IMG/VR virus record: IMGVR_UViG_3300035182_002389
Span: 32,001 to 96,000 of that record
Origin: a virus
Taxonomy: Duplodnaviria; Caudoviricetes
Strand: one strand, 5' to 3'
Length of the DNA stretch: 64,000 bases
Part shown: piece by piece, positions 1-64,000 of the stretch
How positions within the stretch are numbered: the first letter of the stretch is position 1
Layout of the letters: the number at the start of each line of letters is the position of its first letter
Translations under genes and position numbers: made by a program
Notes under the pieces: model-generated
The model's input: the letters and a program-made list of their open reading frames with translations, nothing else
Told to the model about the DNA's origin: nothing
The model's database searches: none

Positions 1-1
1 G

Positions 2-100
2 TCGAAAGTCGCGGTCGAGAACCGTCGCATCGTCTGCTTCTCCGTTCCAAACTCGACGCTCGTGGTGCGCCGCAAAGGACACGTCAGCGTGCAGGGAAAC
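2..100 (+). mobile_element. Intein C-terminal splicing region (blocks F/G)
   Basis: ...IVCFSVPNSTLVVRRKGHVSVQGN|C: terminal Asn followed by Cys+1, after which the extein motif KHGMHLVRL resumes. Confidence 0.75.
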
Positions 101-388
101 TGCAAGCACGGCATGCACCTCGTGCGACTCATGTGGACGTGTCGCGACCTGCTTACGACGGGTGAGTACATCGTCCGCCGCCCCGACGCCGAAGTGCTGC
201 TCACGATTCGCAACGGCGCGTGGAGCTACGACAAGCTCATCGAGTTCGCCGAGGCCGAAGACAAGACGCTCACCGAGCTTGCGAAGACGTGCACGATCTT
301 GCCGAAGGAGCCTCCGCGAAAGCAGCTCAACGAGCTGTGCGCCGGGCTCATCGAGGAGTTCAACGTCGAGATCATGCAGGGGCGGTGA
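2..388 (+). CDS. 5'-truncated RlaP-like predicted nucleotidyltransferase (C-terminal part), preceded by the C-terminal end of an intein
   Basis: Frame open from base 2. CKHGMHLVRL...TGEYIVRRPDAEVLLTIRNGAWSYDKL matches the C-terminus of phage RlaP/DNA pol beta-like nucleotidyltransferases. Confidence 0.7.
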   Translation, partial: SKVAVENRRIVCFSVPNSTLVVRRKGHVSVQGNCKHGMHLVRLMWTCRDLLTTGEYIVRRPDAEVLLTIRNGAWSYDKLIEFAEAEDKTLTELAKTCTILPKEPPRKQLNELCAGLIEEFNVEIMQGR

Positions 389-750
389 TGGTAACCGACA
401 CCTACACGCCCATCCCGCAAATGGTCGGCGCGATCTTCTTCACCGCGTGCCGAACGAAGAAGCGCCTGCGGCTCGACGGGGACGTCTGGCACGCCCTGTT
501 GTCTGGCGCTGAAGAAGGCAGCGGCAACGACGTCAGTATCGATCTGGAAGACGTGAGCGGGGATCTCAACGATCTCCTCGACTCGCCCATCACGCTCGCG
601 GAAGAGGCGGCGCGCGAAGGTGAGGACAAGGCATCGTCGTGGACCTTCTACCGGATCGGCACGGCGAAAGGGATCGTCACGCTCCGCTTCTGGGGCGAGT
701 CGAACGGGTACTACAGCACCGCCGCGGACGTATCCGTGTGGCGAACGTGA
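388..750 (+). CDS. Conserved phage hypothetical protein
   Basis: ATG overlaps the upstream stop; LEDVSGDLNDLLDSPI...SWTFYRIGTAKGIVTLRFWGESNGYYS resembles a widespread phage family. Confidence 0.7.
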   Translation: MVTDTYTPIPQMVGAIFFTACRTKKRLRLDGDVWHALLSGAEEGSGNDVSIDLEDVSGDLNDLLDSPITLAEEAAREGEDKASSWTFYRIGTAKGIVTLRFWGESNGYYSTAADVSVWRT

Positions 751-784
751 AGGGGTCAATCATGAACGTGAAGGGGTCAATCAT
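743..784 (+). repeat. 21-bp exact tandem duplication
   Basis: GAACGTGAAGGGGTCAATCAT x2, spanning a stop codon, RBS and start. Confidence 0.9.
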
Positions 785-1433
785 GAGCGCGAAGGTCAAC
801 GTTCGAGAGATGGACGCTCGTTACCGTCGCTACGAGTGGGGCTGCGGGGAGCTGGTCGAGGGGCTCACCGCCGACGAGATCAACGTCTGCTACTGCGACT
901 GGAGCGGCTTCTGCCACGAGTCCATCGACAGCGGCAACCACTACAGGCGAATCTCGGGCGGCTGGACGCCGTGGGGCGTCTACGATCGCGTCGAGCGCCC
1001 CTTTGCGGAGGGCATCGAGTGCATCCGTCGGGGCACGCGCTTCAGCGAGCTGTACAACAAGCACTCGCGGGCTCGTTGCAGCGAAGGCTACACGAGCTTC
1101 ATCTTCCAGCCCGAGGTCGACACCGAAGCGCAGATTCGTGAGGGCGTCATCGAGATGCCGAACCTGCACCCCGTGCTGAAGGATCGCCTGCTCTACACGC
1201 TCGACATCGCGACGGGCAAGAAGGGAGGGTTCTACGCGACGCCCTCGCTCTGGGAGGAGACGCAAAACGCCGAGGGCGTCTTCTGCGACCGGATCGTGGA
1301 GCTTCATGGCGACGGCGCCTCGTTCGATCCCGCGCTGATTCGCGCGGGCATCGAGACCTCCCCGTTCCTCACCGAGAAGGCGCGCGAGAACCTCCTCTAC
1401 AACCTCGGCAACTTCGAGAGGAAGAGTGCGTGA
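783..1433 (+). CDS. Hypothetical protein
   Basis: GC3-biased codons, coupled to the next gene. Confidence 0.65.
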   Translation: MSAKVNVREMDARYRRYEWGCGELVEGLTADEINVCYCDWSGFCHESIDSGNHYRRISGGWTPWGVYDRVERPFAEGIECIRRGTRFSELYNKHSRARCSEGYTSFIFQPEVDTEAQIREGVIEMPNLHPVLKDRLLYTLDIATGKKGGFYATPSLWEETQNAEGVFCDRIVELHGDGASFDPALIRAGIETSPFLTEKARENLLYNLGNFERKSA

Positions 1434-1882
1434 TGCTCAAGAAGTTCTTCTCGACCGTGAGCGCCGAAATGTTCATGGACTCGGCCGGGCGATACGTCTT
1501 CCCCTTTGCCTCGGGCAGCAAGATGATGTGGGGCATCGAGCTTGCCGTTCGAGGGATCAAGGAGGACGACGACGTTGGTCCCCTGACGACGTTCTCGGAC
1601 CTGCTCGTCTTCGCGTACGGGCATACGAACGATCGCCGATACCGTGAAGGTCTCGGCGCGAAGGTGTTTCACATCCCGGGGCCGACGCGCGAGCTGGCGG
1701 GCTACGCCGGCCTCTACCGCGGGCAGAAGGCCTTCCTCGAATGCGTGAAGCGCGTCTCCGTCTGCGAGGACCACAACCTCCCCGTGATGCTCGCAGAGCC
1801 CCTGCAAGAGCACCGCTGCCTCGTCATCGGCCCCGTCGCCTCTCTCGGATGCGACGCGTACTTCTCGGATGAAGAGCCATGA
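1433..1882 (+). CDS. Hypothetical protein
   Basis: TGATG overlap, coding-like codon usage. Confidence 0.6.
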   Translation: MLKKFFSTVSAEMFMDSAGRYVFPFASGSKMMWGIELAVRGIKEDDDVGPLTTFSDLLVFAYGHTNDRRYREGLGAKVFHIPGPTRELAGYAGLYRGQKAFLECVKRVSVCEDHNLPVMLAEPLQEHRCLVIGPVASLGCDAYFSDEEP

Positions 1883-2114
1883 GCGGGGGCAAAGGCGCAA
1901 GCCTTACCACTGGTATTGGGACTTCCTCTGGCACGCGCACCCGCCGGCCATCGGCGTGTACGGCAACAGCTACCAGAACGTTCTCGCGACCTTCCCTGCC
2001 GACGATGCGGGTTTCAGGGCCGCCGACAAGTTGCTCGACGATCTGCGTTCCGGTCGGACCCGTGAGAAGGTCGTGCTCAACGACTCCCTCAAAGCGATGA
2101 TGAGGATTTCGTGA
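1869..2114 (+). CDS. Hypothetical protein
   Basis: Fits the gene chain; GTGA overlap with the next gene. Confidence 0.5.
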   Translation: MKSHERGQRRKPYHWYWDFLWHAHPPAIGVYGNSYQNVLATFPADDAGFRAADKLLDDLRSGRTREKVVLNDSLKAMMRIS

Positions 2115-2845
2115 TCGTGCACATCCTCCTCATCGTCCTCTGCGCCGTCTCGTACGTCCTCATCGGCTACATGACGGCCGACTTCTTCAAGCAGCTCGCG
2201 CCGCCGCCGCCCTCACGCAAGGCGGCGGCCAAGCGCGGCGCCCCGGCCATCGAAGCGCCGAACCTCTTCATGGTTCGCACGGCCGCGCACGAGGCCGGCC
2301 ACGCCCTGCTCGCGCTCTCGACGACCGCCGTTGCGCGCGTGACGGGCATCCGTGTCGACGACGACGGGCTCGCGGGCGTGATGAACTACCGCAAATCGCA
2401 CCTCGTCTACCTCGACGAGAGCCCGCGGGCGCTCTGGTGCTTGCTCGTGATCGATCTCGGCGGCATGGTCGCTGAGATGATGGTGTGCGGTTCGGTGAAG
2501 ACCAACCCGTGCCGCGACGATCTGCTCTCGGCGCGCGCCTACGCGAAACAGATCGTCGACGTCTCGACGCTCGGCCGCTTTCCGTGGTCGAGGCCGCGGC
2601 GCACCAAGGCGCCCGATTTCCACCGCATGTTCGAGGGCGGCTTGCCCGAGGTCGAGCACGAGGTGATGAGCCTCGCCTACGGCCTCGCGTGGGACCTCTT
2701 GGAACGCCGCCGTGAGCAGCTCGACGAACTTGCCGCGCTGCTCGCACACAAGAAGGTGCTCAGCGAGCACGAGGTCGAGCAGTGGTTTGGCAACCGCAAC
2801 CTCTTGCTCGGCCTCGGCAAGATCATCGGCCATCGGTTCGTGTGA
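2111..2845 (+). CDS. Membrane-anchored M41 (FtsH-type) zinc peptidase domain without AAA domain
   Basis: N-terminal TM helix; AAHEAGHA (HExxH), LGGMVAE and DDLLSA motifs. Confidence 0.7.
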   Translation: MIVHILLIVLCAVSYVLIGYMTADFFKQLAPPPPSRKAAAKRGAPAIEAPNLFMVRTAAHEAGHALLALSTTAVARVTGIRVDDDGLAGVMNYRKSHLVYLDESPRALWCLLVIDLGGMVAEMMVCGSVKTNPCRDDLLSARAYAKQIVDVSTLGRFPWSRPRRTKAPDFHRMFEGGLPEVEHEVMSLAYGLAWDLLERRREQLDELAALLAHKKVLSEHEVEQWFGNRNLLLGLGKIIGHRFV

Positions 2846-2853
2846 GGAGCGCC

Positions 2854-2985
2854 ATGCACCTGCATCGAGAAATGTCGGCCTGCAAAACCTGCCAGCGATA
2901 CGCCGCCGCGATGGCGGTCTTGATCGTGGTCTTGGCCGCCCTCGCCGTCCTCTCCGCCGTCTACCCCAACGCGACGTTCCCGTAG
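2854..2985 (+). CDS. Small membrane protein
   Basis: GAGGAG RBS, hydrophobic stretch. Confidence 0.5.
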   Translation: MHLHREMSACKTCQRYAAAMAVLIVVLAALAVLSAVYPNATFP

Positions 2986-2997
2986 AGGAGCTTGTCG

Positions 2998-3252
2998 ATG
3001 AAGCATGAAGCGCGAGGCTCCGGCCTCCTTCGGCAAGAGTGGTTCTCGGTCTGCTCGCGGCACAGGGCGCCTCACGAGGATTGCACGCTGTGCGATCAGG
3101 GCGAGTGGAAGTACGTCGCGTGGCTCGAAATCGAGCATGGCCTCTTCAGGCTCTCGCCGAGGCTGTGGAAGGCGTGGGCGAACCGGCCCTATCTGAACCC
3201 GAGCCGACGCTTCCTCGAAAGCGTGTTCCCCGGCCTGCGCAACAAGAGGTGA
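2998..3252 (+). CDS. Hypothetical protein
   Basis: GGAG RBS, in the gene chain. Confidence 0.55.
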   Translation: MKHEARGSGLLRQEWFSVCSRHRAPHEDCTLCDQGEWKYVAWLEIEHGLFRLSPRLWKAWANRPYLNPSRRFLESVFPGLRNKR

Positions 3253-3256
3253 CGAG

Positions 3257-3358
3257 ATGGACAGCGGCCTCTTCAACATCTTCCTCGTGGGCGGCGTGCT
3301 CATCGGCACGCTCACCCACACCATCTGGACCACGTACCGACAAGGACCCGCGAAATGA
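3257..3358 (+). CDS. Small membrane peptide (33 aa)
   Basis: MDSGLFNIFLVGGVLIGTL..., GAGG RBS, ATGA overlap with the next gene; not in the ORF track. Confidence 0.45.
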   Translation: MDSGLFNIFLVGGVLIGTLTHTIWTTYRQGPAK

Positions 3359-3882
3359 GCTACACGGCCCTCTGGTGGACCATCGGCATCCAAACGATCG
3401 TCATCATCGTCTACGACATCCTTTTGCGCGGCGCGAAGAAGGCCGGCGCGAAACAGGCCGTGAAGGAGCTGACGAAGGTCGAGGTTGTCGCAACGAGCCT
3501 CAACGACCTCGCAAAGCAGGTCCATGACCTGTCGTCGAGCAAGGGGTGGTGGGATGACCAGAAGGACAGCGAAGGCGTCCTCATCTACGACGAGGTCTGC
3601 GAGCAGGTCCCGCTCAAGCTCGTGCTCATCCACTCCGAGACGTCCGAGGCCGTCGAGGTCTACCGCGAGACCAAAGACCTCGCGGAGCTGCGCAAATCAA
3701 AGTTCGTCCTCGACAAGAACGGCGCCATGAAGCCCGTCGGATTTGACTCCGAGATTTCCGACGTGCTGATCCGCGCGCTCGACCTCACACACGCGCTCGG
3801 CATCGACATCGACAAGGCCGTCTCAGACAAGCACGCCTACAACCAGACCCGCGCGCATCGCCACGGCGGCAAGAGGGCGTAG
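3355..3882 (+). CDS. MazG-like all-alpha NTP pyrophosphatase
   Basis: LIHSETSEAVE...SEISDVLIRALDL...KHAYNQTRAHRHGGK. Confidence 0.75.
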   Translation: MSYTALWWTIGIQTIVIIVYDILLRGAKKAGAKQAVKELTKVEVVATSLNDLAKQVHDLSSSKGWWDDQKDSEGVLIYDEVCEQVPLKLVLIHSETSEAVEVYRETKDLAELRKSKFVLDKNGAMKPVGFDSEISDVLIRALDLTHALGIDIDKAVSDKHAYNQTRAHRHGGKRA

Positions 3883-3888
3883 AGACGC

Positions 3889-3903
3889 GGCTTGTTGTAA
3901 GTC
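3889..3903. promoter_or_regulatory. Palindromic box GRCTT-N5-AAGYC
   Basis: GGCTTGTTGTAAGTC, intergenic. Confidence 0.6.
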
Positions 3904-4007
3904 GAACAGGCTGTGCTGCGCATCCTGTTTTGCGCAGCGTATGCCGCGTAAGCCGGCCATTTGGCAAGTCGCTTGCCGCGGGCCCCACACAGGAAGAGGA
4001 TCTCGCC

Positions 4008-4349
4008 ATGCTCAAGGACGGCGCCGAGAACATCACGGTCAGCTTCAAGACGGAGGGTTCCGTCACCGCCGACGAGCTTGCACAGCTCGTCAAGGATTCG
4101 CCTTCGGGCATGGCGGGAGGCCAGGCGGGAGGCTGGAGCATCGTCTTCACGCGGCCTGGCTACAAGGCAAAGGCCGAGACGATCCACTACTGGTGCTTCT
4201 CGGCCCGCCGCATCGAGCAGGACGAGCCCTCGACGGAAGACCTGATGTTCATCCAGGGGTTCATCCGCAGCCTCGGCGGCCCCGACGTGCCGGGTGCGAC
4301 GACGACGCCGGGCGGCTGGTACTGGACGTGGGCGGTCGGCGGCGACTGA
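4008..4349 (+). CDS. Hypothetical protein
   Basis: GAGGA RBS. Confidence 0.6.
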   Translation: MLKDGAENITVSFKTEGSVTADELAQLVKDSPSGMAGGQAGGWSIVFTRPGYKAKAETIHYWCFSARRIEQDEPSTEDLMFIQGFIRSLGGPDVPGATTTPGGWYWTWAVGGD

Positions 4350-4490
4350 ATCCCGCCAAAGGCGACTGAATCCCGCCAAAGGCGCCCGATCCCGCGCCGA
4401 AGGCGCGCCCGATCCCGCGTCGAAGGCGCGCCCGGTCCCGGTCCCGATCGCCCGGCCCCGGCCCCGGTCCCCGAGACGAGACGAGACGAA
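4341..4490. repeat. 20-bp tandem duplication plus GAA/AAA-triloop hairpins in (TCCCGG)-like repeats
   Basis: GGCGACTGAATCCCGCCAAA x2, CGCGCC-GAA-GGCGCG, (GAGAC)n. Confidence 0.8.
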
Positions 4491-4495
4491 AAGGA

Positions 4496-4561
4496 CGACC
4501 TTCGGTCGAGCACGGGCTTTGCCCGAGGACGCGCCTTCGGCGCGAGGACGGCCTTCGGCCG
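4496..4561. repeat. Four-hairpin triloop array, copy 1
   Basis: CGACC-TTC-GGTCG AGCA CGGGC-TTT-GCCCG AGGA CGCGCC-TTC-GGCGCG AGGA CGGCC-TTC-GGCCG. Confidence 0.9.
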
Positions 4562-4581
4562 AGGAAGGGAGAAGCGAGCCC

Positions 4582-4857
4582 GTGAAACGACAAGGCATCG
4601 ACTACATCCGGCCCTACATCGTCATCACGCGCGACCACGCCGAGGCCTTGTTCCCGGAGTGGCCGACACTTGTCGACGGGTGTGGCAAGGCCATCCTCGA
4701 CATGGGCGGCCCTGTCATCCTCCGCATTCACGAGCCTCGCGCGAAGGATAGGGGGCGCCACCACTTCACCTTCGAGGCCCCCTCGAACAACAAGACCCTC
4801 ACGATGTGGCGGTCGAGAGACGAGGTCGCCACCGCGGCCTTCAAGAACCCGCCGTGA
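4582..4857 (+). CDS. Hypothetical protein
   Basis: GTG start after the hairpin array. Confidence 0.5.
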   Translation: MKRQGIDYIRPYIVITRDHAEALFPEWPTLVDGCGKAILDMGGPVILRIHEPRAKDRGRHHFTFEAPSNNKTLTMWRSRDEVATAAFKNPP

Positions 4858-5033
4858 GCGGCCCCATTCCCATCACGAAGTACGTCGACGGCAAGAAGGT
4901 TCCCTGCTGCCCGTACTGCGACGAGGCTCCGCTCGACGCTCGCAAACCGTCGAAGGATGGCAGCGTGCTCTGGGACTGCTGCGGATGCCTCGGCGTCTGG
5001 TTGTTTCGAGAAGGCTACTGGATCGCATTCTGA
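4854..5033 (+). CDS. Small zinc-ribbon protein
   Basis: CPYC...CCGC. Confidence 0.5.
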   Translation: MSGPIPITKYVDGKKVPCCPYCDEAPLDARKPSKDGSVLWDCCGCLGVWLFREGYWIAF

Positions 5034-5044
5034 GAGGATTCGAG

Positions 5045-5722
5045 ATGATCATCGTAGAGCCCAGCGTCGTGATCGATGGCCCCGTGGACGGGGCCAAGAT
5101 GCTCCGCGATCTCGAATGGATCGCGCGCCACTGCTACAAGAGCGAAGGGCTCATCTGCGAGGGCAGCGCAGAGAAGATGGCGAAGAAGCTCTTCGAGAGC
5201 GACCCGCCCCACGTCGCCATGGGCGATCACATCACCCTGCGCTGCGTCTTCATCTGCGACCGCGGCGTCTCGCACGAGATGGTCCGCCACAAGATCGGCG
5301 TCGCCTTCGCGCAAGAGTCGACCCGCTACTGCAACTACAGCAAGGACAAGTTCGAGCGGCAGATCACGGTCATCCGTCCGCCGAACCTCAAGCGGCCCGA
5401 GCGATGGGAGAAGGCCATGCGAGACGCCGAAGAGGCGTACATGGAGATGCTCGACGCGGGCGACCCTCCCGAGATCGCGCGCTCGGTGTTGCCGAACGCG
5501 ACCAAGACCGAGGTCGTCTGCACGCACAACATCACGGCCTGGCGCCACATCTTCAACCAGCGGGCGGTGAGCAAGCGCGCGCACCCGCAGATGCGTCAGG
5601 TGATGGCGCCGCTGCTCTCGTGGTGCCGAGAGACGATCCCCGTCCTCTTCAACGACCGCGTCCCTGCGCCGCTCCCGGAGGGCGTGAAGCCCGCGATCGT
5701 CACCGTGGAGTGCCGGGAATGA
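5045..5722 (+). CDS. thyX: FAD-dependent thymidylate synthase ThyX
   Basis: CDRGVSHEMVRHK...AQESTRYCNYS, ARSVLPNA, WRHIFNQR...AHPQMR. Confidence 0.92.
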   Translation: MIIVEPSVVIDGPVDGAKMLRDLEWIARHCYKSEGLICEGSAEKMAKKLFESDPPHVAMGDHITLRCVFICDRGVSHEMVRHKIGVAFAQESTRYCNYSKDKFERQITVIRPPNLKRPERWEKAMRDAEEAYMEMLDAGDPPEIARSVLPNATKTEVVCTHNITAWRHIFNQRAVSKRAHPQMRQVMAPLLSWCRETIPVLFNDRVPAPLPEGVKPAIVTVECRE

Positions 5723-6126
5723 GCGACCGCGAGGAGATGCGCAAGAACCCGTGGATCTTTCACGTCTTTCCTCCGAAGGTCGAGACGTGCACGGTGTGCG
5801 GCGGCTGCAAGTGTCAGAACCACCCGAAGATGCTCGTCTACCTCGACGGGCCGAGCTGGTCGCGCGAGCAGATGGTGCCTCCAGGCACAACGGTGCAAGA
5901 GCTGTCGGACTGGTGCGACAAGCTCCCTCACGTTCGACCTTTCCCGGTCCCCTGGGAAGGCATCGAGCGCCTTCACGCCGTCCTCAACGGCTTGCGGCAA
6001 GTCGTGCCCCCGGACGACGAGCTTCAGGCCATGGGGTTCGAGGTCGAGGGGCTCCTCGTCATCGTCGTGCCTCACAAGGCCGCGCGCCGGCCGATCTCGC
6101 CGCCCACCGTGAGCCCCTTGAACTGA
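5719..6126 (+). CDS. Hypothetical protein
   Basis: ATGA overlap with thyX; CxxC motifs. Confidence 0.55.
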   Translation: MSDREEMRKNPWIFHVFPPKVETCTVCGGCKCQNHPKMLVYLDGPSWSREQMVPPGTTVQELSDWCDKLPHVRPFPVPWEGIERLHAVLNGLRQVVPPDDELQAMGFEVEGLLVIVVPHKAARRPISPPTVSPLN

Positions 6127-6127
6127 G

Positions 6128-6340
6128 ATGGACGCGAGGACCGCTTGGATCTTCGCGGGCGCAGTGTGGTGCTGCACCCTGCTCAGCATCGGCGTTACGC
6201 GGCTCTTGATCTGGAGGCTGCGCAAGAAGGTCGTCAGGCTCGAAAAGGCCGCCGCCCTGCACGACGAATGGTCGAAATCGAGGAAGGCGTCCGACAAAGG
6301 GACGCGCGTCCTCGACCTCGACCTTCACGACGAAGGCTAG
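6128..6340 (+). CDS. Small membrane protein
   Basis: N-terminal TM helix. Confidence 0.55.
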   Translation: MDARTAWIFAGAVWCCTLLSIGVTRLLIWRLRKKVVRLEKAAALHDEWSKSRKASDKGTRVLDLDLHDEG

Positions 6341-6672
6341 TCGCGGTCTCGGAGCGCGCCGAGGACCGAGTAGGCCGCGCCGGCTGCGAGGCGGTCCATG
6401 TTCTCTTGGTGGCGGGCCTCTGGAGTCATCGAAGCGAGGCGGGTCTGGTCCTTGTTCCACATCCAGATGCCGACGCCCACCAGGCCGACCACGAGACCGC
6501 CGACGAGCAGGGTGCCGGTCGTGATCCCGGTCTGCTGCGGGGGCGCGGCATAGCCGATGGGCTGCGTGAACTGCGGGTCAGCGACGGGGACGACGGGAGC
6601 AACGACCGCTCCGGTGGAGGCGTTGCAAAGGAGGGGGCGACGGTACGGAGCGGCCATGGGCGGATCGTACAT
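6337..6672 (-). CDS. Membrane-anchored protein, possibly virion-associated
   Basis: STGA motif and TM segment LLVGGLVVGLVGVGIWMWNK. Confidence 0.55.
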   Translation of the reverse strand: MYDPPMAAPYRRPLLCNASTGAVVAPVVPVADPQFTQPIGYAAPPQQTGITTGTLLVGGLVVGLVGVGIWMWNKDQTRLASMTPEARHQENMDRLAAGAAYSVLGALRDRD

Positions 6673-6730
6673 GGCGTGAGATGACGCGACAACCGCGTCT
6701 ACGGGCAGGCGGCAGGAAAGGCGGGTGGCG

Positions 6731-8781
6731 ATGCTGAGTCGAATCACAGCGCAGCGCAAAAGGCGCTGTTTTATGGTCTACGACATGGAGTGGATCCCGG
6801 GCCAGTTGGAGGTCCGTCTCCTCGGCCTGTACGACGGCGACCGATACCGCGCGTTCCACAAGGTCGACGACTTCCTCAACGCGGTGCTGGTGCGTGAGAA
6901 CGCGGACAAATGGCTCTACGCCCACTACGGCGGCATGGCCGACGCGCAGTTCCTCCTCCAGCGCCTCGCCTCGCGCGCGGACGAGGGCTTTCAGATCGAC
7001 GCGTCCTTCTCGGGCTCGTCGGCCATCATCATCCACGTCACGCGCGGCGAGCTGAGCTGGCACTTCATCGACAGCTTCTGGCTGCTGCGCGATCGGCTCT
7101 CGAAGATCGGCGAAGCGGTCGGCCTCGAAAAGATGGGCGAAGAGTACGCCTGCGACAACTTCCCGAACTGCGGACACGTCGACAGCAACGAGATGAAGTA
7201 TCTCGATCCCTGCTCGTGCACGCACTCCTATGGAGCGCACGACAAGCAGCCGGGCACCAAGGACCTCGCGTGCCTCGCGTGCGGGTGCAGGAAATACGAC
7301 GGCGATCACCCCTACGCGATGTGCGTCTTCTGGGCGCCGATCGCCGAGCTGACGACGTACAACGAACGCGACTGCGTCATCTTGTACAAGGCCATCGAGC
7401 GCTTCGAGCAGACGCTGCTCGATCTCGGCGGCCAGCTCCAGATGACGATTGCCTCGTGCGCGATGCACCTCTTTCGTCGCAAGTACCTCCAAGACGACAT
7501 TCGCACCGTCGCCGCCGTCAACGGGTGGGCTCGAAAGGCCTACACGTCTTCACGCGTGGAGGTGTTCCAGACCCACTGTGAGAACGCTCACTATTTTGAC
7601 CTGAACTCGTCTTTTCCGTTCGCGATGACATTTGACTGTCCTGGCAACGTGAAGAAGATGCGCGCGAAGAAGCTGCCTCCCTACGGCAGCATCTACATCG
7701 CCGAGTGCGAGATCATCGTGCCCGAGATGTACCTGCCGCCGCTGCCGTTCCGGCACGACGGGCGCGTCTTCTTCCCGACGGGCACGTGGACGAGCTGGTT
7801 CTCGAACATCGACCTGGAGCTGCTTCAGAAGCGCGGCGGACGAATCGTGAAGGTGATTCAGTCCATCGAGTTCGAGAAGCAATCCTCTCTTCGCGAGTAC
7901 GCGATCGACATCTATGCAAAGAGAAAAGCCGCGACGACGAGCTACGAAAAGCTCATCCTCAAGTATCTGTTGAATAGCCTTGGGGGCGGGATGCGGATGG
8001 CGCCCTTGGCCGCATCCCGAGCCCCCTCTGGCGCCCATAGGAACTCTACGGAAAGTTCGGCGAGCGCACCGAGAAGACCTCGATGCTGCTCCATCCAACG
8101 TCGACCGACTGTCCTCACACGCCGAAGCATCGGTGCGACAGTTGGCCCATCTGCCCGCACGCCATCGAAGGCGTCGAGTGCAACCTCTGCATCCAGATGC
8201 TGTTCCCTGGGTGTTTGCTCGTCACCAACGAGGTCGAGCTGGCGCACGAGTGGGTGCCCATCGCGGTCCACATCACGGCCACCGCCCGCAAGAACCTCGA
8301 AGGTCACCTCTGGAATGCGCAGGAGGACATCTACTACTGCGACACCGACAGCGTCATCACGACCGTGCAGCTCCCGAGCGATCCGACCACCCTCGGCGCG
8401 CTCAAGCTCGAAGACGAGATCCGTAAGGGCGAGTTCATCGCCTGCAAAATCTACGCGGTCGAAGTCATCGACGAGAAGACTGGCCACGGTCACTGGAAGA
8501 CCAAAGCAAAAGGCTTCTCCAAGATGAACTACAGCAAGTTCGTCGACGTGAAGCTCGGCAACGACATCAAGCTCGCGCGCATGACGCGCATCCGCGAGCT
8601 GTATCGAAAGGGCAAGATCGTCCCCGAGGAGAACATCGTCGCCAAACGCCTCGTGCAGAAGTGCATGGCGAAGCGCTGCATGCTCCCGTCGGGACAAAGC
8701 CGCCCTTGGACGATCGAGGAAATCCAGAGAAACCGCATGGATCTCGGCATCGACATCGATCCCATGATCCTGTCGGATTGA
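6731..8781 (+). CDS. polB: Family B DNA polymerase of protein-primed type, split by a 65-nt insert (segments 6731-7981 and 8047-8781)
   Basis: Exo YDME / HFIDSFWLL / YNERDC; motif A YFDLNSSFPFAM; motif B KYLLNS+LYGKFG across the break; motif C YCDTDS; KAKG. Confidence 0.9.
7982..8046 (+). other. 65-nt structured intervening sequence in polymerase motif B
   Basis: Removal restores the frame and NSLYGKFG; perfect 10-bp stem 7987-7996/8010-8019 plus G5/C5. Confidence 0.85.
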
Positions 8782-8831
8782 CGTTCGCCCTGGGCGACAC
8801 ATATTACGCAGATCCGCAAAAGGCTGAACCG

Positions 8832-9416
8832 ATGGCGAAGATGAACCTGTCGACGCGCACCCTCTTGGCCGTGGGCATCACGATGATGGCGGTGGAAGCC
8901 GCCCGCATCCTGCTCGGCCTCACGGCAATCCTGTCGACGCGCCTCGTCGGGTTCATCTCCGTCGGTCTCGGCGCGTCCATCGTGATCGAGACCCTCGTCA
9001 TCGCGTTGCTGTCGCGCATCTCGTCGACGCCCAAGATCATGCGCTCGTTCGCGAACGCGGCGCTCCCCGGGCTCTGGATCGTCGCCTACTACTTCACGGG
9101 CGGGGCTCGCGCGGTCGCGGTCTCGCTCGGGATCTACTTCGTCATCTTGAACGCGATCGAGCTGTTCGGCGCGCGCAGCCGGAGCACCGCGAAGATTTCG
9201 ACGGCGGTGCAGCAATCCGGCGGGGTGACGATGGCGTGCAATGAGCTGTGCACGTGCGAAGCGTGCCAAGGCTACGACGACGCCGTTGAAGCGCTCGTCG
9301 CTGCGGAGGCGTCCCCGGACGACCTGCAAGACCCCGTGCGCCGATTCGTGCTCGCGAGAACGCGAATGGTGAAGGCCCACGAAGAAGACGAAGCTGTCGA
9401 ACCGCCGCTCGTGTGA
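8832..9416 (+). CDS. Multi-pass membrane protein
   Basis: About 4 hydrophobic helices. Confidence 0.6.
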   Translation: MAKMNLSTRTLLAVGITMMAVEAARILLGLTAILSTRLVGFISVGLGASIVIETLVIALLSRISSTPKIMRSFANAALPGLWIVAYYFTGGARAVAVSLGIYFVILNAIELFGARSRSTAKISTAVQQSGGVTMACNELCTCEACQGYDDAVEALVAAEASPDDLQDPVRRFVLARTRMVKAHEEDEAVEPPLV

Positions 9417-9426
9417 GGAGAAGTCC

Positions 9427-9579
9427 ATGAAGATCCTTCAAATCGTCCGCCGCACCACCCGCACCATCGCCGGTTCGTTCTTTCTCGGCCTCGGGTCGAG
9501 CCTCCTCGGCGTGCCGAACGAGACCTTCGACGAGTGGATGAAGATGGCTCTTCTCCACGACGTCGTGAGCGCGCCGTGA
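9427..9579 (+). CDS. Small hypothetical protein
   Basis: GAGGAG RBS; not in the ORF track. Confidence 0.45.
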   Translation: MKILQIVRRTTRTIAGSFFLGLGSSLLGVPNETFDEWMKMALLHDVVSAP

Positions 9580-9655
9580 GCAACGACGAAGCCTCCGCCC
9601 CGCCCTCGAACTCAAGCACAAGGTCGGCCTCGCCGTCCTTGGTGCGACGTGGTTC

Positions 9656-10147
9656 GTGCAAGCGATCGCGGCAATCTACTTCATCGCCGTCGTTCCCGCG
9701 CATCACGTTGGAGCCCTCTGCACTCTCATCGCAGCGATGTATCTGATTCGAGGTGCAAGCGTCACGTTTCTCACGACGACCGTTTCGTTCCGCCCGGTTG
9801 CGAACGAGATCCTTTCGGCGATCCTTCCGGCGCTCTGGGCCGTCGCGCTCTACAAGGGCTCGGACTCCCGAGCGATCGTCCTGGTCTCGGCGGCGTGGTT
9901 GCTTGTAACCGCCGCGCAAGCGATCGGCGGGACCACCGTGAAGGTGTGGAGGGTCATACGGATGATGCGCGGCGAGATCGACGAGGATGGCGATGACCCG
10001 AGCTGTCCCGACTGCGTCGAGACGGGGCTTGCTCACAAAGCGTTCTTGGACGCGGGCCGCCGTGGCGACGACATGGACGAGACGGGGCGCGCACTTTTTG
10101 AGGCTACGGCGAGGATGTACAAGGCGCACGGCAAGGAGGGGCCGTGA
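9656..10147 (+). CDS. Membrane protein (start uncertain)
   Basis: 3-4 TM helices; frame open upstream to 9569. Confidence 0.5.
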   Translation: MQAIAAIYFIAVVPAHHVGALCTLIAAMYLIRGASVTFLTTTVSFRPVANEILSAILPALWAVALYKGSDSRAIVLVSAAWLLVTAAQAIGGTTVKVWRVIRMMRGEIDEDGDDPSCPDCVETGLAHKAFLDAGRRGDDMDETGRALFEATARMYKAHGKEGP

Positions 10148-10524
10148 AGACGCCTCCCATGCGCGTCGAGGGCATGCCTGAGAGCCCCGAGCGAACCGCC
10201 AAGCGGCTCGGCTTGTCGAAAGCCGTCGTCGATTCGCTGCGGCGTCTGCTTGGCATGGGGCCGAAGAAGAAGACCGCGCCGAAGAAGGTCCGCCAGTTGC
10301 TCGATCTCCTCCACGGCGGACATCAAGAAGTGTGGGTCTTCTGGGAGGACACCGTCAAACCGACGAAGAACGTCCGGTCGGCCGCAGAGTGGCACTGCCA
10401 CGTGACCGGAACGCGCACGTTCGACCGCCACTCGCTGTCGGCCTTCACGGGCGTGCCCGTCGAGGTGCTGATGTCGGACGACCTGAAGCTGCTCCTCCCC
10501 TACGGCATCCGTCTTGCGCGGTAA
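10144..10524 (+). CDS. Hypothetical protein
   Basis: GGAGGG RBS, GTGA overlap. Confidence 0.55.
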   Translation: MKTPPMRVEGMPESPERTAKRLGLSKAVVDSLRRLLGMGPKKKTAPKKVRQLLDLLHGGHQEVWVFWEDTVKPTKNVRSAAEWHCHVTGTRTFDRHSLSAFTGVPVEVLMSDDLKLLLPYGIRLAR

Positions 10525-10591
10525 TGACAATCATGAGCTTGCCGCGCGAGAAGAGAGCCGCCTATTGCAAGCGTTCTGGTATCGTCAAAAC

Positions 10592-11584
10592 ATGTCACAT
10601 GCGCCCGTGATGTACACGCTGTCCGCGCCGAGCCTTTCGGCCCTCGGACAGATCCAAGGAAACTTCAACGACGGCGATCTTGGCGTCGTGGGCCGCGTGT
10701 TCTACGTCTATCGCTCGGCCATTCCTGCGCTGCCGCCCATAGGTGGAACCCTCGCCTACGGAAAAGGGTATTGGGCGCCGTTCAACGATGTCCCCCTCAG
10801 TGAGACGACGCGCGAAATCATCGTCGTGGCAAGCGGGACAACCTCAGCGTTTCGGACGCCCGTCGGCTCGTATTTCGCGGCTCATTCCGAAGACGTGCAA
10901 GTCGACATTTCGACCGACGGCGGTACGAACTGGATCGAGCAGCAATACGGTCCCGACTACAACGCCTACTACTCGGGCATGTGGAACCCGCCGTACGAAC
11001 AGCCGATGAGCGTGCGCGATGTTGCTTCTGGCATCTGGATTTCGGGGGGCTTCCCGCCCGCGGGCTGGCTCGTCCGAATCCGATGGATCGAGCGGACCGC
11101 GGTCTTCTTTCCGCGCACCGTGAGCCCGACGAGGTTCGACTTCAACGGGATCGCCTGGATCGTGAACAACGCCGTGTCGTGGACGACGAGCAACGAGTTG
11201 TACAATCCCAACGGGGTTATCGTTCCGCCTGGGCCCAGCGGGTTCGTTCCTGAGCTGTGGCGCGTAGGACGACATCGCGGAGGGCTCAACCGATCCACGG
11301 TCGGCAAAGACTTTCACGGGTCGGGCCGCCGCTTGCTGCCTTATTTCCGCGGCCCGCAAGCCATCGTGGCCGATCCCAACGGGCTGGTGTTCATCGGCAC
11401 GTCCGACATCGCGGGCCCGTCGCTTTGCAAGTTGAAGTTTCGCGTCTGCTACTACAGTCCAACGCTTCGCGCCCGTACTCCGTTCGCGCCCGGACTCATC
11501 ACGCGTTTTGCGAAGCTCGATCGGCATAACGGCAACTCCACCACCGTCCGCAAGGCGCAAACGATCTACGTGGATCCGTCCTGA
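10592..11584 (+). CDS. Beta-rich protein, possibly virion- or fibre-associated
   Basis: Asp-box-like ISTDGGTNW; lower GC than neighbours. Confidence 0.55.
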   Translation: MSHAPVMYTLSAPSLSALGQIQGNFNDGDLGVVGRVFYVYRSAIPALPPIGGTLAYGKGYWAPFNDVPLSETTREIIVVASGTTSAFRTPVGSYFAAHSEDVQVDISTDGGTNWIEQQYGPDYNAYYSGMWNPPYEQPMSVRDVASGIWISGGFPPAGWLVRIRWIERTAVFFPRTVSPTRFDFNGIAWIVNNAVSWTTSNELYNPNGVIVPPGPSGFVPELWRVGRHRGGLNRSTVGKDFHGSGRRLLPYFRGPQAIVADPNGLVFIGTSDIAGPSLCKLKFRVCYYSPTLRARTPFAPGLITRFAKLDRHNGNSTTVRKAQTIYVDPS

Positions 11585-11605
11585 TGAAGTGGTAGTCTTT
11601 TTTCC

Positions 11606-11702
11606 GATGCGACCGTGAAGCCGTGGTCCTTTAGCATTCCGGTCGGAGTTCTTTAGGGTGCCGTTCGGCGCCACTTTAGGATCACGCCTCCACGGTCGCA
11701 TC
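11606..11702 (+). ncRNA. Candidate structured RNA (symmetric three-way junction)
   Basis: 12-bp closing stem GATGCGACCGTG/CACGGTCGCATC and three CTTTAG units; intergenic. Confidence 0.5.
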
Positions 11703-11783
11703 TGAGCTTTTGATGCTCCCCGCAGATTCTCTCCATCGCCCCATCACGCTCGCGCCCCTGACGGGGGCGGCGTGGAGGACGCC

Positions 11784-12089
11784 ATGGGAGATCGAAGCCG
11801 TTGCAAAGATCGTGGTCGAGGGGATCGTCGAGACTGCACGCGCGCGTGCGCGCTGAGCGCCTGGAAGCTCTGGACGCGCGTCATGGGCTCAACGTGGCCC
11901 GTGCCCGCAGGGAAGTTCAAGAAGCGTCAGGCGATGAGCTGTCGGTGCCGCAAGCACCCCGTCGGGAGCCCCAAGGTCGGAGGGTCGCTCTGCCACGGGG
12001 GCGCCTATCATCCGGCGACCGTCGAGCGCATCGTCGGCAAGCGCCTCGCGCGCGATTGGCTACGCTTCGGTGAGACGGAGGAACGATGA
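11784..12089 (+). CDS. Cys-rich basic hypothetical protein
   Basis: GGAGG RBS. Confidence 0.5.
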   Translation: MGDRSRCKDRGRGDRRDCTRACALSAWKLWTRVMGSTWPVPAGKFKKRQAMSCRCRKHPVGSPKVGGSLCHGGAYHPATVERIVGKRLARDWLRFGETEER

Positions 12090-12409
12090 AGCACGTGATC
12101 CTGGTCGGCCTCGGCCTCTACGTCGTCGTGATGTTCCTCGTCAGCGTCAACCGCACACGCTACGTGATGGCAGGGATGGCGAAGCTGAGGGGCGGAGCGA
12201 CGCTTCCCTTCGCTTGGGCCTACTGGAAGGGCTGGGTCGGGGTCGCGTGGTTCACGCTCTCGGGCATGGTCACCATCCCGTACGAACTCGCCCTCATCGC
12301 TCGCAAGTACGTCAAAGTCCGACGCTCGCAGGATGAGATGGGCGCTGTCGAGGTCCTCGCGGCGCCGAAGGATCCTCCGAGCGAGGAGCCGCCGAGCGAG
12401 GGCCCGTGA
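12086..12409 (+). CDS. Membrane protein
   Basis: Two hydrophobic segments. Confidence 0.55.
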   Translation: MKHVILVGLGLYVVVMFLVSVNRTRYVMAGMAKLRGGATLPFAWAYWKGWVGVAWFTLSGMVTIPYELALIARKYVKVRRSQDEMGAVEVLAAPKDPPSEEPPSEGP

Positions 12410-12663
12410 TCAAGTACGCGATCCTCGCCTACGGGCTCGTCGGGATCACCAACGCGGTCTGGTGGTGCTGGACGGTGCTCGCATTTGCGGCGGCCAAGCA
12501 AGGCTACGACCGCATCCCCTTCGAGGATCTGACCGCACGAATGTGGTGGGGAGCCTTCCTGTTCGGGCTCAAGCAGGCGCTCACCTGGCCCGTGGACGTC
12601 GTGCGACGATTGCGCATGTACGCGTACGGGCGAGGGTGGGTGGACAGGCTCCCGCCCTCGTGA
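12406..12663 (+). CDS. Membrane protein
   Basis: Two hydrophobic segments. Confidence 0.55.
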   Translation: MIKYAILAYGLVGITNAVWWCWTVLAFAAAKQGYDRIPFEDLTARMWWGAFLFGLKQALTWPVDVVRRLRMYAYGRGWVDRLPPS

Positions 12664-12676
12664 GGCTCGCGAGGGT

Positions 12677-13078
12677 TCAGATGCTGGAGCGGCGGCGCGG
12701 CGGCGAGATCGCGAGCGAGCCCATCGAGACGGGGCCGCGCGCGATCGAGTACCTGCCGCCGACCGAGATCCCCTCGCTGCGCAGGCTCGATCGACGCTTG
12801 TCCGACTCGACCTTGTGGATGGCCGCGTCGATCGTCTGAACCAGATGCGTGCGCAGCCAGCCCTTGACCTCGGCGCGCTCGGCGACCGTGAACTTCGATC
12901 GGTAGCCGATGAACTCGACGTGCTGGACGGCGGCGGCCACGAGGTTGCGGCGGTAGTCGTGAAGGTTTCGCCACACCTCCGAGTTCAGGTCCACGGCGAC
13001 CTTGTGCCGCATGGACGCGAGGTAGTCTTTCGGGCTCTGGCCCATGAGGGCCTCGAAGACATCGTTGAAGTGGCTCAT
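12677..13078 (-). CDS. Hypothetical protein (leaderless start)
   Basis: TATACT 7 nt before the ATG. Confidence 0.55.
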   Translation of the reverse strand: MSHFNDVFEALMGQSPKDYLASMRHKVAVDLNSEVWRNLHDYRRNLVAAAVQHVEFIGYRSKFTVAERAEVKGWLRTHLVQTIDAAIHKVESDKRRSSLRSEGISVGGRYSIARGPVSMGSLAISPPRRRSSI

Positions 13079-13099
13079 GTGCGCGAGTATAGCTCCGAG

Positions 13100-13114
13100 G
13101 GCTTGGCGCAAGCC
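13100..13114. promoter_or_regulatory. Palindromic box between divergent genes
   Basis: GGCTTGGCGCAAGCC, 16 nt before TGG-TACGCT. Confidence 0.65.
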
Positions 13115-13142
13115 AGCGCGCAAACGGTGGTACGCTGCGCTC

Positions 13143-13535
13143 ATGGACAGCACCTGGAAGTGGGCGGCCGGAGCATTGGGGCTCGGCGTGGTCGGCTACT
13201 TGGTCCTGCGGCCGGGCGCTTCCGCGGACGCTCCCAAGCTCGTGCTTCGGACCGAGTGGAACGCATCGCACCGCTCGCCGCTGCTCACCGAGGTCTCCGC
13301 CGCGGAACTCGCGGCGGCCTCGGCACACATCCCGAGGCTCCCCACGCAGGGAGAGCTTGCCGCGACCATCGTGCGCGGCGGCGTCGTTTCGGTGCGCCCT
13401 GTCGGCATCGAGTCCTACGACGCGAGCACGGGCATCGGACAAATCTACGATCGCACCGATCTCGCCGCCCCGCAGTCGTGGTCGAACGTGCGCGTCGCCG
13501 ATTTCGTGGGCGCCGTTTCGTTCCTGATCCACTGA
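13143..13535 (+). CDS. N-terminally membrane-anchored protein
   Basis: WKWAAGALGLGVVGYLVLR; leaderless. Confidence 0.6.
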   Translation: MDSTWKWAAGALGLGVVGYLVLRPGASADAPKLVLRTEWNASHRSPLLTEVSAAELAAASAHIPRLPTQGELAATIVRGGVVSVRPVGIESYDASTGIGQIYDRTDLAAPQSWSNVRVADFVGAVSFLIH

Positions 13536-13552
13536 GGCGCCAAGCGCCGTTC

Positions 13553-13918
13553 CTAGACCGTCGAAGCCTTGAGCACGAGGTTTCGCGGCAGCGGGCCCCG
13601 GTAGAGGATCTGCTCCAGGATGACGTCGTCGCCGTCGAAGTCGTACCCGATCGAACCGCCCGCCTTTCGCAGCGCCGCGACGTTGATCTCGACGAGCATC
13701 GGCGTCGACTTGTCGTGACACCCCGCGCTCTCGGCGTAGTCGCACGCCGTGTCCTCGTTGTTCGTGAGGTAGAGGCCTTCGGTCAACGCGGCGCTGCGAA
13801 GCTTCCTCAACCCCTTCTCGCTCGTCCCGTGCCACAGGCGCGTGGGCCAGATCCAGACGGAGACAGGCTTGTGCGAAGTCGACGTCTTCGCGCGGGCGGG
13901 CTTCTTCACGGCGCTCAC
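13553..13918 (-). CDS. ADP-ribosyltransferase-fold protein
   Basis: LWHGTS...GLYLT...ACDYA. Confidence 0.55.
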   Translation of the reverse strand: MSAVKKPARAKTSTSHKPVSVWIWPTRLWHGTSEKGLRKLRSAALTEGLYLTNNEDTACDYAESAGCHDKSTPMLVEINVAALRKAGGSIGYDFDGDDVILEQILYRGPLPRNLVLKASTV

Positions 13919-14232
13919 CGCGGCAGATGGTCTTTTGCGAGCATCACGGTGCCGCCGAGGACCATCGCGGTGCCGGCGAGAAACCTCCACGACAGATCGC
14001 CCGCGGGCGAGTCGATCATGCCGCCGACGCCGAGTCCCGCGCCGGCGGTCGCGATCCCTGCGTAGACGAAATCGCTACGATGGGCGACGGTCCCGTAGAT
14101 GGAGAGCGCGGCGCCGGCGGCAGAGGCCACCATCGCGCCGGTCTTCATCCACGCCGGCAAGGGCGCGGGCGTCGTGGCCGGGGCGTCCGCGCCGACGCTC
14201 GCGCGGGCGGCGAGCGGAGCTGAACGAACCAT
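13915..14232 (-). CDS. Small multi-pass membrane protein
   Basis: Three Gly/Ala-rich hydrophobic helices. Confidence 0.55.
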   Translation of the reverse strand: MVRSAPLAARASVGADAPATTPAPLPAWMKTGAMVASAAGAALSIYGTVAHRSDFVYAGIATAGAGLGVGGMIDSPAGDLSWRFLAGTAMVLGGTVMLAKDHLPR

Positions 14233-14311
14233 CGAAACAGAGCGAGCGAGGGAGGGGCGGGCGTAGGACATGAGGGACCTCGACGTCGAGGCTACCATGG
14301 ACGCGGGCCTT

Positions 14312-14896
14312 CTACGAACGCCGCGCGTTGCTCGCAGCGATCCTTCGTGCCTCGCGCGCGGCAGCTCGGCGCACGTCGGAGAGCTGCTTCTTCAGCCTCG
14401 CGATCTCGGCCTGCGGCATCGCGCGGACGTCCGGGCCCGGGTAGTGGTAGCTGCGGTACGGGTAGACGGCCTTGGGCAACGGCAGACCCGTGTCGAACTC
14501 GCGGCCGAGACGCTCTTCGATCCAGCCCGGCGCGCCGTACTCCTCGCGCACGTACGCGTCGAGCGGAATGACGCGCAACAGGGCAAGCTTGCGGTACGAG
14601 GTCGCGGGCACGAACATCTCGCCGCCGTAGCGCCCGTGCACGCCTGCGTCGTGAACGATGGAGGGGTCGACCCTGAACTCGGCGAGGAAGGGGCGCATGT
14701 ACCCGTGCTCGTTCACCCACGTCTCCGGGCGCGGGCCGAGGTAGATGCCGGGCCTTCCCGAGCGGTCTTCGAGCGCAAACGCGTTGTCCTCGGGCGCGAA
14801 CTTCGCGTCGAGCTTGAAGCGTGCGCGCTCGGTCAGGTGATACCAGACCGGCTGCACGAGGGAGTGGCGTTGCGACAGGCTCGACACCGATGACAC
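14312..14896 (-). CDS. ART-fold-like protein (start approximate)
   Basis: WYHLT...GIYLG. Confidence 0.45.
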   Translation of the reverse strand: MSSVSSLSQRHSLVQPVWYHLTERARFKLDAKFAPEDNAFALEDRSGRPGIYLGPRPETWVNEHGYMRPFLAEFRVDPSIVHDAGVHGRYGGEMFVPATSYRKLALLRVIPLDAYVREEYGAPGWIEERLGREFDTGLPLPKAVYPYRSYHYPGPDVRAMPQAEIARLKKQLSDVRRAAAREARRIAASNARRS

Positions 14897-14962
14897 CTCG
14901 GAAGGGATCGTACCACGCGCCCAGACTCGAAGGTTGTCGGCCGACAGCGTAGACTCGGGCGC

Positions 14963-15319
14963 ATGCTCCTGTTCCACGGCACGTCCAAGCGGCAGTGGAG
15001 TCGCCGCCTTTCCGGCGAGCAGACGCTCTACCTCGTGAACAGCGCGAAGGAAGCTTGGAGCTACGCGTACCACGCCGCAGAAGAGGACGAGCTGGAAGGC
15101 CGCACTCCCGAGCCCATCGTGCTCGCGATTCAGCTCGGCGATCTGCGAGGCCTCACGCGCCTGCCGGACGACGCCGCGATCCGTTCCGGCGAGCTGCCCG
15201 CGTCGGCGAGCTGGCGCGACACGCTTCGCGCGGTCGGCTCGTTTGCGGTCTTCGGGCGCATCGAGCGCTACAAGCGGTTCTTCGCGAGGGTCAGGCCCGC
15301 GACGAGCTTGCGCGAATAG
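14963..15319 (+). CDS. ADP-ribosyltransferase-fold protein
   Basis: LFHGTS...LYLVNSAKEAWSYA; leaderless (TAGACT +7 nt). Confidence 0.55.
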   Translation: MLLFHGTSKRQWSRRLSGEQTLYLVNSAKEAWSYAYHAAEEDELEGRTPEPIVLAIQLGDLRGLTRLPDDAAIRSGELPASASWRDTLRAVGSFAVFGRIERYKRFFARVRPATSLRE

Positions 15320-15441
15320 CCCGCCGAGAGTCGAGGGCTCGGCCCGATGCGCGAGTCGGGTGAGGGTAGCGGTGAGGGGCCCGCACAACCTCCCCCTGAG
15401 CCCGCGCCCGTCCAGCGCACGCACGGCCTCGGGTGAAGGCT

Positions 15442-15476
15442 GCGGCGCCGGGGGCACGGGCACCCCACGGCGCTGC
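15442..15476. terminator. GC-rich hairpin between convergent genes
   Basis: GCGGCGCCG/CGGCGCTGC plus GGGG/CCCC; no U-tract. Confidence 0.35.
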
Positions 15477-15627
15477 TGGCTCAGATTCTAGGTGGAGCGG
15501 GTGGCTGCGGGGCGCGTCCAGCGTGCGAAGCACGCGCTGCCCGTTCCCGTTGCCAGTGAGCGAAGCGAACGTTCCCGTTCCCGCTCTCGCTCTGCTGGCT
15601 GCGGGTGCGCCGACGCTCGCCCCAACG

Positions 15628-16452
15628 TCAACCGAGAACGCCGTAGAGCGTCACGTTGCGCGGCAGGCTGATCGTCTGGGGGCTGCCGTTCTTGAACTCG
15701 ATCGTGAAGGGCATGCCGCCGCCGAGAACGATCGGCTTGAGGTCCAGGGGCACCGAAATGGAATAGAACCCGTCGGCGATGGGCGCCATGAGCCCGTTGA
15801 CGCGCGTCTGATACATCGCCGCGGCGTTCGCGTTCTGCGTCTGCGCGGGAACGTTGGCGCTCGAAGGCGGCCAGACGATGTTACGCCCTGCTCGGACGAC
15901 GTCAGGCATCGCTGCCGCACCGTTTGCGTCGAACTCCCACGAGATGCCCGTCGGTCTGAACTGTCGACCGCTCACGAAGGCCATGATCGCCTGCGATCCG
16001 CCGTTGCCGGGAATGCTGGGAGCGATGCCCGGGGGCAGGTTCCACGCGAACGGAATGCTCGCGTCGAACGGGCCGAGCTTGGCACGCTGCGCCGGGTTGA
16101 GCGTCGCCCGCGCGGGAGCGCGCAGCGCCGCCGCGTTGAACGCCAGGGGCGCCGCGGTGCGCACGGGGGACGTTCCCTGCTGGCGAAGCGCAGCCATCGC
16201 CGCGCCGTCGGCACCGCCGAGGTGCGCGAGGGCGGAGGCCGCGTGGACGTCGGGCGTCACGAGGCCGCCGAAGGGCTGCACGCCGGCGGTGTGGGCGGCG
16301 TACATCGAGGCCGCGTGGACGTCCGCGGTGAGCAGGCCCGAGAGGGGATGGTTCGCCGAGCGACGGAGCTGCTCGGTGTACGAGAGGCCGCGCGCGGCGG
16401 GCGCGCCGCCGGTCTGGGCGTGGTTCTGACCGCAAGAGGGGCAATAGGGCAT
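15628..16452 (-). CDS. CxxC-H leader family protein 1, putative virion protein
   Basis: MPYCPSCGQNHAQTGG; PFGGLVTP repeats; beta-rich C-terminus. Confidence 0.7.
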   Translation of the reverse strand: MPYCPSCGQNHAQTGGAPAARGLSYTEQLRRSANHPLSGLLTADVHAASMYAAHTAGVQPFGGLVTPDVHAASALAHLGGADGAAMAALRQQGTSPVRTAAPLAFNAAALRAPARATLNPAQRAKLGPFDASIPFAWNLPPGIAPSIPGNGGSQAIMAFVSGRQFRPTGISWEFDANGAAAMPDVVRAGRNIVWPPSSANVPAQTQNANAAAMYQTRVNGLMAPIADGFYSISVPLDLKPIVLGGGMPFTIEFKNGSPQTISLPRNVTLYGVLG

Positions 16453-16522
16453 GGAGGATCTCCTTGCTGCCGAGGCTACCACTTTTGCTTCGACTCGTGC
16501 CAAAACAAGAAGACGCCCTCGC

Positions 16523-16537
16523 GGCTTTCGACAAGCC
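16523..16537. promoter_or_regulatory. Palindromic box
   Basis: GGCTTTCGACAAGCC upstream of the minus-strand gene. Confidence 0.55.
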
Positions 16538-16568
16538 GTGCGCCTCACACCTCGCGAGACGAAAAGGA

Positions 16569-16636
16569 CGCGCCTTCGGCGCGAGCACGACCTTCGGTCG
16601 AGGACGCTCCTTCGGAGCGAGGACGCGCTTCGCGCG
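16569..16636. repeat. Four-hairpin triloop array, copy 2
   Basis: CGCGCC-TTC-GGCGCG AGCA CGACC-TTC-GGTCG AGGA CGCTCC-TTC-GGAGCG AGGA CGCGC-TTC-GCGCG. Confidence 0.9.
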
Positions 16637-16648
16637 AGGCGAGAAGTC

Positions 16649-17131
16649 TCAGAAGCGGTTGTACGTGAGCTTGCCCGAAGGGAACGCGAGGGGCGCGTCG
16701 GTCGGGTTGTAGAGGATGACCGAGAGCTGCTTGGTCACAGGCCAGCCTGCGAACGCGGGGTTCAGGGCGACGTCTTGGTTCGCGCGGGCGAGGTAGAGCT
16801 GGCCCGCGCTCGTCGGCACGGGTTCGAGCGTGAGCTTGCCGAACGACCTGTGAGCCTTCGCACGGTTGATGACGTCGCGGCCGACCTTGATCTCGGCGAT
16901 GTAGAGGTCGGGGCTCTCGAAGGTCACCGTGACGGGCTTGATGGGCGAGCCCGTGTAGTAGATCGCCTCCTTGAACCCGTGCGCGGGGACGATCCCCGCG
17001 CCGGGCAAGGGCATCGCGTACGCCCCACGGTGGAACATGCTCTCGATCATCGCGAACGCTTTTGACGAGCGCGGCACGATGCCGGCGCCCGTTTGGGCGT
17101 GCGCGGTTCCACAGTGGGGGCAACGCTTCAT
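16649..17131 (-). CDS. CxxC-H leader family protein 2
   Basis: MKRCPHCGTAHAQTGA; SPDLYIAEIKVGRD...LSVILYN. Confidence 0.7.
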   Translation of the reverse strand: MKRCPHCGTAHAQTGAGIVPRSSKAFAMIESMFHRGAYAMPLPGAGIVPAHGFKEAIYYTGSPIKPVTVTFESPDLYIAEIKVGRDVINRAKAHRSFGKLTLEPVPTSAGQLYLARANQDVALNPAFAGWPVTKQLSVILYNPTDAPLAFPSGKLTYNRF

Positions 17132-17153
17132 GGTGCGGCCTTCTCTCGCGAGA

Positions 17154-18464
17154 TCAGGAGACCAAAGCCGAGAGCGTCACGTTCTGCGGGACGCTCGTGA
17201 GCGCGACCGGACCGGGCCCGCGGTTGACGAACTCGACCCAGAAGCCCGAGCCCGCCTGACCGGGCGCCGACTGACCGAGCTTGAACGCCTTGAGCGCGCT
17301 GAGCGAGACCGATCGGGTTGCGCGCTGCTTCGTCCCCTGCGACGCGGCCCGCGGACCCGCGCTGCCCGCCTGGTAGACGTAGCCGTTGTTCGCGTGGATG
17401 GCCGACAGCTCCCAGCCCGCCGAGGCCGCAGCGCTCTGCCACTGGAGCGTGTTCGGCTTGATGGTCTCGCCGTTCTCGGGCAGGTACACGCGGAAGTTCG
17501 CGCCGACGGGGTAGTTGGTCCCCGGCGGGAAATGCGGCACCGGCGGGTCCGGGAACGCGAGGGTCGCTTGATGCGGCGCGACCGTTGCGCGGGCAGGGAC
17601 TGCGACCTTGGCGGCCGTGTTGCCGATGCGCCGATACGCGACGGGCGCCGCGGTGCGCGCCGGAAGCGCGTTCGCCTGCTGCATGGCCTGGGGGACGCTC
17701 TGCATGCCGGCCGGGCCGCCGAGGTGCGCGAGGGCCGAGGCCGCCTTCACGGGGGGCGTGACCAGGCCGCCGAAGGGGTTTGGCGCGCCCATGTGCGCGA
17801 GCGAAGAGGCCGCGTGCACGCCGGGGGTCACGAGGCCGCCGAAGGGCAGCGCCGCGCCGGTGTGCACGGGGGTCCACGACGCCGGCAGGTGGAGCACCTC
17901 GCCGACCTTGAGGTCCATGAAGTTGCCGTCGATCTTGTTGGTCGCCTTCTGCGGGTTCGCAGCGGCCAGCGCCTTCCACATGTCCTTGCGGCCCGTGTGC
18001 TTGTGCGCGATGTGCGAGGGCGTGTCGCCAGCCCGCACGATGTAGACGTTGCCGCTCGCCTTCTGCTCGGCGGGCTGCACGGTGGCGGCCTGCGCGGCGG
18101 CCTTCTGCGCGGAGGCGATGAGGTTCTTCTTCGCCGTGGTCGCGCCGGTGTGCATGGGGACCGTGCCGTTCACCGACTGGCCGTAGCCGTGGCTCTGGGC
18201 GCTCGGGGCGACGGAGCGGGCGTTGAACTGCGACACGGGAACGGGCATCGCCGTGAGGTGCTGCGGGGCGCCTGCGTGCGCGGCCTGGTAGGACGGACGG
18301 CGCGCGTTCTCGATGGCCGCCTTCGCCGCCGCTTCCTGGAGGACGGCGGCTGCGTACACCTGCTGCGTCTGCGAGCGGTAGGGGCTCGCCTGGGGGAGCG
18401 CGGGCGCCCCGGTCGCGGCGTGGGGGAGAGGGTGGTTCGTACCGCAAAAGGGGCAGAAGGGCAT
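17154..18464 (-). CDS. CxxC-H leader family protein 3 with LysM domain
   Basis: MPFCPFCGTNH; YIVRAGDTPSHIA...WKALAAAN...LKVGEVLHLP. Confidence 0.75.
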   Translation of the reverse strand: MPFCPFCGTNHPLPHAATGAPALPQASPYRSQTQQVYAAAVLQEAAAKAAIENARRPSYQAAHAGAPQHLTAMPVPVSQFNARSVAPSAQSHGYGQSVNGTVPMHTGATTAKKNLIASAQKAAAQAATVQPAEQKASGNVYIVRAGDTPSHIAHKHTGRKDMWKALAAANPQKATNKIDGNFMDLKVGEVLHLPASWTPVHTGAALPFGGLVTPGVHAASSLAHMGAPNPFGGLVTPPVKAASALAHLGGPAGMQSVPQAMQQANALPARTAAPVAYRRIGNTAAKVAVPARATVAPHQATLAFPDPPVPHFPPGTNYPVGANFRVYLPENGETIKPNTLQWQSAAASAGWELSAIHANNGYVYQAGSAGPRAASQGTKQRATRSVSLSALKAFKLGQSAPGQAGSGFWVEFVNRGPGPVALTSVPQNVTLSALVS

Positions 18465-18540
18465 GGGAGAGCTTCCTTGGTGGATCGAGAACGAAGCGGC
18501 GGACCTCGCGCGCGAGTTCACGCGCGAGATCCGCGGAGGA

Positions 18541-19281
18541 TCAGGAGACGAAGCCGGTCGGCATGATCGCCGCGCCCGTCGCGTTGTGGAACACGATGTA
18601 GAGGTGGTTGCTGTTGATGGTCGCACCCATCGGCAGGTTCTTCGTCCACACCATACCGCCCGTGTCGAGCTGAATCCCTCGGCACACGCCATCGTTGGCG
18701 GCGGGAACGCCGATCGGGGTCGCCGAGCACGCGTCGTACGTGCCGGTGCGACCGGAGGCGTCGAGGGTCGGGAGCGCCTCGTTGCGGCCGACCTTGACCG
18801 AGGAGACCTGAAGACCAGGACTCGTGATCGTGACGCTGCGCAGAGCGATGTCGCTCGGCGTCTGATAGAGCGCGAACACGGTCGCGCCCGGGGCGATGGG
18901 CTTGTCGAGCGCGGGCAGTGCGATCGCGCTCGGCGGCGTCGGCGGCGTCGACGGCGTCGAGGAACCGCCGGAAGGCGCCGTGAGGTTTAGTCGGAAGCGG
19001 CGCGCGTTGAACAGGAAGGGCGCGCCGGTCGCGGCGCCGGCCATGAGACCGTTGACGGCGGCGCGCTCCTTCTGCTGCTGCGCCTGGATGACCGAGGCGG
19101 CCTTCTTCGCCTTGAGCTGCTGCTGCACGTGGAAGCTCGACGGGCGAGCCGTCAAGCCGTGCTGGGCCTGCTCGGCAATGGCCGCGGCGTAGATCCGCTG
19201 GACCTGCGAGCGGTAGGGGCTCGCCTGGGGGACGGCCCCGACGGCGGCGTGGTTCTGGCGGCAGTGGGGGCAAAGCGACAT
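18541..19281 (-). CDS. CxxC-H leader family protein 4
   Basis: MSLCPHCRQNHAAVGA; PQASPYRSQ shared with protein 3. Confidence 0.7.
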   Translation of the reverse strand: MSLCPHCRQNHAAVGAVPQASPYRSQVQRIYAAAIAEQAQHGLTARPSSFHVQQQLKAKKAASVIQAQQQKERAAVNGLMAGAATGAPFLFNARRFRLNLTAPSGGSSTPSTPPTPPSAIALPALDKPIAPGATVFALYQTPSDIALRSVTITSPGLQVSSVKVGRNEALPTLDASGRTGTYDACSATPIGVPAANDGVCRGIQLDTGGMVWTKNLPMGATINSNHLYIVFHNATGAAIMPTGFVS

Positions 19282-19345
19282 GAGGACGGCTCCTGATCTC
19301 TCGGGTTCGTCTCGCATCGTACCACTGCCGTACGGGTCCGAGAAC

Positions 19346-19360
19346 AGCTTGTCGCAAGCC
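19346..19360. promoter_or_regulatory. Palindromic box
   Basis: AGCTTGTCGCAAGCC in the divergent intergenic region. Confidence 0.6.
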
Positions 19361-19396
19361 GTGAAACCCTGAACGCTTTGCCAGCGACTAGATACA

Positions 19397-19425
19397 TTGA
19401 CAACTCATGTACGTTGTGCGATCCT
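19397..19425 (+). promoter_or_regulatory. Promoter P1
   Basis: TTGACA-N17-GATCCT; spacer ends in TACGTTGTGC. Confidence 0.7.
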
Positions 19426-19438
19426 CACGTCTGACTCC

Positions 19439-21148
19439 ATGAAGAAACCGAACGCGGGAAGCGAAAAGAACGCGCCGTTGGCGCGAGCACGCGCTTCGCG
19501 CGAGGACGCTCCTGCGGAGCGAGGACGCTCCTTTGGAGCGAGCGGCGAGAAGCAAAAGTACGTCGCGGGGCGCCCCGTGCGGGTCGGCGACAGGTTCGGC
19601 GAGCTGACCGTCACCGAGCAGATCGAAGCGCCCGACCACAAGACCTACCAAGGTCGGCACTGGCTCTGCACGTGCGACTGCGGCAACCCTGCGATTCGCA
19701 CGACCACGACGCTTCAGCAAGCGCTCGCAAAAGGGCACGTCTCTTCCTGCCGAGAGTGCTGGCTGGAGCTGCTCCGATCGCGCACGGCGGAGACGTTCGA
19801 CCAGGAACGAACCAAGACGCGCACCGCGCTCGCATCGCTGTGGGCGCAGCATCGAACGCTCTACAGCGTCGCCTACGACGCGCGCGAAGAAGAACGGATT
19901 CGAGACGCCATCGAAGAGGACGGGATCCCGATCCGGTCGGAGGAGTCGCTCTCCGAGCAGTACGCCGTCGAGCCCTCACTGCTGAACGTCGACGCTCCCT
20001 CGTCGGCGGAGACGACCACGGCCCCGGTGCAGCGCGCCGCGTACCTCTATCCCGTCGGAGGCGGCGAGCTTTGCTGGGCGTGCATCACGTGTGGCGAGAC
20101 CTTTTCGCGAGGGTTCGGGTGCACGCTCTGCATCGAGCCCGTCTGCATGGACTGCGTGAGGAGCGAGGCGCACGTCCACACCGAAGACGAAGACGGCCTG
20201 ATGCTGCATCAGATTGCGGCGGAGTTCGATCGGAGCCGCGAGCGCGTCCGGCAGATGGAGACGCAGGGTCTCACCAAGCTGCGTCACCTCCACATGGCTT
20301 CACTCGTCAGGACCCTCGGGGCGGACTACGTGAGCGTGCACGCGTTTCTTCGCGCCTTGCACCCCGAGCTTCTCGACGTCGGCGAGATGCTTGCTGTGCT
20401 CGACTGGCGCGAGCGCATGGCGCGCGAAGCGAAGGTCGCCGCGTACAGGGCCGCAGAGGAGGCGGCCGAGAGGGCCGCAGAAACGCGGAGGATCATCGAA
20501 GAGCGTCGCCAGGCCAAGCGTGAAGAAGAACAGCGTCGCCGGGCCGAGCTTGCTGCCCAACCCGAGGAAGTGAGGGCGCTTCGTATTCAGCGCAACCTCG
20601 CGCGTCGTGAGACGGAGACGACGCGGCTGGCGAACGATCTCGCAGCCTGGCACGCGAACCTCGAAGCGTTGCGTGCGAGCGAGCCCGAACGAGATCGGCG
20701 CGCGGCCGAGGCGAAGAGCGCGCTCGAACTCGAACGCATCGAGAACGAGAAGAGGCGCAGCGCCGAGGTGATGGAAGAGGCCCGTAAGACCCTCGCCACG
20801 ACCTCCGCCGTCTTCGTCCCGAGCAAGCTCAGGGTCGCCGCGCGCAAGCAAGACCTCCTCGCGATCCTCATGCTCCCCGTCGGCGAGTTCGATTTCAGCG
20901 AGGAGGTGCGAGGCGCACTCGTCGAGGCCGGCGCCGAGTACATCGGCGATCTTCTCTGCGAGCTGTCGTGCCCGCCTTCGCGATGGGTCGGACCTCTGCT
21001 CGGCGCGGAGGTGCTGTTCGCGTTGCGAGAGGTCGGCCTCAACTTCGGCGTCAACATCTACGCGCTCACGGGCAGGAAAGGCTCGGAGCTGCCGTTCGCG
21101 ACCCCGTTCGTCAAGCGGATGGGGAAGGTTTCAACCAAAAAACATTGA
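19439..21148 (+). CDS. Multidomain protein: CDCG zinc domain, sigma70 region-4 HTH, coiled coil, RNA polymerase alpha-CTD-like domain
   Basis: WLCTCDCG; LHQIAAEFDRSRERVRQMETQGLTKLR; LPVGEFDFSEEVRGALVEAGAEYIGDLL. Confidence 0.7.
   Translation: MKKPNAGSEKNAPLARARASREDAPAERGRSFGASGEKQKYVAGRPVRVGDRFGELTVTEQIEAPDHKTYQGRHWLCTCDCGNPAIRTTTTLQQALAKGHVSSCRECWLELLRSRTAETFDQERTKTRTALASLWAQHRTLYSVAYDAREEERIRDAIEEDGIPIRSEESLSEQYAVEPSLLNVDAPSSAETTTAPVQRAAYLYPVGGGELCWACITCGETFSRGFGCTLCIEPVCMDCVRSEAHVHTEDEDGLMLHQIAAEFDRSRERVRQMETQGLTKLRHLHMASLVRTLGADYVSVHAFLRALHPELLDVGEMLAVLDWRERMAREAKVAAYRAAEEAAERAAETRRIIEERRQAKREEEQRRRAELAAQPEEVRALRIQRNLARRETETTRLANDLAAWHANLEALRASEPERDRRAAEAKSALELERIENEKRRSAEVMEEARKTLATTSAVFVPSKLRVAARKQDLLAILMLPVGEFDFSEEVRGALVEAGAEYIGDLLCELSCPPSRWVGPLLGAEVLFALREVGLNFGVNIYALTGRKGSELPFATPFVKRMGKVSTKKH
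19471..19540. repeat. Four-hairpin triloop array, copy 3
   Basis: CGCGCC-GTT-GGCGCG AGCA CGCGC-TTC-GCGCG AGGA CGCTCC-TGC-GGAGCG AGGA CGCTCC-TTT-GGAGCG. Confidence 0.9.
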
Positions 21149-21173
21149 CATGTTTATGTAGTTGATCCAAACT
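21145..21173 (+). promoter_or_regulatory. Promoter P2
   Basis: TTGACA-N17-CAAACT. Confidence 0.6.
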
Positions 21174-21207
21174 GAGCGTTCCCTCGCGAGGGTCTGAAGG
21201 AGACGGT

Positions 21208-21441
21208 ATGGGCGAGACGTGCAAGCTGAGGGCGTGGGGGTCGGGCGACAAGGAAGACTGCGGCTCGCCGGCGGGCTCGCACGGCTACTGCCAGAAGTGC
21301 TACCCGCTCGTGCGAGGTGGCATCCTCGCGCGCATTCGAGAGGCCGAGCGCGACCTCGAATCCGACAGGTTGGAGCTGCGCCAGCTCGAAGCGGCAGAGG
21401 CTCGCGACATCGCCAAGCGCTGCTTCGGCGGAGACATCTGA
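21208..21441 (+). CDS. Small Cys-containing hypothetical protein
   Basis: AAGGAG RBS. Confidence 0.6.
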   Translation: MGETCKLRAWGSGDKEDCGSPAGSHGYCQKCYPLVRGGILARIREAERDLESDRLELRQLEAAEARDIAKRCFGGDI

Positions 21442-21449
21442 GGCAAGGC

Positions 21450-21525
21450 GAGACGAGATGGGGAACGGGAACGCTCGCTTCGCGAGCTGGCAACGGGAAC
21501 GGGAACGCTCGCTTCGCGAGCTGTG
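21450..21525. repeat. (GGGAAC)n / GCTCGC-TTC-GCGAGC element
   Basis: Two tandem GGGAACGGGAACGCTCGCTTCGCGAGCTG units. Confidence 0.85.
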
Positions 21526-21537
21526 GAGAAGGCCATC

Positions 21538-21927
21538 GTGGCGAGCAACCCCCGCAAATCGCAACACCTCTGCGTCCACAACCTGTGCAAGAACCTTCGC
21601 GAGCCCGGCAAGGCTCGCTGCTGGGTGCACCTCGGTTGGGCTGCGCGCCATTCTGCGACCTACCGGCAGCGGCGCGAGAGCCAGGGGCTCTGTCACCACT
21701 CGGCGTGCAAGAAGCGCCCGGTGAAAGACCGCCGCTTCTGCAAGCCCCACCTCAAGCTCCACGCCGAGAAGACCAACGAGTACCTGAAGCGCAAAGCGAA
21801 GGAGCGCGAGCGTCTGAACGCCGACATCTCGCGCGCGATGGCGCAGTCGAGCATCGCGCAAACGAAGGCGGCCAAGCCCGCGAAGAAGACCGTGAAGAAG
21901 ACCGCGAAGAAGAGGGCAAGCCGATGA
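21538..21927 (+). CDS. Protein with duplicated Cys/His zinc knuckles and a Lys/Ala tail
   Basis: C-x4-C...C-xx-H twice. Confidence 0.55.
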   Translation: MASNPRKSQHLCVHNLCKNLREPGKARCWVHLGWAARHSATYRQRRESQGLCHHSACKKRPVKDRRFCKPHLKLHAEKTNEYLKRKAKERERLNADISRAMAQSSIAQTKAAKPAKKTVKKTAKKRASR

Positions 21928-22142
21928 CCGAGCACTCCGTGGACGTGTCGATGGGCAGTGGCGAGGTGGCGGCGCACGAGGACGGCTCGATCGAGCTTCG
22001 CGCCTCGTCGATCGAGACGGCCCTGCTCGTGCTCGCGAAGATGCTCTCCGACCAAGGCAAGGTCATGGTCCGGGTGAAGGGCGACGGCTCGATGGGGATC
22101 GTCGCGACGCTCTCGATCCACGAAGCGCCCAAGCCGTCGTGA
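21924..22142 (+). CDS. Hypothetical protein
   Basis: ATGA overlap. Confidence 0.55.
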   Translation: MTEHSVDVSMGSGEVAAHEDGSIELRASSIETALLVLAKMLSDQGKVMVRVKGDGSMGIVATLSIHEAPKPS

Positions 22143-22172
22143 GAGGAAGAGGAAGAGGAAGAGGAAGCGACG

Positions 22173-23180
22173 ATGCGCCTTGGATGGATCACCGACCCCC
22201 ACATGAACTTCGTGAGCACGCTCGACTGGTGGCGCGAGCTGCTCAAAGAGGGCGACGACGCCTACCTCATCACGGGCGACATCGCGGAGGCCTCGTCCAT
22301 CATCCCGTCGCTCCAGGCGCTCGCGGCGGAACTGCCCGCCGGCAAGGTCATCTACTTCGTGCTCGGCAACCACGATTTTTACGGCTCCTCGATGCCGGGC
22401 CGTCCGAGGGCGACCATCGCGGACACGCGCGCGAGGGTCGCACACTTCGCGAAGTACGAGCCGAAGCTCGTCTACCTGCACGACCTCGATCCCTTTGCCA
22501 GCGCGCCGAAGGCGCGCGTTCCCGTTCCCGTTCCCGAATCCCGCGCCGAAGGCGCGTCTCGTCTCCCTGCGCTGGGACGAGACGAAATCGGGAAGGGGGA
22601 ACGCTCGCTGCGCGAGCTGGAAACGGGAACGGGAACGGGAAACGGGTACGTCGAGATCGCTCCGAACACCGCGCTGGTCGGCGTCGACGGCTGGTACGAC
22701 ACGCTCAACGGCGACGTGAAGAGGAGTCGCTGCGGACTCGCGGACTTCCACCTCATCCCGGACATGAACTGCCCGGCGAAGGAGAGGAACGCCCTCTGCC
22801 AGACCCTCACGATGATGGACGCCGTGCGGCTCCAGAAGATGATCGAGAACGCGCTCGGCGACAAGCGCGTCGTCGAGCTGGTCGTCGCGACGCACGTGCC
22901 GCCGTTTTCGGGCGCGGCGTGGCATCTCGGCGAAGTGAGCGACTCCGAGCACCTGCCCTACTTCTCGAACCGCCTCGTCGGCAAAGCCATCGTCGAGTCG
23001 ACCGAAGACTTTCGACAAGCCGGCGGCAAGGTGACGGTGCTGTGCGGCCACTCGCACTCGGAGGGGAAAATCTATCCCCACCACAACCTCAAGGTGCTCA
23101 CCGGCGCGGCCGAATACTACGCGCCGAAGAAGCACATGACGCTCGCGCTCGGCGAGCTTGTCCGTTCGGAGAACTGGTGA
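22173..23180 (+). CDS. Calcineurin-like metallophosphoesterase with an in-frame repeat insertion
   Basis: ITDPH, ITGDI, LGNHDFY, THVPP, CGHSH; preceded by (GAGGAA)4. Confidence 0.85.
   Translation: MRLGWITDPHMNFVSTLDWWRELLKEGDDAYLITGDIAEASSIIPSLQALAAELPAGKVIYFVLGNHDFYGSSMPGRPRATIADTRARVAHFAKYEPKLVYLHDLDPFASAPKARVPVPVPESRAEGASRLPALGRDEIGKGERSLRELETGTGTGNGYVEIAPNTALVGVDGWYDTLNGDVKRSRCGLADFHLIPDMNCPAKERNALCQTLTMMDAVRLQKMIENALGDKRVVELVVATHVPPFSGAAWHLGEVSDSEHLPYFSNRLVGKAIVESTEDFRQAGGKVTVLCGHSHSEGKIYPHHNLKVLTGAAEYYAPKKHMTLALGELVRSENW
22497..22648. repeat. Composite palindromic (GTTCCC)n...(GGGAAC)n element
   Basis: Left arm: GAA-loop hairpins in GTTCCC repeats; right arm: TGC-loop hairpin in GGGAAC repeats. 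Confidence 0.85.
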
Positions 23181-23184
23181 CCTT

Positions 23185-23290
23185 CCCGGCGGGCGACCGA
23201 AGGTCGCGAGCCGCCCGATCCCGCACCGAAGGTGCGCCCGGTCCCGGTCCCGTTTTCCCCGGTTCCCGGTCCCCGCTTTCCCGTTTCTGT
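23185..23290. repeat. GAA-triloop hairpins with TCCCGG-like repeats
   Basis: CGACC-GAA-GGTCG, CGCACC-GAA-GGTGCG. Confidence 0.75.
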
Positions 23291-23301
23291 AGGAGGACTC
23301 G

Positions 23302-23406
23302 ATGGCGTTCGCGTTTCAGAAGATGGACGTCTACCGGGCCTCGATGGAGTTCGTCTCCTTCGCGAAGCTCACTGAAGAAGAACAGGCCGCGCTCGGGATC
23401 CGCTGA
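23302..23406 (+). pseudogene. Remnant resembling the N-terminus of a four-helix-bundle (23S IVP/Avd-like) protein
   Basis: AGGAGG RBS; MAFAFQKMDVYRASMEFV then stop at 34 aa. Confidence 0.4.
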
Positions 23407-23409
23407 CTC

Positions 23410-23748
23410 ATGCGCTTCAACAACGGTCTGATGGGCGACAAAGCCCCTTGCGACGACTGCAAGCGCCCGCGCAGTGAGCACGAGTGGCGATGTCGAAAGT
23501 GCGGGGCGCTCTCGGTCGAGAAGCATCCGTGCAACTGCGGCGCGCACTCGTTCCCGACGCCCGCGTGCGGGTGCAAGATCGGCAGCTCCCTCTACTGCGC
23601 GACTTCGGTGCGAAGGTTCACCGAGCACGACCGCCTCGAATGCGCGATGTACGACACGGTCGCGGTCAGTGCCGCGCTCGCGAAGCGGTGGCGCGACGAC
23701 ATGAAGTGGGAGCTGGACGAAGCCGCACGACTCAAGGATCTGCCATGA
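23410..23748 (+). CDS. Cys-rich hypothetical protein
   Basis: Multiple CxxC. Confidence 0.55.
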   Translation: MRFNNGLMGDKAPCDDCKRPRSEHEWRCRKCGALSVEKHPCNCGAHSFPTPACGCKIGSSLYCATSVRRFTEHDRLECAMYDTVAVSAALAKRWRDDMKWELDEAARLKDLP

Positions 23749-24458
23749 AGTACAAATCGAGCCGGCCGGGCGGAGGGGGAGATTGCGCGACGTGCAAGCA
23801 GAGCACACTCGCACACGTGTGGCACTGCACGGGCTGCGGCAAAGAATCGAAGATCATTCGCCTGGACAAGCCCATGGCGGAGGCTGAGCCCGCGTGTTCG
23901 TGCGTCGACACTCTCATCCTTCCCTACTGCCCAAAAGACGTGCGAAGTCTGACTCAAGAGGACCTCGACGCCGACGATCTTCTGTCCGAGAAGCTCAGAC
24001 AACTCTTGTGCTTGGGCCCGGGGCCCTACGAGACCGCAATCTCGTGGATGCGATGGGAGCTGGAAGAGGTTGGACGGATGCGCGAGGAGATGGAAGAGAT
24101 CGCCCACCTTCGCAAAATGGAGGCGGCGCAGACCGACGAAGACCTCATCATGATCTTCCTTGGCGCGCTCTCCATCTTCCACGGCGCGACGACGGACGAA
24201 GCTTCCCAAACGTCGGCAAGCAAGAGCGTCGACGAGGCGCTCGATGCCCTTCGCGAGCGCATGAAGCGCCTTCGCGCGGTTGCCGTCGCCGCAAAGAAGG
24301 CGCGCCGCATCATCGAGTCTGAGGAGGATATTATCGACTCGTTGCGCGCGGGCTACGACGAAGAGAATGCGAGCCTCCGCTTCTCCAGGTTCCACGAGGC
24401 GCTCGCCGACCTGCGCGCGCACGACATGAATCCGATCGGATCGGTGAAACCAGCATGA
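23745..24458 (+). CDS. Hypothetical protein (CxxC N-terminus, coiled coil)
   Basis: ATGA overlaps at both ends. Confidence 0.6.
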   Translation: MKYKSSRPGGGGDCATCKQSTLAHVWHCTGCGKESKIIRLDKPMAEAEPACSCVDTLILPYCPKDVRSLTQEDLDADDLLSEKLRQLLCLGPGPYETAISWMRWELEEVGRMREEMEEIAHLRKMEAAQTDEDLIMIFLGALSIFHGATTDEASQTSASKSVDEALDALRERMKRLRAVAVAAKKARRIIESEEDIIDSLRAGYDEENASLRFSRFHEALADLRAHDMNPIGSVKPA

Positions 24459-25399
24459 GTGAAAAGTCCGAAGACCCTCGCGAGGATGAAGGTCGCTGGT
24501 CGCGCTACCGACCGGGCGGCAAGGAGTTCACTTCGGAATCCGAAGTGCTCCGCAAATGCACGAAGTGTGGCCACTTCGAGTGCCCTTTCTGCCGCATTTG
24601 GTGCGACACCTTCATTGACCATGAGGACGATCCGTCCATCGAAGAAGGCGACCACGAGATGTGCTGTGATGGGGAGTGCACCTACGACAGAGAGCCCGAC
24701 CCGAGGCTTGACGCCTTCCTCGGCGCGCACGAAGGTCACACTCTCGGCGAGCGTGAGGACGGGGCCGTCCTCGCCTACGAAGAACCGCCGCTGACGCCCG
24801 AGGAGCTGGCCGAAAAGGCTGCCCAGAAGGCGCGCGACGAAGCGGAACGACTCCACAAGAGAACGAGGCGAGCCATGCGTGAAGTTCTGAGCAAGACGGT
24901 CAAGGCGGCGCTCAAGGCAGTGGGCAAGGACGGCACGGGGATCTACCTCGTCGTCGACTTCGGGGAAAAGGGCGTGATGAGCGCCATCCTCAAGGACGAC
25001 CAGGACCCGACGGCCCTCGACCGCATCCACAAGAAGATCGACGAGGATTGGGCCAAGCCGCCCTCGGCCGATGCCGAGCGCTCGACGACGGTCGTCGTGC
25101 CGATGGACGAGCGCATCACGGACTCGGTCGCGCCTCCCCCGGGCCCGATGAAGGCCGACGACCCGATGAAGGCGGACGACCCGCTGAAGCCCGCCTGCGA
25201 CGCCACCATCGCGTCTGCGAAGGACGAAGAGGCCAAGCGTGAGGCGCTCATCGAGCACGCGCGCGCGTGGGTCAAGGACCCCGAGAAGAACGGCGGTCTC
25301 GAATGGCTCCAGAACACGGGCGCGGACGCGCTCGCCGCCCTCTTCACCGTCATCGACCGCGAACCCGAAGCGCCGGAGTTCGACGCGGACAGAGGATGA
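24455..25399 (+). CDS. Acidic hypothetical protein
   Basis: CxxC motifs; PMKADD tandem repeat. Confidence 0.65.
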   Translation: MSEKSEDPREDEGRWSRYRPGGKEFTSESEVLRKCTKCGHFECPFCRIWCDTFIDHEDDPSIEEGDHEMCCDGECTYDREPDPRLDAFLGAHEGHTLGEREDGAVLAYEEPPLTPEELAEKAAQKARDEAERLHKRTRRAMREVLSKTVKAALKAVGKDGTGIYLVVDFGEKGVMSAILKDDQDPTALDRIHKKIDEDWAKPPSADAERSTTVVVPMDERITDSVAPPPGPMKADDPMKADDPLKPACDATIASAKDEEAKREALIEHARAWVKDPEKNGGLEWLQNTGADALAALFTVIDREPEAPEFDADRG

Positions 25400-25445
25400 A
25401 ACCGCGTGTTTCATGCGGCAAAAACTGCATGAACACGTCAATGGC

Positions 25446-25474
25446 TTGACCCCTTATCTATTTTGTGAAAGCCT
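25446..25474 (+). promoter_or_regulatory. Promoter P3
   Basis: TTGACC-N17-AAGCCT; spacer ends in TTTTGTGA. Confidence 0.55.
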
Positions 25475-25533
25475 CGGTTTCGCGGAACGGGCGGACCTGG
25501 GCACGGAGCGCTTTTGGCGCGAGGGGCAAGAGC

Positions 25534-26175
25534 ATGAGCGTTCACATCGGAGACCGTTTCGGGCGCCTGCTCGTCGTCGCGAACGGTACGGAGGGGCCGA
25601 AGCGGATCGTCACGGTTCTCTGCGACTGCGGGCAGAAGCGCGAGGTCCAGGCCGGCAACCTCACGGTAGGGCACACGACCTCGTGCGGCTGCTATCGCGT
25701 CGAGCAGGTCAAGAAGGCGACCACGACGCACGGACACCGCGCGGGCGAGGACACGACGCCCGAGTACGAGGCGTGGCGAAGCACGATCGCTCGCTGCTAC
25801 GACTCCGCGTGCGAGTCCTTCCCCCACTACGGCGGCAAGGGCGGCGGCGTTTGCCAGGAGTGGCAGTCGAGCTTCGCGGCGTTCCTCGAAGATGTCGGTC
25901 CGAGGCCCAGCGAAGATCACGTCATCAGCCGTCGCCGGCGCGACGAAGACTTCACCAGGGAAAACACGTTCTGGGCGACGCGCGCCGAGGCGGCTCGCAA
26001 CAAGTCGACCACGCGCATGTATGAGGTGAACGGCGTGACCAAGTGCCTCGAAGATTGGGCGACCGAGTACGGCATCGGGAAATCAACGCTCCACTATCGG
26101 CTCAAGAAGGGGCTCTCGATGCGCGAGGCCCTCGATCTTGGGCATGGTCGGTCGGGCCGCCCGCTCCACGCGTGA
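25534..26175 (+). CDS. HNH homing-endonuclease-like protein with degenerate HNH motif
   Basis: GDRFGRL...LCDCG...TSCGC...EYEAWRSTIARC...HYGGKG...VCQEW...FLEDVGPRP. Confidence 0.8.
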   Translation: MSVHIGDRFGRLLVVANGTEGPKRIVTVLCDCGQKREVQAGNLTVGHTTSCGCYRVEQVKKATTTHGHRAGEDTTPEYEAWRSTIARCYDSACESFPHYGGKGGGVCQEWQSSFAAFLEDVGPRPSEDHVISRRRRDEDFTRENTFWATRAEAARNKSTTRMYEVNGVTKCLEDWATEYGIGKSTLHYRLKKGLSMREALDLGHGRSGRPLHA

Positions 26176-26184
26176 GAAGAGGTC

Positions 26185-26568
26185 ATGGACGAATCGAACG
26201 AACCGGACCAAGTCGTCATCCGCGTCTCGCGCGCGAAGCTGACGAACCTCATCGCCGCACGCGACGCGTATCGAAAGGCGCAGCGCGAGAACCACGAGCT
26301 GAGCGCCGCGTTCGAGAAGGCCGGCGAAGACCTCGACCACGCGACGATGGATCTTGTCGCCACCGTCGCGACTTCGATGCTGCTCGATGGCCTCGACCCG
26401 AGTGAGGTCCCCGAGGCCGAGCTTCAGCAGATCCGCGACGCGTACGACGCCGCCCTCAAGGTGCCGAGCCACGACACGATCCAAGAGCTGTTTCGGCTCG
26501 GCATCAACGCGCAGATCCAAGCGAACGCGCTCTCCAAACGCATCAACAAGCAGGAGCAGCTTCCGTGA
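26185..26568 (+). CDS. Hypothetical protein
   Basis: GAGG RBS. Confidence 0.6.
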   Translation: MDESNEPDQVVIRVSRAKLTNLIAARDAYRKAQRENHELSAAFEKAGEDLDHATMDLVATVATSMLLDGLDPSEVPEAELQQIRDAYDAALKVPSHDTIQELFRLGINAQIQANALSKRINKQEQLP

Positions 26569-26834
26569 AGCCGATGAGCGAAGAGGACCGGACCTCGTAC
26601 TTCGTGAAGCTCGCGTTCCTGAAGGGTCGAAGGGTCGCAACTCCATCCGAGGTCCCGAGGCGCGACTTCACCAATCCCGAGAACCGTCGCGCGAACGCGC
26701 GAGGGACCATCAAGGAGAACTCCAGCGGCCATGGGCTCTGCTTCCTCGTCGAGTACGACGACGGCGGCGAGGGGTGGTTCGATGCCGACGAGCTGAGCAT
26801 CGATCTGTCCGAGCTGATGGGGACCAGTCGGTGA
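26565..26834 (+). CDS. Small SH3-like beta protein
   Basis: FLVEYDDGGEGWFDADEL. Confidence 0.5.
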   Translation: MKPMSEEDRTSYFVKLAFLKGRRVATPSEVPRRDFTNPENRRANARGTIKENSSGHGLCFLVEYDDGGEGWFDADELSIDLSELMGTSR

Positions 26835-26887
26835 GCGAGCGGTTCGCACAGCGGCGCTAAAACAAGACGAGACAAGACGAGACGAGA

Positions 26888-26992
26888 GTGGGGCTGCGCG
26901 CCCCACACCCGCGCCACCTGCGGTGGGGCTCCTGTTGGGGCTCTGCCCCAAACCCCGCTGAGGGGCGCTTCCAGCGCGCCCCTCAGACTCCC
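26888..26992. repeat. REP-like palindromic cluster
   Basis: GGGGCTCTGCCCCAAACCCC and an 11-bp stem CTGAGGGGCGC/GCGCCCCTCAG. Confidence 0.6.
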
Positions 26993-27025
26993 CGCCGTTC
27001 AGATCAAGTGAAGGAGAGACCGTTC

Positions 27026-27421
27026 ATGGCTTCCAAGAAAATCACCCCCGCCGCGCCCCTGACCCCCGAGCAGCAGAGCAAGATGTTGGAGATCGCGGTG
27101 ACGGACGCTGTCGGTCACGCGATGGAGAACATTGTCGGCGCCCTGCCGAACGCCGTCTCGGTCGGCCTCGTCGTGAACTACATGACGCCCGCTGGCACCG
27201 AGGTGAAGAGCTTCCACGCGCTCGCCCAGCAGGGCGCGCACGACGAGAAGAAGGCAATGCTCGCGCTCGTCCAGAAATGGATGGAGCTGTCGGCGGAGCT
27301 GGCGAAGGCCGGCAGCCTGCCGAAGAGCGTCGTGCCCGTCGTCGAGACCGCCCTCGCGACGATCCGTGCGGCCTTCGAGTCGCCGGCGGCTACGCCCGTC
27401 GACGAGACGGAAGAGGCCTGA
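27026..27421 (+). CDS. Hypothetical protein
   Basis: AAGGAG RBS. Confidence 0.65.
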   Translation: MASKKITPAAPLTPEQQSKMLEIAVTDAVGHAMENIVGALPNAVSVGLVVNYMTPAGTEVKSFHALAQQGAHDEKKAMLALVQKWMELSAELAKAGSLPKSVVPVVETALATIRAAFESPAATPVDETEEA

Positions 27422-27424
27422 GCC

Positions 27425-28126
27425 GTGGCCGACGCACTCGCCCTCTGCAAGCGGCAGATCCAGAACCTCACCCGCGGCTACGAGGCGTGCATGGCCTCGG
27501 GCTCGGACGACATCATCTACGTCGAGCGCCAGCTTCGCAGGCTCACGCGCCGGCGTACTTGGTTGCTCACGGACGCCGTGCGCCGCGAGCGCAAGCAGCT
27601 CGACATCCTCTACCGCACGGTCGATCAGATGCTGATGCTCGACCGCAAGCTCCCCGAGCCCGTGCGAGCCCCCGCCATCGCGCGCCTGCGCCGCCGCCAG
27701 ATGGCCCACAAGCGCACCATCAACCGCCTCTACGGCCCGTTCGCGGAGAAGGTGCAGCTCTCCTCCATGTACGACAAGTTCGAGTTCCAGAAGGAGGACG
27801 TTGCGAAGGCCGGAGAGGCCGTTCGCGCCTTCTACGAGGCCAAGCCCGCCGGAAATGGCGAAGTCGACATAGCGATCACCGTCGCCGTCAAGAAGGACGA
27901 CGGCGAACAGATCGAGGGCCGGTCGATGAACTACTACGACGTCTCGTCGAGCTTCCCCGAGGCGATGTCCTCCCAGAAGCCGAAGAAGCTCGTGAAGAAG
28001 GCCGCGACTTCCGACAAACCGGAGCCGAAGAAGCCGGCGGCGAAGAAGGCCGCGAAGGTCGAGGAGCCGGTGAAGAAGGCCGCGAAGCCAAAGGCGAAGC
28101 CAAAGGCGAAGAAGGAGGCACCGTGA
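27425..28126 (+). CDS. Hypothetical protein with a Lys/Ala/Pro tail
   Basis: Coding-like usage. Confidence 0.6.
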   Translation: MADALALCKRQIQNLTRGYEACMASGSDDIIYVERQLRRLTRRRTWLLTDAVRRERKQLDILYRTVDQMLMLDRKLPEPVRAPAIARLRRRQMAHKRTINRLYGPFAEKVQLSSMYDKFEFQKEDVAKAGEAVRAFYEAKPAGNGEVDIAITVAVKKDDGEQIEGRSMNYYDVSSSFPEAMSSQKPKKLVKKAATSDKPEPKKPAAKKAAKVEEPVKKAAKPKAKPKAKKEAP

Positions 28127-28575
28127 GCAAGAGCATCGAGATCATCGACGGCGAAGACGAAGACGACATCCTCGCGAAAAAGCTCGCCGACGAGCTTGCT
28201 GTGGATGAGGAGAGGGTCCGAAAGAGCGGCAAGCGCATCTTCCGGGTCCGCGTCGTCCTCGAAACCGACGTCCTCGTGTTCGCGAAGGACGCGGAAGAGG
28301 CGTCCGATCTCGCTGAAATCCACTGGAACGGTTTCGGGGATCAAGAACCCTTCACCGACTACGAGCCCATCTCTTCGGAGGCCGAAGAGGTCGCGAACTT
28401 CTCACAGGTCGAAGACCTTCGAGACGTCCTGATGTTCGTTCCCGTCATCGACCCCAAGGACGAGATCGAGGATGAGATCAACGGTCTCGACTTCACTGTC
28501 CACGAGTACCTGCGCGCTCTCAAGGTGCCGGGAGAACCCGACGAATCGGACGAAGACGACGAGTCGGAGGAGTGA
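28123..28575 (+). CDS. Acidic hypothetical protein
   Basis: AGGAGG RBS; RVRVVLETDVLVFAKDAEEA. Confidence 0.6.
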   Translation: MSKSIEIIDGEDEDDILAKKLADELAVDEERVRKSGKRIFRVRVVLETDVLVFAKDAEEASDLAEIHWNGFGDQEPFTDYEPISSEAEEVANFSQVEDLRDVLMFVPVIDPKDEIEDEINGLDFTVHEYLRALKVPGEPDESDEDDESEE

Positions 28576-28760
28576 TGGAACACCCGACGTACATCCTGAT
28601 CGTCTTCATCCTCGCCGGGGTGTTCGCCGGGACCATCATCGCCACGATGTTCGTCTTCGCGTACCGCGAGCGCACCAAAGTCATCGAACGAGCCGGCCTC
28701 GATCAGAACGCCGCGCTCTACCGCATCGCCGCGGCCCTCACGCGTATGGAGCGGCCGTGA
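28572..28760 (+). CDS. Small membrane protein
   Basis: TM helix. Confidence 0.55.
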   Translation: MMEHPTYILIVFILAGVFAGTIIATMFVFAYRERTKVIERAGLDQNAALYRIAAALTRMERP

Positions 28761-28984
28761 AGCTTGCGTGCCCGTGCTGCGGGCGAGAGGTCGAGGAGAA
28801 GGAGCGGCCCGGCCTCTTTCTCAACGCTCGCCTCTCGCTCCGTAGCGATCTCGTGCAGCTCAAGGCCACGATCGAGCGGCTGCCCACAAAGGGCGCCGAG
28901 GCCATTCGCGAAGTCCTCCAAGGTCGCTACGAAGCCCACGTTCAACGTCTCCGGCTGCTCGGCGACGCCTCGGAGATTGCATGA
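28757..28984 (+). CDS. Small hypothetical protein
   Basis: CPCC N-terminus. Confidence 0.5.
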   Translation: MKLACPCCGREVEEKERPGLFLNARLSLRSDLVQLKATIERLPTKGAEAIREVLQGRYEAHVQRLRLLGDASEIA

Positions 28985-29349
28985 ACGAGGCGCCATTCGG
29001 CGAACATGAAGAGTGGAGGCCGATTCCTTCCCTCCCAGCCGGCTACGAGGCAAGCGATCTCGGGAGAATACGTTCCTGGCGACATCGAAAAGGAACCGCT
29101 TCGTCGCCTCTGATTCGCAAGCCTGTGAAACATACGAAGTATGGGCACATGTCGATGATGTTCTACGTCGACAAAAAGTTCGTATGCCGCCTCGTTCATC
29201 ACCTTGTTCTCGACGCTTTCGGCATTGCTCGACTACCCAACACGGAGACGCGCCACATCGACGAGTCGGGCGTCGATGCTGCCAAACGATGTGGCGTAAC
29301 GCCGGCGGTGATTACTCGTATTCGGAGAAGCAGAGGCTATGTCCGCTAG
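28981..29349 (+). CDS. NUMOD4 protein with a truncated HNH domain
   Basis: EEWRPIP...YEASDLGRIRS...LVHHLVLDAF...TRHID, then no GxxxNN motif. Confidence 0.7.
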   Translation: MNEAPFGEHEEWRPIPSLPAGYEASDLGRIRSWRHRKGTASSPLIRKPVKHTKYGHMSMMFYVDKKFVCRLVHHLVLDAFGIARLPNTETRHIDESGVDAAKRCGVTPAVITRIRRSRGYVR

Positions 29350-30181
29350 ACCGTTCATCAAATACGTGGGGGGCAAGACGCAGCTTCTGCCAACGCTGCT
29401 CCCTCTCTTCCCTCCCAAGTTCAAGCGCTACATCGAGCCGTTCGTGGGCGGCGGCGCCGTGTTCTTCGCGCTCGCGGGAGAGAACCGATTCGAGGAGGCG
29501 GTCCTCAACGACTGGAACGCCGAACTGGTGCTTCTCTACGCCATCGTGAAGTTGGAGCCGGCAGCGCTCATGCGAGCGCTCGACGAGATCGAGGCGCAGT
29601 ACGTCAAGCAGCCGAGTGAGACCTACTACACAATCCGAGCGCTCGACCTGGCCGCGATGAGCGAAGTTGCGCAGGCGGCCCGCTTCATCGCGCTCAATAA
29701 AATGGGTTTCAACGGCCTGTACCGCGTAAACAAGGCGGGCAAGTTCAACGTGCCGTGGGGCAAGAAGGAGAAGGTCTCGACCTACGACGAGGCGAACATC
29801 CGCGACTGCTCGGCTGCGCTCCACCTCGCGACGGTGTTCGAGGGGGACTTCTCGCACGTGATGGACAGGGCCGACGAAGGCGACGTCATCTACCTCGACC
29901 CGCCCTACCTGCCCATCAGCGCGACGTCCGACTTCACCGCGTACACCGCCCGGGGATTCGACGTCTTCGCCCACGAGCGACTCGCGAACGTCGCGGAGGC
30001 CGCCGCGAAACGGGGAGCGCTCGTCATCGCGTCGAACTCCGACCACGCCGAGGTGCGCTGTCTCTACGAAGCGCGAGGGTTCTCCGTGACGGAGGTGCTC
30101 GCGAAACGCAACGTCAACAGCCAGGGCGACGGGCGCGGCAAGATCAAGGAGTTGGTCTTCGTGCGCGACGGGCGCGCGTAG
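29339..30181 (+). CDS. dam: DNA N6-adenine methyltransferase (Dam/D12 class)
   Basis: PFIKYVGGK, YIEPFVGGGAVFF, FNGLYRVNKAGKFNVPWG, YLDPPY. Confidence 0.93.
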   Translation: MSARPFIKYVGGKTQLLPTLLPLFPPKFKRYIEPFVGGGAVFFALAGENRFEEAVLNDWNAELVLLYAIVKLEPAALMRALDEIEAQYVKQPSETYYTIRALDLAAMSEVAQAARFIALNKMGFNGLYRVNKAGKFNVPWGKKEKVSTYDEANIRDCSAALHLATVFEGDFSHVMDRADEGDVIYLDPPYLPISATSDFTAYTARGFDVFAHERLANVAEAAAKRGALVIASNSDHAEVRCLYEARGFSVTEVLAKRNVNSQGDGRGKIKELVFVRDGRA

Positions 30182-30190
30182 GAGGTCGTC

Positions 30191-30736
30191 GTGCCCTCGC
30201 TCTTTGCGGTTCTCACCGTCATCTTCGCGATCTGGTTCTTCTTCGGCGATGTCGTCGACGCATGGCTGCTGCTCACGATCAAGGAACGCCTGAAGGCGCG
30301 CGACGCAAAGAAGAAGGCAAAAGCGCTCGCCGACTCCATGGCCAAACCGAAGGACCATGGCCGCTGGCGCGTACTCGGCCGCTACGTGATCAAGTCCGAG
30401 AGCGCGCCGAAGACCTTGAGGGCGCCGAAAGAGAAGCGCAACTACCGCATCGGCCGCGACGCGTTCGGGCGCTACACGAGGGTCTACGAGACGGATGCTC
30501 CGCACGACCCGGAGCACCTCGCGCGCATCGAGGCGGAGCTGGACGCCGAGCTGTCGGGGCGCCGCGTCGACGACGAGGTCAAGAAGCTCTACCAGCCCAC
30601 CAAGAGCGCGTCTTCGCCGTTCATTCGCGTCGTCGAGAAGTTTCCGACCGACGTGGTGCAAGGCGACCTCATCGTCCGCCGCGGCGTCTACTACATGTTC
30701 GACGGCGGGCGCTTTCAACGGATGGACAAGGAGTAG
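30191..30736 (+). CDS. Membrane-anchored hypothetical protein
   Basis: GGAGG RBS, TM helix. Confidence 0.6.
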   Translation: MPSLFAVLTVIFAIWFFFGDVVDAWLLLTIKERLKARDAKKKAKALADSMAKPKDHGRWRVLGRYVIKSESAPKTLRAPKEKRNYRIGRDAFGRYTRVYETDAPHDPEHLARIEAELDAELSGRRVDDEVKKLYQPTKSASSPFIRVVEKFPTDVVQGDLIVRRGVYYMFDGGRFQRMDKE

Positions 30737-30739
30737 CTC

Positions 30740-30982
30740 GTGAACGTCGCCGACCTGATGCACCAGCTCTCGAAGCTGCCGCCGCACTACAAGGTGTTCT
30801 TCGCCGATCCGGGCGGCCGAAGCGCGCCCCACCAAGTCGCGCCCGTCCACGGTCTTCGGCAGGGCCACTATCTGAACTACGACGGCCATCAAGTTCTGCC
30901 TGCCGCCGCGGCCGACGACCCCGAGGACGAGGTCGACGCAGTGGTGTTTCTCCGCGTCGCGCCTGAAGAGAAGAGGCGCTGA
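30740..30982 (+). CDS. Hypothetical protein
   Basis: VADLMHQLSKLPPHYKVFF pattern. Confidence 0.6.
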   Translation: MNVADLMHQLSKLPPHYKVFFADPGGRSAPHQVAPVHGLRQGHYLNYDGHQVLPAAAADDPEDEVDAVVFLRVAPEEKRR

Positions 30983-30985
30983 ACC

Positions 30986-31903
30986 ATGAGCTTCACCGAA
31001 CCTCCCAAAGCCCATGCGGAGCCCGTTGCCACCGACGAAGAGCCGGCGAAAGAGCGGCACGGCAAGCTTACCCTCGTCGAGCCGCTGTTCATCGACCCCC
31101 GGCGCCGCTGCAAAATCTACCTGTGGCGGTGCGACTGTGGCAACGGCGTGCGCGCTTCGTTGAAGGACGTCCGCCACAAGCTCATCGCCTCTTGCCCGTC
31201 GAAAAGGTGCACGGGCGCGATGACTCCAAAACGCGTTCGTCGCGCGCCCGAGATCATCGCGTCGGCGCCCGAGATCATTGCGCCAGCGCCCAAGGCAGCA
31301 CCAGCGCCCAAGGTTGCGCCAGCGCTTGACTCTTCGCCGCCGACTCCCGATCGAGTGAGAAGCAAGAAGGTTGCGAGCAACGCCGAGCCCTCCGAGGTCG
31401 CCACGCGGTTTCAAGCTCTTCGGCGCCGCAAGCACTTCCTCGATCGCCTCCACGGCCTCCTTCAGCAGTACGAGCTGACCGTCGATGAGCAAGAGCAGCT
31501 CCTCTACGATCTCCTCTTCGACGTCACGACGCCCTCGAACGGGGCCGCACCTTCCACCGCTGCAACCCCTTCGGATGCGGCTCCGGCTCCGATCTTTACG
31601 CCCAAGGCGTCCTCGTGGCGCCTCATACCACCAACGTTCCCGCCTGTTAGGACCACCTTTCCCCCGATCCCGCGGTATCACGTCCTCGAATACTTGGTCC
31701 GCGAGGGGTGCACGAGGACTGCGGATGAGATGACCGTCGCCTTCTTCGGCGTGAGCCGATGCGACGTCCGATCCCGCGTCAAGACGCAGATCAAGGCCCT
31801 CTTCACCGCGGGCTTTTTGGAGCGCGTCGAAGACGGGTGGCGCGCGACGGAAAAGGGACGCAATCGGATCCACAACACATACGACTGGAAACGCTCGCTA
31901 TGA
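30986..31903 (+). CDS. Protein with N-terminal CDCG zinc domain and C-terminal winged-helix-like region
   Basis: HGKLTLV...YLWRCDCG...SC; LFTAGFLERVEDGWRATEKG. Confidence 0.6.
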   Translation: MSFTEPPKAHAEPVATDEEPAKERHGKLTLVEPLFIDPRRRCKIYLWRCDCGNGVRASLKDVRHKLIASCPSKRCTGAMTPKRVRRAPEIIASAPEIIAPAPKAAPAPKVAPALDSSPPTPDRVRSKKVASNAEPSEVATRFQALRRRKHFLDRLHGLLQQYELTVDEQEQLLYDLLFDVTTPSNGAAPSTAATPSDAAPAPIFTPKASSWRLIPPTFPPVRTTFPPIPRYHVLEYLVREGCTRTADEMTVAFFGVSRCDVRSRVKTQIKALFTAGFLERVEDGWRATEKGRNRIHNTYDWKRSL

Positions 31904-32079
31904 CAGAAGCCAGCGCTGAGATTCGAGAGTTGATCGCGCGCGCAGAGCGCCGCCGCGTCGTCGCCGCGCATCTGCGCAAAGCCTTCAACACCTCGACGCT
32001 CTCCACGTCCGAAAAGACCCGCGCCGTGAGCGATCTTCTCGTCGAGCTGCGCGCGAAAAGTCGCACGAAGCGTCCGTGA
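31900..32079 (+). CDS. Small hypothetical protein
   Basis: ATGA overlap. Confidence 0.45.
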   Translation: MTEASAEIRELIARAERRRVVAAHLRKAFNTSTLSTSEKTRAVSDLLVELRAKSRTKRP

Positions 32080-32092
32080 TATTCTTGCCCGC

Positions 32093-32287
32093 ATGAGCAT
32101 GATCGAGAATGGCCGCAAAGTCCGAAACTACATCCTCAAAGCCTTCCCGCGCGCCGCGTTCGCGAGCTACGCCTCCCGCGGCGACTTCGTCATCGAGATC
32201 CGCCTCCCCGGCGCCCTCCAAGACAAAGAAGCCATCGAGTTCGCGAAGGCCATCGGCACCGACCCACGACAGAGTTCGCTCTTCTAA
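32093..32287 (+). CDS. Small hypothetical protein (leaderless)
   Basis: TATTCT 7 nt before the ATG. Confidence 0.5.
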   Translation: MSMIENGRKVRNYILKAFPRAAFASYASRGDFVIEIRLPGALQDKEAIEFAKAIGTDPRQSSLF

Positions 32288-32596
32288 GAAGCCTCGCACT
32301 TCTGACCTGAAGCCGCTGCCGGCGCCCGAGGATGACCCGAGCCTCACTCCACTGCCCCTGGAGGGGGCGGCGAAGGCGTGGGGCATTGCTGACTTCGAGC
32401 AGGCGCTCGACGCGTCCTTTGCGGCGCTGAAGGCCATCCGTGCTGCGGCGAGCGGCACGTCGGGAGACATGGGCCCCGTCGGTATGAACGGCAGGGCGTT
32501 GAACTACTCCTACTCCGAGATGGCGGAGTGGGGGATCCAGTACGCGGCGCTCATCGAGCAGGCGAAGGCCGCGCGGCGCGGCGCAAAAAAGGCCCC

Positions 32597-32806
32597 ATGA
32601 CGAGGGTCGACGCGGCGATCTGCGCGCTTATGACGACGGTGCTCGTCGTCGGCGCTCTCTACCTCGCGCATGGGGCGCACCCCTACGCGGCGGCCTTCGT
32701 AGGCTTCATTGCTGGGCTGTTCGCGAACACGTTGTTTGACGGGCTGAGTGCATCAGGAGTCGCGACCTCGGGTCGCATGGAAGAGGGGCAACATGGCGAG
32801 AAGTGA
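32597..32806 (+). CDS. Small membrane protein
   Basis: Two TM helices. Confidence 0.5.
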   Translation: MTRVDAAICALMTTVLVVGALYLAHGAHPYAAAFVGFIAGLFANTLFDGLSASGVATSGRMEEGQHGEK

Positions 32807-33464
32807 GCTGACGGACATCACCTTCGTCCTCGACCGTTCGGGGTCGATGGGCACGATCAAGGCCGACACCATCGGCGGGTTCAACCAGTTCCTCGAAGAC
32901 CAGAAGAAGGCGGCTGGCGAGGCGCTGATGACGCTGGTGCAGTTCGACGACCAGTACGAGGTGCACTACGCGGGCGTGCCGATCGCCGCGGTGAAATCGC
33001 TCAACAACGACACCTTCGTGCCGCGCGGGTGGACTGCTCTCTACGACGCCATCGGCAAGACCGTGGTCGCGACCGGCAAGCGCATCGCCTCGATGCCCGA
33101 GGCGCAGCGCCCCGGCAAGGTGCTCATCGTCATCATGACCGACGGCGGCGAGAACAAGAGCGTCGAGTTCGTGGGCGAAGCGGGCCGACTCGCCGTGAGC
33201 GAGCTGGTCAAGCACCAGATGGACAAGTACGCCTGGGCGTTCCTGTTCCTCGGCGCGAGCCTCGACGCCCCGAAGGTCGCCGAAGGGCTCGGCATGGGCT
33301 TCAACAACGCCGTCGCCTACACGGCGAGCGGCAAGGGCGTGCAGAGCGTCATGCGGGGCGTGAGCCGCGGCACGGCGAACCTGCGGAGCGCCACGGGGCC
33401 CGTCGACAACCAGAACTTCACGAGCGCCTACATGAACCCGGACGACCCGCCGGCGAAACCGTAG
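32793..33464 (+). CDS. von Willebrand factor A domain protein
   Basis: MIDAS FVLDRSGSM, TALYDAIG, IMTDGGEN. Confidence 0.88.
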   Translation: MARSELTDITFVLDRSGSMGTIKADTIGGFNQFLEDQKKAAGEALMTLVQFDDQYEVHYAGVPIAAVKSLNNDTFVPRGWTALYDAIGKTVVATGKRIASMPEAQRPGKVLIVIMTDGGENKSVEFVGEAGRLAVSELVKHQMDKYAWAFLFLGASLDAPKVAEGLGMGFNNAVAYTASGKGVQSVMRGVSRGTANLRSATGPVDNQNFTSAYMNPDDPPAKP

Positions 33465-33469
33465 CGATC

Positions 33470-33484
33470 GGCTTACCGCAAGTT
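33470..33484. promoter_or_regulatory. Palindromic box
   Basis: GGCTTACCGCAAGTT upstream of the basic protein gene. Confidence 0.55.
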
Positions 33485-33564
33485 GCTCCTTCCGACCATG
33501 ATCGATACCCTCATGCGAAACACGACGCCCGCTCCTTGGGCGCGCGAAACGAAGGGTGCCGATC

Positions 33565-34506
33565 ATGGCCGCGAAGAAGTCTGCGAAGAAGAAGACCGCC
33601 AAGAAGAAGGCGAAGAGCGCGAAGAAGCCGGCCGTGACGATGGCCGAGCGAGCGAAGGCCTCCAAGGCCCGCGCGCGCGCGAGGGCCCGCGGCAAGGCTT
33701 CGCGCAAGAGCAAGCGAGAGGCGGCGAGCCAAGATGCCGTGACGCTGAAGACGGTCGTGAACGCGCGCGGTGAGCGCGTCCCGGTCGATGCGAAGGGTTG
33801 GCCCGTCGGCACCTCGGCTTGGACGGCCCCTGCACACGCGACCAAGGGCACGGCGAAGAAGCACTGGATCAACTCGTACAAGCCGATCCGTGTGCCGCCG
33901 GCGAAGCGCGACGGCAACTTCTACTGGCTCACCGACAAGAACCAGATCGTCTACAACGCGACGGGCCTGCTCACCGAGACGCTCGCCTACGCGAAGCCCG
34001 AGGTCGCGAAACGCGTCATGCACCACGCAACCAAGGCCGCGAAGGCTTGGGCGAAGAAGTCCGCGGCGAAGATCGCGAAGCTCGCGAAGTCCGAGGGCAA
34101 GTCGACCATCGCGAAGGTGAAGCCCGCGAAGCGCACGGCGAAGAAGACCGCGAAGAAGACCGCCAAGAAGACCGCCCACCAAGGCCGCGTCCATCCGACC
34201 GCGGCAGTGAACGACAGGCCGCGCTACTGGATGCGCGTCGGCGGCAAGCTGAAGCCGAGCGGCGGCAAGGCGATGGGCATCTTCCCCCACGACAAGTGGG
34301 CCGTGACCTACCTGCTCGCGGGTGAAGACCCGAAGCGCGACGTGGGCGTGCTCTTCGTCAGCGCTCGCAAGAACACTGGCGCGAAGCGGGCGGCCAAAGC
34401 GAAGCTTGGCAAGACCCACAAGGGCTTCCGCATCCTCGCCGCGTTCTCGCCTGCTGTGTACGAGCGCAAGCGGGCCAAGGAGCGCGGGGTCATCATCCGC
34501 GACTGA
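33565..34506 (+). CDS. Histone H1-like Lys/Ala-rich basic protein, possible genome-condensing protein
   Basis: AAKKSAKKKTAKKK and (AKKT)n repeats. Confidence 0.7.
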   Translation: MAAKKSAKKKTAKKKAKSAKKPAVTMAERAKASKARARARARGKASRKSKREAASQDAVTLKTVVNARGERVPVDAKGWPVGTSAWTAPAHATKGTAKKHWINSYKPIRVPPAKRDGNFYWLTDKNQIVYNATGLLTETLAYAKPEVAKRVMHHATKAAKAWAKKSAAKIAKLAKSEGKSTIAKVKPAKRTAKKTAKKTAKKTAHQGRVHPTAAVNDRPRYWMRVGGKLKPSGGKAMGIFPHDKWAVTYLLAGEDPKRDVGVLFVSARKNTGAKRAAKAKLGKTHKGFRILAAFSPAVYERKRAKERGVIIRD

Positions 34507-34929
34507 CTAGCGACGCGCGCTCCGCCAGCGCCGCACGATGACAGGCACATGGGTGAGCCGGTCGTGCAGCGCGGCGTTGTAGCGGTGGATGCCGTCGTTC
34601 AGGTGCAGCAGCTTGTCCTTGCTGTTGGTCTGGTCGCCAGGGACGACATCGAGAGCGGGCAAGGGGATGCCCGCCTCGATGGCTTCGAGGGCCCTCTGTA
34701 GCCGCTCGGGCTTCCAGACCTTCTCGGGCGCGATCGCGCGAACGTCGGCCCACGTGAAGAACGCACGCTCGTAGAGGCCGTGGCTCACGATGGAGTCGCG
34801 GACAGCCTCCGGGTCGTTGATGTTGTTCAGACGGCGCTGGGCGTCCTGGGCGTCCAAGGCGAACGTGCGCGAGCCCTTCGGGGGCGGCGCGATGTCGGGG
34901 GTCGGGATCGGGGGCCTCGGACGGCGCAT
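34507..34929 (-). CDS. ParB/sulfiredoxin-like domain protein
   Basis: LHLNDGIHRYNAA...VPVIV; leaderless (TAGGAT +7 nt). Confidence 0.6.
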   Translation of the reverse strand: MRRPRPPIPTPDIAPPPKGSRTFALDAQDAQRRLNNINDPEAVRDSIVSHGLYERAFFTWADVRAIAPEKVWKPERLQRALEAIEAGIPLPALDVVPGDQTNSKDKLLHLNDGIHRYNAALHDRLTHVPVIVRRWRSARR

Positions 34930-34992
34930 GCCAGCGATCCTACGCGATCGGTGCGCTTTTGCGGCCGAAACTGCATTATGAGGTACATGCAC

Positions 34993-35021
34993 TTGACAGA
35001 TGATGTACGTTGTGAGAGTCT
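34993..35021 (+). promoter_or_regulatory. Promoter P4
   Basis: TTGACA-N17-GAGTCT; spacer ends in TACGTTGTGA. Confidence 0.7.
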
Positions 35022-35116
35022 CGGATTCGCAATGAGGCGTGGCCGGGATAGGTCCGGCGGGCCAAGGCGAGGCGAGATTCGGCGAGGCTCCCTTCGGGGA
35101 GAGGACAGGTCAGGCC

Positions 35117-35338
35117 ATGAGCAGGAAGTATTACAGCGTCGAGGTAAGCCTCAAGGTGGCCTTCTTCGTCGATGGTGAGGCGGACGATGTTGCCATTCGC
35201 GACACTGTCGTTCAGGAGCTTTCAGAGGAGATGCACGACGTCGACTTCATGAAGCTCTACGACTTCGAGCCGCCTCCGTGGAAAGAGATCACGCGCAGGG
35301 AGGCTCACGAGATCGGGCTCGCCCACGAAGAGCGCTAG
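35117..35338 (+). CDS. Small acidic hypothetical protein
   Basis: Downstream of P4. Confidence 0.55.
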   Translation: MSRKYYSVEVSLKVAFFVDGEADDVAIRDTVVQELSEEMHDVDFMKLYDFEPPPWKEITRREAHEIGLAHEER

Positions 35339-35376
35339 CTGAGGAGAGTCGAGGGTGAGGGCCGCTTCGGGCGGCA

Positions 35377-35391
35377 GGCTTGCGATAAGCC
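35377..35391. promoter_or_regulatory. Palindromic box
   Basis: GGCTTGCGATAAGCC upstream of P5. Confidence 0.6.
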
Positions 35392-35431
35392 GAAGACGAC
35401 GACGGCGCAAAACGCGCCGAAAACGAATCGT

Positions 35432-35460
35432 TGGACAGGTTATGTACTTTGTGTGAAGCT
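35432..35460 (+). promoter_or_regulatory. Promoter P5
   Basis: TGGACA-N17-GAAGCT; spacer ends in TACTTTGTGT. Confidence 0.6.
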
Positions 35461-35518
35461 CGCATCATTCTCGGCGTCGGCCCGCTGTGGACTCGACCCG
35501 AACCAGAGGAGCGACAAT

Positions 35519-37030
35519 ATGAGCGAGCAGATGTCCCTGACGGGGACAGATACAGGCGCGGCCGTGGACGCCGCGCGCACGTGGAGCCCGTACCAAAAGG
35601 CGGTGTTCCACTTCGTGCAGTTCGGAAAAGGGAACGCGGTCGTCCGCGCGGTGCCGGGGTCGGGCAAGACGACCACCATCGTCGAAGCGGCGAAGCTCGT
35701 TCCGCCCGGCAAGAAAGCCGCCTTCGTCGCCTTCAACGGCAAGATCGCCGAAGAGCTGAAGAAGCGTCTGCCTCGGGGCGTTCCGGCAATGACGACGCAC
35801 AGCTTCGGCCTTCGCGCGCTTCGCAACGTGAGGCCGCAGACGCAGGTGAAGCTCGACAAGGGCGACAAGATCGTCCGCAGCATCCTCGAAGGCTGGGACA
35901 ACAACCGGCGCATCGAAGACGTCGAGCAGGACCCGTACGCGTCCTACGACAACTTCCGCCTCGTGCGAAAGGCGGTGGGACTCGCGAAGGGGATGCTGCG
36001 TCACCGTTCGACCTTCCTCGACATGCTCGACGAGTTCGAGCTGGAGTCGAAGAATCTGACGGCCGACCAAATCTCGGAGGCCGTTCTTCGCACGATGCTC
36101 CAGAGCCGCGAAGACGAAGAGACGGCCGACTACGACGACATGATCTGGCTGCCGTGCATCAAGAAGGTGCCGGTCCCGAAGTTCGACTACATCTTCGTCG
36201 ACGAGACGCAGGACCTGAACGCGTCGAAGATCCACCTCGTGCTCAAGGCGGCCGAGGGCGGGAGGGTCATCGCGGTCGGCGACCCGCGCCAGTCGATCTA
36301 CAGCTTCGCCGGCGCCGACGTGAACACGATGGAGCGCGTGCAAGAGGCGCTGAACGCTGAAGTCTTGCCGCTCAGCGTGTCGTACCGCTGCGCAAAGAGC
36401 ATCGTGCGCGAGGCGCAGCGCATCGAGGCGACCATCGAGCACGCGGAGGGCGCCCCCGAGGGCCTCGTGCGCACGATCCGCATCGAGAAGATCGAGGGCG
36501 AGCTGCGCGGCGGCGATTTTGTCGTGAGCCGCTTGAACGCGCCCATCATCTCGCTCTGCTTCCGGCTCATCTCGCAAGGGCGCCCGGCGTACGTGCAAGG
36601 CCGCGAGATCGGCGCGAGCCTCAAGACCACGATCGACAAGAGCAAGGCCGAGACGGTCGAAGACCTCTTGAAGTTCATCGGCGAGTGGCACACCAAAGAG
36701 ATCCAGCGGCTCACGGCCAAGGGCGTCTCGACGGACTCGGTCGACGACCGCCGCGCGTGCATCGAGGCGCTCGCCGAGGAGAAGGCCGACATCTGGGAGG
36801 TCTACGAGGCCATCGACCGCGTGTTCGCGGACGCCGAGGACTCGGCGAAGATTCGCCTCTCCTCGGTCCATCGCGCGAAGGGGCTCGAAGCGAGCCGCGT
36901 CTTCGTTCTTCAGGACACCTTCTACCTCGAAGACACGATTGAGGAAGCGAACTTGGAGTACGTCGCCTTGACTCGCGCGAAGACCGAGCTGGTCTACGTG
37001 CAGGGCGTCAAAATCTACAAGGCGGGATGA
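35519..37030 (+). CDS. Superfamily 1 (UvrD/Rep-like) helicase
   Basis: AVPGSGKT, FVDETQD, VGDPRQSIYSF, SYRC, SSVHRAKGLE, YVALTRAK. Confidence 0.92.
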   Translation: MSEQMSLTGTDTGAAVDAARTWSPYQKAVFHFVQFGKGNAVVRAVPGSGKTTTIVEAAKLVPPGKKAAFVAFNGKIAEELKKRLPRGVPAMTTHSFGLRALRNVRPQTQVKLDKGDKIVRSILEGWDNNRRIEDVEQDPYASYDNFRLVRKAVGLAKGMLRHRSTFLDMLDEFELESKNLTADQISEAVLRTMLQSREDEETADYDDMIWLPCIKKVPVPKFDYIFVDETQDLNASKIHLVLKAAEGGRVIAVGDPRQSIYSFAGADVNTMERVQEALNAEVLPLSVSYRCAKSIVREAQRIEATIEHAEGAPEGLVRTIRIEKIEGELRGGDFVVSRLNAPIISLCFRLISQGRPAYVQGREIGASLKTTIDKSKAETVEDLLKFIGEWHTKEIQRLTAKGVSTDSVDDRRACIEALAEEKADIWEVYEAIDRVFADAEDSAKIRLSSVHRAKGLEASRVFVLQDTFYLEDTIEEANLEYVALTRAKTELVYVQGVKIYKAG

Positions 37031-37033
37031 CCC

Positions 37034-37438
37034 GTGAAGCCGATTCTGATCCGCACGTTCGAGAACATCACGCTCCGGTACGACTCGCGGTGCATGAACT
37101 GTCGCGAGCGCATCCTTCGCCAGAATCGCGCTTGGCGCGGTCAAGGGCGAGGAAAGATGCTTTGCACGCCGTGCCACACTGAGATCATCGAACAGCTCTA
37201 TCCGAGCACGTGCTCGTGGGCGCTTACGATCGTACACGTGACCATGTCGCCGATGATGCTTACCAAACACCGCCTGGCCGCCGTTCGATGCGGCAAGGCG
37301 CGCGTGTTCCGGCAGGACGAATACGTTTGCGAGCGGGCGAAAGACCACACGGGGCCCCATTCCAAGCTTCTCGATGCGAACACGGTTGCCGACTGGCTCG
37401 ACGCTGAAGAGCAAGCCGTGTCGGCGGAGGTGCCGTGA
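37034..37438 (+). CDS. Hypothetical protein (CxxC)
   Basis: In the gene chain. Confidence 0.5.
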   Translation: MKPILIRTFENITLRYDSRCMNCRERILRQNRAWRGQGRGKMLCTPCHTEIIEQLYPSTCSWALTIVHVTMSPMMLTKHRLAAVRCGKARVFRQDEYVCERAKDHTGPHSKLLDANTVADWLDAEEQAVSAEVP

Positions 37439-37905
37439 TGGGAACCTATCTCCACATCGCGTACGAGGCTTGGGACAAGTCGGAGAACGCGTGGCGCCAC
37501 CACTTCCACAACGAGCAGGACGGCTCGGCCGACAACCACCCGTTCTACACGGCGTTCAAGAACTACCCGCTCCACTTCTTCTTCCGCCTGCTCGCGGACG
37601 GCGAGCCGTACGACACGCCGTCGCTCCTGCCCGCCTACCCGGAAGAGGGTTTCACGTACAAGTGGCCGTACGCGGCCTCACCCGAGACCTGGAACGCGCT
37701 CGGCGGCGAATCCGACGGCGCGTACATCGCGACGCTCGGCGCTATCTTCGCGCGCATGAAGGTCCTCGACGCGCACGTCGGCGAAGAGGTCTGCAAGGTC
37801 ATGCGAGCCCCCGAGGTCGCCCTCTACCGCGAGCGCGTCCTCACCGTCTTCGCGGCCATGGTCCCGATGCCCTCCTACGGGCGTCTGCTTTGGAGGTTCT
37901 CGTGA
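37438..37905 (+). CDS. Hypothetical protein
   Basis: GGAGG RBS, TGATG overlap. Confidence 0.6.
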   Translation: MGTYLHIAYEAWDKSENAWRHHFHNEQDGSADNHPFYTAFKNYPLHFFFRLLADGEPYDTPSLLPAYPEEGFTYKWPYAASPETWNALGGESDGAYIATLGAIFARMKVLDAHVGEEVCKVMRAPEVALYRERVLTVFAAMVPMPSYGRLLWRFS

Positions 37906-38330
37906 GCCGATCCCCCGATTGCCTCGGTTGTCGAGGCGTGGAACCTGACCTCTGCGGCGAGTGCATGGCGCACCGTTGGCGCGAGGAGGGGCGCGCGCGA
38001 GAGCGAGCCCAGGTGGGCGCTCTCTTCTGCCGAATGCTCGGCAAGGTGATGGACATGGAGGCCATCCGCCGGCTGCTCGACAGCGTGCCGAAGGGCGAGT
38101 GGAAGACGTGCTCCGAGGAGGGGCCGTTTCGCGGCACCAACCGCCAGACGCACTCGGTGTGCATCTACAAGGACGATTTCTCCGAGTCCGACGAAGAGCA
38201 CCAGTGCATCACGACGGGCGTCGGCGACGACGAGAAGAATGCCTACGCCGTCGCGAACTTCGTCGCCCAATCGCACACCATCCTCACCGACCTCTTGGCC
38301 CTCTACGACGGCAAACCAGAGGCGCCGTGA
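37902..38330 (+). CDS. Hypothetical protein, paralogue of 38327
   Basis: VPKGEW...EGP...GVG...ANFVA. Confidence 0.55.
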   Translation: MSRSPDCLGCRGVEPDLCGECMAHRWREEGRARERAQVGALFCRMLGKVMDMEAIRRLLDSVPKGEWKTCSEEGPFRGTNRQTHSVCIYKDDFSESDEEHQCITTGVGDDEKNAYAVANFVAQSHTILTDLLALYDGKPEAP

Positions 38331-38743
38331 CGGACTCCCCCTACTGGAAGGCCATGGCGAAGGGGCTTCACTGCGAGCCGAGCCCGGCCAAACCGTGCCC
38401 GCGGTGCGGAATGCCAACGCCTCGAAGCGTCTGCCTCGGGTGCGACAACAACGACCTGCGCCGCGAGCTGGACAAGGCCCGCGAGCTGCTGCGCCTCATC
38501 GACGCGTCCCAGATTCGCGCGATGCTCGCGAAGGTTCCCCAGGGCATCTGGGAGGCTGTGCAGGACGAAGGGCCGCCTCGGGGTCGTCGGATCGTGACGA
38601 CGAGCGTGTACGCGCGTCGGCACCAAGAGAAGCCCGAACAGGTCACCTTCGGCATCGGCACCGACCACAAGAAGGCGCGCGACATCGCCGATTTCATCGC
38701 GTACGCGCACATGACGCTCGTCACCCTCGGAGGCCGACTGTGA
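38327..38743 (+). CDS. Hypothetical protein, paralogue of 37902
   Basis: VPQGIW...EGP...GIG...ADFIA. Confidence 0.55.
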   Translation: MTDSPYWKAMAKGLHCEPSPAKPCPRCGMPTPRSVCLGCDNNDLRRELDKARELLRLIDASQIRAMLAKVPQGIWEAVQDEGPPRGRRIVTTSVYARRHQEKPEQVTFGIGTDHKKARDIADFIAYAHMTLVTLGGRL

Positions 38744-39219
38744 GCCGCGGACCCAACACGCCCGGCAAGGTCGGCCGCCTTGCGCACGCGAAGTACCAAG
38801 GGGCTGCCGCGGAGAACGTCAGCCACGCCCAAGGGGCCTCGGCTTGGTCGGTCGGCGCCGAGCATCAGCGAGCCCTCGATCTTCACGACATCGATCGCTG
38901 TCTCGCTGAGCCTCGCTTGAGCCAGGGCGCGCACATGAAGCTGCGCGCGTGGAAGGAGTACCTCGCGAACGTTCCAACGCGAGCGCTCGCTGCCGGCAAC
39001 CGCGAGAACCTCGACCGCATGGTGAAGGTCGTCGAGATGTGGGCGGCCGGCGTCGAGGTCGTGAGCGATCTCGAAAAGAACCAGAAGCGCTGCGCGCTCG
39101 GCCGCATCCACAACGCCGAGGTGCGCCGCGCGAGCAACGCGGTGATGGACCGAGCGTTCGCGAAACCCGGCGAAGCTCCCCGTCCCCCGCGGCGCGCCAC
39201 CTCCGACAACGACGACTGA
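38740..39219 (+). CDS. Hypothetical protein
   Basis: GGAGG RBS, GTGA overlap. Confidence 0.55.
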   Translation: MSRGPNTPGKVGRLAHAKYQGAAAENVSHAQGASAWSVGAEHQRALDLHDIDRCLAEPRLSQGAHMKLRAWKEYLANVPTRALAAGNRENLDRMVKVVEMWAAGVEVVSDLEKNQKRCALGRIHNAEVRRASNAVMDRAFAKPGEAPRPPRRATSDNDD

Positions 39220-39227
39220 GGCCTTCG

Positions 39228-39527
39228 ATGAAGCCCTACGGCTACTACAACATGAATCTCATGTACGAGACGAGCTGCTCGCGCTGCCTTCAGCCGCTCG
39301 GGCGAGGCGCTCGCGTCTGGTACAGTAAATCGCTCGGCCAGGCGCTCTGCCCCGACTGCTTCGTCGTCGAATACCCGACCGACGAGGTGAAGATCCGACC
39401 GCAGGATCTGACGCCCGTCGAGATCCAGATCAGGGACGCTCCCTCGCGCTCGATGGCCCGGCGCCTCGCCGAACAAGCAGGTCTGCCGCCGCCTCGGTTC
39501 GAGAGCGCCCCAAAGAAAGAGGAGTGA
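39228..39527 (+). CDS. Hypothetical zinc-finger protein
   Basis: CSRC...CPDC. Confidence 0.55.
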   Translation: MKPYGYYNMNLMYETSCSRCLQPLGRGARVWYSKSLGQALCPDCFVVEYPTDEVKIRPQDLTPVEIQIRDAPSRSMARRLAEQAGLPPPRFESAPKKEE

Positions 39528-39529
39528 GC

Positions 39530-39703
39530 ATGCTCGTGAAGGTCCAGTTCGTGATGGAGGTCGAGGTCGATCACCCCGGAGACGAAGAGGAGGCGTACGA
39601 CTACGTGAGCGACGAGCTGGAGCAGCGCGTCTGCACGGCAAAGGACCCCAGCGTCAACGTGATGCGCATCCACTCCTCACTGCTGCCGAAAGGGAAGGTC
39701 TGA
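39530..39703 (+). CDS. Small acidic protein
   Basis: GAGGAG RBS; not in the ORF track. Confidence 0.5.
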   Translation: MLVKVQFVMEVEVDHPGDEEEAYDYVSDELEQRVCTAKDPSVNVMRIHSSLLPKGKV

Positions 39704-39706
39704 ATC

Positions 39707-40252
39707 ATGGCCGAAGGTCTCAACCGCGTGCTTCTCATCGGCAACCTCGGCGCGGACCCGGAGCTGCGCTACGGACAGGGCTCGGGCAACGCGTTCCTCA
39801 CGCTCCGCATCGCGACGTCGGAGAGCTACTTCGACAAGCGCAGCAACGAGCGGCGCGAGAAGACGGAGTGGCACGACGTGACGCTGTTCGGCAACGCGGC
39901 CGAACCGCTCAGCAAGTTTCTGCGTAAGGGGCGCCAGGTCTTCGTCGAGGGGCGCTTGGAGACCAGTAACTACGAGAAGGACGGGCAGAAGCACTATCGT
40001 ACGCGCGTCATCGCGTCGCGCGTGACGCTGCTCGGCTCCGCACCTTCGCGCGAGGATTCGCCCTCGCCTCGGCCCGACCCGAGCCGGCGCGCGCCGGTGA
40101 CCTCGCAGCGCCGCGAGCCGCCGGACCTCGGCGATTACGATCCGCACGGCGACTACGGCACGCGAGGCGCTCCCGCGCTGCCGAAGGGACCTGCGCGTGA
40201 CGACGATTTCCCGACGCCGTTCGACGGCGACGAAGACGACATCGCCTTCTAG
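39707..40252 (+). CDS. ssb: Single-stranded DNA-binding protein
   Basis: LNRVLLIGNLGADPELRY...TEWH...LRKGRQVFVEGRL; acidic tail DDIAF. Confidence 0.95.
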   Translation: MAEGLNRVLLIGNLGADPELRYGQGSGNAFLTLRIATSESYFDKRSNERREKTEWHDVTLFGNAAEPLSKFLRKGRQVFVEGRLETSNYEKDGQKHYRTRVIASRVTLLGSAPSREDSPSPRPDPSRRAPVTSQRREPPDLGDYDPHGDYGTRGAPALPKGPARDDDFPTPFDGDEDDIAF

Positions 40253-40259
40253 GAGCGCC

Positions 40260-41045
40260 ATGAGCACCCGTTCGCGTGAAGCCATCGCCATCGAGGGGCG
40301 CCTGACCGCCTATCAGACGCCCGCGCGCAGAGAGGCCATCGCAACCCTTCCCTCGGACGCGCGCAGCGGGTTCACGCTCCTCGATGGCGCCGTGCCCGTA
40401 TCCGCCGGCGAAACGGCGCTCGTGCTCAGTACGCGTGAGCTGGACGCGCTCGCGCCGTTCGAGCCGACCTCGACGCGCATGCGCAACTTCTACGCGTGGG
40501 CGAAGAGGGACTGTGCGACGAGCCGTGCGACGAGCCGTGCGCTGCACGCCGCGCGCACGAAGACGGGCGGCTTCTACGTCTGGTTCTGCTCGACCGACGA
40601 GGCGCTCGCGTTCCTGCGCCTCATCGAAGCCGCCGCTTGGAAGCAGCTCCTGCAAGCGATGACGGACGCCGACAAGACAGGCGTGCACGAGGCCGCGTTC
40701 TGGCTCCAGCGCGCCTCTCAGAACCCCGTGGCGTGGCTCCTTGCGGCAGAAGCGCTCGCGAACGCGGGCCTCGACAGGTACGCCGAGACGCTCTCGTCCC
40801 TCGCGCGTGCGCAGGCGCCCGAGGCGTGCGCGGTCATCGACATGCTGATGATCCACCGCGCCGAGGAGGCCGAAGTCGACCCTCGCTACGCTTCAGCGCC
40901 CGCCGACCGTGAAGCGGACATGCGTCGAGCGTTCGCGCGGCGCGAGGCGTGGCGCAAGCTTCACTGCGAGCCCGCGTGCGACGGCGTGTGGGGCACGGGC
41001 TGCAAGGGATGCCACGAGGCCATCCCGGAAGACTTCGAGGGTTGA
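40260..41045 (+). CDS. Hypothetical protein
   Basis: AGGAG RBS. Confidence 0.6.
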   Translation: MSTRSREAIAIEGRLTAYQTPARREAIATLPSDARSGFTLLDGAVPVSAGETALVLSTRELDALAPFEPTSTRMRNFYAWAKRDCATSRATSRALHAARTKTGGFYVWFCSTDEALAFLRLIEAAAWKQLLQAMTDADKTGVHEAAFWLQRASQNPVAWLLAAEALANAGLDRYAETLSSLARAQAPEACAVIDMLMIHRAEEAEVDPRYASAPADREADMRRAFARREAWRKLHCEPACDGVWGTGCKGCHEAIPEDFEG

Positions 41046-41048
41046 ACG

Positions 41049-41303
41049 ATGGCTTGCGACAAGTCACCAGACCGCGCGCACGTCTCAGGGCGCGCGGAGA
41101 CCGACGAGGAGAAGCGAGCCATCCTCGGCCACATCTACGAGGCGTGGATCAAGGTGCCGACGGCGCGCCTCGGCCAAGTCATCGTCGCGAGGGTGCCCGG
41201 CGTGTACCCCAACGCCTCGCTCTTCTACATCGAGGACGAGAGGCTCGCGTCCGAGATCGAGGATGACGCGACGCTCACCGAGAAGCTGATCGGCGGCAGA
41301 TAG
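41049..41303 (+). CDS. Hypothetical protein
   Basis: In the gene chain. Confidence 0.55.
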   Translation: MACDKSPDRAHVSGRAETDEEKRAILGHIYEAWIKVPTARLGQVIVARVPGVYPNASLFYIEDERLASEIEDDATLTEKLIGGR

Positions 41304-41579
41304 ATGCCCGCCGTACTTCTCAAGTTCGAGGACATCGCCCCGCGGCACGTGGCGCTCTTGCGCGAGACGGCGCGCAGAGCCCACAAGCTCTACTACCCCG
41401 ACCGATGGGCGAGCCGAGATGCAGAAGACATTGCCGCGTGGAAGCTCCTGATGGATCGAGGGCTCATCGAGAAGAAGGAGGGGACCATCGCGACCGGCGA
41501 GACTCCTTGGCAGCCCGTCGAATACCTCGACGCTGCCGATGCCGGCCACAAGTTGCTCGAAGCCTACCGCCCGAGGTGA
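41304..41579 (+). CDS. Hypothetical protein
   Basis: In the gene chain. Confidence 0.55.
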   Translation: MPAVLLKFEDIAPRHVALLRETARRAHKLYYPDRWASRDAEDIAAWKLLMDRGLIEKKEGTIATGETPWQPVEYLDAADAGHKLLEAYRPR

Positions 41580-41582
41580 GCC

Positions 41583-41882
41583 ATGAAGACGACGCAGAAA
41601 CGCGGGATCACGGAGACGACCGTCACCTTTCGGATGTCGAGCGCGCTCAAAGAGGAGGTCGCCTCTTTCGCGCGCGAGCGTGGCGAGACGATGACGGCGT
41701 TCGTCTGCCGCGCCTTGCACGACGCGACCAGACCCGGCGTCCGCGCCGAGGTCATCGAAGAGAAACTCGCCGCCCGCATGAGCGAGCGCGAAGGAGAGCT
41801 TCGCGAGCAGCTCCTCGAAACCCAAGCCGACCTCGACGCCGCGAAACGTGTCATCGCGCGTCTGAAGGGGATCGGGCCATGA
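41583..41882 (+). CDS. Ribbon-helix-helix DNA-binding protein
   Basis: TVTFRMSSALKEEVASFARERGETMTAFVCRAL. Confidence 0.65.
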   Translation: MKTTQKRGITETTVTFRMSSALKEEVASFARERGETMTAFVCRALHDATRPGVRAEVIEEKLAARMSEREGELREQLLETQADLDAAKRVIARLKGIGP

Positions 41883-42295
41883 ACGGGCGTACGGGAATCT
41901 TCCAGCCTCGCCTCGGGGACTACGGTCGCTGCACGGCGCGCCATCGCGTCGGCGACAAGACCTTCCGCTGCTCGAACAAGGGCAGGCGCGTCGAGCGTTT
42001 CGTCGGCGGCGAAGACCAGTGGACGATCATCTGCCCCCTGCACGGGCTCACCAAGGAAGAGGAGCGCATGGGTAAGGAGAACTACGGCGAGGGCGAGGAT
42101 CGCGACGTCCCCGAAGAACCGTACCGCCAACAGCACGACATCTGGTGCGACGCGCGGCCGACCGACGTCCACTGCCAGTGGGTCGAGAACGTCGGCATGA
42201 CGGTCATCGACTGCGTGGCGGCTCGGAGGCGCGAGTTCCTGAGCGACCGCAACGCCCGTCCTCGCGCGCATGACGAAGGTGAGGGCGTGCCGTGA
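41879..42295 (+). CDS. Hypothetical protein
   Basis: ATGA overlap. Confidence 0.5.
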   Translation: MNGRTGIFQPRLGDYGRCTARHRVGDKTFRCSNKGRRVERFVGGEDQWTIICPLHGLTKEEERMGKENYGEGEDRDVPEEPYRQQHDIWCDARPTDVHCQWVENVGMTVIDCVAARRREFLSDRNARPRAHDEGEGVP

Positions 42296-42504
42296 GCGCG
42301 GACCTGTGCACCGTCTGCCGCCTTCGGCCGAAAGACGGGATGCTCTTCTGCGAACCGTGTCGCAGGAGCTACGACAAGGCCCTGATGAGCGACACCACCA
42401 TCTACGGCGCGATTCGATGGGCGGCGGAACGCGCTCGTCGCTTCGCGCGTGAGCAGGCGCGCGAAGGTCAGGTCCGCTACCTGCGCGGCAAGAGGCTCGC
42501 ATGA
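42292..42504 (+). CDS. Small Cys-containing protein
   Basis: CTVC...CEPC. Confidence 0.55.
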   Translation: MSADLCTVCRLRPKDGMLFCEPCRRSYDKALMSDTTIYGAIRWAAERARRFAREQAREGQVRYLRGKRLA

Positions 42505-42713
42505 GCTTGCTCTACGATCTCACGAACTGCGAGCACCCCGACGATCGACGCGCGCAGGCGATGCTCACGAACGGGGTCATGCAGTGGTGCGCTTGCTGCG
42601 GCGCGTGCCGTCTTCTGCAAGGGCAGCATCCGGGACCGTGGCGGCGCCCCGATCTCGTGGAGGCTGCCATTCGCCGCGTCGTTGCGGCAGCGAAAGACGA
42701 GGATGCTTCATGA
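42501..42713 (+). CDS. Small hypothetical protein
   Basis: ATGA overlaps. Confidence 0.5.
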   Translation: MSLLYDLTNCEHPDDRRAQAMLTNGVMQWCACCGACRLLQGQHPGPWRRPDLVEAAIRRVVAAAKDEDAS

Positions 42714-42961
42714 AGGTCTACATGGTCGACGGGCCCTACAAGGTCTTCGTCACGTGCACGTGCATGAAGTGCAAGGCCGAGTACCCAGCCTCGACGCCCG
42801 AGGTCATGCGCGGCCCGGGGCTCGTCGAAGACATCGGCATCTACCGCACCCCGTGCCCGAAGTGTGGTGAGGCCGAACGTGTGATGACCGTCGGCACGCC
42901 GGAACCCTTCAAGGGCCCATCGCCGTGGGCCGGCAAGACCGGCATCGAAAGTTGGCACTGA
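42710..42961 (+). CDS. Small zinc-ribbon protein
   Basis: CMKC...CPKC. Confidence 0.55.
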   Translation: MKVYMVDGPYKVFVTCTCMKCKAEYPASTPEVMRGPGLVEDIGIYRTPCPKCGEAERVMTVGTPEPFKGPSPWAGKTGIESWH

Positions 42962-42962
42962 C

Positions 42963-43910
42963 ATGAGCGACCCTCGCGAACCGACCAAAGAAGACCGCAT
43001 CTACGCGGCACGCGTGACGGGTACCTACCACCACGAGTCCATCAAGAGCTGGATCGAGACGGGCGTTCAAACGGAGGGAACGCCGTCGGAGGATCAGGAA
43101 ACGACCTACGAGCTGGCCGACCGCTTCGCGCGGGTCCGTCTCGAAGGCCGCGCGGCGGGATTCCACGTCGGCTACGAGGACGCCCTGCACAACGTCGAGG
43201 GCGCCATCGCATCGAGCTACTGCTGGCCGGGCGACTGGCGCGAGCACGAGCTGGATCCTGTCCGGTGCGCGAAGGGCATCATCGAAGAAGCATGCAAGGA
43301 GATGCCGGACGCCGAGACGGCGACCGCATGGGTCTGGCGCTTCGAGATGAACGAGGAGCTGTTCGCGGCCGACGAGCGCGGGTTCCGACGCGGCGCCAAG
43401 GTGTGCGGCGCCGTTCTCGGCGACATGTTTCATGGAACGGAGCACGAGACGCTCTGCGAGCTTCCTCGCGAGCACACGGGGCTGCACGAGAAGACGGACG
43501 TCAACGCGCGCTCGACCGTCTCGTGGGGCTCGTGGGGCATCACGGAAGTCGCCCCGCAAGTGATCCCGGAAGTGATCCCGGAAGTCGTCTCGAAGAAGCG
43601 CGAGCCCTGCGATTGCGACCAAGGCTGGGTCCGTCGCTACCTCCCCGACCGCGAGGAGCGCTGTCGCAAATGCAATCCCCTACGCCACAGGGTCGACGAG
43701 TTCGGGCCCGACAGCAACGGGCGCTGCACGGCGTGCCTTTCGCGCGCTGCGTCCGAGCGCCGCATCCCGGACCGAAAGATCCCCTGCCCCGCGCACGGGC
43801 ACATGGGCGACGGGGCTCGGTGCCGCCAGTGCGAGACCCGGCCCGCTGTCGGCGAACCTCCCATCGGTCTCGACGGTCTCTGTGCAGAATGCTGGAAGAA
43901 GGGGCGATGA
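42963..43910 (+). CDS. Hypothetical protein with Cys-rich C-terminus
   Basis: 315 aa, GC3 bias. Confidence 0.6.
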   Translation: MSDPREPTKEDRIYAARVTGTYHHESIKSWIETGVQTEGTPSEDQETTYELADRFARVRLEGRAAGFHVGYEDALHNVEGAIASSYCWPGDWREHELDPVRCAKGIIEEACKEMPDAETATAWVWRFEMNEELFAADERGFRRGAKVCGAVLGDMFHGTEHETLCELPREHTGLHEKTDVNARSTVSWGSWGITEVAPQVIPEVIPEVVSKKREPCDCDQGWVRRYLPDREERCRKCNPLRHRVDEFGPDSNGRCTACLSRAASERRIPDRKIPCPAHGHMGDGARCRQCETRPAVGEPPIGLDGLCAECWKKGR

Positions 43911-44098
43911 CCTTCTTTGGCAACTACGAGAAGAGCACATGCTGCTTCTGCAAGCGGAGCATCTCGAAGACGAACTGCTCGAAACACGGGGCCGCGTGCT
44001 GGCCGAAGTACGTCGTCGTGATGCTCGCCATCCACGGGGAAGGCTGGGCGCACGAGATTCTTCACGGGCGCAGCTACCCCGTCGAAGAAGTAGATTGA
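43907..44098 (+). CDS. Small Cys-rich protein
   Basis: ATGA overlap. Confidence 0.45.
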   Translation: MTFFGNYEKSTCCFCKRSISKTNCSKHGAACWPKYVVVMLAIHGEGWAHEILHGRSYPVEEVD

Positions 44099-44123
44099 CA
44101 GGTACATTACTTAGTGCGACTAT
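44095..44123 (+). promoter_or_regulatory. Promoter P6
   Basis: TTGACA-N17-GACTAT; spacer ends in TACTTAGTGC. Confidence 0.65.
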
Positions 44124-44132
44124 CGGCCCAAG

Positions 44133-45083
44133 ATGATCGAGTCCATCACGGTCAAGAACCCGAAAGCGACGGCGGTCGGCTGGTTCGAGAAGGTGTTCCC
44201 GCAAGGGCTCACCATGAAGTTCTCCCCCGGGCTCAACGTGCTCTGGGGCGCGAACGGCTCGGGGAAAAGCACCATCCTTCGCCTGATCGCGAAGATGCTC
44301 CACTGCGAGCAGGGCTACGAGCCCGTCGTCACGAGCGAGTCGATGCGCTCGTTGACGCCCAGGTACGCAGACCGTTCCTCTTCGTCCAAGGAGGCGACGA
44401 GGAAGGAGAGGTTCGACGCCGTGCAGCTCGTGCACTCGGGCCTCGGCACCTGCCTGTTCGACCCCGACCACAAGGTCGGCCTCATCGGCGGCGCGTTCGA
44501 TGACGATTTCTTCTCGCAGGGGCTCATGAACACGATGTTCCGGGGCTCGTCGGGGCAGGGCACCATGCACCGCTTCGATCGGGTGCTCGTGCGCGCGATG
44601 TCCGGCAAGGCGCCCGAGGTCGTCTGGAAGGTGCGCAAGGAAGACGCGACGAAGCCTCTCAAGGCCGGGGCGTCGGACTACGACATCGAGCGCCACGAGC
44701 AGGCGAAATGGGTCCTCGACACGCTCGCGGGCGACCCCACCATCGCGGACGCGGAGCGCCCCACGTTCATGATGGACGAGCCCGACCGCAGCCTCGACAT
44801 CCTGCGCCAGAAGAGCATCTGGCACATGCTGCGATGCGCCTCGCAGCGCTCGCAGATCATCGTCGCCGCGCACTCGCTGTTCGCGCTCGGTCTCCCCGAG
44901 GCGACGTACCACAAGCTCGGGGCGCCGGGCGCTCCCGCGGACCTCTACTACGACCGCTCGCTCGCGCAGGTCGCGGAGCTGCCCACGTGGCCTTCGATGA
45001 AGATCGAGATGAGCGCGGGCCAGAAAAAGGCCATCGACGCGGCCGTCAAGGACCAAGAGAAAAACAAGGACCCGTTCGGATGA
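44133..45083 (+). CDS. Soluble ABC-type ATPase
   Basis: Walker A GANGSGKST, signature SSGQG, Walker B FMMDEPD, H-loop IVAAHS. Confidence 0.85.
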   Translation: MIESITVKNPKATAVGWFEKVFPQGLTMKFSPGLNVLWGANGSGKSTILRLIAKMLHCEQGYEPVVTSESMRSLTPRYADRSSSSKEATRKERFDAVQLVHSGLGTCLFDPDHKVGLIGGAFDDDFFSQGLMNTMFRGSSGQGTMHRFDRVLVRAMSGKAPEVVWKVRKEDATKPLKAGASDYDIERHEQAKWVLDTLAGDPTIADAERPTFMMDEPDRSLDILRQKSIWHMLRCASQRSQIIVAAHSLFALGLPEATYHKLGAPGAPADLYYDRSLAQVAELPTWPSMKIEMSAGQKKAIDAAVKDQEKNKDPFG

Positions 45084-45271
45084 CCGTTCTGCACCTCGGC
45101 CCCGCTGTCCTGCCCGCGTGGACGTGGCCCGAAGAGGCCACCTACAACACCTGGCACATGGAGCTTCGCAACGACAAGCTCGACCTGCACCACGGCTTCT
45201 ACCTGCTGCTCGCCTACCTCTCGGGCGCGTACTACCCCACCGCCACCATCTCGGAGGGAAACGAGCCGTGA
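45080..45271 (+). CDS. Small hypothetical protein
   Basis: ATGA overlap. Confidence 0.45.
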   Translation: MTVLHLGPAVLPAWTWPEEATYNTWHMELRNDKLDLHHGFYLLLAYLSGAYYPTATISEGNEP

Positions 45272-45489
45272 GCGCCCTGAACTGCACTGGCCCGCGCGAC
45301 GGGCAGCCTTTCGCCGAGCGGTGCGGGCTGCCGGCAGCGTACCGCACGCCGAGCGGCGATCGGTGCGAGGCGTGCGCCGAGCGCGAGAAGGCTGCCATCC
45401 GTGACGGCGCGTGCATCCTCGCGATCCTGGCCGACAAGAAGGGCGTTTCACGTGAAACGTTGCTCGCGAAGTACGTGAGGATCCAATGA
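45268..45489 (+). CDS. Small hypothetical protein
   Basis: GTGA overlap. Confidence 0.45.
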   Translation: MSALNCTGPRDGQPFAERCGLPAAYRTPSGDRCEACAEREKAAIRDGACILAILADKKGVSRETLLAKYVRIQ

Positions 45490-45845
45490 GCGACGACGCA
45501 ATCATCGAACCGCCCGCGCCCGCGACCATCGAAAGTTCCGCGTCCACCGAGGAAGGCGTTTCCGAAGCCTTTGATGTGAGCAACGTCGTGCATCTCGTGC
45601 CTCGCGCGCACGAGGACAAGTGGCCCGAGGCGACCGAGTTCCTCAAGCAGCTCGTCGCGATGTCCGAGCGCGGAGAGCTTGCCCAGATCGGCATCGTCTT
45701 CGAGCGCGTCGACACGGTGTCGAGCTTTCGCGCCATCTTCCGGCCGGGGTCGAGGCCGGCCCGTCTCCTTGGCGAGCTGGAAGTCATGCGCACCGCCATC
45801 GCCATCCACCTCTGCCCGCGCCCCACGACCGAGGTCAAACCATGA
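45486..45845 (+). CDS. Hypothetical protein
   Basis: ATGA overlap. Confidence 0.55.
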   Translation: MSDDAIIEPPAPATIESSASTEEGVSEAFDVSNVVHLVPRAHEDKWPEATEFLKQLVAMSERGELAQIGIVFERVDTVSSFRAIFRPGSRPARLLGELEVMRTAIAIHLCPRPTTEVKP

Positions 45846-45995
45846 CCGACAAGCACGAGCCCGCGCGCCTCGATTTCGACCGGATCCGCGAGCGAAGTCG
45901 CAACTCGAAACCATCTGCCCAACGAATAAATCGCCGTTATACGCAGGACCGATGAACTCGACGTATAACGCGAGCGCGAGACGGGACGAAAAGGA

Positions 45996-46061
45996 CGGCC
46001 TTCGGCCGAGCACGGGCTTCGCCCGAGGACGCGCCTTCGGCGCGAGAACGGCCTGCGGCCG
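45996..46061. repeat. Four-hairpin triloop array, copy 4
   Basis: CGGCC-TTC-GGCCG AGCA CGGGC-TTC-GCCCG AGGA CGCGCC-TTC-GGCGCG AGAA CGGCC-TGC-GGCCG. Confidence 0.9.
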
Positions 46062-46082
46062 AGGCGAAAAGGAACGACGAAC

Positions 46083-46466
46083 ATGACGTATGACGAGATT
46101 TCGCCGACCATGCGCCAGGCCCTCGCGACCTGGGAGGCGTTCCGGCGCCTCGGGTTCTCGGCCGCCGACATCTTCTCGATGATTGCGAAGACCCTCGCGC
46201 GCGAGGAGGACGGCCGCGTCGTCGAGGTCTTGGCCTTCTTCATCGCCCTCCGATCGCAGGGTCGAGAGTTCTCCATCACCATCGGCGAGATCGAGGACGC
46301 GGACGCGGCCGAAGCCGAGTGGGCCCGTGTCGCGAACGCTCTACCAGGCATGGACGAAGAAACGGTCCGCCGCATCTGGTTCGAGAGCGAAATCTGCGGC
46401 CGGCTCGTCGCGCTCGGTCAGTCGCTCGCGGCCAAGGGCTTTCACATCCCCATCCTCGGCAACTGA
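46083..46466 (+). CDS. Hypothetical protein
   Basis: AAGGA RBS. Confidence 0.6.
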   Translation: MTYDEISPTMRQALATWEAFRRLGFSAADIFSMIAKTLAREEDGRVVEVLAFFIALRSQGREFSITIGEIEDADAAEAEWARVANALPGMDEETVRRIWFESEICGRLVALGQSLAAKGFHIPILGN

Positions 46467-46623
46467 ACATGCTCGACGTCCAGAAGCTTCGCGAGGAGTT
46501 TGAGAAGGCCGCGGCGCTGCTCGCTTCGATGCCGCCGTGGTTTCAGACCATGAGAGCGAGGCGCCTCGCCTACCTCCAGTACATCGCGAACCAGAAGAAC
46601 CTGTAGGCCCGAGGAGCAAGACC

Positions 46624-46890
46624 ATGTGCGAGTGCATTCAGCGCGCGAACGAGATGTTCAAAGAGCACAACATTCGCATCGTCACGCCCATGACGATCGA
46701 CGACAAGCGCAGGCTTGGCCCGCTTGCGAAGGCGACCATCCTCACCGAGAGGCTCGACAAGAAGAAGCGCGGCAACCCGATGTCGCTGGTCGCGACCTTC
46801 TGCCCGTTCTGCGGCGTCAAGTACGACGCAGGCAAGGACGAAGACGTGGAGGTCATCGCCGAGTCAAAACCTCGCGCGAAAGTCGTCTGA
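46624..46890 (+). CDS. Hypothetical protein (CxC...CPFCG)
   Basis: GAGGAG RBS. Confidence 0.6.
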   Translation: MCECIQRANEMFKEHNIRIVTPMTIDDKRRLGPLAKATILTERLDKKKRGNPMSLVATFCPFCGVKYDAGKDEDVEVIAESKPRAKVV

Positions 46891-46892
46891 TC

Positions 46893-47093
46893 ATGTCGAA
46901 GAACAAAATCGTCGCCGCGCTCGTGCACTTCATCAACTTCGGCATCAGCTCCGACAGCTACTACTCGTGCGGGGAGGGCAAAGAGCACCTCAAGACCGCC
47001 AAGGCCTTCTGGGACGATCAGCACCGGCTCTGCTTCACGATGAAGGGCAAGACCTACAAGTTCGCGTTCGAGTGCGTCGAGGAAGCGACGTGA
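46893..47093 (+). CDS. Small hypothetical protein
   Basis: In the gene chain. Confidence 0.5.
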   Translation: MSKNKIVAALVHFINFGISSDSYYSCGEGKEHLKTAKAFWDDQHRLCFTMKGKTYKFAFECVEEAT

Positions 47094-47413
47094 AGGACCC
47101 CATGCCGAGAGACCTCGCCAAGCTCAAGCTCTTCACCGTTTCCGTTTCTCTGAACTTCGACATGGCCGTCTTCGCGGGCGACGAGAAGGAGGCTCGCAAG
47201 GTCGCGCAGCGGCACTGGTCGACCGACGCCGCAGGCCTCGCGGTCGAGCCCGATTTCATGCCCGTCGAGATGACCGAGCAACGCCACACGCGCGGCGACT
47301 GCGACCTCGACATGTTGCCGTGGGCCCCCGAGGGCACCATCTGCGAGAGCGGATGCGAGAACCCGCAGCGCACGCTCGACGAGTACCTGACCGAGCGCGG
47401 CCTCAAGGGATGA
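47090..47413 (+). CDS. Small hypothetical protein
   Basis: FTVSVSLNFDMAVFAGDEKEA, similar to 28123. Confidence 0.55.
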   Translation: MKDPMPRDLAKLKLFTVSVSLNFDMAVFAGDEKEARKVAQRHWSTDAAGLAVEPDFMPVEMTEQRHTRGDCDLDMLPWAPEGTICESGCENPQRTLDEYLTERGLKG

Positions 47414-47417
47414 CGCC

Positions 47418-47843
47418 GTGTTCTTGCGCCACGTGAAATATCACTACGTCATCTACGGCGACGGGGACAGCAGCTACGGGCCCATCACGCCGAAGCGTCT
47501 GTCGCCGGGCGCCAAACGATTCTGGAACCGTTATGGGCTCGGGGATGCGGAAGAGGCCGTCGTCGCGTACGAGAACGGCAGGCTCGTCGGCTTTTTTCGC
47601 TTCTCGGTCGGTGAGAGGTTCCGTCTTCGCACCGATCCGATCGCCATCATGCGTCTGGTCGCGGGCGGCACGTGGGTCGACACTTCGGCGCGCCGGCGAG
47701 GGCTCGGCAAACGCATGTGGAAGTACGCCATCGAGCGTACGAAGCCTGCGGAGATCGACGTGTCCGTCGTCAGTCGAGGGGGAGGCGCGCTCATTCAGAG
47801 CCTCCAACGCGACTACCACACGCTTCGATGGGACACGTACTGA
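47418..47843 (+). CDS. GNAT-family acetyltransferase
   Basis: GTWVDTSARRRGLGKRM (acetyl-CoA motif A). Confidence 0.75.
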   Translation: MFLRHVKYHYVIYGDGDSSYGPITPKRLSPGAKRFWNRYGLGDAEEAVVAYENGRLVGFFRFSVGERFRLRTDPIAIMRLVAGGTWVDTSARRRGLGKRMWKYAIERTKPAEIDVSVVSRGGGALIQSLQRDYHTLRWDTY

Positions 47844-47873
47844 GCGGCAAGCGAAAGTGGTATCGTTTTCGCC

Positions 47874-48770
47874 ATGCTCCCGCACGGCACGATCTACCTC
47901 TCGGGCGCGAGGACCCGTACGCTCGACGCGCAGATGCGGTACGCGAACGACCACGCAAACACGTGGGACGAGGTGCCGCCCATCGGCATCTTGCTCACGC
48001 CGAAGACGGCCGACCGTGACGACGATCTGCGCCCCGGGATGCAGAACGTCTACCACTACGTCGGCATCGACAACGGTTGCTTCACGCCGAGCGGACGCGC
48101 GAGGTTCGCTCAGCTCGGAATGAGTGGCTACCTCGCGCTCGGACAGAGGGCCTTGTCGCTCTGGGGCGACCACGTGCTCTTCATCACGGCGCCCGACGTG
48201 CCGGGCGATTGGGCAGGCACCCTGCGTGCGAGCTTGCCTGTGCTCCCCGCCCTGCGAAGGGCGATGCCCCACTGCGCGGCCATCGTGCTTCAAGACGGCG
48301 CGACGCCCGCGAACATCCCGTGGGACGAGATCGATTGGGTCTTCATCGGGGGCTCGACCGCGTGGAAGGTGTCGGCCTTCGCGCACGCATGCTCAAAAGA
48401 GGCCCACCGTCGCAGAAAAGGCGTTCACATGGGGCGCGTGAACTCGCTCCAGCGCCTTCGGGTCGCAAGCGAGTTCGGGTGCACGTCGGCCGACGGGACC
48501 TACTTGCGCGAGGAGATGATCACGGGCGGCCTCGTCGGGCTCAAGAAGGCCTTGAACATCGCCGTCGACCTTCGAGACCCTCGCGATCGCGCGCGCGGGG
48601 CCAAGCTCATCAAGGAGGCGCTCGCCAAGTACGGGCCCGAGACCGTCGAGGGCCGGGCGATTCGCACGCCCATGCAGGCGTACGAGGCGCGCGCCATCGA
48701 GACGATCTTCACCTGGGCCCGCGACTCCTGGGCTCGGGCGGGCGGGCTACGGGCGCTGCACGGACGCTAG
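47874..48770 (+). CDS. tRNA-guanine transglycosylase/DpdA-like TIM-barrel protein
   Basis: IDNGCF, APDVPGD, LQDG, FIGGS, HMGRVNS, SADGT; leaderless. Confidence 0.55.
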   Translation: MLPHGTIYLSGARTRTLDAQMRYANDHANTWDEVPPIGILLTPKTADRDDDLRPGMQNVYHYVGIDNGCFTPSGRARFAQLGMSGYLALGQRALSLWGDHVLFITAPDVPGDWAGTLRASLPVLPALRRAMPHCAAIVLQDGATPANIPWDEIDWVFIGGSTAWKVSAFAHACSKEAHRRRKGVHMGRVNSLQRLRVASEFGCTSADGTYLREEMITGGLVGLKKALNIAVDLRDPRDRARGAKLIKEALAKYGPETVEGRAIRTPMQAYEARAIETIFTWARDSWARAGGLRALHGR

Positions 48771-49150
48771 ACGGGTGCTCGGCGTCGCCATGGCCACGCT
48801 TCCGGCCCGGGGAGCGTCTGGAGACTCCCAGAGGGCAGCTTGACCCTCCGGCCGAACGTCCACGCGGCAGGGTCCGAAAGTCCGTCCACGAAGCGCTGGA
48901 GGTCCCGCGGCACGCCATAGGAGTAGATCACGACCTCAGCCGGCACCGATCGCCGGCCGTCGAGGATGGCCTCGACGACCCGGTGGGCGCCGTCGAGCAC
49001 GTAGAAGCGGCCCGCGCCGATGGCCGCGAGCTGCACAGGCTCGCCCGCATGCTCGCTCACGAGGCCTCGGCGCACGTGAGCGAGCGTATGGACGATCTTC
49101 TCGTCGGTCTGGTAGAGCCGTCGAAGGCTGATCGAAGACGGCACAGGCAA
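48767..49150 (-). CDS. ParB/sulfiredoxin-like domain protein
   Basis: FYVLDGAHRVVEA; start placed just downstream of the repeat. Confidence 0.55.
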   Translation of the reverse strand: MPVPSSISLRRLYQTDEKIVHTLAHVRRGLVSEHAGEPVQLAAIGAGRFYVLDGAHRVVEAILDGRRSVPAEVVIYSYGVPRDLQRFVDGLSDPAAWTFGRRVKLPSGSLQTLPGPEAWPWRRRAPV

Positions 49151-49157
49151 CCTCTTC

Positions 49158-49385
49158 TTCCCCGTTCCCGTTCCCGTTCCCGTTCCCGTTCCCAGCGCGC
49201 CAAAGGCGCGCGTTCCCGTTCCCGTTCCCGTTCCCGTTCCCGTTCCCGTTCCCGTTCCCGTTCCCAGCGCACCAAAGGCGCGCGTTCCCGTTCCCGACTC
49301 CCGAGCGAGACGAGATCGGGCAGCGGGAACGCTCGCTTCGCGAGCTGGAACGGGAACGCTCGCTTTGCTCGCTGGAACGAGGACG
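49158..49385. repeat. Large composite (GTTCCC)n...(GGGAAC)n palindromic element
   Basis: Runs of GTTCCC with AAA-loop hairpins, then GGGAAC with GCTCGC-TTC-GCGAGC. Confidence 0.9.
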
Positions 49386-49386
49386 A

Positions 49387-49926
49387 TCAGGCCGACTTGA
49401 CCGCGAGCGCGGGCACGTCGTCGGGCGTGAGCAGGACGACGGACTTGTCCGTCGTCGCCCGGATGGCGCTGAGCAGGTCTGCGCCCTTGAGCGCGCGCAC
49501 CGGCACGTTGGCGAGCGTCCCGCCCTGCTGGTAGCCGCCGAGGGTGTAGTCCGGGATGACGATCGTGTAGCCGTTCTGCGCGAGGAGCTTGAAGACGTCC
49601 GCGGCCGACTGGCCTGCCGGAATCGTCTGCCCAGCGGCCGGCGACAGCATCGAGATTTCGATGGCCGTCATCGTCGAGTTCGCGCCCTGCTTGTAGCCGA
49701 ACGCGCCGAAGCCGTAGCCCCCGCCGCTCATGAGCAGATCCGCGTCGGACTTCGCGAGCTTGACGGCCTGCACTTCGGGGAGCTTGTACTCGGGCGTCGC
49801 GGCCACGGGCGGCGGCAGCGCGGGCGCACCTCCCGCCGTCGGGGCGGCCGGCTTCTTCTTGTAGTAGTAGACGCCGACACCGATGGCGCCGGCACCGGCG
49901 AGGAGGAGGAGCGTAGAGGTCTTCAT
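49387..49926 (-). CDS. N-terminally membrane-anchored protein
   Basis: TLLLLAGAGAIGVGVYYYKKK. Confidence 0.7.
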   Translation of the reverse strand: MKTSTLLLLAGAGAIGVGVYYYKKKPAAPTAGGAPALPPPVAATPEYKLPEVQAVKLAKSDADLLMSGGGYGFGAFGYKQGANSTMTAIEISMLSPAAGQTIPAGQSAADVFKLLAQNGYTIVIPDYTLGGYQQGGTLANVPVRALKGADLLSAIRATTDKSVVLLTPDDVPALAVKSA

Positions 49927-49959
49927 GGGTTCTCCGAGGGACAGGGACGTGATGAGAAA

Positions 49960-50005
49960 TCGGGAACGGGGACGGGAACGCTCGCTGCGCGAGCTGGAAA
50001 AGGGG
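49960..50005. repeat. (GGGAAC)/GCTCGC-TGC-GCGAGC half element
   Basis: Matches the right arm at 22590-22645. Confidence 0.75.
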
Positions 50006-50010
50006 ACGGA

Positions 50011-50961
50011 TTACGCCGACGCGGCGGCGTAGAGCTTGTCGAACTCGTCTTGGTTCCAGCCGACCAGAAGGTCGCCGTTCATGTCGATCACGGGGATGGC
50101 GGTCGTTGCGCCGTTGGTCGCGGTGCCGAGCTTCGTCCACATCGTGAGGTTGTTCTGCGAGCAGGTCGCGTCGCCGCACGCCACGTCCGCGAACGTGTAG
50201 GGGATGCCGGCCGCGTCCGCGTAGGCTCTGGCGGCCTTCGTATGCCCACACCACGTCGCGCCGTAGATGGTGATGGCCGGTTCGACCTTCGTCGCCGGCG
50301 CAGGTGGCGTCGAGCTTGCGGGAGGCGTGTCCGATCCGGTGGGAAAGAGCGGAGGCGGCGCATTGTCTGCGGGCGGGGCGTTGTCCGTCGGCCTCGGCGC
50401 GAAGAGTTCGAGGCCGGCTCGAAAGCGCGACGAGAAGGCGGGCTGCAACGCCTTCAGCGCGGCCGGGCGAAACGCGATGAGGGCAGCCGCAGACTTGAGC
50501 ACGGTCGGTTGCAACTGTGCCTGCATCGTGCGCATCGCGCTGAAGCCGACCGGGGCTTGCCACGGCGTGAACCCGGTCGCGGCGTTCTGAAGCGCGTCGA
50601 TGACCACGCGGTTCTGGAGCAGCGGGGCCGATCGGAAGCTCTGCGAAGACGCGGGGCGCACGAGCTGCATCGTGCTCATCTGGACTTGGTCGGGGGCCTG
50701 GGCAGGCACGGGCGGAGGCTGCGCAGGAGGAGACGGCGACGGCGACGGCGCCGGCAGCGTGGCGATGGTCGGGCCCACCCACGCGCATTTTCCGCTTGGG
50801 TCGCACGCGTACTGCTGCGAGACCCCGTCCGGGAGCGTTCGTACGTCGCCGTCCTTCGCCGTGGTCGCAGGCGCCGAGGGCGTCTTCGTCTTCTTGTAGA
50901 GGACGTACGCGACGCCAACACCGGCGGCGCCGAGGAGCAGATGGAGAGGCTTGATCGACAT
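50011..50961 (-). CDS. Membrane-anchored protein with C-terminal glutaredoxin/NrdH-like domain
   Basis: TM LLLGAAGVGVAYVLYKK; ITIYGATWCGHTKAARAY...IPYTFADV...AIPVIDMNG. Confidence 0.75.
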   Translation of the reverse strand: MSIKPLHLLLGAAGVGVAYVLYKKTKTPSAPATTAKDGDVRTLPDGVSQQYACDPSGKCAWVGPTIATLPAPSPSPSPPAQPPPVPAQAPDQVQMSTMQLVRPASSQSFRSAPLLQNRVVIDALQNAATGFTPWQAPVGFSAMRTMQAQLQPTVLKSAAALIAFRPAALKALQPAFSSRFRAGLELFAPRPTDNAPPADNAPPPLFPTGSDTPPASSTPPAPATKVEPAITIYGATWCGHTKAARAYADAAGIPYTFADVACGDATCSQNNLTMWTKLGTATNGATTAIPVIDMNGDLLVGWNQDEFDKLYAAASA

Positions 50962-50971
50962 GAGGGTCCTC

Positions 50972-50986
50972 GGCTTACCGCAAGCC
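50972..50986. promoter_or_regulatory. Palindromic box
   Basis: GGCTTACCGCAAGCC. Confidence 0.6.
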
Positions 50987-50993
50987 TACACGT

Positions 50994-51416
50994 TCATCCG
51001 CGCGCGAGGTACTTCACGCATTCGGGGCCGATTCCGCTGGCGATGCTGGCCGGCACCGTGAGCCGCCTTCCACAGCGCCCGCAGCGGCCCTCGTGCCAGA
51101 CCTGGACCATCGGCGGCATCCGGCCCGCGGCGATGTATTTCCAGACCCACTCGAACGCCTTCGCGCTCGGGGCGCCTTCGCCGATCGTGCTCTTGTACGA
51201 GTGACGGTAGGCGCCGTCGGGAAAGACCGTGCCGAGGAACTGGAAGTCCGTCTCGTTCGACGAGCCCCGCAGCACGCCGACGAAGGTCGGCATCGTCGGG
51301 TTCTTTCGCCAGAGTCGGTAGGTGAAGCGCGTGCCCGTCTTTTCCGAGACGAGCGTGACCACCGCGCGACCCGCGAGCATGAAGTCGCGGATCTGTTTCG
51401 GGTCGTGCATCTGCAT
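50994..51416 (-). CDS. DUF6011-like zinc-finger phage protein
   Basis: EGRCGRCGRRLTVPASIASGIGPEC. Confidence 0.75.
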   Translation of the reverse strand: MQMHDPKQIRDFMLAGRAVVTLVSEKTGTRFTYRLWRKNPTMPTFVGVLRGSSNETDFQFLGTVFPDGAYRHSYKSTIGEGAPSAKAFEWVWKYIAAGRMPPMVQVWHEGRCGRCGRRLTVPASIASGIGPECVKYLARG

Positions 51417-51433
51417 GGGAGGATCCTTCGTGT

Positions 51434-52564
51434 TCAGACGAGCGTGCCGTCGGCGTAGACCCACGCCGTGCCATTCCACCAGATCGGTTTGCCGTTGGCT
51501 CCGAGGGAGGTGTCGAAGTACGGCAGGCCGATGTTCTGCCCCGCGGCGAGAGGCGGACGCTGCGCAGTCGGACCCGCGAACGAGATGCCGCCCGGCAGGT
51601 TCACGAGCGTGCCCGTGAAGCCCACGGTCGGCGGGGTCACCGGCGAAGAGGTGCCGATGATCCAGAGCTGCGTCGTGCCGTCGCCCGAGACGACGTTTGC
51701 GGGAGACTGGCCGGGATTCAGCAGCGAGAGGATGCCGATGGCGTTCGGCGCGATGGCGATGATCGGGGCCGTCGAACCTGGATCGATCACGGAGGCGTTG
51801 TACAGCGCGACGATGACGCCGGGCCCGCCTCCCGTGTTCGGGGCATCCATCAGCGCCCGGCTCCCGAGGTTGCTCAGCGCCGCGCCAAGCTGGAGCACGA
51901 GCGCAGGAGGTTCGGCGGGGTTCGGCGCGTCGAAGGCGAAGGTTGCGAGCGAGGAGGGGATTCCTCGCACGGTCATCGAACCGACGATGCTGCTCAGGTT
52001 GCGAAGCTGCACGCCTTCGGGCGCTTCGAGCCGGTTCATGTCGGGGTTGCTGAAGGCCACCGACCGAAGGGTCGCGAGCTTCATGTCGTAGACGCCGAGC
52101 GGAATCGAGAACGGTCCCGACGTGACGCAGTCGATCCAGACGTCGATGGGCGAGGCGCTGAGGGCGATGAGGTCCATGACCTCGCCCCAGGTGTGCGCGT
52201 AACGAACGTCGGTCGGCGGCGCGTCCGGCTTGAAGATGATGCTGACCGGGTTCTCGTCGATCGCAGGAGCGTCCACGATACTCGTGCGAATCCACCGACC
52301 GATGCCCGTCGCATCGTGCGAAGTGGCCTGCTTTGCGCACAGGGCGCCCATCGCATCGCGTGCTTGCGGACCGTTGCAGGTCGACAGGACGTTGACGCCC
52401 GTGACCGCCGGCGCCGGGACGTGGAAGCTCAACCTATAGTAGCGTTCGAGGCTCTCCACGTGCGCGAGGCAGCCATCTTCGAGGCCGCTCGTGTCCGTGT
52501 TCTGAAGATCGCACGTCGTCTCGACGCGCAGAAATCCCGGGAACGGATTGTAGCCTTCCGTCAT
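51434..52564 (-). CDS. Fibre/adhesin-like protein, paralogue A1
   Basis: MTEGYNPFPGFL N-terminus shared with 52631; C-terminal GLPYFDTSLG..KPIWWNGTAWV. Confidence 0.7.
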   Translation of the reverse strand: MTEGYNPFPGFLRVETTCDLQNTDTSGLEDGCLAHVESLERYYRLSFHVPAPAVTGVNVLSTCNGPQARDAMGALCAKQATSHDATGIGRWIRTSIVDAPAIDENPVSIIFKPDAPPTDVRYAHTWGEVMDLIALSASPIDVWIDCVTSGPFSIPLGVYDMKLATLRSVAFSNPDMNRLEAPEGVQLRNLSSIVGSMTVRGIPSSLATFAFDAPNPAEPPALVLQLGAALSNLGSRALMDAPNTGGGPGVIVALYNASVIDPGSTAPIIAIAPNAIGILSLLNPGQSPANVVSGDGTTQLWIIGTSSPVTPPTVGFTGTLVNLPGGISFAGPTAQRPPLAAGQNIGLPYFDTSLGANGKPIWWNGTAWVYADGTLV

Positions 52565-52600
52565 GAAGACCATCGTCCTCGATCTACGCGGGCGAGACAA

Positions 52601-52615
52601 GGCTTACGCCAAGTC
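52601..52615. promoter_or_regulatory. Palindromic box
   Basis: GGCTTACGCCAAGTC. Confidence 0.6.
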
Positions 52616-52630
52616 TCACCCGGCCCAGGT

Positions 52631-54220
52631 CTACTTCGACCAGACCTGCCAGTAGACCGTCTGCGCCGCGTCCGCCGCCCCGCCCTTGCTCGTGATCGTG
52701 AAACTGACGCCGGCATTCACGTTCGAGAGGTAGAGAAAGCCCGTCGGCGCGACGCCGTTCGACTGGTAGCTGTACGTGACCGGCGTGCTGCCGCTGATTG
52801 CGGGAAGAAGAACGGTGAGCGCGCCGGCGCCATCCAGGGGGCCCTCACCGCTCGCAAGCGGTACGAGCGCCTTGAGCGCGTCGATTGCGTTCTGCACCGA
52901 TCCGCCAGGGCCGGTGAACGTGGGGAAGAGCACGGGCTGACCGGCAAGGACCGTCGCCCCAGGCGCCGGCGCACCCGGCGAGTTCAGGGCGCGCAGCTCG
53001 ATGTTCTCGCTGTCGAGGATCGTGACCACCGCGTAGCTGCCGCCACCAATCCCGATGAAGTCGCCCACGTGCAGGCACTGCGTCGAGTCGAACTTCGGCG
53101 TGATGGTCGACCAGAAGGCGGGCTGCACGAACGGCGTGATGAGATTCGCTTTGACCAGCGTGGGGGTGTGGGCCGCGTCGTCGTACGAGGCCTGCACGGC
53201 CTGGCTCAGCGTCGCCGCGAACCCGAACGGGCCCTGCCACGCGGGCTGGTTCGGCACGCCGTAGAACCACGTCGAGTCGTAGATGAAGTAGAGCCCAGCA
53301 CCCGGAGGACCCTTGAACGTGTTGTCGTAGCTGGTCGGTCCGAACGCAGGACCTGTCGAGCTGAACGCGATGAAACCGATGCCCGCGCCCGGCGCCGGTC
53401 CGCACTCGACGATCGGGATCGGGAACGAGCCGATGTCGAATGCAAGGTCGTTGAAGGACGCGACGAGGACGCCGCCTTGCGGCAAGTAGAGGCCAGAACG
53501 CGCGGTCGTCGCGACATTCTGGAGCCGAGCGCCTCTTGAGAAGGTGAGCAGGTTCGCGTCGTCCTGGATGATGCAGGGGCCCGTGCGCGCGTCGAGCTGA
53601 ATGACCAGGCCGTCTGTCACCTCGTAGAGATTTCGGATGACTCCGCCGAGGGGCTGGCGGAGGATCAGGTTCGGCGAGACGCCGCTCGGGCCCGTCGGGA
53701 TGTTCGCGCCCGCGAGGGTGAGGCGACCTTGGCCGTCCATCGGCACGGTCCACGGCGCGGGGGTCGCGGGCGGCATGAGCGAGTCGTCGACCTCGACGAT
53801 CAAGGCTCCGTTCGCGAGCGCAACCTGCGCCGCGACCTCGACGTCGGTCGCGAAGACATTGCCCTCGCTCACGCCGTTCGGGCGGTAGATGATCGTGCCC
53901 GAGCCCGAGGGCGAAGCTGTCGAGTCGAGGATCGAGGTGCGCACCCACCGCCCGATGCCGGTCGGGCTGTGCGCGCTCTGCCCCGGCTGCACGCAGGGGG
54001 CTCCGAACGCGTCGAGCCCGTCGGGCCCGTTCCAGGTCGAGAGCACGTTGACGCCGTCGACCGCGGGCGCGGGGACCTTCGTGCTCAGGCGGTAAAACCG
54101 GCCCGTGTCGACCACATATGCGAGGCAGCCCTCTTCGAGCCCGTCGGTCGACGAGTTCTGAAGCTCGCACGTCGTGGGCGCGGTGAGAAAGCCCGGGAAC
54201 GGGTTGTAGCCTTCGGTCAT
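52631..54220 (-). CDS. Fibre/adhesin-like protein, paralogue A2
   Basis: MTEGYNPFPGFL N-terminus; leaderless (TACGCT +7 nt). Confidence 0.7.
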   Translation of the reverse strand: MTEGYNPFPGFLTAPTTCELQNSSTDGLEEGCLAYVVDTGRFYRLSTKVPAPAVDGVNVLSTWNGPDGLDAFGAPCVQPGQSAHSPTGIGRWVRTSILDSTASPSGSGTIIYRPNGVSEGNVFATDVEVAAQVALANGALIVEVDDSLMPPATPAPWTVPMDGQGRLTLAGANIPTGPSGVSPNLILRQPLGGVIRNLYEVTDGLVIQLDARTGPCIIQDDANLLTFSRGARLQNVATTARSGLYLPQGGVLVASFNDLAFDIGSFPIPIVECGPAPGAGIGFIAFSSTGPAFGPTSYDNTFKGPPGAGLYFIYDSTWFYGVPNQPAWQGPFGFAATLSQAVQASYDDAAHTPTLVKANLITPFVQPAFWSTITPKFDSTQCLHVGDFIGIGGGSYAVVTILDSENIELRALNSPGAPAPGATVLAGQPVLFPTFTGPGGSVQNAIDALKALVPLASGEGPLDGAGALTVLLPAISGSTPVTYSYQSNGVAPTGFLYLSNVNAGVSFTITSKGGAADAAQTVYWQVWSK

Positions 54221-54247
54221 GCGTCCGAGCGTACACGAGCGCGCTCA

Positions 54248-54262
54248 GACTTGCGACAAGTC
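54248..54262. promoter_or_regulatory. Palindromic box
   Basis: GACTTGCGACAAGTC, 14 nt from the -10 element. Confidence 0.7.
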
Positions 54263-54270
54263 GGACGAGG

Positions 54271-55647
54271 TCAGCGGATGCGCGTCATCGAAGCCGCGGC
54301 AAAGCCGCTGTTCACGCCTCCGCCGAAACCGGCCGCGTTGGTTGCGAGGTCGAGATTCGCGATGGTGAAGTTGCGCACCGTCGTGAGCGCGGGAGGCGCA
54401 ACCGTCGTGTCGTAGGCCGCCCCAGAAGTCGCCCCGTTCAACTTGAAATCGTAGGTCGCGGTGTCCGCACCGCGAGCCTGCACGCCCCCAGTCCACGTTG
54501 AGGGGAGGCACTGAACGACCCCGCAGCGAACCTCGAAGACGTACGAGCCCGCGACCGCCGAGAGGCCCGCGATGGAGTTCGAGGGACCGTTGACGAAGAA
54601 GCTCGCGCCTCTATCGACTTGGACGGCCGCGTTGGACCAATCCATGAACAGGACCTCGGTCCCAAACACGAAACATCCCGGATGGCCGAGATTCACGGTG
54701 ACGCCTTGAAATAGCGTTCCTTGGCTGAAGATGGTGAAGCCTGGTTCCCCGAAGCCGGGAGCGATGAGGAACAGGCCTCCGCGCCACTGCCACGAAGCCG
54801 GACCCGACGCTCCGAAGGTGATGGCTCCAGCCCCCGTCGGGCTACAGCAGTTGTAGGTCAGAACATTGCCCGACATGTACGTGCCAAACACCGTCGAAGA
54901 GAACCGGCAACTGAACATGTAGAGGTGGGCGTCGTTGCCCACGAAACTGTCCACGATCGTCGACGAGCGGAAATCGCAGAACTGCGCGAACATGCCGTTC
55001 GGTGCGACGAAGATCACGGCTCCCTTCGCATGAAAGCGAACCGCTCCCGTGAACACCGTCATCGTGTAGACGGAGAACGCGTCCGCGCTCACCGGAGCCA
55101 CCTCCGTCGCGAGAATCGTGACCGTGGAAGGCAGAACGCGAAACGTCGGGCAAAGCCGGTAGTGGCCGGCCACCCCGTTCCACGCGGTGACGACCTTGCC
55201 GATCCAGGCGTAACAGTTCGCGGTCGAGTCGTAGAAGAGCGCGCTGCCGACGTAGGCGTCGAGGTTTGCGTTGACCGAGATTTCGAGCGCGAGCCCCGAA
55301 GCCTGCGAGCGCTGATGGTCGACCGTGAGCACGCCGCTCGCGACCGACGTCAGCGTTCCCTGAATGATGACCTGTCCGCCCGACTGGAGATACGGCTCGA
55401 AAGTCAGGTCTTCGGCGACCGTCGCATCGAGGAACGTGATGGTCACGACCGCCGAGACGATCGGCGAGACGCCGTAGCGCTTGATGAATGCTGCGAACGT
55501 CTTCAGTGGCGCGGTCGAGGAGAGGCCGGTGTTCGCGTCGCTGCCGGTCGCGTTGCTGATCCAGATGGACAGGGCGGAGGAGATCGTCGCCGTCGACGTC
55601 TGCTGGATGAACTGCGAGATGCTCCCGGGGCTGTTGACGACGTTCAT
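54271..55647 (-). CDS. Beta-helix-like fibre protein, paralogue B1
   Basis: IWISNATGSDANTGLSSTAPLKT (pectin-lyase-type N-terminal motif). Confidence 0.7.
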   Translation of the reverse strand: MNVVNSPGSISQFIQQTSTATISSALSIWISNATGSDANTGLSSTAPLKTFAAFIKRYGVSPIVSAVVTITFLDATVAEDLTFEPYLQSGGQVIIQGTLTSVASGVLTVDHQRSQASGLALEISVNANLDAYVGSALFYDSTANCYAWIGKVVTAWNGVAGHYRLCPTFRVLPSTVTILATEVAPVSADAFSVYTMTVFTGAVRFHAKGAVIFVAPNGMFAQFCDFRSSTIVDSFVGNDAHLYMFSCRFSSTVFGTYMSGNVLTYNCCSPTGAGAITFGASGPASWQWRGGLFLIAPGFGEPGFTIFSQGTLFQGVTVNLGHPGCFVFGTEVLFMDWSNAAVQVDRGASFFVNGPSNSIAGLSAVAGSYVFEVRCGVVQCLPSTWTGGVQARGADTATYDFKLNGATSGAAYDTTVAPPALTTVRNFTIANLDLATNAAGFGGGVNSGFAAASMTRIR

Positions 55648-55666
55648 GGGTTTCTTCCTCTACCGA

Positions 55667-57013
55667 TCAAACCAGAGCCGCGGAGCCGTTCAGTCGAGAC
55701 GTGCTGCCGCCAAACCCAGAGACACCTGCCGCGGCATCGAGATGAGCAAAGGTGTACGTCACCTCGGCGGCTTGGATCCCCGAGCCCGGAACGTAGGGAG
55801 ACCCTTGCGTCTGCAACGGCAGCCCGATTTTGAAATCGTACGATGCAGTAGCCTGCCCTCGCGCATACACGCTTACGGCCCACGACGCCCCGAGATGCTG
55901 GGCGACGCCGCTCTCTCCTCGAATGACGTAGCTGCCCAACGCGGTGCTTGTCCCCGAGAGCTTTGAGATGCTGAACAAGCCTCCGTTGTCGAAACGAAGG
56001 GCTTGAACGGGCCAGTCCTGAACCATGGCATCGCCGATGAAAACCTGAGCGCATTGAGCGTAAGAATCGATCTCTCCGCCCTGCACCGTGAAGCCCGTCA
56101 AAAGGGTCACGGGAGTGCGGAAGGTAAGGTTGTTGATCGCCCCACCGCCAAGCAGATAGTAGGTCTGACCGTTGGAGTCGACGGGCCCTAGACTTGCCGC
56201 CGTCACCAACGCGTTCGAGATGAAGGATCCAGATCCAGTGGCGTATGTGAACGCCCCAGAATAGCGGACGTTTGCGGCGCACCCATACTTCGAGCTGCTT
56301 GTGAAGAGGGCCGGCTGATTGGTCGCGCTGGAGAAATCGGCGTTGATGACCCACATCGCACTGACGCTCGACCAAGTCTCGTTGCCTTGCGCCTGGATGT
56401 TGAACGCCCCCGAGAACTTCGTGAACGATACGAGATTGTAGGTATTGCCGTTCGCGACCGTTGCGACCTCCGTCGGAAACGGTCCGACAGCGACGCCGCA
56501 CTGAACGAGGGGCGTGAGGCGAACCTTGTTCGATCCCGTGTCCTTGATCGGCCAAGCGACCGCGCCGGTTCCCGACCCACTGGTCATGACGATCATGTTG
56601 ATCCCGACGTAGGTTGCCCACGTCTTCGTCGAATCCGTGATTTCGAGCGACGTGTTCGTAGTCGCGTTCCTCTGCGTCGGAACCGCCGTCAGCGAGCCCG
56701 AAGCAACAGTCGTCTGAGTGCCTGCCAAGACCACGGTTCCGCTCGAACCGACGATGGGCGAAAAGAAAATGTCCTCCGTCACCGTCGCGTCCAAAAACGT
56801 GATGATCAGCGAGGCGTTGACGATCGGCGAGACACCGTAGCGCGACACAAACGCGGCGAAGGTTGCGAGCGGCGCCGCCGCCGAGGTCCCCGCGTTCGCG
56901 TCGTTGCCGGTCGCGGCGCTCACCCAGATGCTCAGCGGCGTCGAGATGACGCCGCTCAGGGACGGCGAGAAGAACTGGTTGACGGAGCCGGGGCTGTTGA
57001 TGATGTCGGTCAT
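55667..57013 (-). CDS. Beta-helix-like fibre protein, paralogue B2
   Basis: IWVSAATGNDANAGTSAAAPLAT; RYGVSPIV shared with B1. Confidence 0.7.
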   Translation of the reverse strand: MTDIINSPGSVNQFFSPSLSGVISTPLSIWVSAATGNDANAGTSAAAPLATFAAFVSRYGVSPIVNASLIITFLDATVTEDIFFSPIVGSSGTVVLAGTQTTVASGSLTAVPTQRNATTNTSLEITDSTKTWATYVGINMIVMTSGSGTGAVAWPIKDTGSNKVRLTPLVQCGVAVGPFPTEVATVANGNTYNLVSFTKFSGAFNIQAQGNETWSSVSAMWVINADFSSATNQPALFTSSSKYGCAANVRYSGAFTYATGSGSFISNALVTAASLGPVDSNGQTYYLLGGGAINNLTFRTPVTLLTGFTVQGGEIDSYAQCAQVFIGDAMVQDWPVQALRFDNGGLFSISKLSGTSTALGSYVIRGESGVAQHLGASWAVSVYARGQATASYDFKIGLPLQTQGSPYVPGSGIQAAEVTYTFAHLDAAAGVSGFGGSTSRLNGSAALV

Positions 57014-57044
57014 GGGCGTTGCCTCTTCGAGTCCTTGTGGGTTC

Positions 57045-57059
57045 GACTTGCTGCAAGCC
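57045..57059. promoter_or_regulatory. Palindromic box
   Basis: GACTTGCTGCAAGCC. Confidence 0.65.
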
Positions 57060-57064
57060 GCCGA

Positions 57065-59782
57065 TTACAGGAGCACCGGCGCTGCGATCTGAACGAGGAC
57101 CGTGCCATTGGTCCCGTCGGCCGCGGCGAGGAGGCCCACGCGCAGGATCCAGTCGCCCTTCACGTACGCGCTCACGTCGAGGGTGAGCTTGCCAGGCGAT
57201 TTCGCCATGAAGACCGGCTGACCTGCGTTGGCCGCGAGGGGTGCTGCGGCCCACACGGTCGCACCCGCGGTCGTCGTGATCTTGCCGCCCGTCTGGATGA
57301 CGACGGAGCCCGGGAAACCGCCCGAGACCGTCGAGAGGCCGAGCGCGTAGCCTGCGAGGGCGCCCTGGCCGCCGACTCCGTCATTGGCCGCGTCGGTGTT
57401 GAAGACCTTTGCCGTGCCCGCGACGTCCTTGTAGAAGACTGGCGAGCCAATGCCGACCATCGCTTCGCCGGCCACCTCGGTGACAACGGTCGTCGATGCT
57501 GCGGCGCCCGAGTGGGTGTGCAGAGCATCCGCGTTCGACGTCGAGCCGGCCGTGAGCGTGTCGAGGTTCGCGGCGGTGACCTGCCCCACGCCGGATACGT
57601 TGTGCACGTGCACGCCGGCAATCGCGAAATTGTCCGTCGCCGTTGCGCTGCCGCCCGGCAGGTCGATGTAGCCCGTCGCGGCGCAGCTCAGGACGATGCC
57701 CGCCTGCACGACGGTGTTCGACGAGAGCTTGACGGAGTTGGTGTTCGCCGCGCCGAGGACGACGTCGCCCTTGGTCGCGCCGTTGCCGGCGTTGAGCGTG
57801 ACGTTGCCGCCCGTCGTCGTGCCCGCACCGCCCGTGAGCGTGACGCCGCCGCCCGTCGTCGTGCCTGCACCGCCCGCGATGGACGTCAGGCCGCCGACCC
57901 CTGCTGCGCCCGAGCCGGCCGCGATGGTAAGCGCGCCGCCCGTCGTCGAGCCCGAGCCTGCCGTGAGGCCGACCGTGCCGCCGCTGCCTCCCGCGCTCGC
58001 GCCCGCCGTGAGCGTGAGGTTGCCTCCAACTGTTCCGCCGGCCGCCGCAGCCACCGCGGCGTTGCCGCCCGCGCCCGCCGCGGAGCTGCCTCCCGTGAGG
58101 CTCGCCGCGCCGCCCGCACCGCTTGCTGCGCCTGCCGCGCCGCCGTTGATGGAGACTGCGCCGCCCGTGCCCGAGGTCGTCGAGGTGCCACCGTTCAATG
58201 TGAGCGCGCCCGAGGCCGCGCTGTCGGCGCCGCCGGCCGAGATCGTCAGGCTGCCGCCCACCGTCGCGCCCGTAGAGGCCGCGACGCCGAACGAATAGGT
58301 GCCCGCGCCCTGCGTCTTGGTGAAGGTCGTCGTCTGGTTCGAGATCGAGAAAACGCCCGAGTTCAGCGCGGCGCCCGTGCCGTGGATCTTGACGAAGCCG
58401 TGCGTCGAAGTGCCGCCGCCGATGAAGATGCTGTCGGTCGTGTAGCTCGCCGTGATCTGCGTACCGATCGAGATGGTGCCGCTCGACGAGACGCCGGTGC
58501 CGCCGTCGATGTTGACCGAACCGCCGCCGGCAGTGTCCGCGATGCCGCCCGCGATCTGAATGGCGCCGCCGACGAAGGTCGCGCCCTTGCTGTTGCCACC
58601 GAGGACCAGGACCGCGCCGCCCGTACCGATGGTGTTCGCGTCGCCGCCGTAGACGTGCACGGCGCCGCCCGTGCTGCTGACGGTGCCCCAGCCTTGGCCA
58701 CCCGTCAGCTCCAATGCGCCACCGACGCCCGACGTCGCACCACCACCGCCGGCCCACACCGAAGTGATGGCACCGTTGCCGGTCGCGCCCGCGTCGCCTG
58801 CGTACAGCAGCAGCGTCCCGCCGCTACCGCTACCGAACCCAAAGCCCGATGAGAAGCTTGCTCCGCCGCCCACATCGTTCGCGCTGTTCGCCGATCCGGC
58901 CCAGATGTCGAGACCGCCGCCATCGCCAGCCGTCGAGCTGCGCACGTACAGCTCGTAGCTGCCGGCGCCGTTGGTCCGCTCGAACCGCGTCGCCTGATTG
59001 AAGATCGTCGTGATCCCCGAGTTCAGAGGCGCCGACGCGATACCGTGAAGGAGGATCGTGCCGTTGGCCGACGTCCCTCCACCGATATGGATGTTGTTGG
59101 TCGTGTACGTCGCGAGAGCCTGTGTACCGATCTTGACGTCGCCCGTCGCGATTGTTGCGACCGTGCCCTTGCCGCCGTCGATGAGGACGTTGCCGCCGGT
59201 GCCCGCGCCAGCGATGTTCGGACCGCCGTAGACATGCGCATCGCCTGCGGTCGACCCTGCGCTCGTACCGCTACCCCCGCGCAGCTCCGAGTTGCCGCCC
59301 GTGAGACCGCCGGTGCCGCCCGCCATGAAAAGCGCGCCACCGACGCCCTGACCCGCCGTACCACCCGCATACCCTCCGAAGATGGAAGCTCCGCCGCCCA
59401 ACGTGTCGTTGGAGGAAAAACCTGCCGAGATGTCCACCGCACCGCCCGTGACACCAGAGCCGCCGCGCAAAGACGCATCGCCGCCCGTGCCGAGCGTGGA
59501 AGCGCCTGCCGTGAGGCTTGCTGCGCCGCCTGTGCTCGCGGTCGAAGAGGCGCCGCCCGTCAGCGAAAGGCCTCCGCCGACCCCGGCCGTCGCGCCACCC
59601 GCGCCCGCTGTCACGCTGAGCGCGTAGCCGACCCCAGTGCCCGCGCCAAAGGGAGCGCTCGTCACCGCGAGCGCGCCGAACGCGTCGATACCGTTGTAGA
59701 CCGACAGCGATTGCGCGGTCTTCAGGCGCGAGTTGACGCCGGCTTGGCTCGTGATCGGGAGGGTCAAGATCGTCGCGGCCAT
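57065..59782 (-). CDS. Gly/Ala/Thr-rich 905-aa fibre-like protein
   Basis: Recurrent GG(A/S)xx(L/I)x(G/A)G units; globular C-terminal domain. Confidence 0.75.
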   Translation of the reverse strand: MAATILTLPITSQAGVNSRLKTAQSLSVYNGIDAFGALAVTSAPFGAGTGVGYALSVTAGAGGATAGVGGGLSLTGGASSTASTGGAASLTAGASTLGTGGDASLRGGSGVTGGAVDISAGFSSNDTLGGGASIFGGYAGGTAGQGVGGALFMAGGTGGLTGGNSELRGGSGTSAGSTAGDAHVYGGPNIAGAGTGGNVLIDGGKGTVATIATGDVKIGTQALATYTTNNIHIGGGTSANGTILLHGIASAPLNSGITTIFNQATRFERTNGAGSYELYVRSSTAGDGGGLDIWAGSANSANDVGGGASFSSGFGFGSGSGGTLLLYAGDAGATGNGAITSVWAGGGGATSGVGGALELTGGQGWGTVSSTGGAVHVYGGDANTIGTGGAVLVLGGNSKGATFVGGAIQIAGGIADTAGGGSVNIDGGTGVSSSGTISIGTQITASYTTDSIFIGGGTSTHGFVKIHGTGAALNSGVFSISNQTTTFTKTQGAGTYSFGVAASTGATVGGSLTISAGGADSAASGALTLNGGTSTTSGTGGAVSINGGAAGAASGAGGAASLTGGSSAAGAGGNAAVAAAAGGTVGGNLTLTAGASAGGSGGTVGLTAGSGSTTGGALTIAAGSGAAGVGGLTSIAGGAGTTTGGGVTLTGGAGTTTGGNVTLNAGNGATKGDVVLGAANTNSVKLSSNTVVQAGIVLSCAATGYIDLPGGSATATDNFAIAGVHVHNVSGVGQVTAANLDTLTAGSTSNADALHTHSGAAASTTVVTEVAGEAMVGIGSPVFYKDVAGTAKVFNTDAANDGVGGQGALAGYALGLSTVSGGFPGSVVIQTGGKITTTAGATVWAAAPLAANAGQPVFMAKSPGKLTLDVSAYVKGDWILRVGLLAAADGTNGTVLVQIAAPVLL

Positions 59783-59824
59783 GCTCTCGGGCTCCTTGTC
59801 GGGCGGTGCTCCGCCATCGTAGCC

Positions 59825-59839
59825 GACTTACGACAAGCT
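59825..59839. promoter_or_regulatory. Palindromic box between divergent genes
   Basis: GACTTACGACAAGCT, 16 nt before TGG-TACACT. Confidence 0.65.
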
Positions 59840-59867
59840 CCATAGCTCCGCGTGGTACACTCGGGCC

Positions 59868-60116
59868 ATGGCCGCCCGTCGCTCCTCCCTCTCCTCGCTG
59901 CCGCAGTACAGCTCCATCGGCAGCTACACGATCCTCTACCTCGACAAGAAGGGCCACGCGCTCTGTGCGCGTTGCGCGAACAAGCCCGGCGCCGAGATCG
60001 TCCGCGAGAGCACGTACGACGAAGGGCCGGCCATCGAGTGCGACGGCTGCGGCAAGAAGATCAAGTCGTCGTACGGCGTCGCCGTCAGCGCCCGACCCGT
60101 GTCGAAGAAGCGCTGA
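59868..60116 (+). CDS. Small zinc-binding phage protein (leaderless)
   Basis: ALCARC...YDEGPAIECDGC...SSYG. Confidence 0.65.
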   Translation: MAARRSSLSSLPQYSSIGSYTILYLDKKGHALCARCANKPGAEIVRESTYDEGPAIECDGCGKKIKSSYGVAVSARPVSKKR

Positions 60117-60138
60117 GGCTCCGCGGGCTGACGGTCCG

Positions 60139-60567
60139 TCAGCCGCGTCGAACACGCGCGAGGGTGACGACCTTCGCCGAGAAGTTCTCGCGCGCGTCGT
60201 ACACATCGTCTTCGCTCGTTCGGATGCGCGAGTCGAGGGCGCGTTTTGGGCTGTGGGGGATGAGCCGCAGCGGGACGGTCTTGTAGATGGTCCTGCTCAA
60301 GCGCCGTTTCCATCGGCGAATGAGCCCGTCCGCATCGTGTTCGCCTTCCGCATCGTAGAGATGATCGCCGACGCGAACGACGACGTGCACAACGACGTAC
60401 CAAGCGTCGTCTTCGCGGTGCATGTACACCCCCCGCTCGTCGTCCGTTCGGATGATCAGGTCATAGAGCTGAGGGTCTTGCACGCCCATGCGCAGCATGG
60501 CTTGTTGAAGGCCGATCGCGTACGACCAGCACGCGCCCGTGGTCCAGCGTTTGTCTGAGCGCGCCAT
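60139..60567 (-). CDS. Papain/transglutaminase-like Cys-His-Asp protein
   Basis: GACWSYA...VHVVVRVGDHLYDAEG. Confidence 0.5.
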   Translation of the reverse strand: MARSDKRWTTGACWSYAIGLQQAMLRMGVQDPQLYDLIIRTDDERGVYMHREDDAWYVVVHVVVRVGDHLYDAEGEHDADGLIRRWKRRLSRTIYKTVPLRLIPHSPKRALDSRIRTSEDDVYDARENFSAKVVTLARVRRG

Positions 60568-60568
60568 C

Positions 60569-60583
60569 GGCTTACAGCAAGTG
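60569..60583. promoter_or_regulatory. Palindromic box (one mismatch)
   Basis: GGCTTACAGCAAGTG overlapping the PLD stop codon. Confidence 0.45.
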
Positions 60584-61519
60584 CCCCGCGGCGATGTCGG
60601 CGGCAATGGCAACTTCGACCTTCGCTAGCTCCTGCACGTTCGTGACGATGACGCCCAGCTCGCGGTTGCGCGTCATCGATCCGGTCGAGAAGTTCACCGA
60701 GCCGATGTACGCCGCGGAGCCGTCCGCGAGGACGACTTTTGCGTGGATGTAGGGGCCGAGGCCCGAGTGTCCCGAGGATGGTGCGCCGCTCACATACACC
60801 TTGCCGCCCGCGGCCTTCACCATCGCGACGGAAGGGTTCGCGGCCGGAAGGTTCCCGGGCGCGTTCGCGACGACGAGGCGCACCTGAACGCCCTTTGCCA
60901 CCGCAGCGATGAGCCCTCTTGCGACGTCGTGGTCGCTGAACTCTTCGCCCTCGACGTCGAGCGTGTGTTTCGCCGACGCGATGAGCGTCATGATCTTCAG
61001 CTTCGCGTTGTCAGGCGCGACGACGAGCGCGCCCGAGGCGACGATTGGCTTGCCTGCGAAGTCGGCTGCGAAGATGGCTTCAGCTTCTGCAACATCAGCC
61101 GGGATCGTGTCGATGACGAGGTACTCGCGGTTGTGCATCGGCCCGGAGATGGACGCGTTCATCGTCATGATCCACGCGACCTTGCCGTCGAGGAGGACGC
61201 ATTTCTCGTGCGTGTACGCGAAATGCGGCGAGGCCCAAGCAACCGACACCTTCGCGCTCGTGAGCGCGGCGAACGCGAGAGAGTTCGGGCTCTCGCCCGG
61301 CGTCGAGAACGCGAAGTGCTCATTGAGCACGACCTTCACGTCGAGCCCTCGCGCGTGCGCGGCGATGATCGCGCCCAGCACCTCGTGCGAGGTGAGCATG
61401 TACATCGTGACGTGGACGCTTTTGTTTGCCGCGTCGATGGCTGCGATCAGCTCCGCGCCGTTATGGCCGTTCGGCTCGACGAGAATCGAGACGCCGCCCG
61501 CAGCCAGATCGTCGACCAT
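60572..61519 (-). CDS. Phospholipase D superfamily protein
   Basis: Two HKD motifs: YTHEKCVLLD and YIHAKVVLAD...GSVNFS...NRELG; leaderless. Confidence 0.9.
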   Translation of the reverse strand: MVDDLAAGGVSILVEPNGHNGAELIAAIDAANKSVHVTMYMLTSHEVLGAIIAAHARGLDVKVVLNEHFAFSTPGESPNSLAFAALTSAKVSVAWASPHFAYTHEKCVLLDGKVAWIMTMNASISGPMHNREYLVIDTIPADVAEAEAIFAADFAGKPIVASGALVVAPDNAKLKIMTLIASAKHTLDVEGEEFSDHDVARGLIAAVAKGVQVRLVVANAPGNLPAANPSVAMVKAAGGKVYVSGAPSSGHSGLGPYIHAKVVLADGSAAYIGSVNFSTGSMTRNRELGVIVTNVQELAKVEVAIAADIAAGHLL

Positions 61520-61555
61520 GTGCGCGAGCCTAGCAGATGTCCGACAGACTTGGCG

Positions 61556-61879
61556 TCAGATGACCTTGCCGTCCGGGGAGTAGGCCTTGAGCACACGGTA
61601 GCCCTCGAAGAAGTCCGTCACGGCCCTCTTGTAGTTGTCGTACTCGGAGTGGCCGTAGGGCTCGCGCGTCTCGGAATCGAACCGCGTGATGCGCCAACCG
61701 CCGGGACGGCTCGGATCGGGCGACAGAAGCAGGATGGTGTTCTCGTAGTCGGGGTGCGCGGTGACGGCCATCATGGGCTGCGGCGGCAGCGCTGCGTAAT
61801 GCGCGGCGAGCCTGCGCGTCATGACGCCCACGGCTCGCGAGCGAAGCACGCGACGTCGCATTTCTTCCGAGATGGCCAT
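61556..61879 (-). CDS. Hypothetical protein
   Basis: GAGGG RBS, overlap with the upstream stop. Confidence 0.55.
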   Translation of the reverse strand: MAISEEMRRRVLRSRAVGVMTRRLAAHYAALPPQPMMAVTAHPDYENTILLLSPDPSRPGGWRITRFDSETREPYGHSEYDNYKRAVTDFFEGYRVLKAYSPDGKVI

Positions 61880-62940
61880 CAGACAACCCTCACGCGATAC
61901 GTGCCCACGTTCGCGTCGGGCGAAGCGACCGCGAAGTCTGCGCTCCTGCCCTTCGGGTCGGCGGCGAGTCGGTCCAGCTCCGAAGCGTTGAAGAACACCG
62001 CCAAACCTTTGCGCTTTGCCGAGTCCACAACCGACGACGCCTGAATGGTGGGCCCGGAGATCGAGGGGAAGGTCGTGGTGATGTACTCGGCGGCGCCCGG
62101 GACAGGATCGTTCGGGCGGGTCTGCCAGATGTAGCCTTTGTCGATCGCGTCGGCGGCGATCTTTGCGCCGTACGCCGTCACGACGGTTTTGGTCGGATCC
62201 TTCGGGTCCTTCACGTACGCGGGCGGAAGAGGCTCGCTGGTCGCTCTCACGCGCACGTTGAAGAGCTTGCCGTTCGGCGATGCGATCCAACCGTCCGGGT
62301 CCTTCGTCGTCCCGAACGTCAGCATCTTCGGCGTCTTGTAGGCTGCGATGTCGTCGAGGTCGTAGCGCGCGAGGTAGACCGCGGCCTTGCCCTTGTCGAC
62401 CGTCGCCCGGATGGTCTTCGACCCGTTGTACCACGTCGGATCGTTGCGAGCGTCCGACACGTCCGAGTCTGCCATGATGTGAAATACGGCGCCGTCGCCC
62501 TCGTGATTGAGGATGTAGTTCTTGTACGCATCGCCGAAGAGGACGCGCTCCCCCTCCGCCGTGAGAACGAGCCCGTCGGGCCGCCACGGGTCGTACTCGT
62601 AGAGCTGCCCCATGCGAAACTGATCGGGCGCCGCTGCGGCGCTCTCTCGGGCCGGCGTGCCGGAAGGCTGCACCGGAAGACCGAACAGCCCAGGGAGGGC
62701 CGAGAGATCGGGCCACCCGGGCGTCGAGCCGTCCGCGAACGAAGCCCTCTCGCCTGCGGGAGCAACCACGGGCGCCGCGCTCGGAGCCTGACCTTGCAGC
62801 TCCAGAGGTGCCGGGGCCGAACCTGGCGGAGCCGACGCTCCGCTCTGCTTCGTGTAGAGCCAGTAGCCGCCGATCGCGACCGCGCCGAGGCCCACGGTCC
62901 ACAGGAACGCGCTCGACCCGCTGCCCTTGCCGTCCGACAT
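61879..62940 (-). CDS. N-terminally membrane-anchored protein
   Basis: FLWTVGLGAVAIGGYWLYTK; leaderless (TACGAT +7 nt). Confidence 0.7.
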   Translation of the reverse strand: MSDGKGSGSSAFLWTVGLGAVAIGGYWLYTKQSGASAPPGSAPAPLELQGQAPSAAPVVAPAGERASFADGSTPGWPDLSALPGLFGLPVQPSGTPARESAAAAPDQFRMGQLYEYDPWRPDGLVLTAEGERVLFGDAYKNYILNHEGDGAVFHIMADSDVSDARNDPTWYNGSKTIRATVDKGKAAVYLARYDLDDIAAYKTPKMLTFGTTKDPDGWIASPNGKLFNVRVRATSEPLPPAYVKDPKDPTKTVVTAYGAKIAADAIDKGYIWQTRPNDPVPGAAEYITTTFPSISGPTIQASSVVDSAKRKGLAVFFNASELDRLAADPKGRSADFAVASPDANVGTYRVRVV

Positions 62941-62959
62941 GAACGGCATCGTACCTTCT

Positions 62960-62974
62960 GACTTGCGGCAAGTC
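62960..62974. promoter_or_regulatory. Palindromic box between divergent genes
   Basis: GACTTGCGGCAAGTC. Confidence 0.7.
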
Positions 62975-63014
62975 GACGCTCGTCATCGACGTCGAGGCCG
63001 CGTACTCTCTGCGA

Positions 63015-63665
63015 GTGGACCGCCGCACCGACAAACGACGCCTGCTCGAAGCTTCCCGCAGCGCCTGGCAAATCGGAAAGAAGGCCGACCGCTACGTGAG
63101 CCAGCAGCGACACCTCGACGCCGCCGATGCGCATTTCAACGCGCACCTCCTGGAGCGTCGATTTCTCGACCGATACGGCAAGGCTCCGCTCGGCGACCGC
63201 TACCCGTTCGACGAACACCTACGCCAGCGCGAGCGCCACTTCGACGCCGTCGCCGAGGTCGAAGCGTGGTGGAAGAAGCGCAACGATCTGACCGTGAGGC
63301 TAGGCGAGTACAGCATCGCGGCGCGTTACGAGCAAAAGACGAATCTGCCGTGGCGCGCCGTCGAATCGCTGCGCCTCGAAGGTCTGTTCGCGGCGCGCGC
63401 CATCAACCTGCGCCACGATCTCATCGATCACGAGGGCCGCTTCAGCCGCTCGACCGACCACTCGGACATCGAGCGCGTCCGCGAACGCCACGCGGAAGCT
63501 CTCGCGGCCTTCCGGCGCGACAAGACCGGGCGCTACATCCTCGACATGAAGGAGCTGGCCGCCGCGCACGCTGCGACCCCCAAGGACCGCTACGGGCGCG
63601 TGCTTGGTCCCCTGTCGAAGTACGAGCGGGCGCGGGCCGCGCAAGGCGGCCGGAGCATGAGCTGA
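63015..63665 (+). CDS. Hypothetical protein
   Basis: TACTCT 6 nt before the GTG. Confidence 0.55.
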   Translation: MDRRTDKRRLLEASRSAWQIGKKADRYVSQQRHLDAADAHFNAHLLERRFLDRYGKAPLGDRYPFDEHLRQRERHFDAVAEVEAWWKKRNDLTVRLGEYSIAARYEQKTNLPWRAVESLRLEGLFAARAINLRHDLIDHEGRFSRSTDHSDIERVRERHAEALAAFRRDKTGRYILDMKELAAAHAATPKDRYGRVLGPLSKYERARAAQGGRSMS

Positions 63666-63709
63666 CTCGAACGTGTTCAAAATCGTGCGCGAGGCTCGAC
63701 GACTGAGCT

Positions 63710-64000
63710 TCAACGCAACGACGACCGAGCCTCGGCGTAGTAGCGGTGCGCGAAGTCGTCGGCCATCGAAGCAAACTTCTCGACGTCCGAGCCCTCGATC
63801 TTGATCGGGTTGATGCCCGAGCCGAGGAGCCATTTCGTCCCGTGCTCGGGGAGCGTCGAGTAGTGGATCACGCTCGATGACGCGTCCATGTAGAAGTAGA
63901 GCTGCATCTGCCCGTCGGGCGACGTCGCGATAGAAGGCTTGCTCTTGGTCGCCTTCTTCGGGACCTTCCAGCCGCGCGCCTTCAGGGACAAGAGGATGTT
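63710..64000 (-). CDS. Hypothetical protein, 5'-truncated at the window edge
   Basis: Open frame to the window end. Confidence 0.5.
   Translation of the reverse strand, partial: NILLSLKARGWKVPKKATKSKPSIATSPDGQMQLYFYMDASSSVIHYSTLPEHGTKWLLGSGINPIKIEGSDVEKFASMADDFAHRYYAEARSSLR

Follow-up and report, generated by a model that had tools for sequence, protein, structure and literature searches.

The genome of an uncultured bacterial virus (202,518 bp; completeness 94%, a CheckV estimate) carries six dispersed arrays, each made of exactly four triloop hairpins and all on the + strand. They are perhaps best explained, with a probability that falls a little short of even, as a lineage-specific mosaic repeat of palindromic units, REP/BIME-like in behaviour without being a member of that family, and copied between gene joints by recombination. 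The repeat behaves like a DNA rather than an RNA element. The stretch analysed here (the window) comprises 64,000 nt, bases 32001–96000 of the single contig IMGVR_UViG_3300035182_002389. Arrays 1–4 are given in window positions, and arrays outside the window in genome coordinates.

Number and architecture of the arrays

A preliminary description of the window reported four arrays of perfect hairpins with 5–6 bp stems and 3-nt loops, and all 16 hairpins are confirmed at their positions. The same holds for the linkers (AGCA, AGGA and AG(G/A)A), the preceding AAAAG(G/A)A and the loops read on the minus strand (GAA 11, GCA 2, AAA 2 and AAC 1, all closed by C–G). The observation is larger than first reported, as a scan of the whole genome yields six arrays instead of four: four inside the window (Table 1) and two outside it, starting at genome positions 113587 and 125685. 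A seventh array is present in a related strain. In the six arrays, 22 of the 24 hairpins are perfect and the remaining two carry one C·A mispair each. The scan gave no array of one, two, three or five units anywhere in the genome. With a covariance model derived from the arrays, the six reach 67–112 bits and the rest of the genome ≤19 bits. The frequent appearance of such arrays in shuffled sequence had been foreseen as an argument against their significance, but second-order Markov simulations (n = 30 genomes) produced none with at least four perfect triloop hairpins and only 0.03 per genome with at least three. Searches of other viruses, phages and Myxococcota genomes yielded no comparable array.

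Table 1. Location, stem composition and model score of the arrays in the window (window positions)
Array	Extent	Strand	Hairpins	Stem types	Covariance model (bits)
1	4470–4581	+	4496–4561	a b c d	112.1
2	16549–16648	+	16569–16636	c a e f	90.7
3	19451–19560	+	19471–19540	c f e e	67
4	45972–46082	+	45996–46061, after leader	d b c d	111.7

Each copy forms one block of ~80–110 nt, consisting of a GA-rich leader with GAAAAG(G/A)A at its 3′ end, four mini-palindromes and a purine-rich tail. In array 1, the leader is composed of (GAGAC)3 plus GAAAAGGA, ahead of the four hairpins. The hairpin units are perfect palindromes of 13–15 nt with CG at both ends; they occur in six stem variants, distinguished by single base-pair swaps, and are separated by 4-nt linkers of fixed sequence and fixed order. 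Unit count (always four), linker order and leader do not vary in any of the seven arrays or among the strain orthologues. So regular a design exceeds what a junk repeat would require, and it counts against the REP/BIME-like reading. Immediately upstream of array 1 are (GGTCCC)n repeats and family-B hairpins, which are inverted, with GAA loops on the + strand.

Pairing, strand and loops

Covariation was assessed on ten array sequences (seven loci and three strain orthologues). Of the alignment cells, 98.4% pair versus 84% in shuffles, and 0/500 shuffles reach 98.4%. Seven of the 21 pairs have changed on both sides and none on one side only, while partners slid out of register are paired in at most 50% of cases. 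The covariation thus bears out the proposal that structure, not sequence, is conserved in the stems. Stem-breaking substitutions, named in advance as evidence to the contrary, do occur, in the form of a C·A mispair in three units across the seven arrays. G·T or G·U pairs are absent from all 189 cells of the alignment.

In each unit, ~13 of 17–19 positions are invariant, including the asymmetric linker and the loop, as would suit double-stranded binding sites for a regulator, that is, a four-site operator or scaffold made of palindromes rather than hairpins. However, the variable stem positions stay complementary within a unit, which a duplex-binding protein would not require. Moreover, the six half-site variants differ, the 17–19 bp spacing is out of helical phase, and the positions include gene 3′ ends and an ORF interior. 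Binding to the duplex is an improbable explanation.

The strand is constant in 7/7 arrays (two-sided p about 0.016), in agreement with the early observation that the copies point the same way irrespective of how flanking genes are oriented. Read on the minus strand, 24/28 units of the seven arrays have GNA loops, and the two loop differences found between strains both affect the middle base. In DNA, loops of the GCGAAGC type have an extraordinary stability that TTC loops lack (PMC13037366). With DNA parameters (ViennaRNA, in which GNA loops are not modelled), the four-hairpin fold is the energy minimum on both strands, with z-scores of −2.1 to −3.3; with RNA parameters it is not the minimum, other folds win and z-scores range from −0.2 to −2.3. 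Collectively, the constant strand, the GNA loops on the minus strand, the lack of wobble pairs and a minimum reached with DNA parameters only suggest a DNA-level rather than an RNA element, and a hairpin of DNA is better supported than one of RNA. Local hairpins could nevertheless be favoured when RNA folds as it is transcribed, which counts against a REP/BIME-like DNA reading. The argument from orientation is indirect, and GNA-type mini-hairpins elsewhere in the genome (arrays excluded), which occur in both orientations, weigh against it.

Gene context and effects on expression

Relative to local transcription, four arrays are sense and three are antisense; hence no single RNA role fits. The arrays are confined to tolerable places, namely just 5′ of a + gene start, in a dispensable in-frame segment of an ORF, or 4–12 nt past a minus-gene stop. 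The first situation is that of arrays 1, 4 and 7, with tails ending 16–21 nt ahead of the start codons of + genes. The purine-rich tail of array 1 ends 20 nt past the hairpins at GTG 4582, where a called 91-aa gene starts, and that of array 4 ends 21 nt past the hairpins at ATG 46083. A 44-codon ORF (ATG 45952) also runs through array 4, its stop forming an ATGA overlap with the next gene. Array 3 lies in frame within a called 569-aa sigma-region-4 protein (ATG 19439), or else 36 nt upstream of GTG 19577, the point where homology to the only relative sets in. Arrays 2, 5 and 6 begin 4–12 nt past the stop codons of minus genes; array 2 sits between two such genes, with its tail end 12 nt from the stop codon (TCA, 16649–16651) of a 160-aa gene.

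These positions could be those of a dual-use RNA cassette. Sense copies would act as structured 5′ leaders ending in a Shine–Dalgarno-like tail by the start codon, and antisense copies, with four hairpins and a U-tract, would terminate or stabilize minus-strand mRNAs past the stop codon. Unit 1 plus T(C/T)CTTTTCG scores as terminator-like on the minus strand, where array 2 reads as four hairpins followed by UCCUUUUCG. In silico, arrays 2, 5 and 6 place a GC-rich hairpin and then a U-tract behind a gene on that strand; no minus gene precedes arrays 1, 3, 4 and 7 in this way. Four terminator-like sites occur within 80 nt past minus-gene stops in the whole genome, and three of them are arrays. 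The same three (2, 5 and 6) are those retained in strains 93–97% identical. In strain contig L218, which retains array 2, the sole changes are one in a loop and one in the leader, the latter making the U-tract longer. Nevertheless, the cassette leaves unexplained the lack of flipped copies as terminators (for ~198 + genes) or as leaders of minus genes. The weak z-scores and non-minimal fold with RNA parameters also speak against it, as do the absence of G·U pairs, the GNA loops, which are not an RNA-stable motif, and a CUUCG that is out of register for a C(UUCG)G tetraloop. Rfam returned no match at the gathering threshold over the whole window, its two chance-level hits lying near arrays 2 and 3 and none on an array. 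As the primary role of the arrays, such a cassette is quite unlikely. Side effects on expression are likely but would be secondary, through the Shine–Dalgarno-like tail of sense copies and the hairpin plus U-tract of antisense copies.

A CsrA/RsmA sponge RNA of the RsmZ type was also considered and rejected: GGA is found in linkers and not in loops, no CsrA was found in the virus genome, Rfam gives no match and the fold is not the RNA minimum.

The arrays had further been compared with N4-type hairpin promoters, which would serve a virion-carried single-subunit RNA polymerase. Stems of 5–6 bp and 3-nt purine-centred loops on the would-be template strand are as expected for such promoters, and the geometry of the three arrays 16–21 nt upstream of + gene starts fits. 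The N4 virion polymerase is a protein of ~3,500 aa with a T7-like catalytic domain; here, the largest ORF of the genome has 905 aa, and no match to T7-like RNA polymerase (PF00940) was found in the virus genome, the control genomes likewise giving none. The virus encodes a sigma region 4 protein, which implies use of the host polymerase. In addition, arrays 2, 5 and 6 would fire antisense into gene 3′ ends, and the need for four hairpins would be unexplained. Promoters of this type are close to refuted.

Turnover between strains

The arrays are not fixed essential signals, and their presence differs between strains 93–97% identical. Strain contig L092 has an array at a site where this genome has 27 unrelated bp. 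In contig L219 (94.6% identical), an 86-aa gene lies exactly at the site of array 4, where start ATG and ATGA overlap are unchanged, and a relative in ENA has a 69-aa gene call at the site of array 1. Absence from syntenic sites in relatives, which had been put forward as evidence against a conserved signal, is thus seen at some sites, and arrays are kept at others. With six to seven copies that come and go between such strains, a unique origin or packaging site is not supported.

The copies also bear traces of exchange. Arrays 1, 4, 5 and 6 are 87–94% alike, and arrays 2 and 3 resemble the others at 74–85%; none is so recent a copy that it matches another exactly, which counts against the REP/BIME-like reading. 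Arrays 6 and 7, which otherwise differ, share a C·A mispair in unit 3 (3′ arm GGCACG in both). These comparisons show that array copies swap sequence with one another and that strains differ by their gain or loss at gene joints. Orthologous arrays differ at 4 positions in 244 nt versus 3.9% in the mostly coding flanks (one-sided p 0.035; Fisher two-sided p 0.086). This somewhat better conservation hints that they may have a function for the virus.

Replication proteins and the possibility of a DNA signal

The DNA polymerase of the virus belongs to family B (PF03175, protein-primed type), and the GC skew changes sign near 115–125 kb, a pattern that replication from both ends would produce. In profile searches, the virus genome gave no match to Prim-Pol or Toprim_2 primases, and the priming signal proposed in the preliminary description has no encoded partner among these. 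A DnaB-type helicase was not found above the cut-off, nor was an HUH/Y1 enzyme. Y1 transposase/RAYT (PF01797) had no match at E ≤ 1 in the virus genome, whereas the control matched in 10/14 genomes. No enzyme able to copy the arrays was identified, another point against the REP/BIME-like reading, although the host may encode one.

A dedicated strand-specific DNA signal, in which four c(GNA)g hairpins of the minus strand, or their duplex form, would be recognized by a viral or host protein, is an unlikely explanation, although it has several points in its favour. It might provide internal starts of synthesis on the displaced strand, landing pads free of SSB or sites of single-strand nicking. 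The restriction to one strand at 6–7 sites per genome, the fixed number and order of the parts, the slightly better conservation of orthologous copies and a polymerase of the protein-primed, strand-displacing type are all consistent with it. GNA loops have a parallel in the mini-hairpins present at the G4 and RSF1010 ssiA priming sites (PMC13037366), and phage tf, in which every one of the 14 nick sites is on the top strand, offers a one-strand precedent (PMC3517423). However, single sites are dispensable between close strains, the primases, helicase and HUH/Y1 enzyme looked for were not found, and the arrays hug gene boundaries, which is needless for a replication signal. Furthermore, going by the weakly positive skew of the left genome part, displacement in the region of most arrays would affect the + strand more often than the GNA strand. 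Rather doubtful, too, is the more specific proposal that minus-strand clusters of four hairpins stay free of SSB and act as internal entry, nicking or start sites to complete displaced-strand synthesis of a 202-kb genome without a recognisable primase. To our knowledge, no such internal hairpin-cluster device exists in any protein-primed replicon. In sum, the preliminary interpretation stands as to conserved structure, constant strand and DNA hairpin, but not as to N4 promoter, unique origin or packaging site and primase partner.

Comparison with known repeats and possible mechanism

Like REP/BIME elements of Proteobacteria, the arrays consist of short, GC-rich palindromes that come in several sequence types, and, as in BIMEs, these are joined into mosaics with fixed inter-unit motifs. 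The arrays are likewise extragenic and dispersed, lie close to gene ends and differ from strain to strain. REP/BIME elements are thought to be handled as single-stranded hairpins, with secondary effects on mRNA 3′ ends (PMC2817692, PMC3116915). The differences are also clear. REPs are imperfect palindromes of 20–40 nt, whereas the units here are perfect, 13–15 nt long, with triloops and without a GTAG or CGTC head tetranucleotide. Units follow each other at regular spacing in both, but BIME units alternate, while units and arrays here are all in direct orientation, judged by loop and linker asymmetry. REP/BIMEs exceed 100 copies per genome, compared with 6 arrays and 24 units in 202 kb; they belong to bacteria and not to a virus genome, and the RAYT/Y1 transposase was not found in this one.

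Rickettsia palindromic elements share with arrays 3 and 4 the tolerance of a structured repeat in frame within ORFs. They are, however, single palindromes of 100–150 bp with a consistent peptide reading, whereas the frame through the arrays varies among copies, most of which are intergenic. The C–G-closed c(GNA)g triloop on one strand likens the arrays to d(GCGAAGC) mini-hairpins (G4-type and RSF1010 ssiA sites) and to N4 early promoters, which have strand-specific roles as single-stranded or extruded DNA in a phage setting (PMC13037366). Those hairpins are single and have a known partner (primase or virion RNA polymerase), in contrast to sets of four at dispensable sites for which no partner was found. 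The nick sites of T5-, phiKMV- and tf-like phages also number from a few to 14 per genome, dispersed on one strand (PMC3517423), but are short linear consensus words (e.g. TACT/RTGMC) and not hairpins.

For a mosaic repeat of the REP/BIME kind, the active form would be single-stranded DNA. Protein-primed strand-displacement replication is expected to expose long single strands, on which minus-strand units may fold into hyper-stable c(GNA)g mini-hairpins. Copying would proceed by recombination, gene conversion or template switching and probably not by cut-and-paste transposition, given the lack of target duplications, terminal inverted repeats and a transposase. The perfection of the stems may be kept partly through templated correction of palindromes. 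The single orientation could result from strand-specific copying, or from selection against inverted copies given single-stranded replication intermediates.

Implications for virus biology

Viral genomes are usually too compact for families of structured non-coding repeats, and the design seen here is unusually strict, with four units, fixed linkers, stems that are swapped yet paired, and one strand. If the arrays are a signal, they bear on the handling of the displaced single strand in a 200-kb genome that has a protein-primed polymerase and in which no primase was found. If they are merely a repeat, they extend REP/BIME-like biology to a virus, and their stems, kept perfect without wobble intermediates, are then also a clean example of a signature by which DNA hairpins can be told from RNA hairpins. 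The arrays also mark joints where virus strains swap small genes, which informs gene gain and loss in a large, possibly tailless virus.

Architecture of the hairpin arrays

The arrays are a real, strictly built and strand-polar repeat family, specific to this viral lineage. The four stretches in the window, each a row of four triloop hairpins (units), read exactly as in the preliminary description. A whole-genome scan for perfect triloop hairpins, and for the leader word, yields six arrays, including these four, with no lone units and no rows of two, three or five anywhere in the genome. All six lie on the plus strand with exactly four units each; perfect pairing is seen in 22 of their 24 hairpins, each of the two exceptions having a single C·A mispair. 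The GA-rich leader consists of degenerate GAGAC-like repeats and ends with an invariant GAAAAG(G/A)A. Units 1, 2 and 3 are followed by the linkers AGCA, AGGA and AG(G/A)A, and unit 4 by AGG and a purine-rich tail. Every unit has CG at its start and at its end, with a loop closed by C-G. Stem variation is confined to one or two middle pairs, leading to six stem types (a, CGACC; b, CGGGC; c, CGCGCC; d, CGGCC; e, CGCTCC; f, CGCGC), and neighbouring types are one base-pair swap apart. They follow each other in the orders abcd, caef, cfee, dbcd, dbcb and abcc, to which a related strain adds cdcf.

Three arrays and one strain orthologue went into a covariance model, which scores the six arrays at 67-112 bits and everything else in the genome at 19 bits or less. 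Among 30 genomes simulated with a second-order Markov model, arrays of at least four hairpins never occur and arrays of at least three occur 0.03 times per genome. About 1.76 Mb of other high-GC DNA contain nothing comparable except array 5 as present in a strain, and simple tandem repeats at two loci. The possibility raised beforehand that such arrays arise at this frequency in shuffled sequence is dispelled by the simulations; the other reservation, that relatives lack them, holds at some sites, while three arrays are kept.

Hairpin arrays, their gene boundaries and neighbouring features
Feature	Window position	Genome position	Local setting	Counterpart in strains
Array 1	4496-4561	36496 (start)	ends 20 nt before start codon, plus-strand gene	ENA contig: 69-aa gene call between the two flanking genes
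Array 2	16569-16636	48569 (start)	ends 12 nt before stop codon, minus-strand gene	L218: kept, one leader and one loop change
Array 3	19471-19540	51471 (start)	in frame, inside called 569-aa sigma-like ORF	
Array 4	45996-46061	77996 (start)	ends 21 nt before start codon, plus-strand gene; inside 44-codon ORF	L219: 86-aa gene at this site
Array 5		113587 (start)	ends 5 nt before stop codon, minus-strand gene	L093: kept, unit 3 perfect, one loop TCC
Array 6		125685 (start)	ends 4 nt before stop codon, minus-strand gene	L091: kept, unchanged
Array 7		site directly before ATG 133734	27 unrelated bp in this genome	L092: array, ends 16 nt before start codon, plus-strand gene
Nest of another repeat family	4341-4480		upstream of array 1	
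Open frame through array 1	4370-4582			
Hairpin interrupting polymerase gene	7961-8064		~65 nt, GC-rich	
Variable stretch	41871-42290			L219: 419 bp missing
Variable stretch	42706-43539			L219: 50 bp instead of 833 bp
TTATAC	45935-45955		~10 nt before ATG 45952	
Left contig end		1-60	~20-C run, then inverted CCACC-TGC-GGTGG hairpin of another repeat family	

Other hairpins are dispersed in the genome. The commonest loops, c(TTC/TGC)g and c(GAA/GCA)g, account for 62 of the 424 perfect triloop hairpins; these 62 lie mostly at 19-143 kb and are nearly missing from the right-hand 60 kb, and outside the arrays the two orientations are about equally frequent. The nest that adjoins array 1 comprises a 20-nt direct duplication spanning the stop codon of a 113-aa gene, two inverted c-type hairpins (GAA loops on the plus strand) and (GGTCCC)n/(GGCCCC)n runs.

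Conservation of pairing and the DNA level

Ten sequences were aligned to fit the structure; in this alignment 98.4% of the paired cells are complementary versus 84% in shuffles, none of 500 shuffles reaching this value, and sliding the partners leaves at most 50% paired. Changes affect both sides in 7 of the 21 pairs and one side in none. Structure, and not stem sequence, is thus what is kept, as had been proposed. The alignment contains no G·T or G·U intermediates, and their total lack would be unusual in a helix evolving as RNA. It is at the DNA level that the stem pairing is maintained.

The constant orientation noticed at the outset extends to all known arrays: 7 of 7 share one strand (two-sided p about 0.016), four being sense and three antisense to the local genes. 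On the minus strand, 24 of the 28 loops are GNA (GAA 20, GCA 4), and the two loop differences seen between strains change the middle base only (TTC to TGC and TTC to TCC). Mini-hairpins of the c(GNA)g kind are extraordinarily stable in DNA; the same is not true of TTC loops, which are ordinary (PMC13037366). When folded with DNA parameters, both strands have the four-hairpin form as their energy minimum (z -2.1 to -3.3, from software that has no GNA loop model). RNA parameters give preference to other long-range folds, with weak z (-0.2 to -2.3), although local RNA hairpins could still be favoured if the transcript folds as it is made. Collectively, four independent points (the single strand, the GNA loops, the absence of wobble pairs and the DNA-parameter fold) favour an action of the array at the DNA rather than the RNA level. 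Two RNA interpretations were discarded: a CsrA sponge, since CsrA has no match in the virus and the four-hairpin fold is not the RNA minimum, and C(UUCG)G tetraloops, which the register forbids.

Location at gene joints

A gene boundary adjoins the right-hand end of every array. In arrays 1, 4 and 7 the tail contains a Shine-Dalgarno-like GGAG or AAGGA. On the minus strand, arrays 2, 5 and 6 present four hairpins with T(C/T)CTTTTCG behind them and appear terminator-like in a scan. Across the whole genome, hairpin-plus-T-tract sites within 80 nt behind gene stops amount to 2 distinct sites for ~198 plus-strand genes and 4 sites for ~77 minus-strand genes, three of these four being arrays; the virus seems to end its transcripts by other means. 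A dual-use RNA cassette is accordingly conceivable but quite unlikely: always four units, a fixed linker order and slightly better conservation than in the flanks keep this and the other non-repeat readings alive, and the one-strand rule has no explanation in any RNA reading.

Array 3 lies upstream of the point where homology to the only relative of the sigma-like protein begins; this homologue (38% identity, contig L214) sits among tightly packed genes, with no array. The ORF around array 4 runs from ATG 45952 to the next gene, which it overlaps by ATGA. The TTATAC before this ATG, which is also the start of the L219 gene, looks like a candidate promoter of a leaderless mRNA. A conserved peptide encoded by the arrays was considered and rejected, because the register of the open frame differs between arrays 1, 3 and 4.

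Retention and turnover among strains

Arrays were found solely in strains of the same virus. Three are kept in metagenome contigs of 93-97% identity, and the perfect unit 3 of array 5 in L093 indicates that the mispair in this genome is recent. Over the three orthologous pairs, 4 of 244 positions differ, while the flanks, mostly coding, differ at 3.9% (one-sided p 0.035); just one of the four lies in a stem.

Other sites are variable. The gene in L219 shares its first codons and its ATGA overlap with the ORF at array 4; most likely, therefore, the array took the place of a small gene's body. No protein in a collection of 5.8 billion matches the translated open frame through array 1, which makes it improbable that the 69-aa ENA gene is a read-through of this repeat. 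The two further differences of L219 (94.6% identical) mean that small-gene turnover is frequent here even away from arrays. Cut-and-paste transposition was rejected, as target-site duplication and terminal inverted repeats are absent at two mapped junctions. Arrays 1, 4, 5 and 6 form a closer subgroup (87-94% identity). Arrays 6 and 7, otherwise different, have the C·A mispair of unit 3 in common; hence short patches are exchanged between arrays. Logan contigs from four runs, which are short-read assemblies, break at the arrays when aligned to window 4000-20000; the sole within-array difference listed, 4520 T>C (TTT loop to TTC), may derive from other copies.

Searches beyond the strains gave no array. 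In IMG/VR, a linker-pattern scan returned 10 matches, all chance coding sequence without hairpins, and none once the leader was added; no close relatives were found there via the ThyX gene (80 loci, at most 50% identity) or the polymerase (no loci). A genome_contigs pattern scan gave at least 120 matches; among those listed, almost all are acidic or histidine coding repeats and none is a true array. The covariance model detected no array in 5 + 151 Myxococcota genomes, with few candidates scored per genome; three weak matches (24-33 bits) were dismissed, all being coding sequence. Against 50,697 phage records array 2 gave no blastn match; a megablast of 8 kb of the window against the phage collection was likewise empty, and no Rfam family matched. 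Tandem 17-nt repeats of GGCGAGGACGCCCGTCC in the Saltatorellus ferox chromosome (L109:420-560 and 1398-1504) and in L175:3080-3215 look like arrays in their AGGA and GC stem, but their units are identical and AGGA is in the loop. Probably they are simple repeats with no relationship to the arrays.

Replication setting and candidate DNA signals

The virus is represented by a single contig of 202,518 bp (65% GC), linear and 94% complete according to CheckV; the window spans its bases 32001-96000. End repeats are missing from this contig, and its right end has no inverted repeat matching the left end, so the ends are probably incomplete. The DNA polymerase is of the protein-primed type B (PF03175), nearest to those of tectiviruses and Methanosarcina spherical virus; ThyX and a sigma-region-4 protein are also encoded. 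In the hairpin that interrupts the polymerase gene, which is not an array unit, the GGGGGCGGGATGCGG arm pairs with CCGCATCCCGAGCCCCC. GC skew of the plus strand is near zero or slightly positive up to ~115 kb, switches at ~115-125 kb and is clearly negative (-0.05 to -0.13) over the right 80 kb, independently of gene orientation. This pattern would fit a linear genome replicated from both ends. No match to Y1 transposase, Prim-Pol, Toprim_2, CsrA or T7-like RNA polymerase was found in the genome, and DnaB_C gives a single weak match at ~167 kb, below the cut-off.

Several phages, namely T5, phiKMV and tf, have one-strand nick sites (PMC3517423). By analogy, the arrays could be a dedicated DNA signal, whether for displaced-strand initiation, as a landing pad or as nick sites on one strand; this is unlikely, yet shares the points that sustain all non-repeat readings. 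An array of operators bound as duplex shares them too and is distinctly improbable. The N4-type hairpin promoter suggested earlier has next to no likelihood left: no T7-like RNA polymerase was found and the genome has no ORF above 905 aa.

Relation to known repeat families

In dispersal, strain-level turnover, mosaic make-up and tolerance in leaders, ORFs and 3′ ends, the arrays resemble REP/BIME elements, and their in-frame copies recall Rickettsia palindromic elements. Of five defining REP/BIME features tested, the arrays lack four, namely the form of the unit, the copy number, the alternation of orientation and a RAYT gene. Thus, the arrays work like REP/BIME without belonging to them. It is tempting to propose, tentatively and with somewhat less than even confidence, that they are a repeat that would be copied from gene joint to gene joint by recombination or template switching and would be active as single-stranded DNA, any effects on expression being secondary only.

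Follow-up and report, generated by a model that had tools for sequence, protein, structure and literature searches.

A bacterial virus contig of more than 200 kb that may encode a tailless, membrane-containing particle with a single-jelly-roll shell, and a polymerase gene interrupted by a 65-nt insert

The 64,000-nt stretch of viral DNA analysed here (the window), which corresponds to bases 32,001–96,000 of a linear 202.5-kb contig (C1), raises the question of what kind of particle is made by a bacterial virus of this size in which no tailed-phage head gene can be recognised. An earlier note on the window had suggested a large, membrane-containing Varidnaviria/Singelaviria-like virus akin to tectiviruses. 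With fair confidence, we propose that a virus with a genome of 202 kb or more, probably of Myxococcota, builds a tailless, membrane-containing particle from a small single-jelly-roll (SJR) protein. The tailless, membrane-containing part of the earlier proposal is supported by a gene module shared with related genomes; the tectivirus-like part is not supported.

A total of 341 genes were called on the contig, which is fairly uniform in GC content and codon usage and contains dispersed repeats of 100–150 bp. The contig begins within a poly-C run and no terminal repeats, including the inverted repeats anticipated earlier, were found at its ends, which resemble assembly breaks. Being linear and devoid of end repeats, it is probably incomplete. 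A strand-asymmetry gradient, which crosses zero at ~15 kb for four-fold sites and at ~70 kb for intergenic DNA, hints that tens of kb are absent on the left side, and a head module could therefore lie outside the contig; the GC skew fits a gradient or a step alike. Members of the SJR family are located at C1 27 kb, 48–51 kb and 129 kb and the coiled-coil family described below at 163 kb, while H1-like genes are spread over C1 66–193 kb. A sigma factor, RtcB, ThyX and lysins are also encoded.

Six-frame searches of the whole contig failed to reveal any match to terminases (PF03237, PF03354 and PF04466; controls were matched) or to FtsK/A32/HerA packaging ATPases (PF04665, PF01935 and PF01580), and PF03354, PF04466 and PF01580 were also unmatched in four related records. 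The absence of both functions from the window thus extends to the entire contig, and the FtsK/A32 ATPase expected of a tectivirus-like virus was not found. Among the Pfam and PHROG families listed for called genes of at least 95 aa there was no portal, HK97 or double-jelly-roll capsid, so that neither TerL nor, within that scope, portal and HK97, which the earlier note regarded as decisive against its reading, turned up elsewhere on the contig; the conserved capsid candidate is a single and not the expected double jelly roll. The matches listed for the contig include none to families of sheath, tube, baseplate or tape-measure proteins. Credible Walker A motifs were restricted to a helicase, an SMC-type protein and a RadA-type protein. 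The tail-type matches located were collagen repeats and one lysozyme domain, and one head-decoration PHROG match was found. Such decoration parts, like collagen fibres and the tailspike-like modules described below, are also used by tailed phages and count against a tailless particle.

Comparison of the contig with a second virus of 194 kb, a complete circular virus of 29.8 kb and a ~29-kb provirus identified five families common to all four genomes: a membrane protein, the SJR protein (the sole β-barrel of the five), a Cys-His-Asp protease, a coiled-coil protein and an amphipathic protein. Across 25 loci, the protease was present in 25, the SJR protein in 23 and the membrane protein in 14 as judged by BLAST, and the gene order membrane protein–SJR–protease was kept in most. 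Loci with relatives of the module lie mostly on contigs of Myxococcota MAGs, and the host is probably a myxobacterium. The 194-kb virus carries a family B DNA polymerase (PolB) together with the same module, and neither terminase nor packaging ATPase was matched in it, in the 29.8-kb virus or in the provirus. The 29.8-kb genome has a 97-bp terminal repeat, no Walker A motif in any of its six frames and no head or packaging family among those listed; its match to a baseplate-hub PHROG was dismissed, as it covers the lysozyme domain only. The provirus adjoins a serine-recombinase-like gene amid chromosomal genes of a Deltaproteobacteria MAG. The presence of the module in these two small genomes without terminase or ATPase offers independent support for a tailless, membrane-containing particle. 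Both lack PolB despite having the module; on a 13.6-kb contig from a different sample, PolB is joined directly to the module, and a 38-kb contig likewise unites the two. A conserved 136-aa protein considered as a capsid protein was rejected, being a transglutaminase-like Cys-His-Asp protease, and so was a conserved ~300-aa family considered as ATPase or capsid, which has no P-loop, a coiled-coil look and no informative fold match. Literature searches returned no published description of this virus group.

The SJR protein was modelled with a pLDDT of ~90 or above over residues 60–178. Its top fold matches were tied between HHIV-2 chain b, most likely the penton protein (Z 8.1), and the SPV1 capsid protein (Z 8.0; 119 residues, rmsd 3.2), the latter ranking first in Foldseek (E=0.004–0.006). 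Identity to SPV1 is just 9–11%, all Foldseek E-values exceed 0.001 and unrelated β-sandwiches also reach Z ~8; the SJR protein is a candidate major capsid protein. The family comprises 4,854 clusters, some with two to four tandem domains; the phage collection that was searched yielded no match to it. A three-chain complex predicted for a relative with two domains in tandem scored 0.24, which speaks neither for nor against assembly. The divergent paralogues in the window (Table 1) aligned with the SJR family over 86 columns (HHalign 65%, E=6e-5; five control profiles below 0.2%), one of them also having a weak LysM match (E=0.003), and are candidate minor capsid or vertex proteins on the strength of these profiles.

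The polymerase gene at 6725–8781 matched DNA_pol_B_2 (PF03175) with E=1e-26. An uninterrupted relative aligns to phi29 polymerase across the TPR1 region, and the nearest named relatives (MetSV, AP50, Bam35 and autolykiviruses; 23–28% identity) are protein-primed; judged by its sequence, PolB is of the protein-primed type, as stated before. No terminal protein was recognised on the contig. Related polymerases are carried by tailed Bifidobacterium phages. Since tailed phages have this type too and the small relatives carry the module without it, PolB is a weak argument for the earlier reading. The L066 copy of PolB contains an in-frame intein at motif C.

An interruption inside motif B had gone unremarked. 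The 65-nt insert is flanked by Leu codons (CTT upstream, CTC downstream). An insert occupies the identical position in two further copies, L066 (65 nt) and L011 (61 nt), where the stems are retained with one compensatory pair. CUU/CUC, which one tRNA reads by wobble, flank it in all three copies; the codon following take-off is GGG or UGG and the reading frame stays open for ~180 codons further. No Rfam family corresponds to the insert, its folding energy is within the shuffled range (z −0.9) and a model of it found no further copy in 717 kb. An assembly error was rejected given its occurrence in three samples and two lengths, as was a simple frameshift, since 65 and 61 nt require opposite shifts and would place ~20 additional residues within motif B. 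A split enzyme was discarded as the start codon is missing before Tyr-Gly-Lys. A pseudogene is unlikely because PolB is under purifying selection (24 synonymous against 1 non-synonymous change); the 3′ part differs from that of L066 by 6 synonymous and 1 non-synonymous change. Another sequence that ends at motif B, P0018, was found to be an adapter artefact. Full-length PolB most probably arises by skipping of the insert. Ribosomal bypassing is the likeliest route, with about an even chance in our estimate; RNA splicing is clearly less probable, and some other route about as improbable as splicing. Bypassed inserts of 50 nt in T4 gene 60 and 27–55 nt in Magnusiomyces byps are known, and the PolB insert resembles both in being a short non-coding insert of similar length in an essential gene, with near-matched take-off and landing codons and a stem-loop at its start (10.1101/2022.08.31.505936). 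Unlike them, it has no stop after take-off and no well-placed Shine-Dalgarno sequence, is GC-rich with a possible pseudoknot, uses CUU/CUC and lies in a polymerase active-site motif.

Table 1 Features of the window and of the wider contig (window positions unless marked C1)
Feature	Position	Strand	Remark
Small protein, internal Gly-rich membrane anchor (aa 48-73)	6337..6672	-	
Protein-primed-type PolB, 5′ part: exonuclease, motif A, TPR1-like region, motif B to Asn-Ser	6725..7978	+	
65-nt insert within PolB motif B: long hairpin and possible 6-bp pseudoknot	7979..8043	+	
PolB 3′ part: Leu-Tyr-Gly-Lys, motif C, C-terminus	8044..8781	+	different frame
N-terminally anchored protein (Gly-rich helix, Tyr, Arg)	13143..13535	+	helix slightly short for strict rule
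Four tandem genes with divergent SJR-like C-terminal domains	15628..19281	-	profile match to SJR family
Histone H1-like Lys/Ala-rich protein	33565..34506	+	composition scan
UvrD-type helicase	35519..37030	+	Walker A; UvrD families in window scan
Single-stranded DNA-binding protein	39707..40252	+	PF00436 in window scan; sequence
N-anchored membrane protein, strong codon bias	49387..49926	-	follows strict rule
N-anchored protein, Pro-rich stalk, glutaredoxin-like C-terminal domain	50011..50961	-	follows strict rule
Two receptor-binding-type proteins sharing ~100-aa N-terminal module	51434..54220	-	
Three β/Gly-rich spike or fibre candidates (458, 448, 905 aa)	54271..59782	-	sequence only
Cys-His-Asp motif protein, possible peptidase	60139..60567	-	motif only; no Pfam match
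Two-HKD phospholipase D superfamily enzyme	60572..61519	-	PLDc_2 E=7e-41
N-anchored membrane protein	61879..62949	-	follows strict rule
SJR gene	C1:128822-129385, outside window		next to membrane protein gene
Conserved Cys-His-Asp protease gene	C1:133734-134144		

The gene inventory drawn up earlier holds. Thirty-four of the 341 genes follow a strict anchor rule (an uncharged Gly-rich helix, then aromatic residues, then Lys/Arg); over 100 shuffles the number averaged 3.9 and never exceeded 8. Of the five anchors said earlier to share one style, those at 49387, 50011 and 61879 follow it, that at 6337 is internal and that at 13143 has the style and narrowly fails the rule. Just 3 of 278 genes of the 194-kb relative show this style, and the anchor expansion is thus not group-wide. 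Both HKD motifs of the reported phospholipase D are present, and the reported histone-like protein is one of six H1-like Lys/Ala-rich genes in the genome and a candidate DNA condenser. The glutaredoxin-like protein has its anchor and C-terminal domain, with a Pfam E-value of 0.007 that is below the curated cut-off and a single Cys in its motif (WCGHT). The supposed peptidase retains its Cys-His-Asp motif; a profile made for the conserved viral protease does not match it, and the two proteins are distinct. The N-terminal module shared by the two receptor-binding-type proteins belongs to a family of about ten members in the genome; its model (pLDDT 80) best matched phage tailspike modules (Z 8.1), and a jelly roll was rejected by this fold test. 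The neighbouring proteins, the 905-aa one without any Pfam match, are candidate spikes or fibres.

In the particle that we propose, dozens of single-pass proteins would populate a host-derived membrane on which the SJR protein would form the shell lattice, aided by the adjacent membrane protein, and the Cys-His-Asp protease would trim N-terminal arms at maturation. No motor would be required: shell and membrane may assemble round DNA that the H1-like proteins have condensed, as happens in SPV1, which lacks an ATPase. We know of no earlier case in which 200 kb of DNA is packed without a motor. The host would be recognised by spikes that bear tailspike-like and collagen domains, and muralytic enzymes would open its wall. 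From the window would come genes for replication (PolB, the single-stranded DNA-binding protein and the helicase), along with the spikes, the anchors, phospholipase D and the four divergent paralogues of the SJR protein. The scheme in full, in which a membrane shell of a ~120-residue SJR protein, motor-less DNA packing by H1-like proteins, cysteine-protease maturation and a PolB produced by ribosomes that hop across a 65-nt pseudoknot are combined in a bacterial virus of >200 kb, a giant member of an undescribed group of 29 to >200 kb with thousands of capsid-protein clusters, is tentative and has well under an even chance of being right in every part.

The particle could also be tailless and membrane-bound with the SJR protein as a penton or transient scaffold, the main coat being an unrecognised protein or the particle enveloped or pleomorphic. 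The probable HHIV-2 penton shares first place among the fold matches and has a membrane protein as its partner, much like the pairing seen for the SJR gene, a small SJR protein would presumably need a very large lattice to enclose 200 kb, and the ~34 or more membrane proteins, phospholipase D and glutaredoxin-like protein would suit a protein-rich envelope. Yet the SPV1 capsid protein is placed equally high, the codon bias of the SJR gene is among the strongest in both large genomes, and no other β-rich protein is common to the four genomes, a 301-aa β-rich protein of the 29.8-kb virus having no homologue in the compared set; we regard this arrangement as rather unlikely.

That the contig belongs to a tailed jumbo phage, with head, portal and terminase unassembled or too divergent and the SJR module as cargo, would fit a linear, probably incomplete contig and the related PolB of Bifidobacterium phages; large tailed phages are typically of this size and typically carry lysins, tailspike-like modules, a sigma factor, RtcB and ThyX. 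Two independent ~200-kb contigs would then both have to miss an entire head–tail block, whose sheath, tube, baseplate and tape-measure are absent from the families listed, and in the 29.8-kb virus, whose genome is complete, this module makes up the structural block; we consider a tailed phage improbable. Least credible, with a very small chance, is that the contig is not one virus, being either a chimeric assembly or a plasmid-like element with a small SJR provirus: small relatives do integrate, the dispersed repeats could mis-join contigs and Pfam names no partition or capsid hallmark, but core and paralogous genes are distributed along the whole contig, composition is fairly uniform and the 13.6-kb and 38-kb contigs, the former from another sample, link PolB to the module.

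Returning to the tailless SJR particle, a close parallel would be SPV1 (Sulfolobus polyhedral virus 1), which has an internal membrane and a nucleoprotein core and belongs to the Portogloboviridae, with circular genomes of ~20 kb and Sulfolobus hosts. The single jelly roll modelled here resembles the SPV1 capsid protein VP4 in fold, and the lack of a packaging ATPase is a Portogloboviridae trait seen in both the contig and the complete 29.8-kb relative; membrane and nucleoprotein core are predicted here from the genes. Unlike SPV1, this virus would have a bacterial host, a genome about ten times larger (202 kb or more), a protein-primed-type PolB, a conserved Cys protease and cell-wall lysins, and its SJR protein has the low identity given above. 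A packaging ATPase is absent from SPV1 and FLiP (PMC8812541). Members of the Sphaerolipoviridae/Halopanivirales use two major capsid proteins and conserve a packaging ATPase; their genomes, of 28–31 kb, bear inverted repeats and encode no canonical polymerase (PMC12643093). An internal lipid membrane is a further trait of that group, to which the 34 anchored proteins, against 3.9 expected, point here indirectly. As in HHIV-2, HCIV-1, SH1 and P23-77, the jelly roll would be of the vertical single type (Z 8.1 and 6.7), virion membrane proteins are predicted to be many and the SJR gene adjoins a membrane protein gene, whereas here there is no ATPase, one universal SJR protein with divergent paralogues in place of two vertical SJR major capsid proteins, an own PolB and more than 200 kb of DNA. 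Tectiviridae, Autolykiviridae and Methanosarcina spherical virus (genomes of 10–15 kb) provide the closest named polymerases and likewise have lytic enzymes and Gly-rich single-pass virion-type membrane proteins; unlike in that group, no FtsK/A32-type ATPase was found, nor a double jelly roll among the families listed or a terminal inverted repeat at the ends of the assembled contig. From the structural models, the virus looks SPV1/Singelaviria-like and motor-less, its affinity lying with single-jelly-roll viruses (SPV1, sphaerolipoviruses) and not with tectiviruses.

For bacterial virus genomes of 200 kb, a tailed head and a terminase motor are assumed to be indispensable; prokaryotic double-jelly-roll viruses have genomes of less than 20 kb (PMC8812541) and sphaerolipoviruses of ~30 kb (PMC12643093). 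If our reading is true, a tailless, motor-less lineage that relies on a single five-gene kit from 29 to >200 kb would uncouple genome size from tailed heads and terminase motors, and would be a bacterial parallel to the small-to-giant expansion of eukaryotic jelly-roll viruses. The SJR family would serve as a marker for a large virus group whose proviruses point to Myxococcota as hosts, and the PolB insert, being short, lends itself to testing as a possible further example of translational bypassing.

The 202,518-bp record C1, a single virus record with a GC content of 65%, is classed as linear and scores 94% in CheckV; the window covers C1:32,001-96,000. Neither a direct nor an inverted repeat, the latter proposed as a check in the earlier note, was found at its ends, and the left end of C1 is a poly-C run. 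Strand asymmetry is about zero at the left and increasingly negative rightward; a gradient and a step fit it equally, and under either fit it hints that the left part of C1 is missing. Our own codon-model caller yielded 341 genes (g numbers) covering 88% of C1. All the parts listed in the earlier note exist in the window. The phospholipase D is solid and the H1-like protein was confirmed as one of six such genes, whereas the glutaredoxin gene scores under the Pfam cut-off and encodes a single Cys, and the Cys-His-Asp protein was recognised by motifs only. The Gly-rich anchor style is real (34 C1 genes versus 3.9 in shuffles); three of the five ORFs named for it pass a strict rule, one carries the segment internally and one narrowly fails. 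A small-residue-(Val/Thr)-Gly-(Ala/Gly) motif, possibly a protease site, occurs within the first 45 aa of 26 C1 genes (shuffles: mean 13.9, maximum 25). Several families of 90–160-bp dispersed repeats run over the whole of C1. An RlaP-type nucleotidyltransferase gene, apparently with an intein inside, together with RtcB and ATP-grasp genes suggests an RNA-repair or anti-defence set.

Positions of the features discussed, by sequence
Feature	Sequence	Position
RlaP-type nucleotidyltransferase	window	1-388 (gene start C1:30082)
Dispersed repeats (examples)	window	4477-4564, 22487-22650, 26868-26999, 49161-49358
PolB gene (+)	window	6725..8781
Structured insert in PolB motif B, 65 nt	window	7979-8043
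Four genes matching the g236 family profile	window	15628-19281
Proteins with tailspike-like N-terminal module	window	51434-54220
Cys-His-Asp protein	window	60139
RtcB	C1	13768-15174
Second clear single-jelly-roll (SJR) family gene	C1	27240-27875 (L002:7340-7975)
SJR protein g236	C1	128822-129385
Short-paralogue array (equivalents in L022, L032)	C1	129536-133514
Cys-His-Asp protease g244	C1	133734-134144
Intein at PolB motif C	L066	1105-1896
HerA-like-looking ATPase genes	L014	5638-6690, 8032-9816
Module with other replication genes	G003:C31	252800-282000

Scanned against Pfam and PHROG, the called C1 genes of at least 95 aa gave matches for replication, nucleotide and RNA-repair functions, for lysis and for fibres; the families listed, 25 at most in each list, did not include a terminase, portal, HK97 capsid, sheath or tape measure, in keeping with the initial reading. 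Six-frame searches of C1 gave no match to three terminase families, nor to HerA or the FtsK- and A32-type packaging ATPases that the earlier note had suggested seeking, while controls rang in both cases. The credible Walker A proteins of C1 are a UvrD helicase, an SMC-type protein and a RadA-type protein. Those tail-labelled PHROG matches that were located are collagen repeats, and a head-decoration match falls in one fibre-like gene. The proteins whose N-terminal module folds like part of phage tailspikes would be receptor-binding parts and are no proof of a tail.

With PolB as lead, a second large virus was found (194 kb, GC 57%), with no terminase match and with a syntenic block of a membrane protein, a 187–198-aa protein, a paralogue array and a protease. 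Relatives of the protease g244, whose Cys, His and Asp are invariant, were found in 19 genome contigs; 14 of these carry a Myxococcota or Deltaproteobacteria label. Of 25 loci, all of which have the protease by construction, 23 also contain the 187-aa g236 family, and none of the conserved families is a P-loop one. One 29.8-kb relative is a complete circle (97-bp terminal repeat) whose six reading frames lack a Walker A and whose listed families include none for head or packaging. Another, a provirus of ~29 kb, starts with a serine-recombinase-like gene and lies between chromosomal genes that read, by sequence, as of secretion and defence type. The two large viruses, the circle and the provirus share five families: the membrane protein g235, g236, g244, the coiled-coil g291 and the amphipathic g251-253, the last two matching weakly in the circle. 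The lack of terminase and ATPase therefore characterises the group and is not confined to one incomplete contig. A short-paralogue array separates the SJR and protease genes in each virus, its families differing from virus to virus. A literature search found no paper that describes this virus group.

The g236 model has a disordered arm; its domain, of eight strands, reaches a pLDDT of ~90 or more. In fold it comes closest to HHIV-2 chain b, at Z 8.1, and the SPV1 capsid protein, at Z 8.0, again the top two in Foldseek (E 0.006 and 0.013, SPV1 first); GOLD and other cellular sandwiches follow at Z of at most 7.7, and a Z of 8 is modest. The chain naming and the disorder of the first 40 residues (PMC6414509) make chain b most likely the penton, and capsid and penton are therefore not separable by fold alone. 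In favour of a major capsid protein we count that g236 is the only beta-barrel among the families common to all four genomes, that its gene has strong codon bias, and that its family is very large and includes tandem fusions. Four window genes match the family profile (65%, E=6e-5; controls <0.2%). C1 has a second clear SJR-family gene, well away from the structural block, and copies of the family number four in the 194-kb virus and two in the 29.8-kb virus. Two, three or four SJR domains are naturally fused in P0139-P0288 (e.g. P0219, P0251, P0175), a way in which a double jelly roll might have arisen independently.

The polymerase had been called protein-primed in type, and it is indeed of DNA_pol_B_2 type, with an uninterrupted relative alignable to phi29 polymerase. 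Among named enzymes it is closest to those of MetSV, AP50, Bam35 and autolykiviruses (23–28%); PolB of tailed Bifidobacterium phages stands at 21%. Protein priming is putative and unproven, since 39 kb separate the gene from the contig end and neither a terminal protein nor an inverted repeat was seen on C1. In two smaller contigs PolB adjoins the structural module, while the circle and the provirus have the module but no PolB; PolB is thus an exchangeable replication part with little bearing on particle shape, and the earlier argument from polymerase to particle type is weak. The same module is combined with different replication genes (G006 (L070/L071), G003, G007): a RecD-type helicase, PolB or, as assigned by look at sequence only, a putative rolling-circle Rep or a putative primase-type gene accompanied by a serine recombinase. 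In the 38-kb PolB contig G002, two HerA-like-looking ATPase genes adjoin PolB; they are missing from the syntenic 194-kb virus.

The structured insert breaks PolB between the Asn-Ser and Leu-Tyr-Gly-Lys of motif B, and once it is removed the gene encodes a 663-aa enzyme that is collinear with relatives. Two other viruses carry a same-site insert; in a relative of 51% identity a 61-nt homologue keeps both stems, a single G-C pair being replaced by A-U. In another metagenome, a strain of 98% identity (L066) retains the insert with three changes, all outside the stems, differs from the window PolB by 24 synonymous and one non-synonymous change in 492 codons, and bears in the downstream half of the gene an in-frame 264-aa intein that the window lacks. 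By these comparisons the gene is under selection and the insert must be skipped. A hairpin-repeat copy lies directly 3' of the L066 gene. In a quick tree two uninterrupted enzymes fall between the two insert-bearing lineages, a pattern that means one gain with precise loss, or two gains. The flanking Leu codons, CUU and CUC, fit translational bypass; of the features of T4 gene 60, however, the stop codon and the Shine-Dalgarno sequence are both missing. Cleavage and ligation is possible, as C1 encodes RtcB, yet the 194-kb virus combines an RtcB homologue with an intact PolB. CT is repeated at both insert ends, presumably resembling IS110-type junctions.

The reading of a tailless, membrane-containing virus gains from the core shared by a small complete genome, a provirus and a second large virus, and loses its tectiviral affinity: membership of Tectiviridae, as of Caudoviricetes, failed on the features tested. 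The gene inventory, the shared core, the fold and the absences are established; the particle would contain a membrane within a shell built by the SJR protein, and the protease may act in its maturation. With no motor, it would co-assemble around DNA condensed by the H1-like proteins; the model here is SPV1, likewise without an ATPase. The virus would work in the manner of a portoglobovirus or sphaerolipovirus, but membership of both failed on tested features. Overall, the best explanation is probably a tailless, membrane-containing, SJR-based virus.

Follow-up and report, generated by a model that had tools for sequence, protein, structure and literature searches.

The only DNA polymerase gene of this uncultured phage is interrupted, within the invariant motif B, by a 65-nucleotide coding gap that is real and that is conserved in distant lineages together with a covarying structure and its flanking codons. 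From these sequence comparisons we consider that the polymerase is, on balance, probably made by programmed translational bypassing over the gap. All coordinates refer to the window, i.e. the whole stretch of DNA that was analysed (64,000 nucleotides, positions 32,001–96,000 of IMGVR_UViG_3300035182_002389; Caudoviricetes), and the features discussed are collected in Table 1.

The virus has a GC-rich genome of 202 kb. Its polymerase is of the protein-primed family-B type (Pfam PF03175, E 9e-30), and the PF03175 gene is present in a single copy in the whole genome, in which no match to PolA or to a classical PolB was found; judged by this gene content the gene is essential, as the genome's only DNA polymerase. 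Its N-terminal segment likely starts at ATG 6773, and the downstream frame is open from 8044 to a stop at 8779–8781. Gene callers split the polymerase into two ORFs (P0008 and P0122). The virus also carries a full-length RtcB RNA ligase (G000:C1:13768-15174, 286 bits) and a sigma-70 region 4 gene, the latter indicating that the host is bacterial. The window contains no tRNA genes, and those of the whole genome are tRNA-Pro(CGG) and tRNA-Gln(UUG) only, so that the virus encodes no Leu tRNA.

Table 1. Features of the interrupted polymerase gene (window coordinates)
Feature	Coordinates	Strand	Description
Polymerase N-terminal segment	6725..7981	+	Exonuclease domain to first half of motif B, ending KYLLNSL; PF03175, alignment with intact relatives
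CUU Leu codon, proposed take-off	7979..7981	+	Last codon of the upstream frame; CTT kept in window, L002, L004 and L130
Coding gap, outside the polymerase protein	7982..8046	+	65 nt; deletion restores motif B; homologous gaps at same codon
Hairpin	7982..8026	+	6 + 9 bp, 7982–7996 with 8010–8026, 2-nt 3' bulge, 13-nt loop; directly after CUU
Loop hexamer GGCGCC	7999..8004	+	Complementary to tail hexamer
Tail hexamer GGCGCC	8030..8035	+	3 nt after hairpin
TAG in downstream frame	8038..8040	+	Closes downstream frame within gap
CUC Leu codon, proposed landing	8044..8046	+	17 nt after hairpin; CTC directly 5' of TAY GGA AAG in window, L002, L004 and L130
Polymerase C-terminal segment	8047..8781	+	YGKFGE, Cys/His-rich insert, motif C (YCDTDS), KAKGFS motif, stop; alignment with relatives

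An earlier note on this DNA had read the upstream frame as AAG TAT CTG TTG AAT AGC CTT (KYLLNSL) up to 7981 and the downstream frame as CTC TAC GGA AAG TTC GGC from 8044, and we found both readings at exactly those coordinates. Deletion of 65 nt (7982–8046), as proposed there, restores KYLLNSLYGKFG, a motif that relatives encode unbroken; because CT is repeated at both ends of the gap, the deletion may be drawn there or shifted as far as 7979–8043. The CUU codon (CTT makes up only 12% of the Leu codons in the genome) is followed by GGG and not by a stop, again as had been described, and the zero frame beyond it continues for 182 codons, so that ribosomes failing to bypass the gap would yield a long junk-tailed product. 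No ATG, GTG or TTG lies between 8041 and 8083. As no start codon separates the conserved YGKFGE codons from the gap, the ribosomes that translate them must come from upstream.

The insert is not a product of assembly. A JGI contig (L003) and a contig from a further, independent run (X4) both carry it letter for letter, and a close allele (L002 and run X5) has it with three substitutions; its occurrence in several samples and two alleles excludes the assembly error that had earlier been left as an option. All contigs of the lineage (four runs, three assemblies) carry it and no 65-nt joint was seen among them, although contigs hide rare variants. The virus occurs in samples of mat and sediment (runs X1–X5). 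Within the 202-kb genome the gap is single-copy, and partial matches do not exceed 16 nt (blastn-short). Two repeat-based origins were considered and rejected: membership of the genome's hairpin-repeat families, since the same search gave no other copy, and an RPE-like translated palindromic repeat, since the element is single-copy and never in frame.

The L002 allele, which is 97.7% identical to the window, allowed us to examine selection on the two halves of the gene. The 42 substitutions between them produce one amino-acid change: the N half has 22 nucleotide and 0 amino-acid differences (dN/dS 0.013) and the C half 20 and 1, respectively. Read in the upstream frame the C-half differences are all non-synonymous, including the first five, none of which changes an amino acid in the shifted frame. 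With the insert in place, dN/dS is 0.00–0.03 on both halves, each in its own frame, a substitution pattern from which we conclude that both are under strong purifying selection in those frames. These values remove the possibility of an inactivating insertion, and the downstream half, for which decay as a pseudogene had been suggested as a check, shows none and is conserved in the shifted frame only.

Inserts of different length occur at the same codon in distant relatives. One lineage (L004, polymerase approximately 61–63% identical over aligned positions) carries 61 nt and another (L130, approximately 46% identical) 59 nt, both between AAT AGC CTT and CTC TAY GGA AAG; AAT AGC is likewise identical in the window and L002. 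The alignment of homologous polymerases called for in the earlier note therefore had a positive outcome, with inserts of 65, 61 and 59 nt at one codon and covarying stems. Insert-bearing lineages have diverged to 40–63% polymerase identity, and in three of them both halves are open and conserved. Two further N-terminal ORFs seen as proteins only (P0211 and P0229) imply, by zero-frame read-through, inserts of 49 and 50 nt after NSL, with zero-frame peptides that are consistent with a CUC landing codon. A third (P0259, protein only) breaks after NALY. The insert lengths modulo 3 are 2, 1, 2, 1 and 2. Close relatives at 67–75% identity lack the insert, its absence being precise, as it is in 117 of the relatives listed; the distribution of inserts is dispersed, and motif B is free of any insertion in approximately 250 intact relatives. 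Divergence of the insert tracks that of the host gene. No homing endonuclease gene was found among the ORFs neighbouring the polymerase in the window and L004.

Two other diverged lineages from different studies (L134-136 and L138) carry a 4-nt insert one codon downstream, in the form UUG UAU U UAU GGR, which places UUA in the A site between matching UAU codons; L138 has no other TTA in approximately 1,300 codons. An insert so short cannot be an intron. We left out three long-read contigs with scattered frameshifts (L131, L133 and L139). A covariance model built from the window, L002 and L004 (R1) correctly located the L130 insert (19.2 bits, E 0.0013); this match is not counted as independent evidence because the conserved flanks may supply much of its score. 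A related-locus search found no relatives among viral contigs. Gapped alleles were also sought by sequence pattern, and the scan of viral contigs returned three chance hairpins only, while a loose pattern gave 120 stretches in metagenome contigs, with the polymerase encoded by none of the 80 loci screened.

The hairpin that had been proposed at the start of the gap is present, with G7982–C7987 pairing to G8021–C8026, G7988–G7996 to C8010–C8018, and GA bulged at 8019–8020. The fold energy of the hairpin alone is −30.8 kcal/mol in the window, and folding is unremarkable for a sequence of 65% GC (z −1.3 to −2.2); what exceeds chance is the recurrence of the same architecture at the same codon in distant relatives, rather than folding energy. 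In all four alleles read as DNA a hairpin of 13–15 bp begins 0–1 nt after CUU, and the spacing from it to CUC is 17, 15 and 13 nt in the window, L004 and L130, respectively. In a sequence-only MAFFT alignment four of the seven upper-stem pairs are changed on both sides in L130 with 100% of cells paired, a combination of pairing level and double changes that was matched by 1 of 500 shuffles. Further double changes are found in the lower stem and in the top pair of L004. MAFFT alignment of the hairpin alone mis-placed L130, and for that allele RNAfold favours another fold (−30.4 versus −20.9 kcal/mol for the conserved hairpin).

A second interaction involves the loop and the tail of the gap. The two copies of GGCGCC described earlier lie at 7999–8004 and 8030–8035, and 6-bp loop–tail complementarity is kept as GGCGCC/GGCGCC in L004 and, through two double changes, as GCCCCC/GGGGGC in L130. 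The linker between hairpin and tail hexamer measures 3 nt in the window, 2 in L004 and 0 in L130, and we infer from this length that loop–tail pairing would be possible only with the lower stem open. An H-type pseudoknot together with the full hairpin is excluded, as a linker of 0–3 nt cannot span 13–15 bp. The pseudoknot of the earlier note is therefore backed by covariation as regards the loop–tail pairing, but it is incompatible with a complete hairpin; the alternative pairing of the ends of the insert (7978–7984 with 8034–8041) is not conserved.

Other elements of the gap vary among alleles. TAG 8038 had been said to block the downstream frame, and in the window it does, so that a frameshift upstream of 8041 cannot join the two frames of that allele, but the stop is not conserved, and L004 and L130 have the frame open all through the insert. 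None of the codons after CUU is a stop or rare: the window has GGG (20% of the genome's Gly codons), L004 has UGG and L130 has GCG. Before the landing codon the tail contains no CUY except for a single CUC in the window and in L004, which shares the last base of the stem; in the window, landing at this CUC would meet TAG 8038. The window tail also has a CUG, and the tails of L002 and L130 are without any CUN triplet. A Shine–Dalgarno (SD)-like AGGA at 8039–8042 is present in the window and L002 and has no equivalent in L004 (GCGAAAG) or L130 (CCCCAACG).

The earlier note had offered either a hop from CUU to CUC or RNA-level excision, and recurrence, the kept flanks, the covarying hairpin and selection all support that pair of proposals. 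For the hop, we envisage the following sequence of events. A ribosome would reach CUU with peptidyl-tRNA-Leu in its P site, where the strong hairpin beginning at the next base would hinder normal decoding; loop–tail pairing, which could form once the lower stem is open, may add to this hindrance. In bacteria tRNA-Leu(GAG) normally reads both CUU and CUC. The weak, wobble-paired contact between CUU and the anticodon would then break, the ribosome would slide across the gap without translating it, and the same tRNA would re-pair with the fully complementary CUC, after which translation would restart at UAC to give ...KYLLNSL-YGKFGE.... Given the spacing of 13–17 nt, the hairpin would have finished refolding behind the ribosome at about the time that CUC enters the P site.

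Several observations sit less easily with bypassing. No stop or rare codon occupies the A site at take-off, the hairpin (13–15 bp, approximately 45 nt) is far too big to form there as the gene 60 take-off stem-loop does, and the fold preferred for L130 by RNAfold differs from the conserved hairpin. In the window and L004 the CUC that shares the last base of the stem offers a possible premature landing site, the SD-like AGGA is confined to the window and L002, and the 182-codon junk-tailed product would be the cost of each failure. To our knowledge, a gap of 59–65 nt would exceed every known bypass in bacterial systems. The virus RtcB, finally, leaves a route by cutting and rejoining RNA possible.

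That route is the main rival to bypassing, because the phage encodes RtcB: an endoribonuclease of host or phage would cut the mRNA at both CU/Y junctions and the phage ligase would rejoin it. Length variation, the conserved structure and junctions, and selection on both halves would fit an intron equally well, and the dispersed distribution, with precise absence in the 117 listed relatives, resembles the behaviour of introns and inteins. However, we found neither a candidate endonuclease nor a symmetric junction structure alongside the full-length RtcB. The genome has no EndA-type endonuclease (no PF01974 match) and the host is bacterial; there is no bulge-helix-bulge or twin stem-loop at the junctions, the 3' junction lying 13–17 nt outside the hairpin; and the duplicated Leu codon, with its U/C wobble, would be without a role in splicing. 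The 4-nt UAU-U-UAU inserts of sister lineages, moreover, cannot be introns. The usual explanation of RtcB in phages is tRNA repair, and we know of no mRNA splicing of the tRNA or Ire1/RtcB type in bacteria or their viruses. We regard excision at the RNA level as possible but unlikely, and consider it quite improbable that the gap is a true mRNA intron cut at the CU/Y junctions by an endoribonuclease and sealed by the viral RtcB. Better-known kinds of intron were rejected outright: group I and group II introns, which need at least 200 nt against the 59–65 nt here, and known small ribozymes, since no Rfam family, whether ribozyme, intron or other, reached E < 0.3 and none came near its gathering score; and the archaeal bulge-helix-bulge intron, given the position of the 3' junction outside the only conserved helix, the missing PF01974 match and the bacterial host.

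It is very doubtful that the gene is inactive or split, i.e. that the polymerase is non-functional, with its activity supplied by a helper or host, or that it works as two separate polypeptides. The two ORFs given by gene callers would suit the latter, and among phages from which the gene 60 bypass has been lost, some do have split topoisomerase subunits. Against both versions stand the dN/dS values of the two halves, their open and conserved state in three lineages at 40–63% identity, and the position of the gene as the sole polymerase gene of the genome; two polypeptides would in addition part NSL from YG within one motif B helix and leave the conserved YGKFGE codons without a preceding start codon.

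Heterogeneity at the DNA level is likewise highly improbable. Here the insert would be selfish or confer immunity, and functional polymerase would come from a subpopulation of genomes or replication intermediates that had undergone precise slippage deletion. Direct repeats flanking a hairpin are a classic substrate for such deletion, the flanking CT(T/C) repeats and hairpin are suited to it, and the close relatives at 67–75% identity are precisely without the insert. Yet every contig of the lineage carries it (rare variants may hide), an essential replicase made from rare revertants only would be selected against, and the long-term conservation of the hairpin, loop–tail pairing, CUU/CUC codons and spacing would be left unexplained.

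Ribosomal frameshifting, with the insert translated as a loop of approximately 20 residues in motif B, is scarcely credible: in L004 and L130 no stop closes the downstream frame anywhere in the insert, and L004 has CUU_U, an RF2-like +1 context, but the insert lengths differ modulo 3 (L004 would need +1, the window and L130 −1, so that homologous nucleotides would be read in different frames across alleles), the −1/+2 shift needed in the window and L002 meets TAG 8038, which shuts the target frame until 8041, there is no slippery sequence in 8039–8046, and none of the approximately 250 intact relatives tolerates an insertion in motif B. Simple frameshifting is ruled out by those lengths together with TAG 8038 in the window. 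Transcriptional slippage at the G5 or C5 runs fails because the resulting frame runs into the same TAG.

As far as we know, long-range bypass is established experimentally essentially from T4 gene 60, short UUA-triggered hops in a Streptomyces phage, and yeast mitochondria. If bypassing does operate here, these inserts would represent an independent family of coding gaps, located in the catalytic motif of a sole replicase and carried by an uncultured group of large, GC-rich phages that are tectivirus-like. The natural variants (65, 61 and 59 nt, 50 and 49 nt from proteins, and the 4-nt form, with covarying stems and loop–tail pairing) ease direct tests. They probe how general matched wobble codons, a take-off structure and mRNA refolding as a driver are, and whether bypassing can do without a stop codon, an SD-like element, a compact hairpin in the A site and a nascent-peptide signal. 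For annotation, the consequence is that such polymerases are cut by gene callers into a pair of junk-tailed ORFs. Should RNA splicing remove the gap instead, protein-dependent splicing of mRNA (tRNA- or XBP1-style) would be on record for the first time in the bacterial world, phage RtcB genes would acquire a new role, and the biology would be new for bacterial viruses.

Among known systems, splicing by an endonuclease and RtcB (archaeal bulge-helix-bulge introns such as that of cbf5, and Ire1/XBP1) shares with the polymerase gap a small frame-shifting mRNA insert and, here, a virus-encoded RtcB; it differs in the bulge-helix-bulge, twin stem-loops and EndA that this gap and genome lack, and in the bacterial host. 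Another likeness is to the byp elements that Lang et al. reportedly described in 2014 in the mitochondria of Magnusiomyces capitatus as being bypassed in translation. Byps are inserts, tens of nucleotides long, that are rich in GC, form hairpins and have matching or near-matching triplets on either side; a single genome holds dozens of them, scattered over many sites, and the codon that follows is a stop or an unassigned one. The polymerase element is also a GC-rich hairpin insert between near-matching triplets, but it is single-copy, always at one codon of one gene, and in a bacterial virus.

The terminase of Streptomyces phage Hau3, with its UUA-triggered 10-nt bypasses (Smith et al. 2013; PMC10732093), resembles our case in combining a GC-rich phage, an essential gene and a frame-disrupting block in a conserved junction, and for such a bypass mass spectrometry has detected a junction peptide made in E. 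coli (PMC10732093). The window gap, by contrast, is six times longer, hairpin-based and without UUA, whereas the 4-nt inserts of L134-136 and L138 are in the Hau3 style, with UAU, UUA in the A site and UAU again 4 nt downstream in motif B.

T4 gene 60 and the polymerase gap have no sequence homology, and descent from the gene 60/MobA cassette is argued against by the different host gene (protein-primed polymerase rather than topoisomerase) and by the neighbouring ORFs, in which there is no endonuclease domain and, unlike beside that cassette, no adjoining homing endonuclease gene was found. The polymerase gap is also longer than the 50 nt of gene 60 (59–65 nt, with 49–50 nt in the two protein-inferred alleles), has a hairpin of 13–15 bp in place of a compact A-site stem-loop, lacks a stop or rare codon after take-off and a conserved SD-like element, and has diverged in step with its host gene, which does not look like recent spread. 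Homologues of gene 60 have no premature landing triplets, and in some of them the take-off and landing codons form a U/C wobble pair (Manning and Atkins, bioRxiv 10.1101/2022.08.31.505936), and such a pair is present here as well. In both T4 gene 60 (including MobA cassette homologues; Manning and Atkins 2022 and Wills et al. 2024, preprints) and the polymerase, an untranslated gap would lie in an invariant motif of an essential replication enzyme and is precisely absent from gapless relatives, one tRNA can read the take-off and landing codons, a stem-loop follows directly after the take-off codon, and mRNA pairing could drive forward movement of the ribosome.

Deleting the 65-nt insert (window 7982–8046) from the polymerase gene restores KYLLNSLYGKFG, a motif B that is unbroken in about 250 relatives. 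An earlier note, made from the sequence alone, had described this restoration, the two open segments in different frames, the hairpin directly after the Leu codon, the two GGCGCC elements and the TAG in the downstream frame, and each was confirmed at its position in the table below. Folded by itself, the hairpin reaches −30.8 kcal/mol. No further copies of the 65-mer were found in the genome, so it is not one of a family of hairpin repeats.

Features of the polymerase gap, its relatives and the surrounding genome
Feature	Location	Strand	Description
Polymerase N-terminal segment	window 6725–7981	+	419 residues, ends ...KYLLNSL; Pfam PF03175, E 9e-30
Polymerase C-terminal segment	window 8044 to stop 8779–8781	+	different frame, starts LYGKFGERTEKTS...
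Hairpin	window 7982–7996 with 8010–8026	+	6 + 9 bp, GA bulge, at insert start
Loop GGCGCC	window 7999–8004	+	read from sequence
Tail GGCGCC	window 8030–8035	+	3 nt 3' of stem
TAG	window 8038–8040	+	in downstream frame
Intein in motif C	L002:1437–2226 (= window position 8343/8344)		YCD/S...HN/TDS; absent from window
4-nt insert, L134–136 (ENA, three samples)	L134:549–575		UUG UAU (U UAU) GGR
4-nt insert, L138 (JGI, 29.6-kb contig)	L138:2377–2401		UUG UAU (U UAU) GGR
RtcB RNA ligase	G000:C1:13768–15174 (L140:2769–4175)		full-length, outside window; Pfam 286 bits; MarR-like gene nearby, no recognisable repair partner adjacent
583-aa protein	window 19397–21148	+	HNH-endonuclease-like N-terminal region (PHROG 374, residues 63–149); sigma-70 region 4 (residues 266–297)
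Metallophosphoesterase	window 22173–23180	+	best-scoring Pfam match PF00149 spans residues 1–78 only

The enzyme is a protein-primed family-B DNA polymerase (Pfam PF03175), and no second polymerase gene was found in the whole record (G000; 202,518 bp, 65% GC, with the window at bases 32001–96000 of this IMG/VR entry). Its nearest cultured relatives, at 23–28% identity, are from tectiviruses, Methanosarcina spherical virus and autolykiviruses; the closest to this tectivirus-type polymerase, encoded here by a 202-kb virus, include Bam35/AP50. The record also encodes ThyX, a UvrD-type helicase and a protein with sigma-70 region 4 (the last of which indicates a bacterial host), together with two tRNA genes only, Pro(CGG) and Gln(UUG).

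Two possibilities that the earlier note had left open, an assembly error and an inactivating insertion, were not borne out. An identical insert is present in JGI contig L003 and, from an independent sequencing run (X4), in a further contig; a second allele, 97.7% identical overall and represented by ENA contig L002 and by run X5, carries the insert with three substitutions that all lie in its 3' tail (8027, 8029 and 8036). In the same runs, more distant polymerases have no insert, and their join falls exactly at 8044/8047. The window and L002 differ in the N half by 22 substitutions with no resulting amino-acid change (dN/dS 0.013), and in the C half by 20 substitutions with one amino-acid change (dN/dS 0.00 in one part of this half and 0.03 in the other); every one of the five differences within 8047–8343 is synonymous if read in the shifted frame and non-synonymous if read in the upstream one. 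Both halves, for which that note had proposed examining dN/dS, are therefore under strong purifying selection in their own frames, with values below 1 and with the insert in place.

The differences between these two alleles are unevenly placed: 19 of the 22 in the N half bunch within about 100 nt (window 7567–7669), and roughly 170 nt on each side of the insert are identical, a mosaic that suggests recombination between strains. The motif C intein of L002 represents a presence/absence polymorphism between near-identical viruses, and inteins occupy the same site in relatives known as protein sequences (P0002–4, P0007, P0012, P0013 and P0017).

Searching representatives with the N-terminal half yielded additional cases; the C-terminal half, as sole query, picks out C-terminal ORFs of split genes. 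In the comparison that the earlier note had proposed, inserts of variable length with covarying stems do recur at the same codon (65, 61 and 59 nt). The 61-nt insert (AAT AGC CTT ... CTC TAC GGA AAG) is in L004, from two Logan runs, whose polymerase is about 61–63% identical to that of the window over aligned positions; the 59-nt insert (AAT AGC CTT ... CTC TAT GGA AAG) is in L130, one contig from another Logan run, at about 46% identity over aligned positions. For two protein-only relatives, P0211 and P0229, breaks after KLLLNSL correspond to deduced inserts of 49 and 50 nt; at the protein level, the zero-frame read-through of each (GGAP..., continuing as LRKV or STES) implies an insert starting with a G run, and both are compatible with CUC before UAC. 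In another protein-only relative, P0259, homology of the N-terminal ORF ends right after KLLMNALY and is followed by about 90 unrelated residues, which may reflect an additional type of insert, placed 3' of the Tyr codon.

On a tree of 120 polymerases (three DNA-verified insert lineages and 117 intact sequences), the insert lineages are dispersed among intact ones, requiring at least three changes, and the nearest relatives of the window (67–75% identity) are intact. Insert identity between the window and L004 is 77% (whole gene 68% at the nucleotide level, third positions 55–58%), and between the window and L130 it is 52% (58% and about 51%, respectively); the inserts have thus diverged in step with their genes. 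Such a pattern agrees with an old element that would have co-diverged with its host gene and often been precisely lost, or been transferred long ago, and disagrees with a mobile element having spread recently. Next to the polymerase, neither the window nor L004 has a homing-endonuclease gene.

When the four DNA alleles were aligned by plain MAFFT, the otherwise dissimilar insert of L130 fell in register. Covariation was drawn from three independent DNA-level insert types only. In the upper stem, the window has GGGAUGC/GCAUCCC where L130 has CCCUUGC/GCAAGGG: four of seven pairs are changed on both sides with 100% of cells paired, a result matched by 1 of 500 shuffles (slid controls were 32–54% paired). 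The lower stem changes from GGGGG/CCCCC to GCGUG/CACGC in L130 (two further double changes), and the top pair of L004 from G-C to A-U. Loop and tail share 6 bp of Watson-Crick complementarity in every allele (chance 3–10% per allele), as GGCGCC/GGCGCC in the window type and GCCCCC/GGGGGC in L130, with two further double changes. The hairpin always starts 0–1 nt past CUU, with a 2–3 nt 3'-side bulge, a loop of 12–14 nt and a stem-to-CUC distance of 17, 15 or 13 nt. Although CUU accounts for a minority of Leu codons (12%), it is retained in all lineages, as is the adjacent AAU. Only 3, 2 or 0 nt link the hairpin to the tail hexamer, too few for the loop-tail pairing to exist alongside the complete hairpin; that pairing could form only with the lower stem open, for example if unwound by a ribosome on CUU.

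One codon further downstream in motif B, an insert of 4 nt (UUG UAU U UAU GGR AAA) is present in two diverged lineages from different studies (L134–136 and L138). The insert brings UUA into the A site behind UAU, and a second, matching UAU lies 4 nt further on; apart from this one, TTA does not occur among about 1,300 codons of L138. The same pattern characterizes the UUA-triggered bypass proposed for the Streptomyces phage Hau3 terminase, a proposal backed by the detection of a junction peptide in E. coli (PMC10732093), and we consider both lineages candidates for Hau3-like short hops. A 4-nt insert cannot be an intron, and recoding by the ribosome at motif B is therefore plausible for this family of polymerases.

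The earlier note had proposed either a hop from CUU to CUC or excision at the RNA level. Judged from sequence, programmed translational bypassing is the best-supported reading of the gap, given the 4-nt insert in sister lineages and the parallels with gene 60. Peptidyl-tRNA-Leu would take off from wobble-paired CUU, pass over the 59–65 nt gap and land, as the same tRNA, on fully paired CUC, assuming that the tRNA-Leu set of the host follows general bacterial rules; the hairpin would be complete 13–17 nt behind the P site as CUC arrives. Excision and religation of the insert from the RNA remains the main rival because the virus encodes RtcB, but no EndA was found in the genome, the insert has neither bulge-helix-bulge or twin stem-loop geometry nor a ribozyme match, and such excision has no known precedent in bacteria. 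DNA-level revertants, in which the gene itself would be restored, are less likely. So is a split or dead gene; the stretch from the gap to the conserved YGKFGE codons contains no start codon (ATG, GTG or TTG), so internal initiation cannot reach those codons. Frameshifting is likewise less likely, and with the insert translated is excluded as a common mechanism by insert lengths modulo 3 of 2, 1, 2, 1 and 2 (window, L004, L130, P0211 and P0229), by a downstream frame that is open across the insert in L004 and L130 and shut by TAG in the window, and by the differing frames into which homologous insert nucleotides would fall.

We conclude that the insert is a real, selected and structured coding gap that establishes a new family, situated at motif B in the protein-primed polymerases of phages. 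Like gene 60 and its homologues, the gap has take-off and landing codons related by U/C wobble and a 3' region that, stem-overlapping triplets apart, is largely free of premature landing triplets; as there, a structure directly follows take-off, and a parallel can be drawn with the proposal that pairing of mRNA on its way out of the ribosome drives forward movement up to the landing site. Unlike gene 60, the take-off codon is followed by neither a stop nor a rare codon, the hairpin is too large for the A site, an SD-like element is not conserved, the polymerase has no endonuclease neighbour, CUC overlaps the last stem base in two alleles, and RNAfold prefers a competing fold for L130. The gap is not a member of the gene 60 cassette by descent, but it probably works like it.
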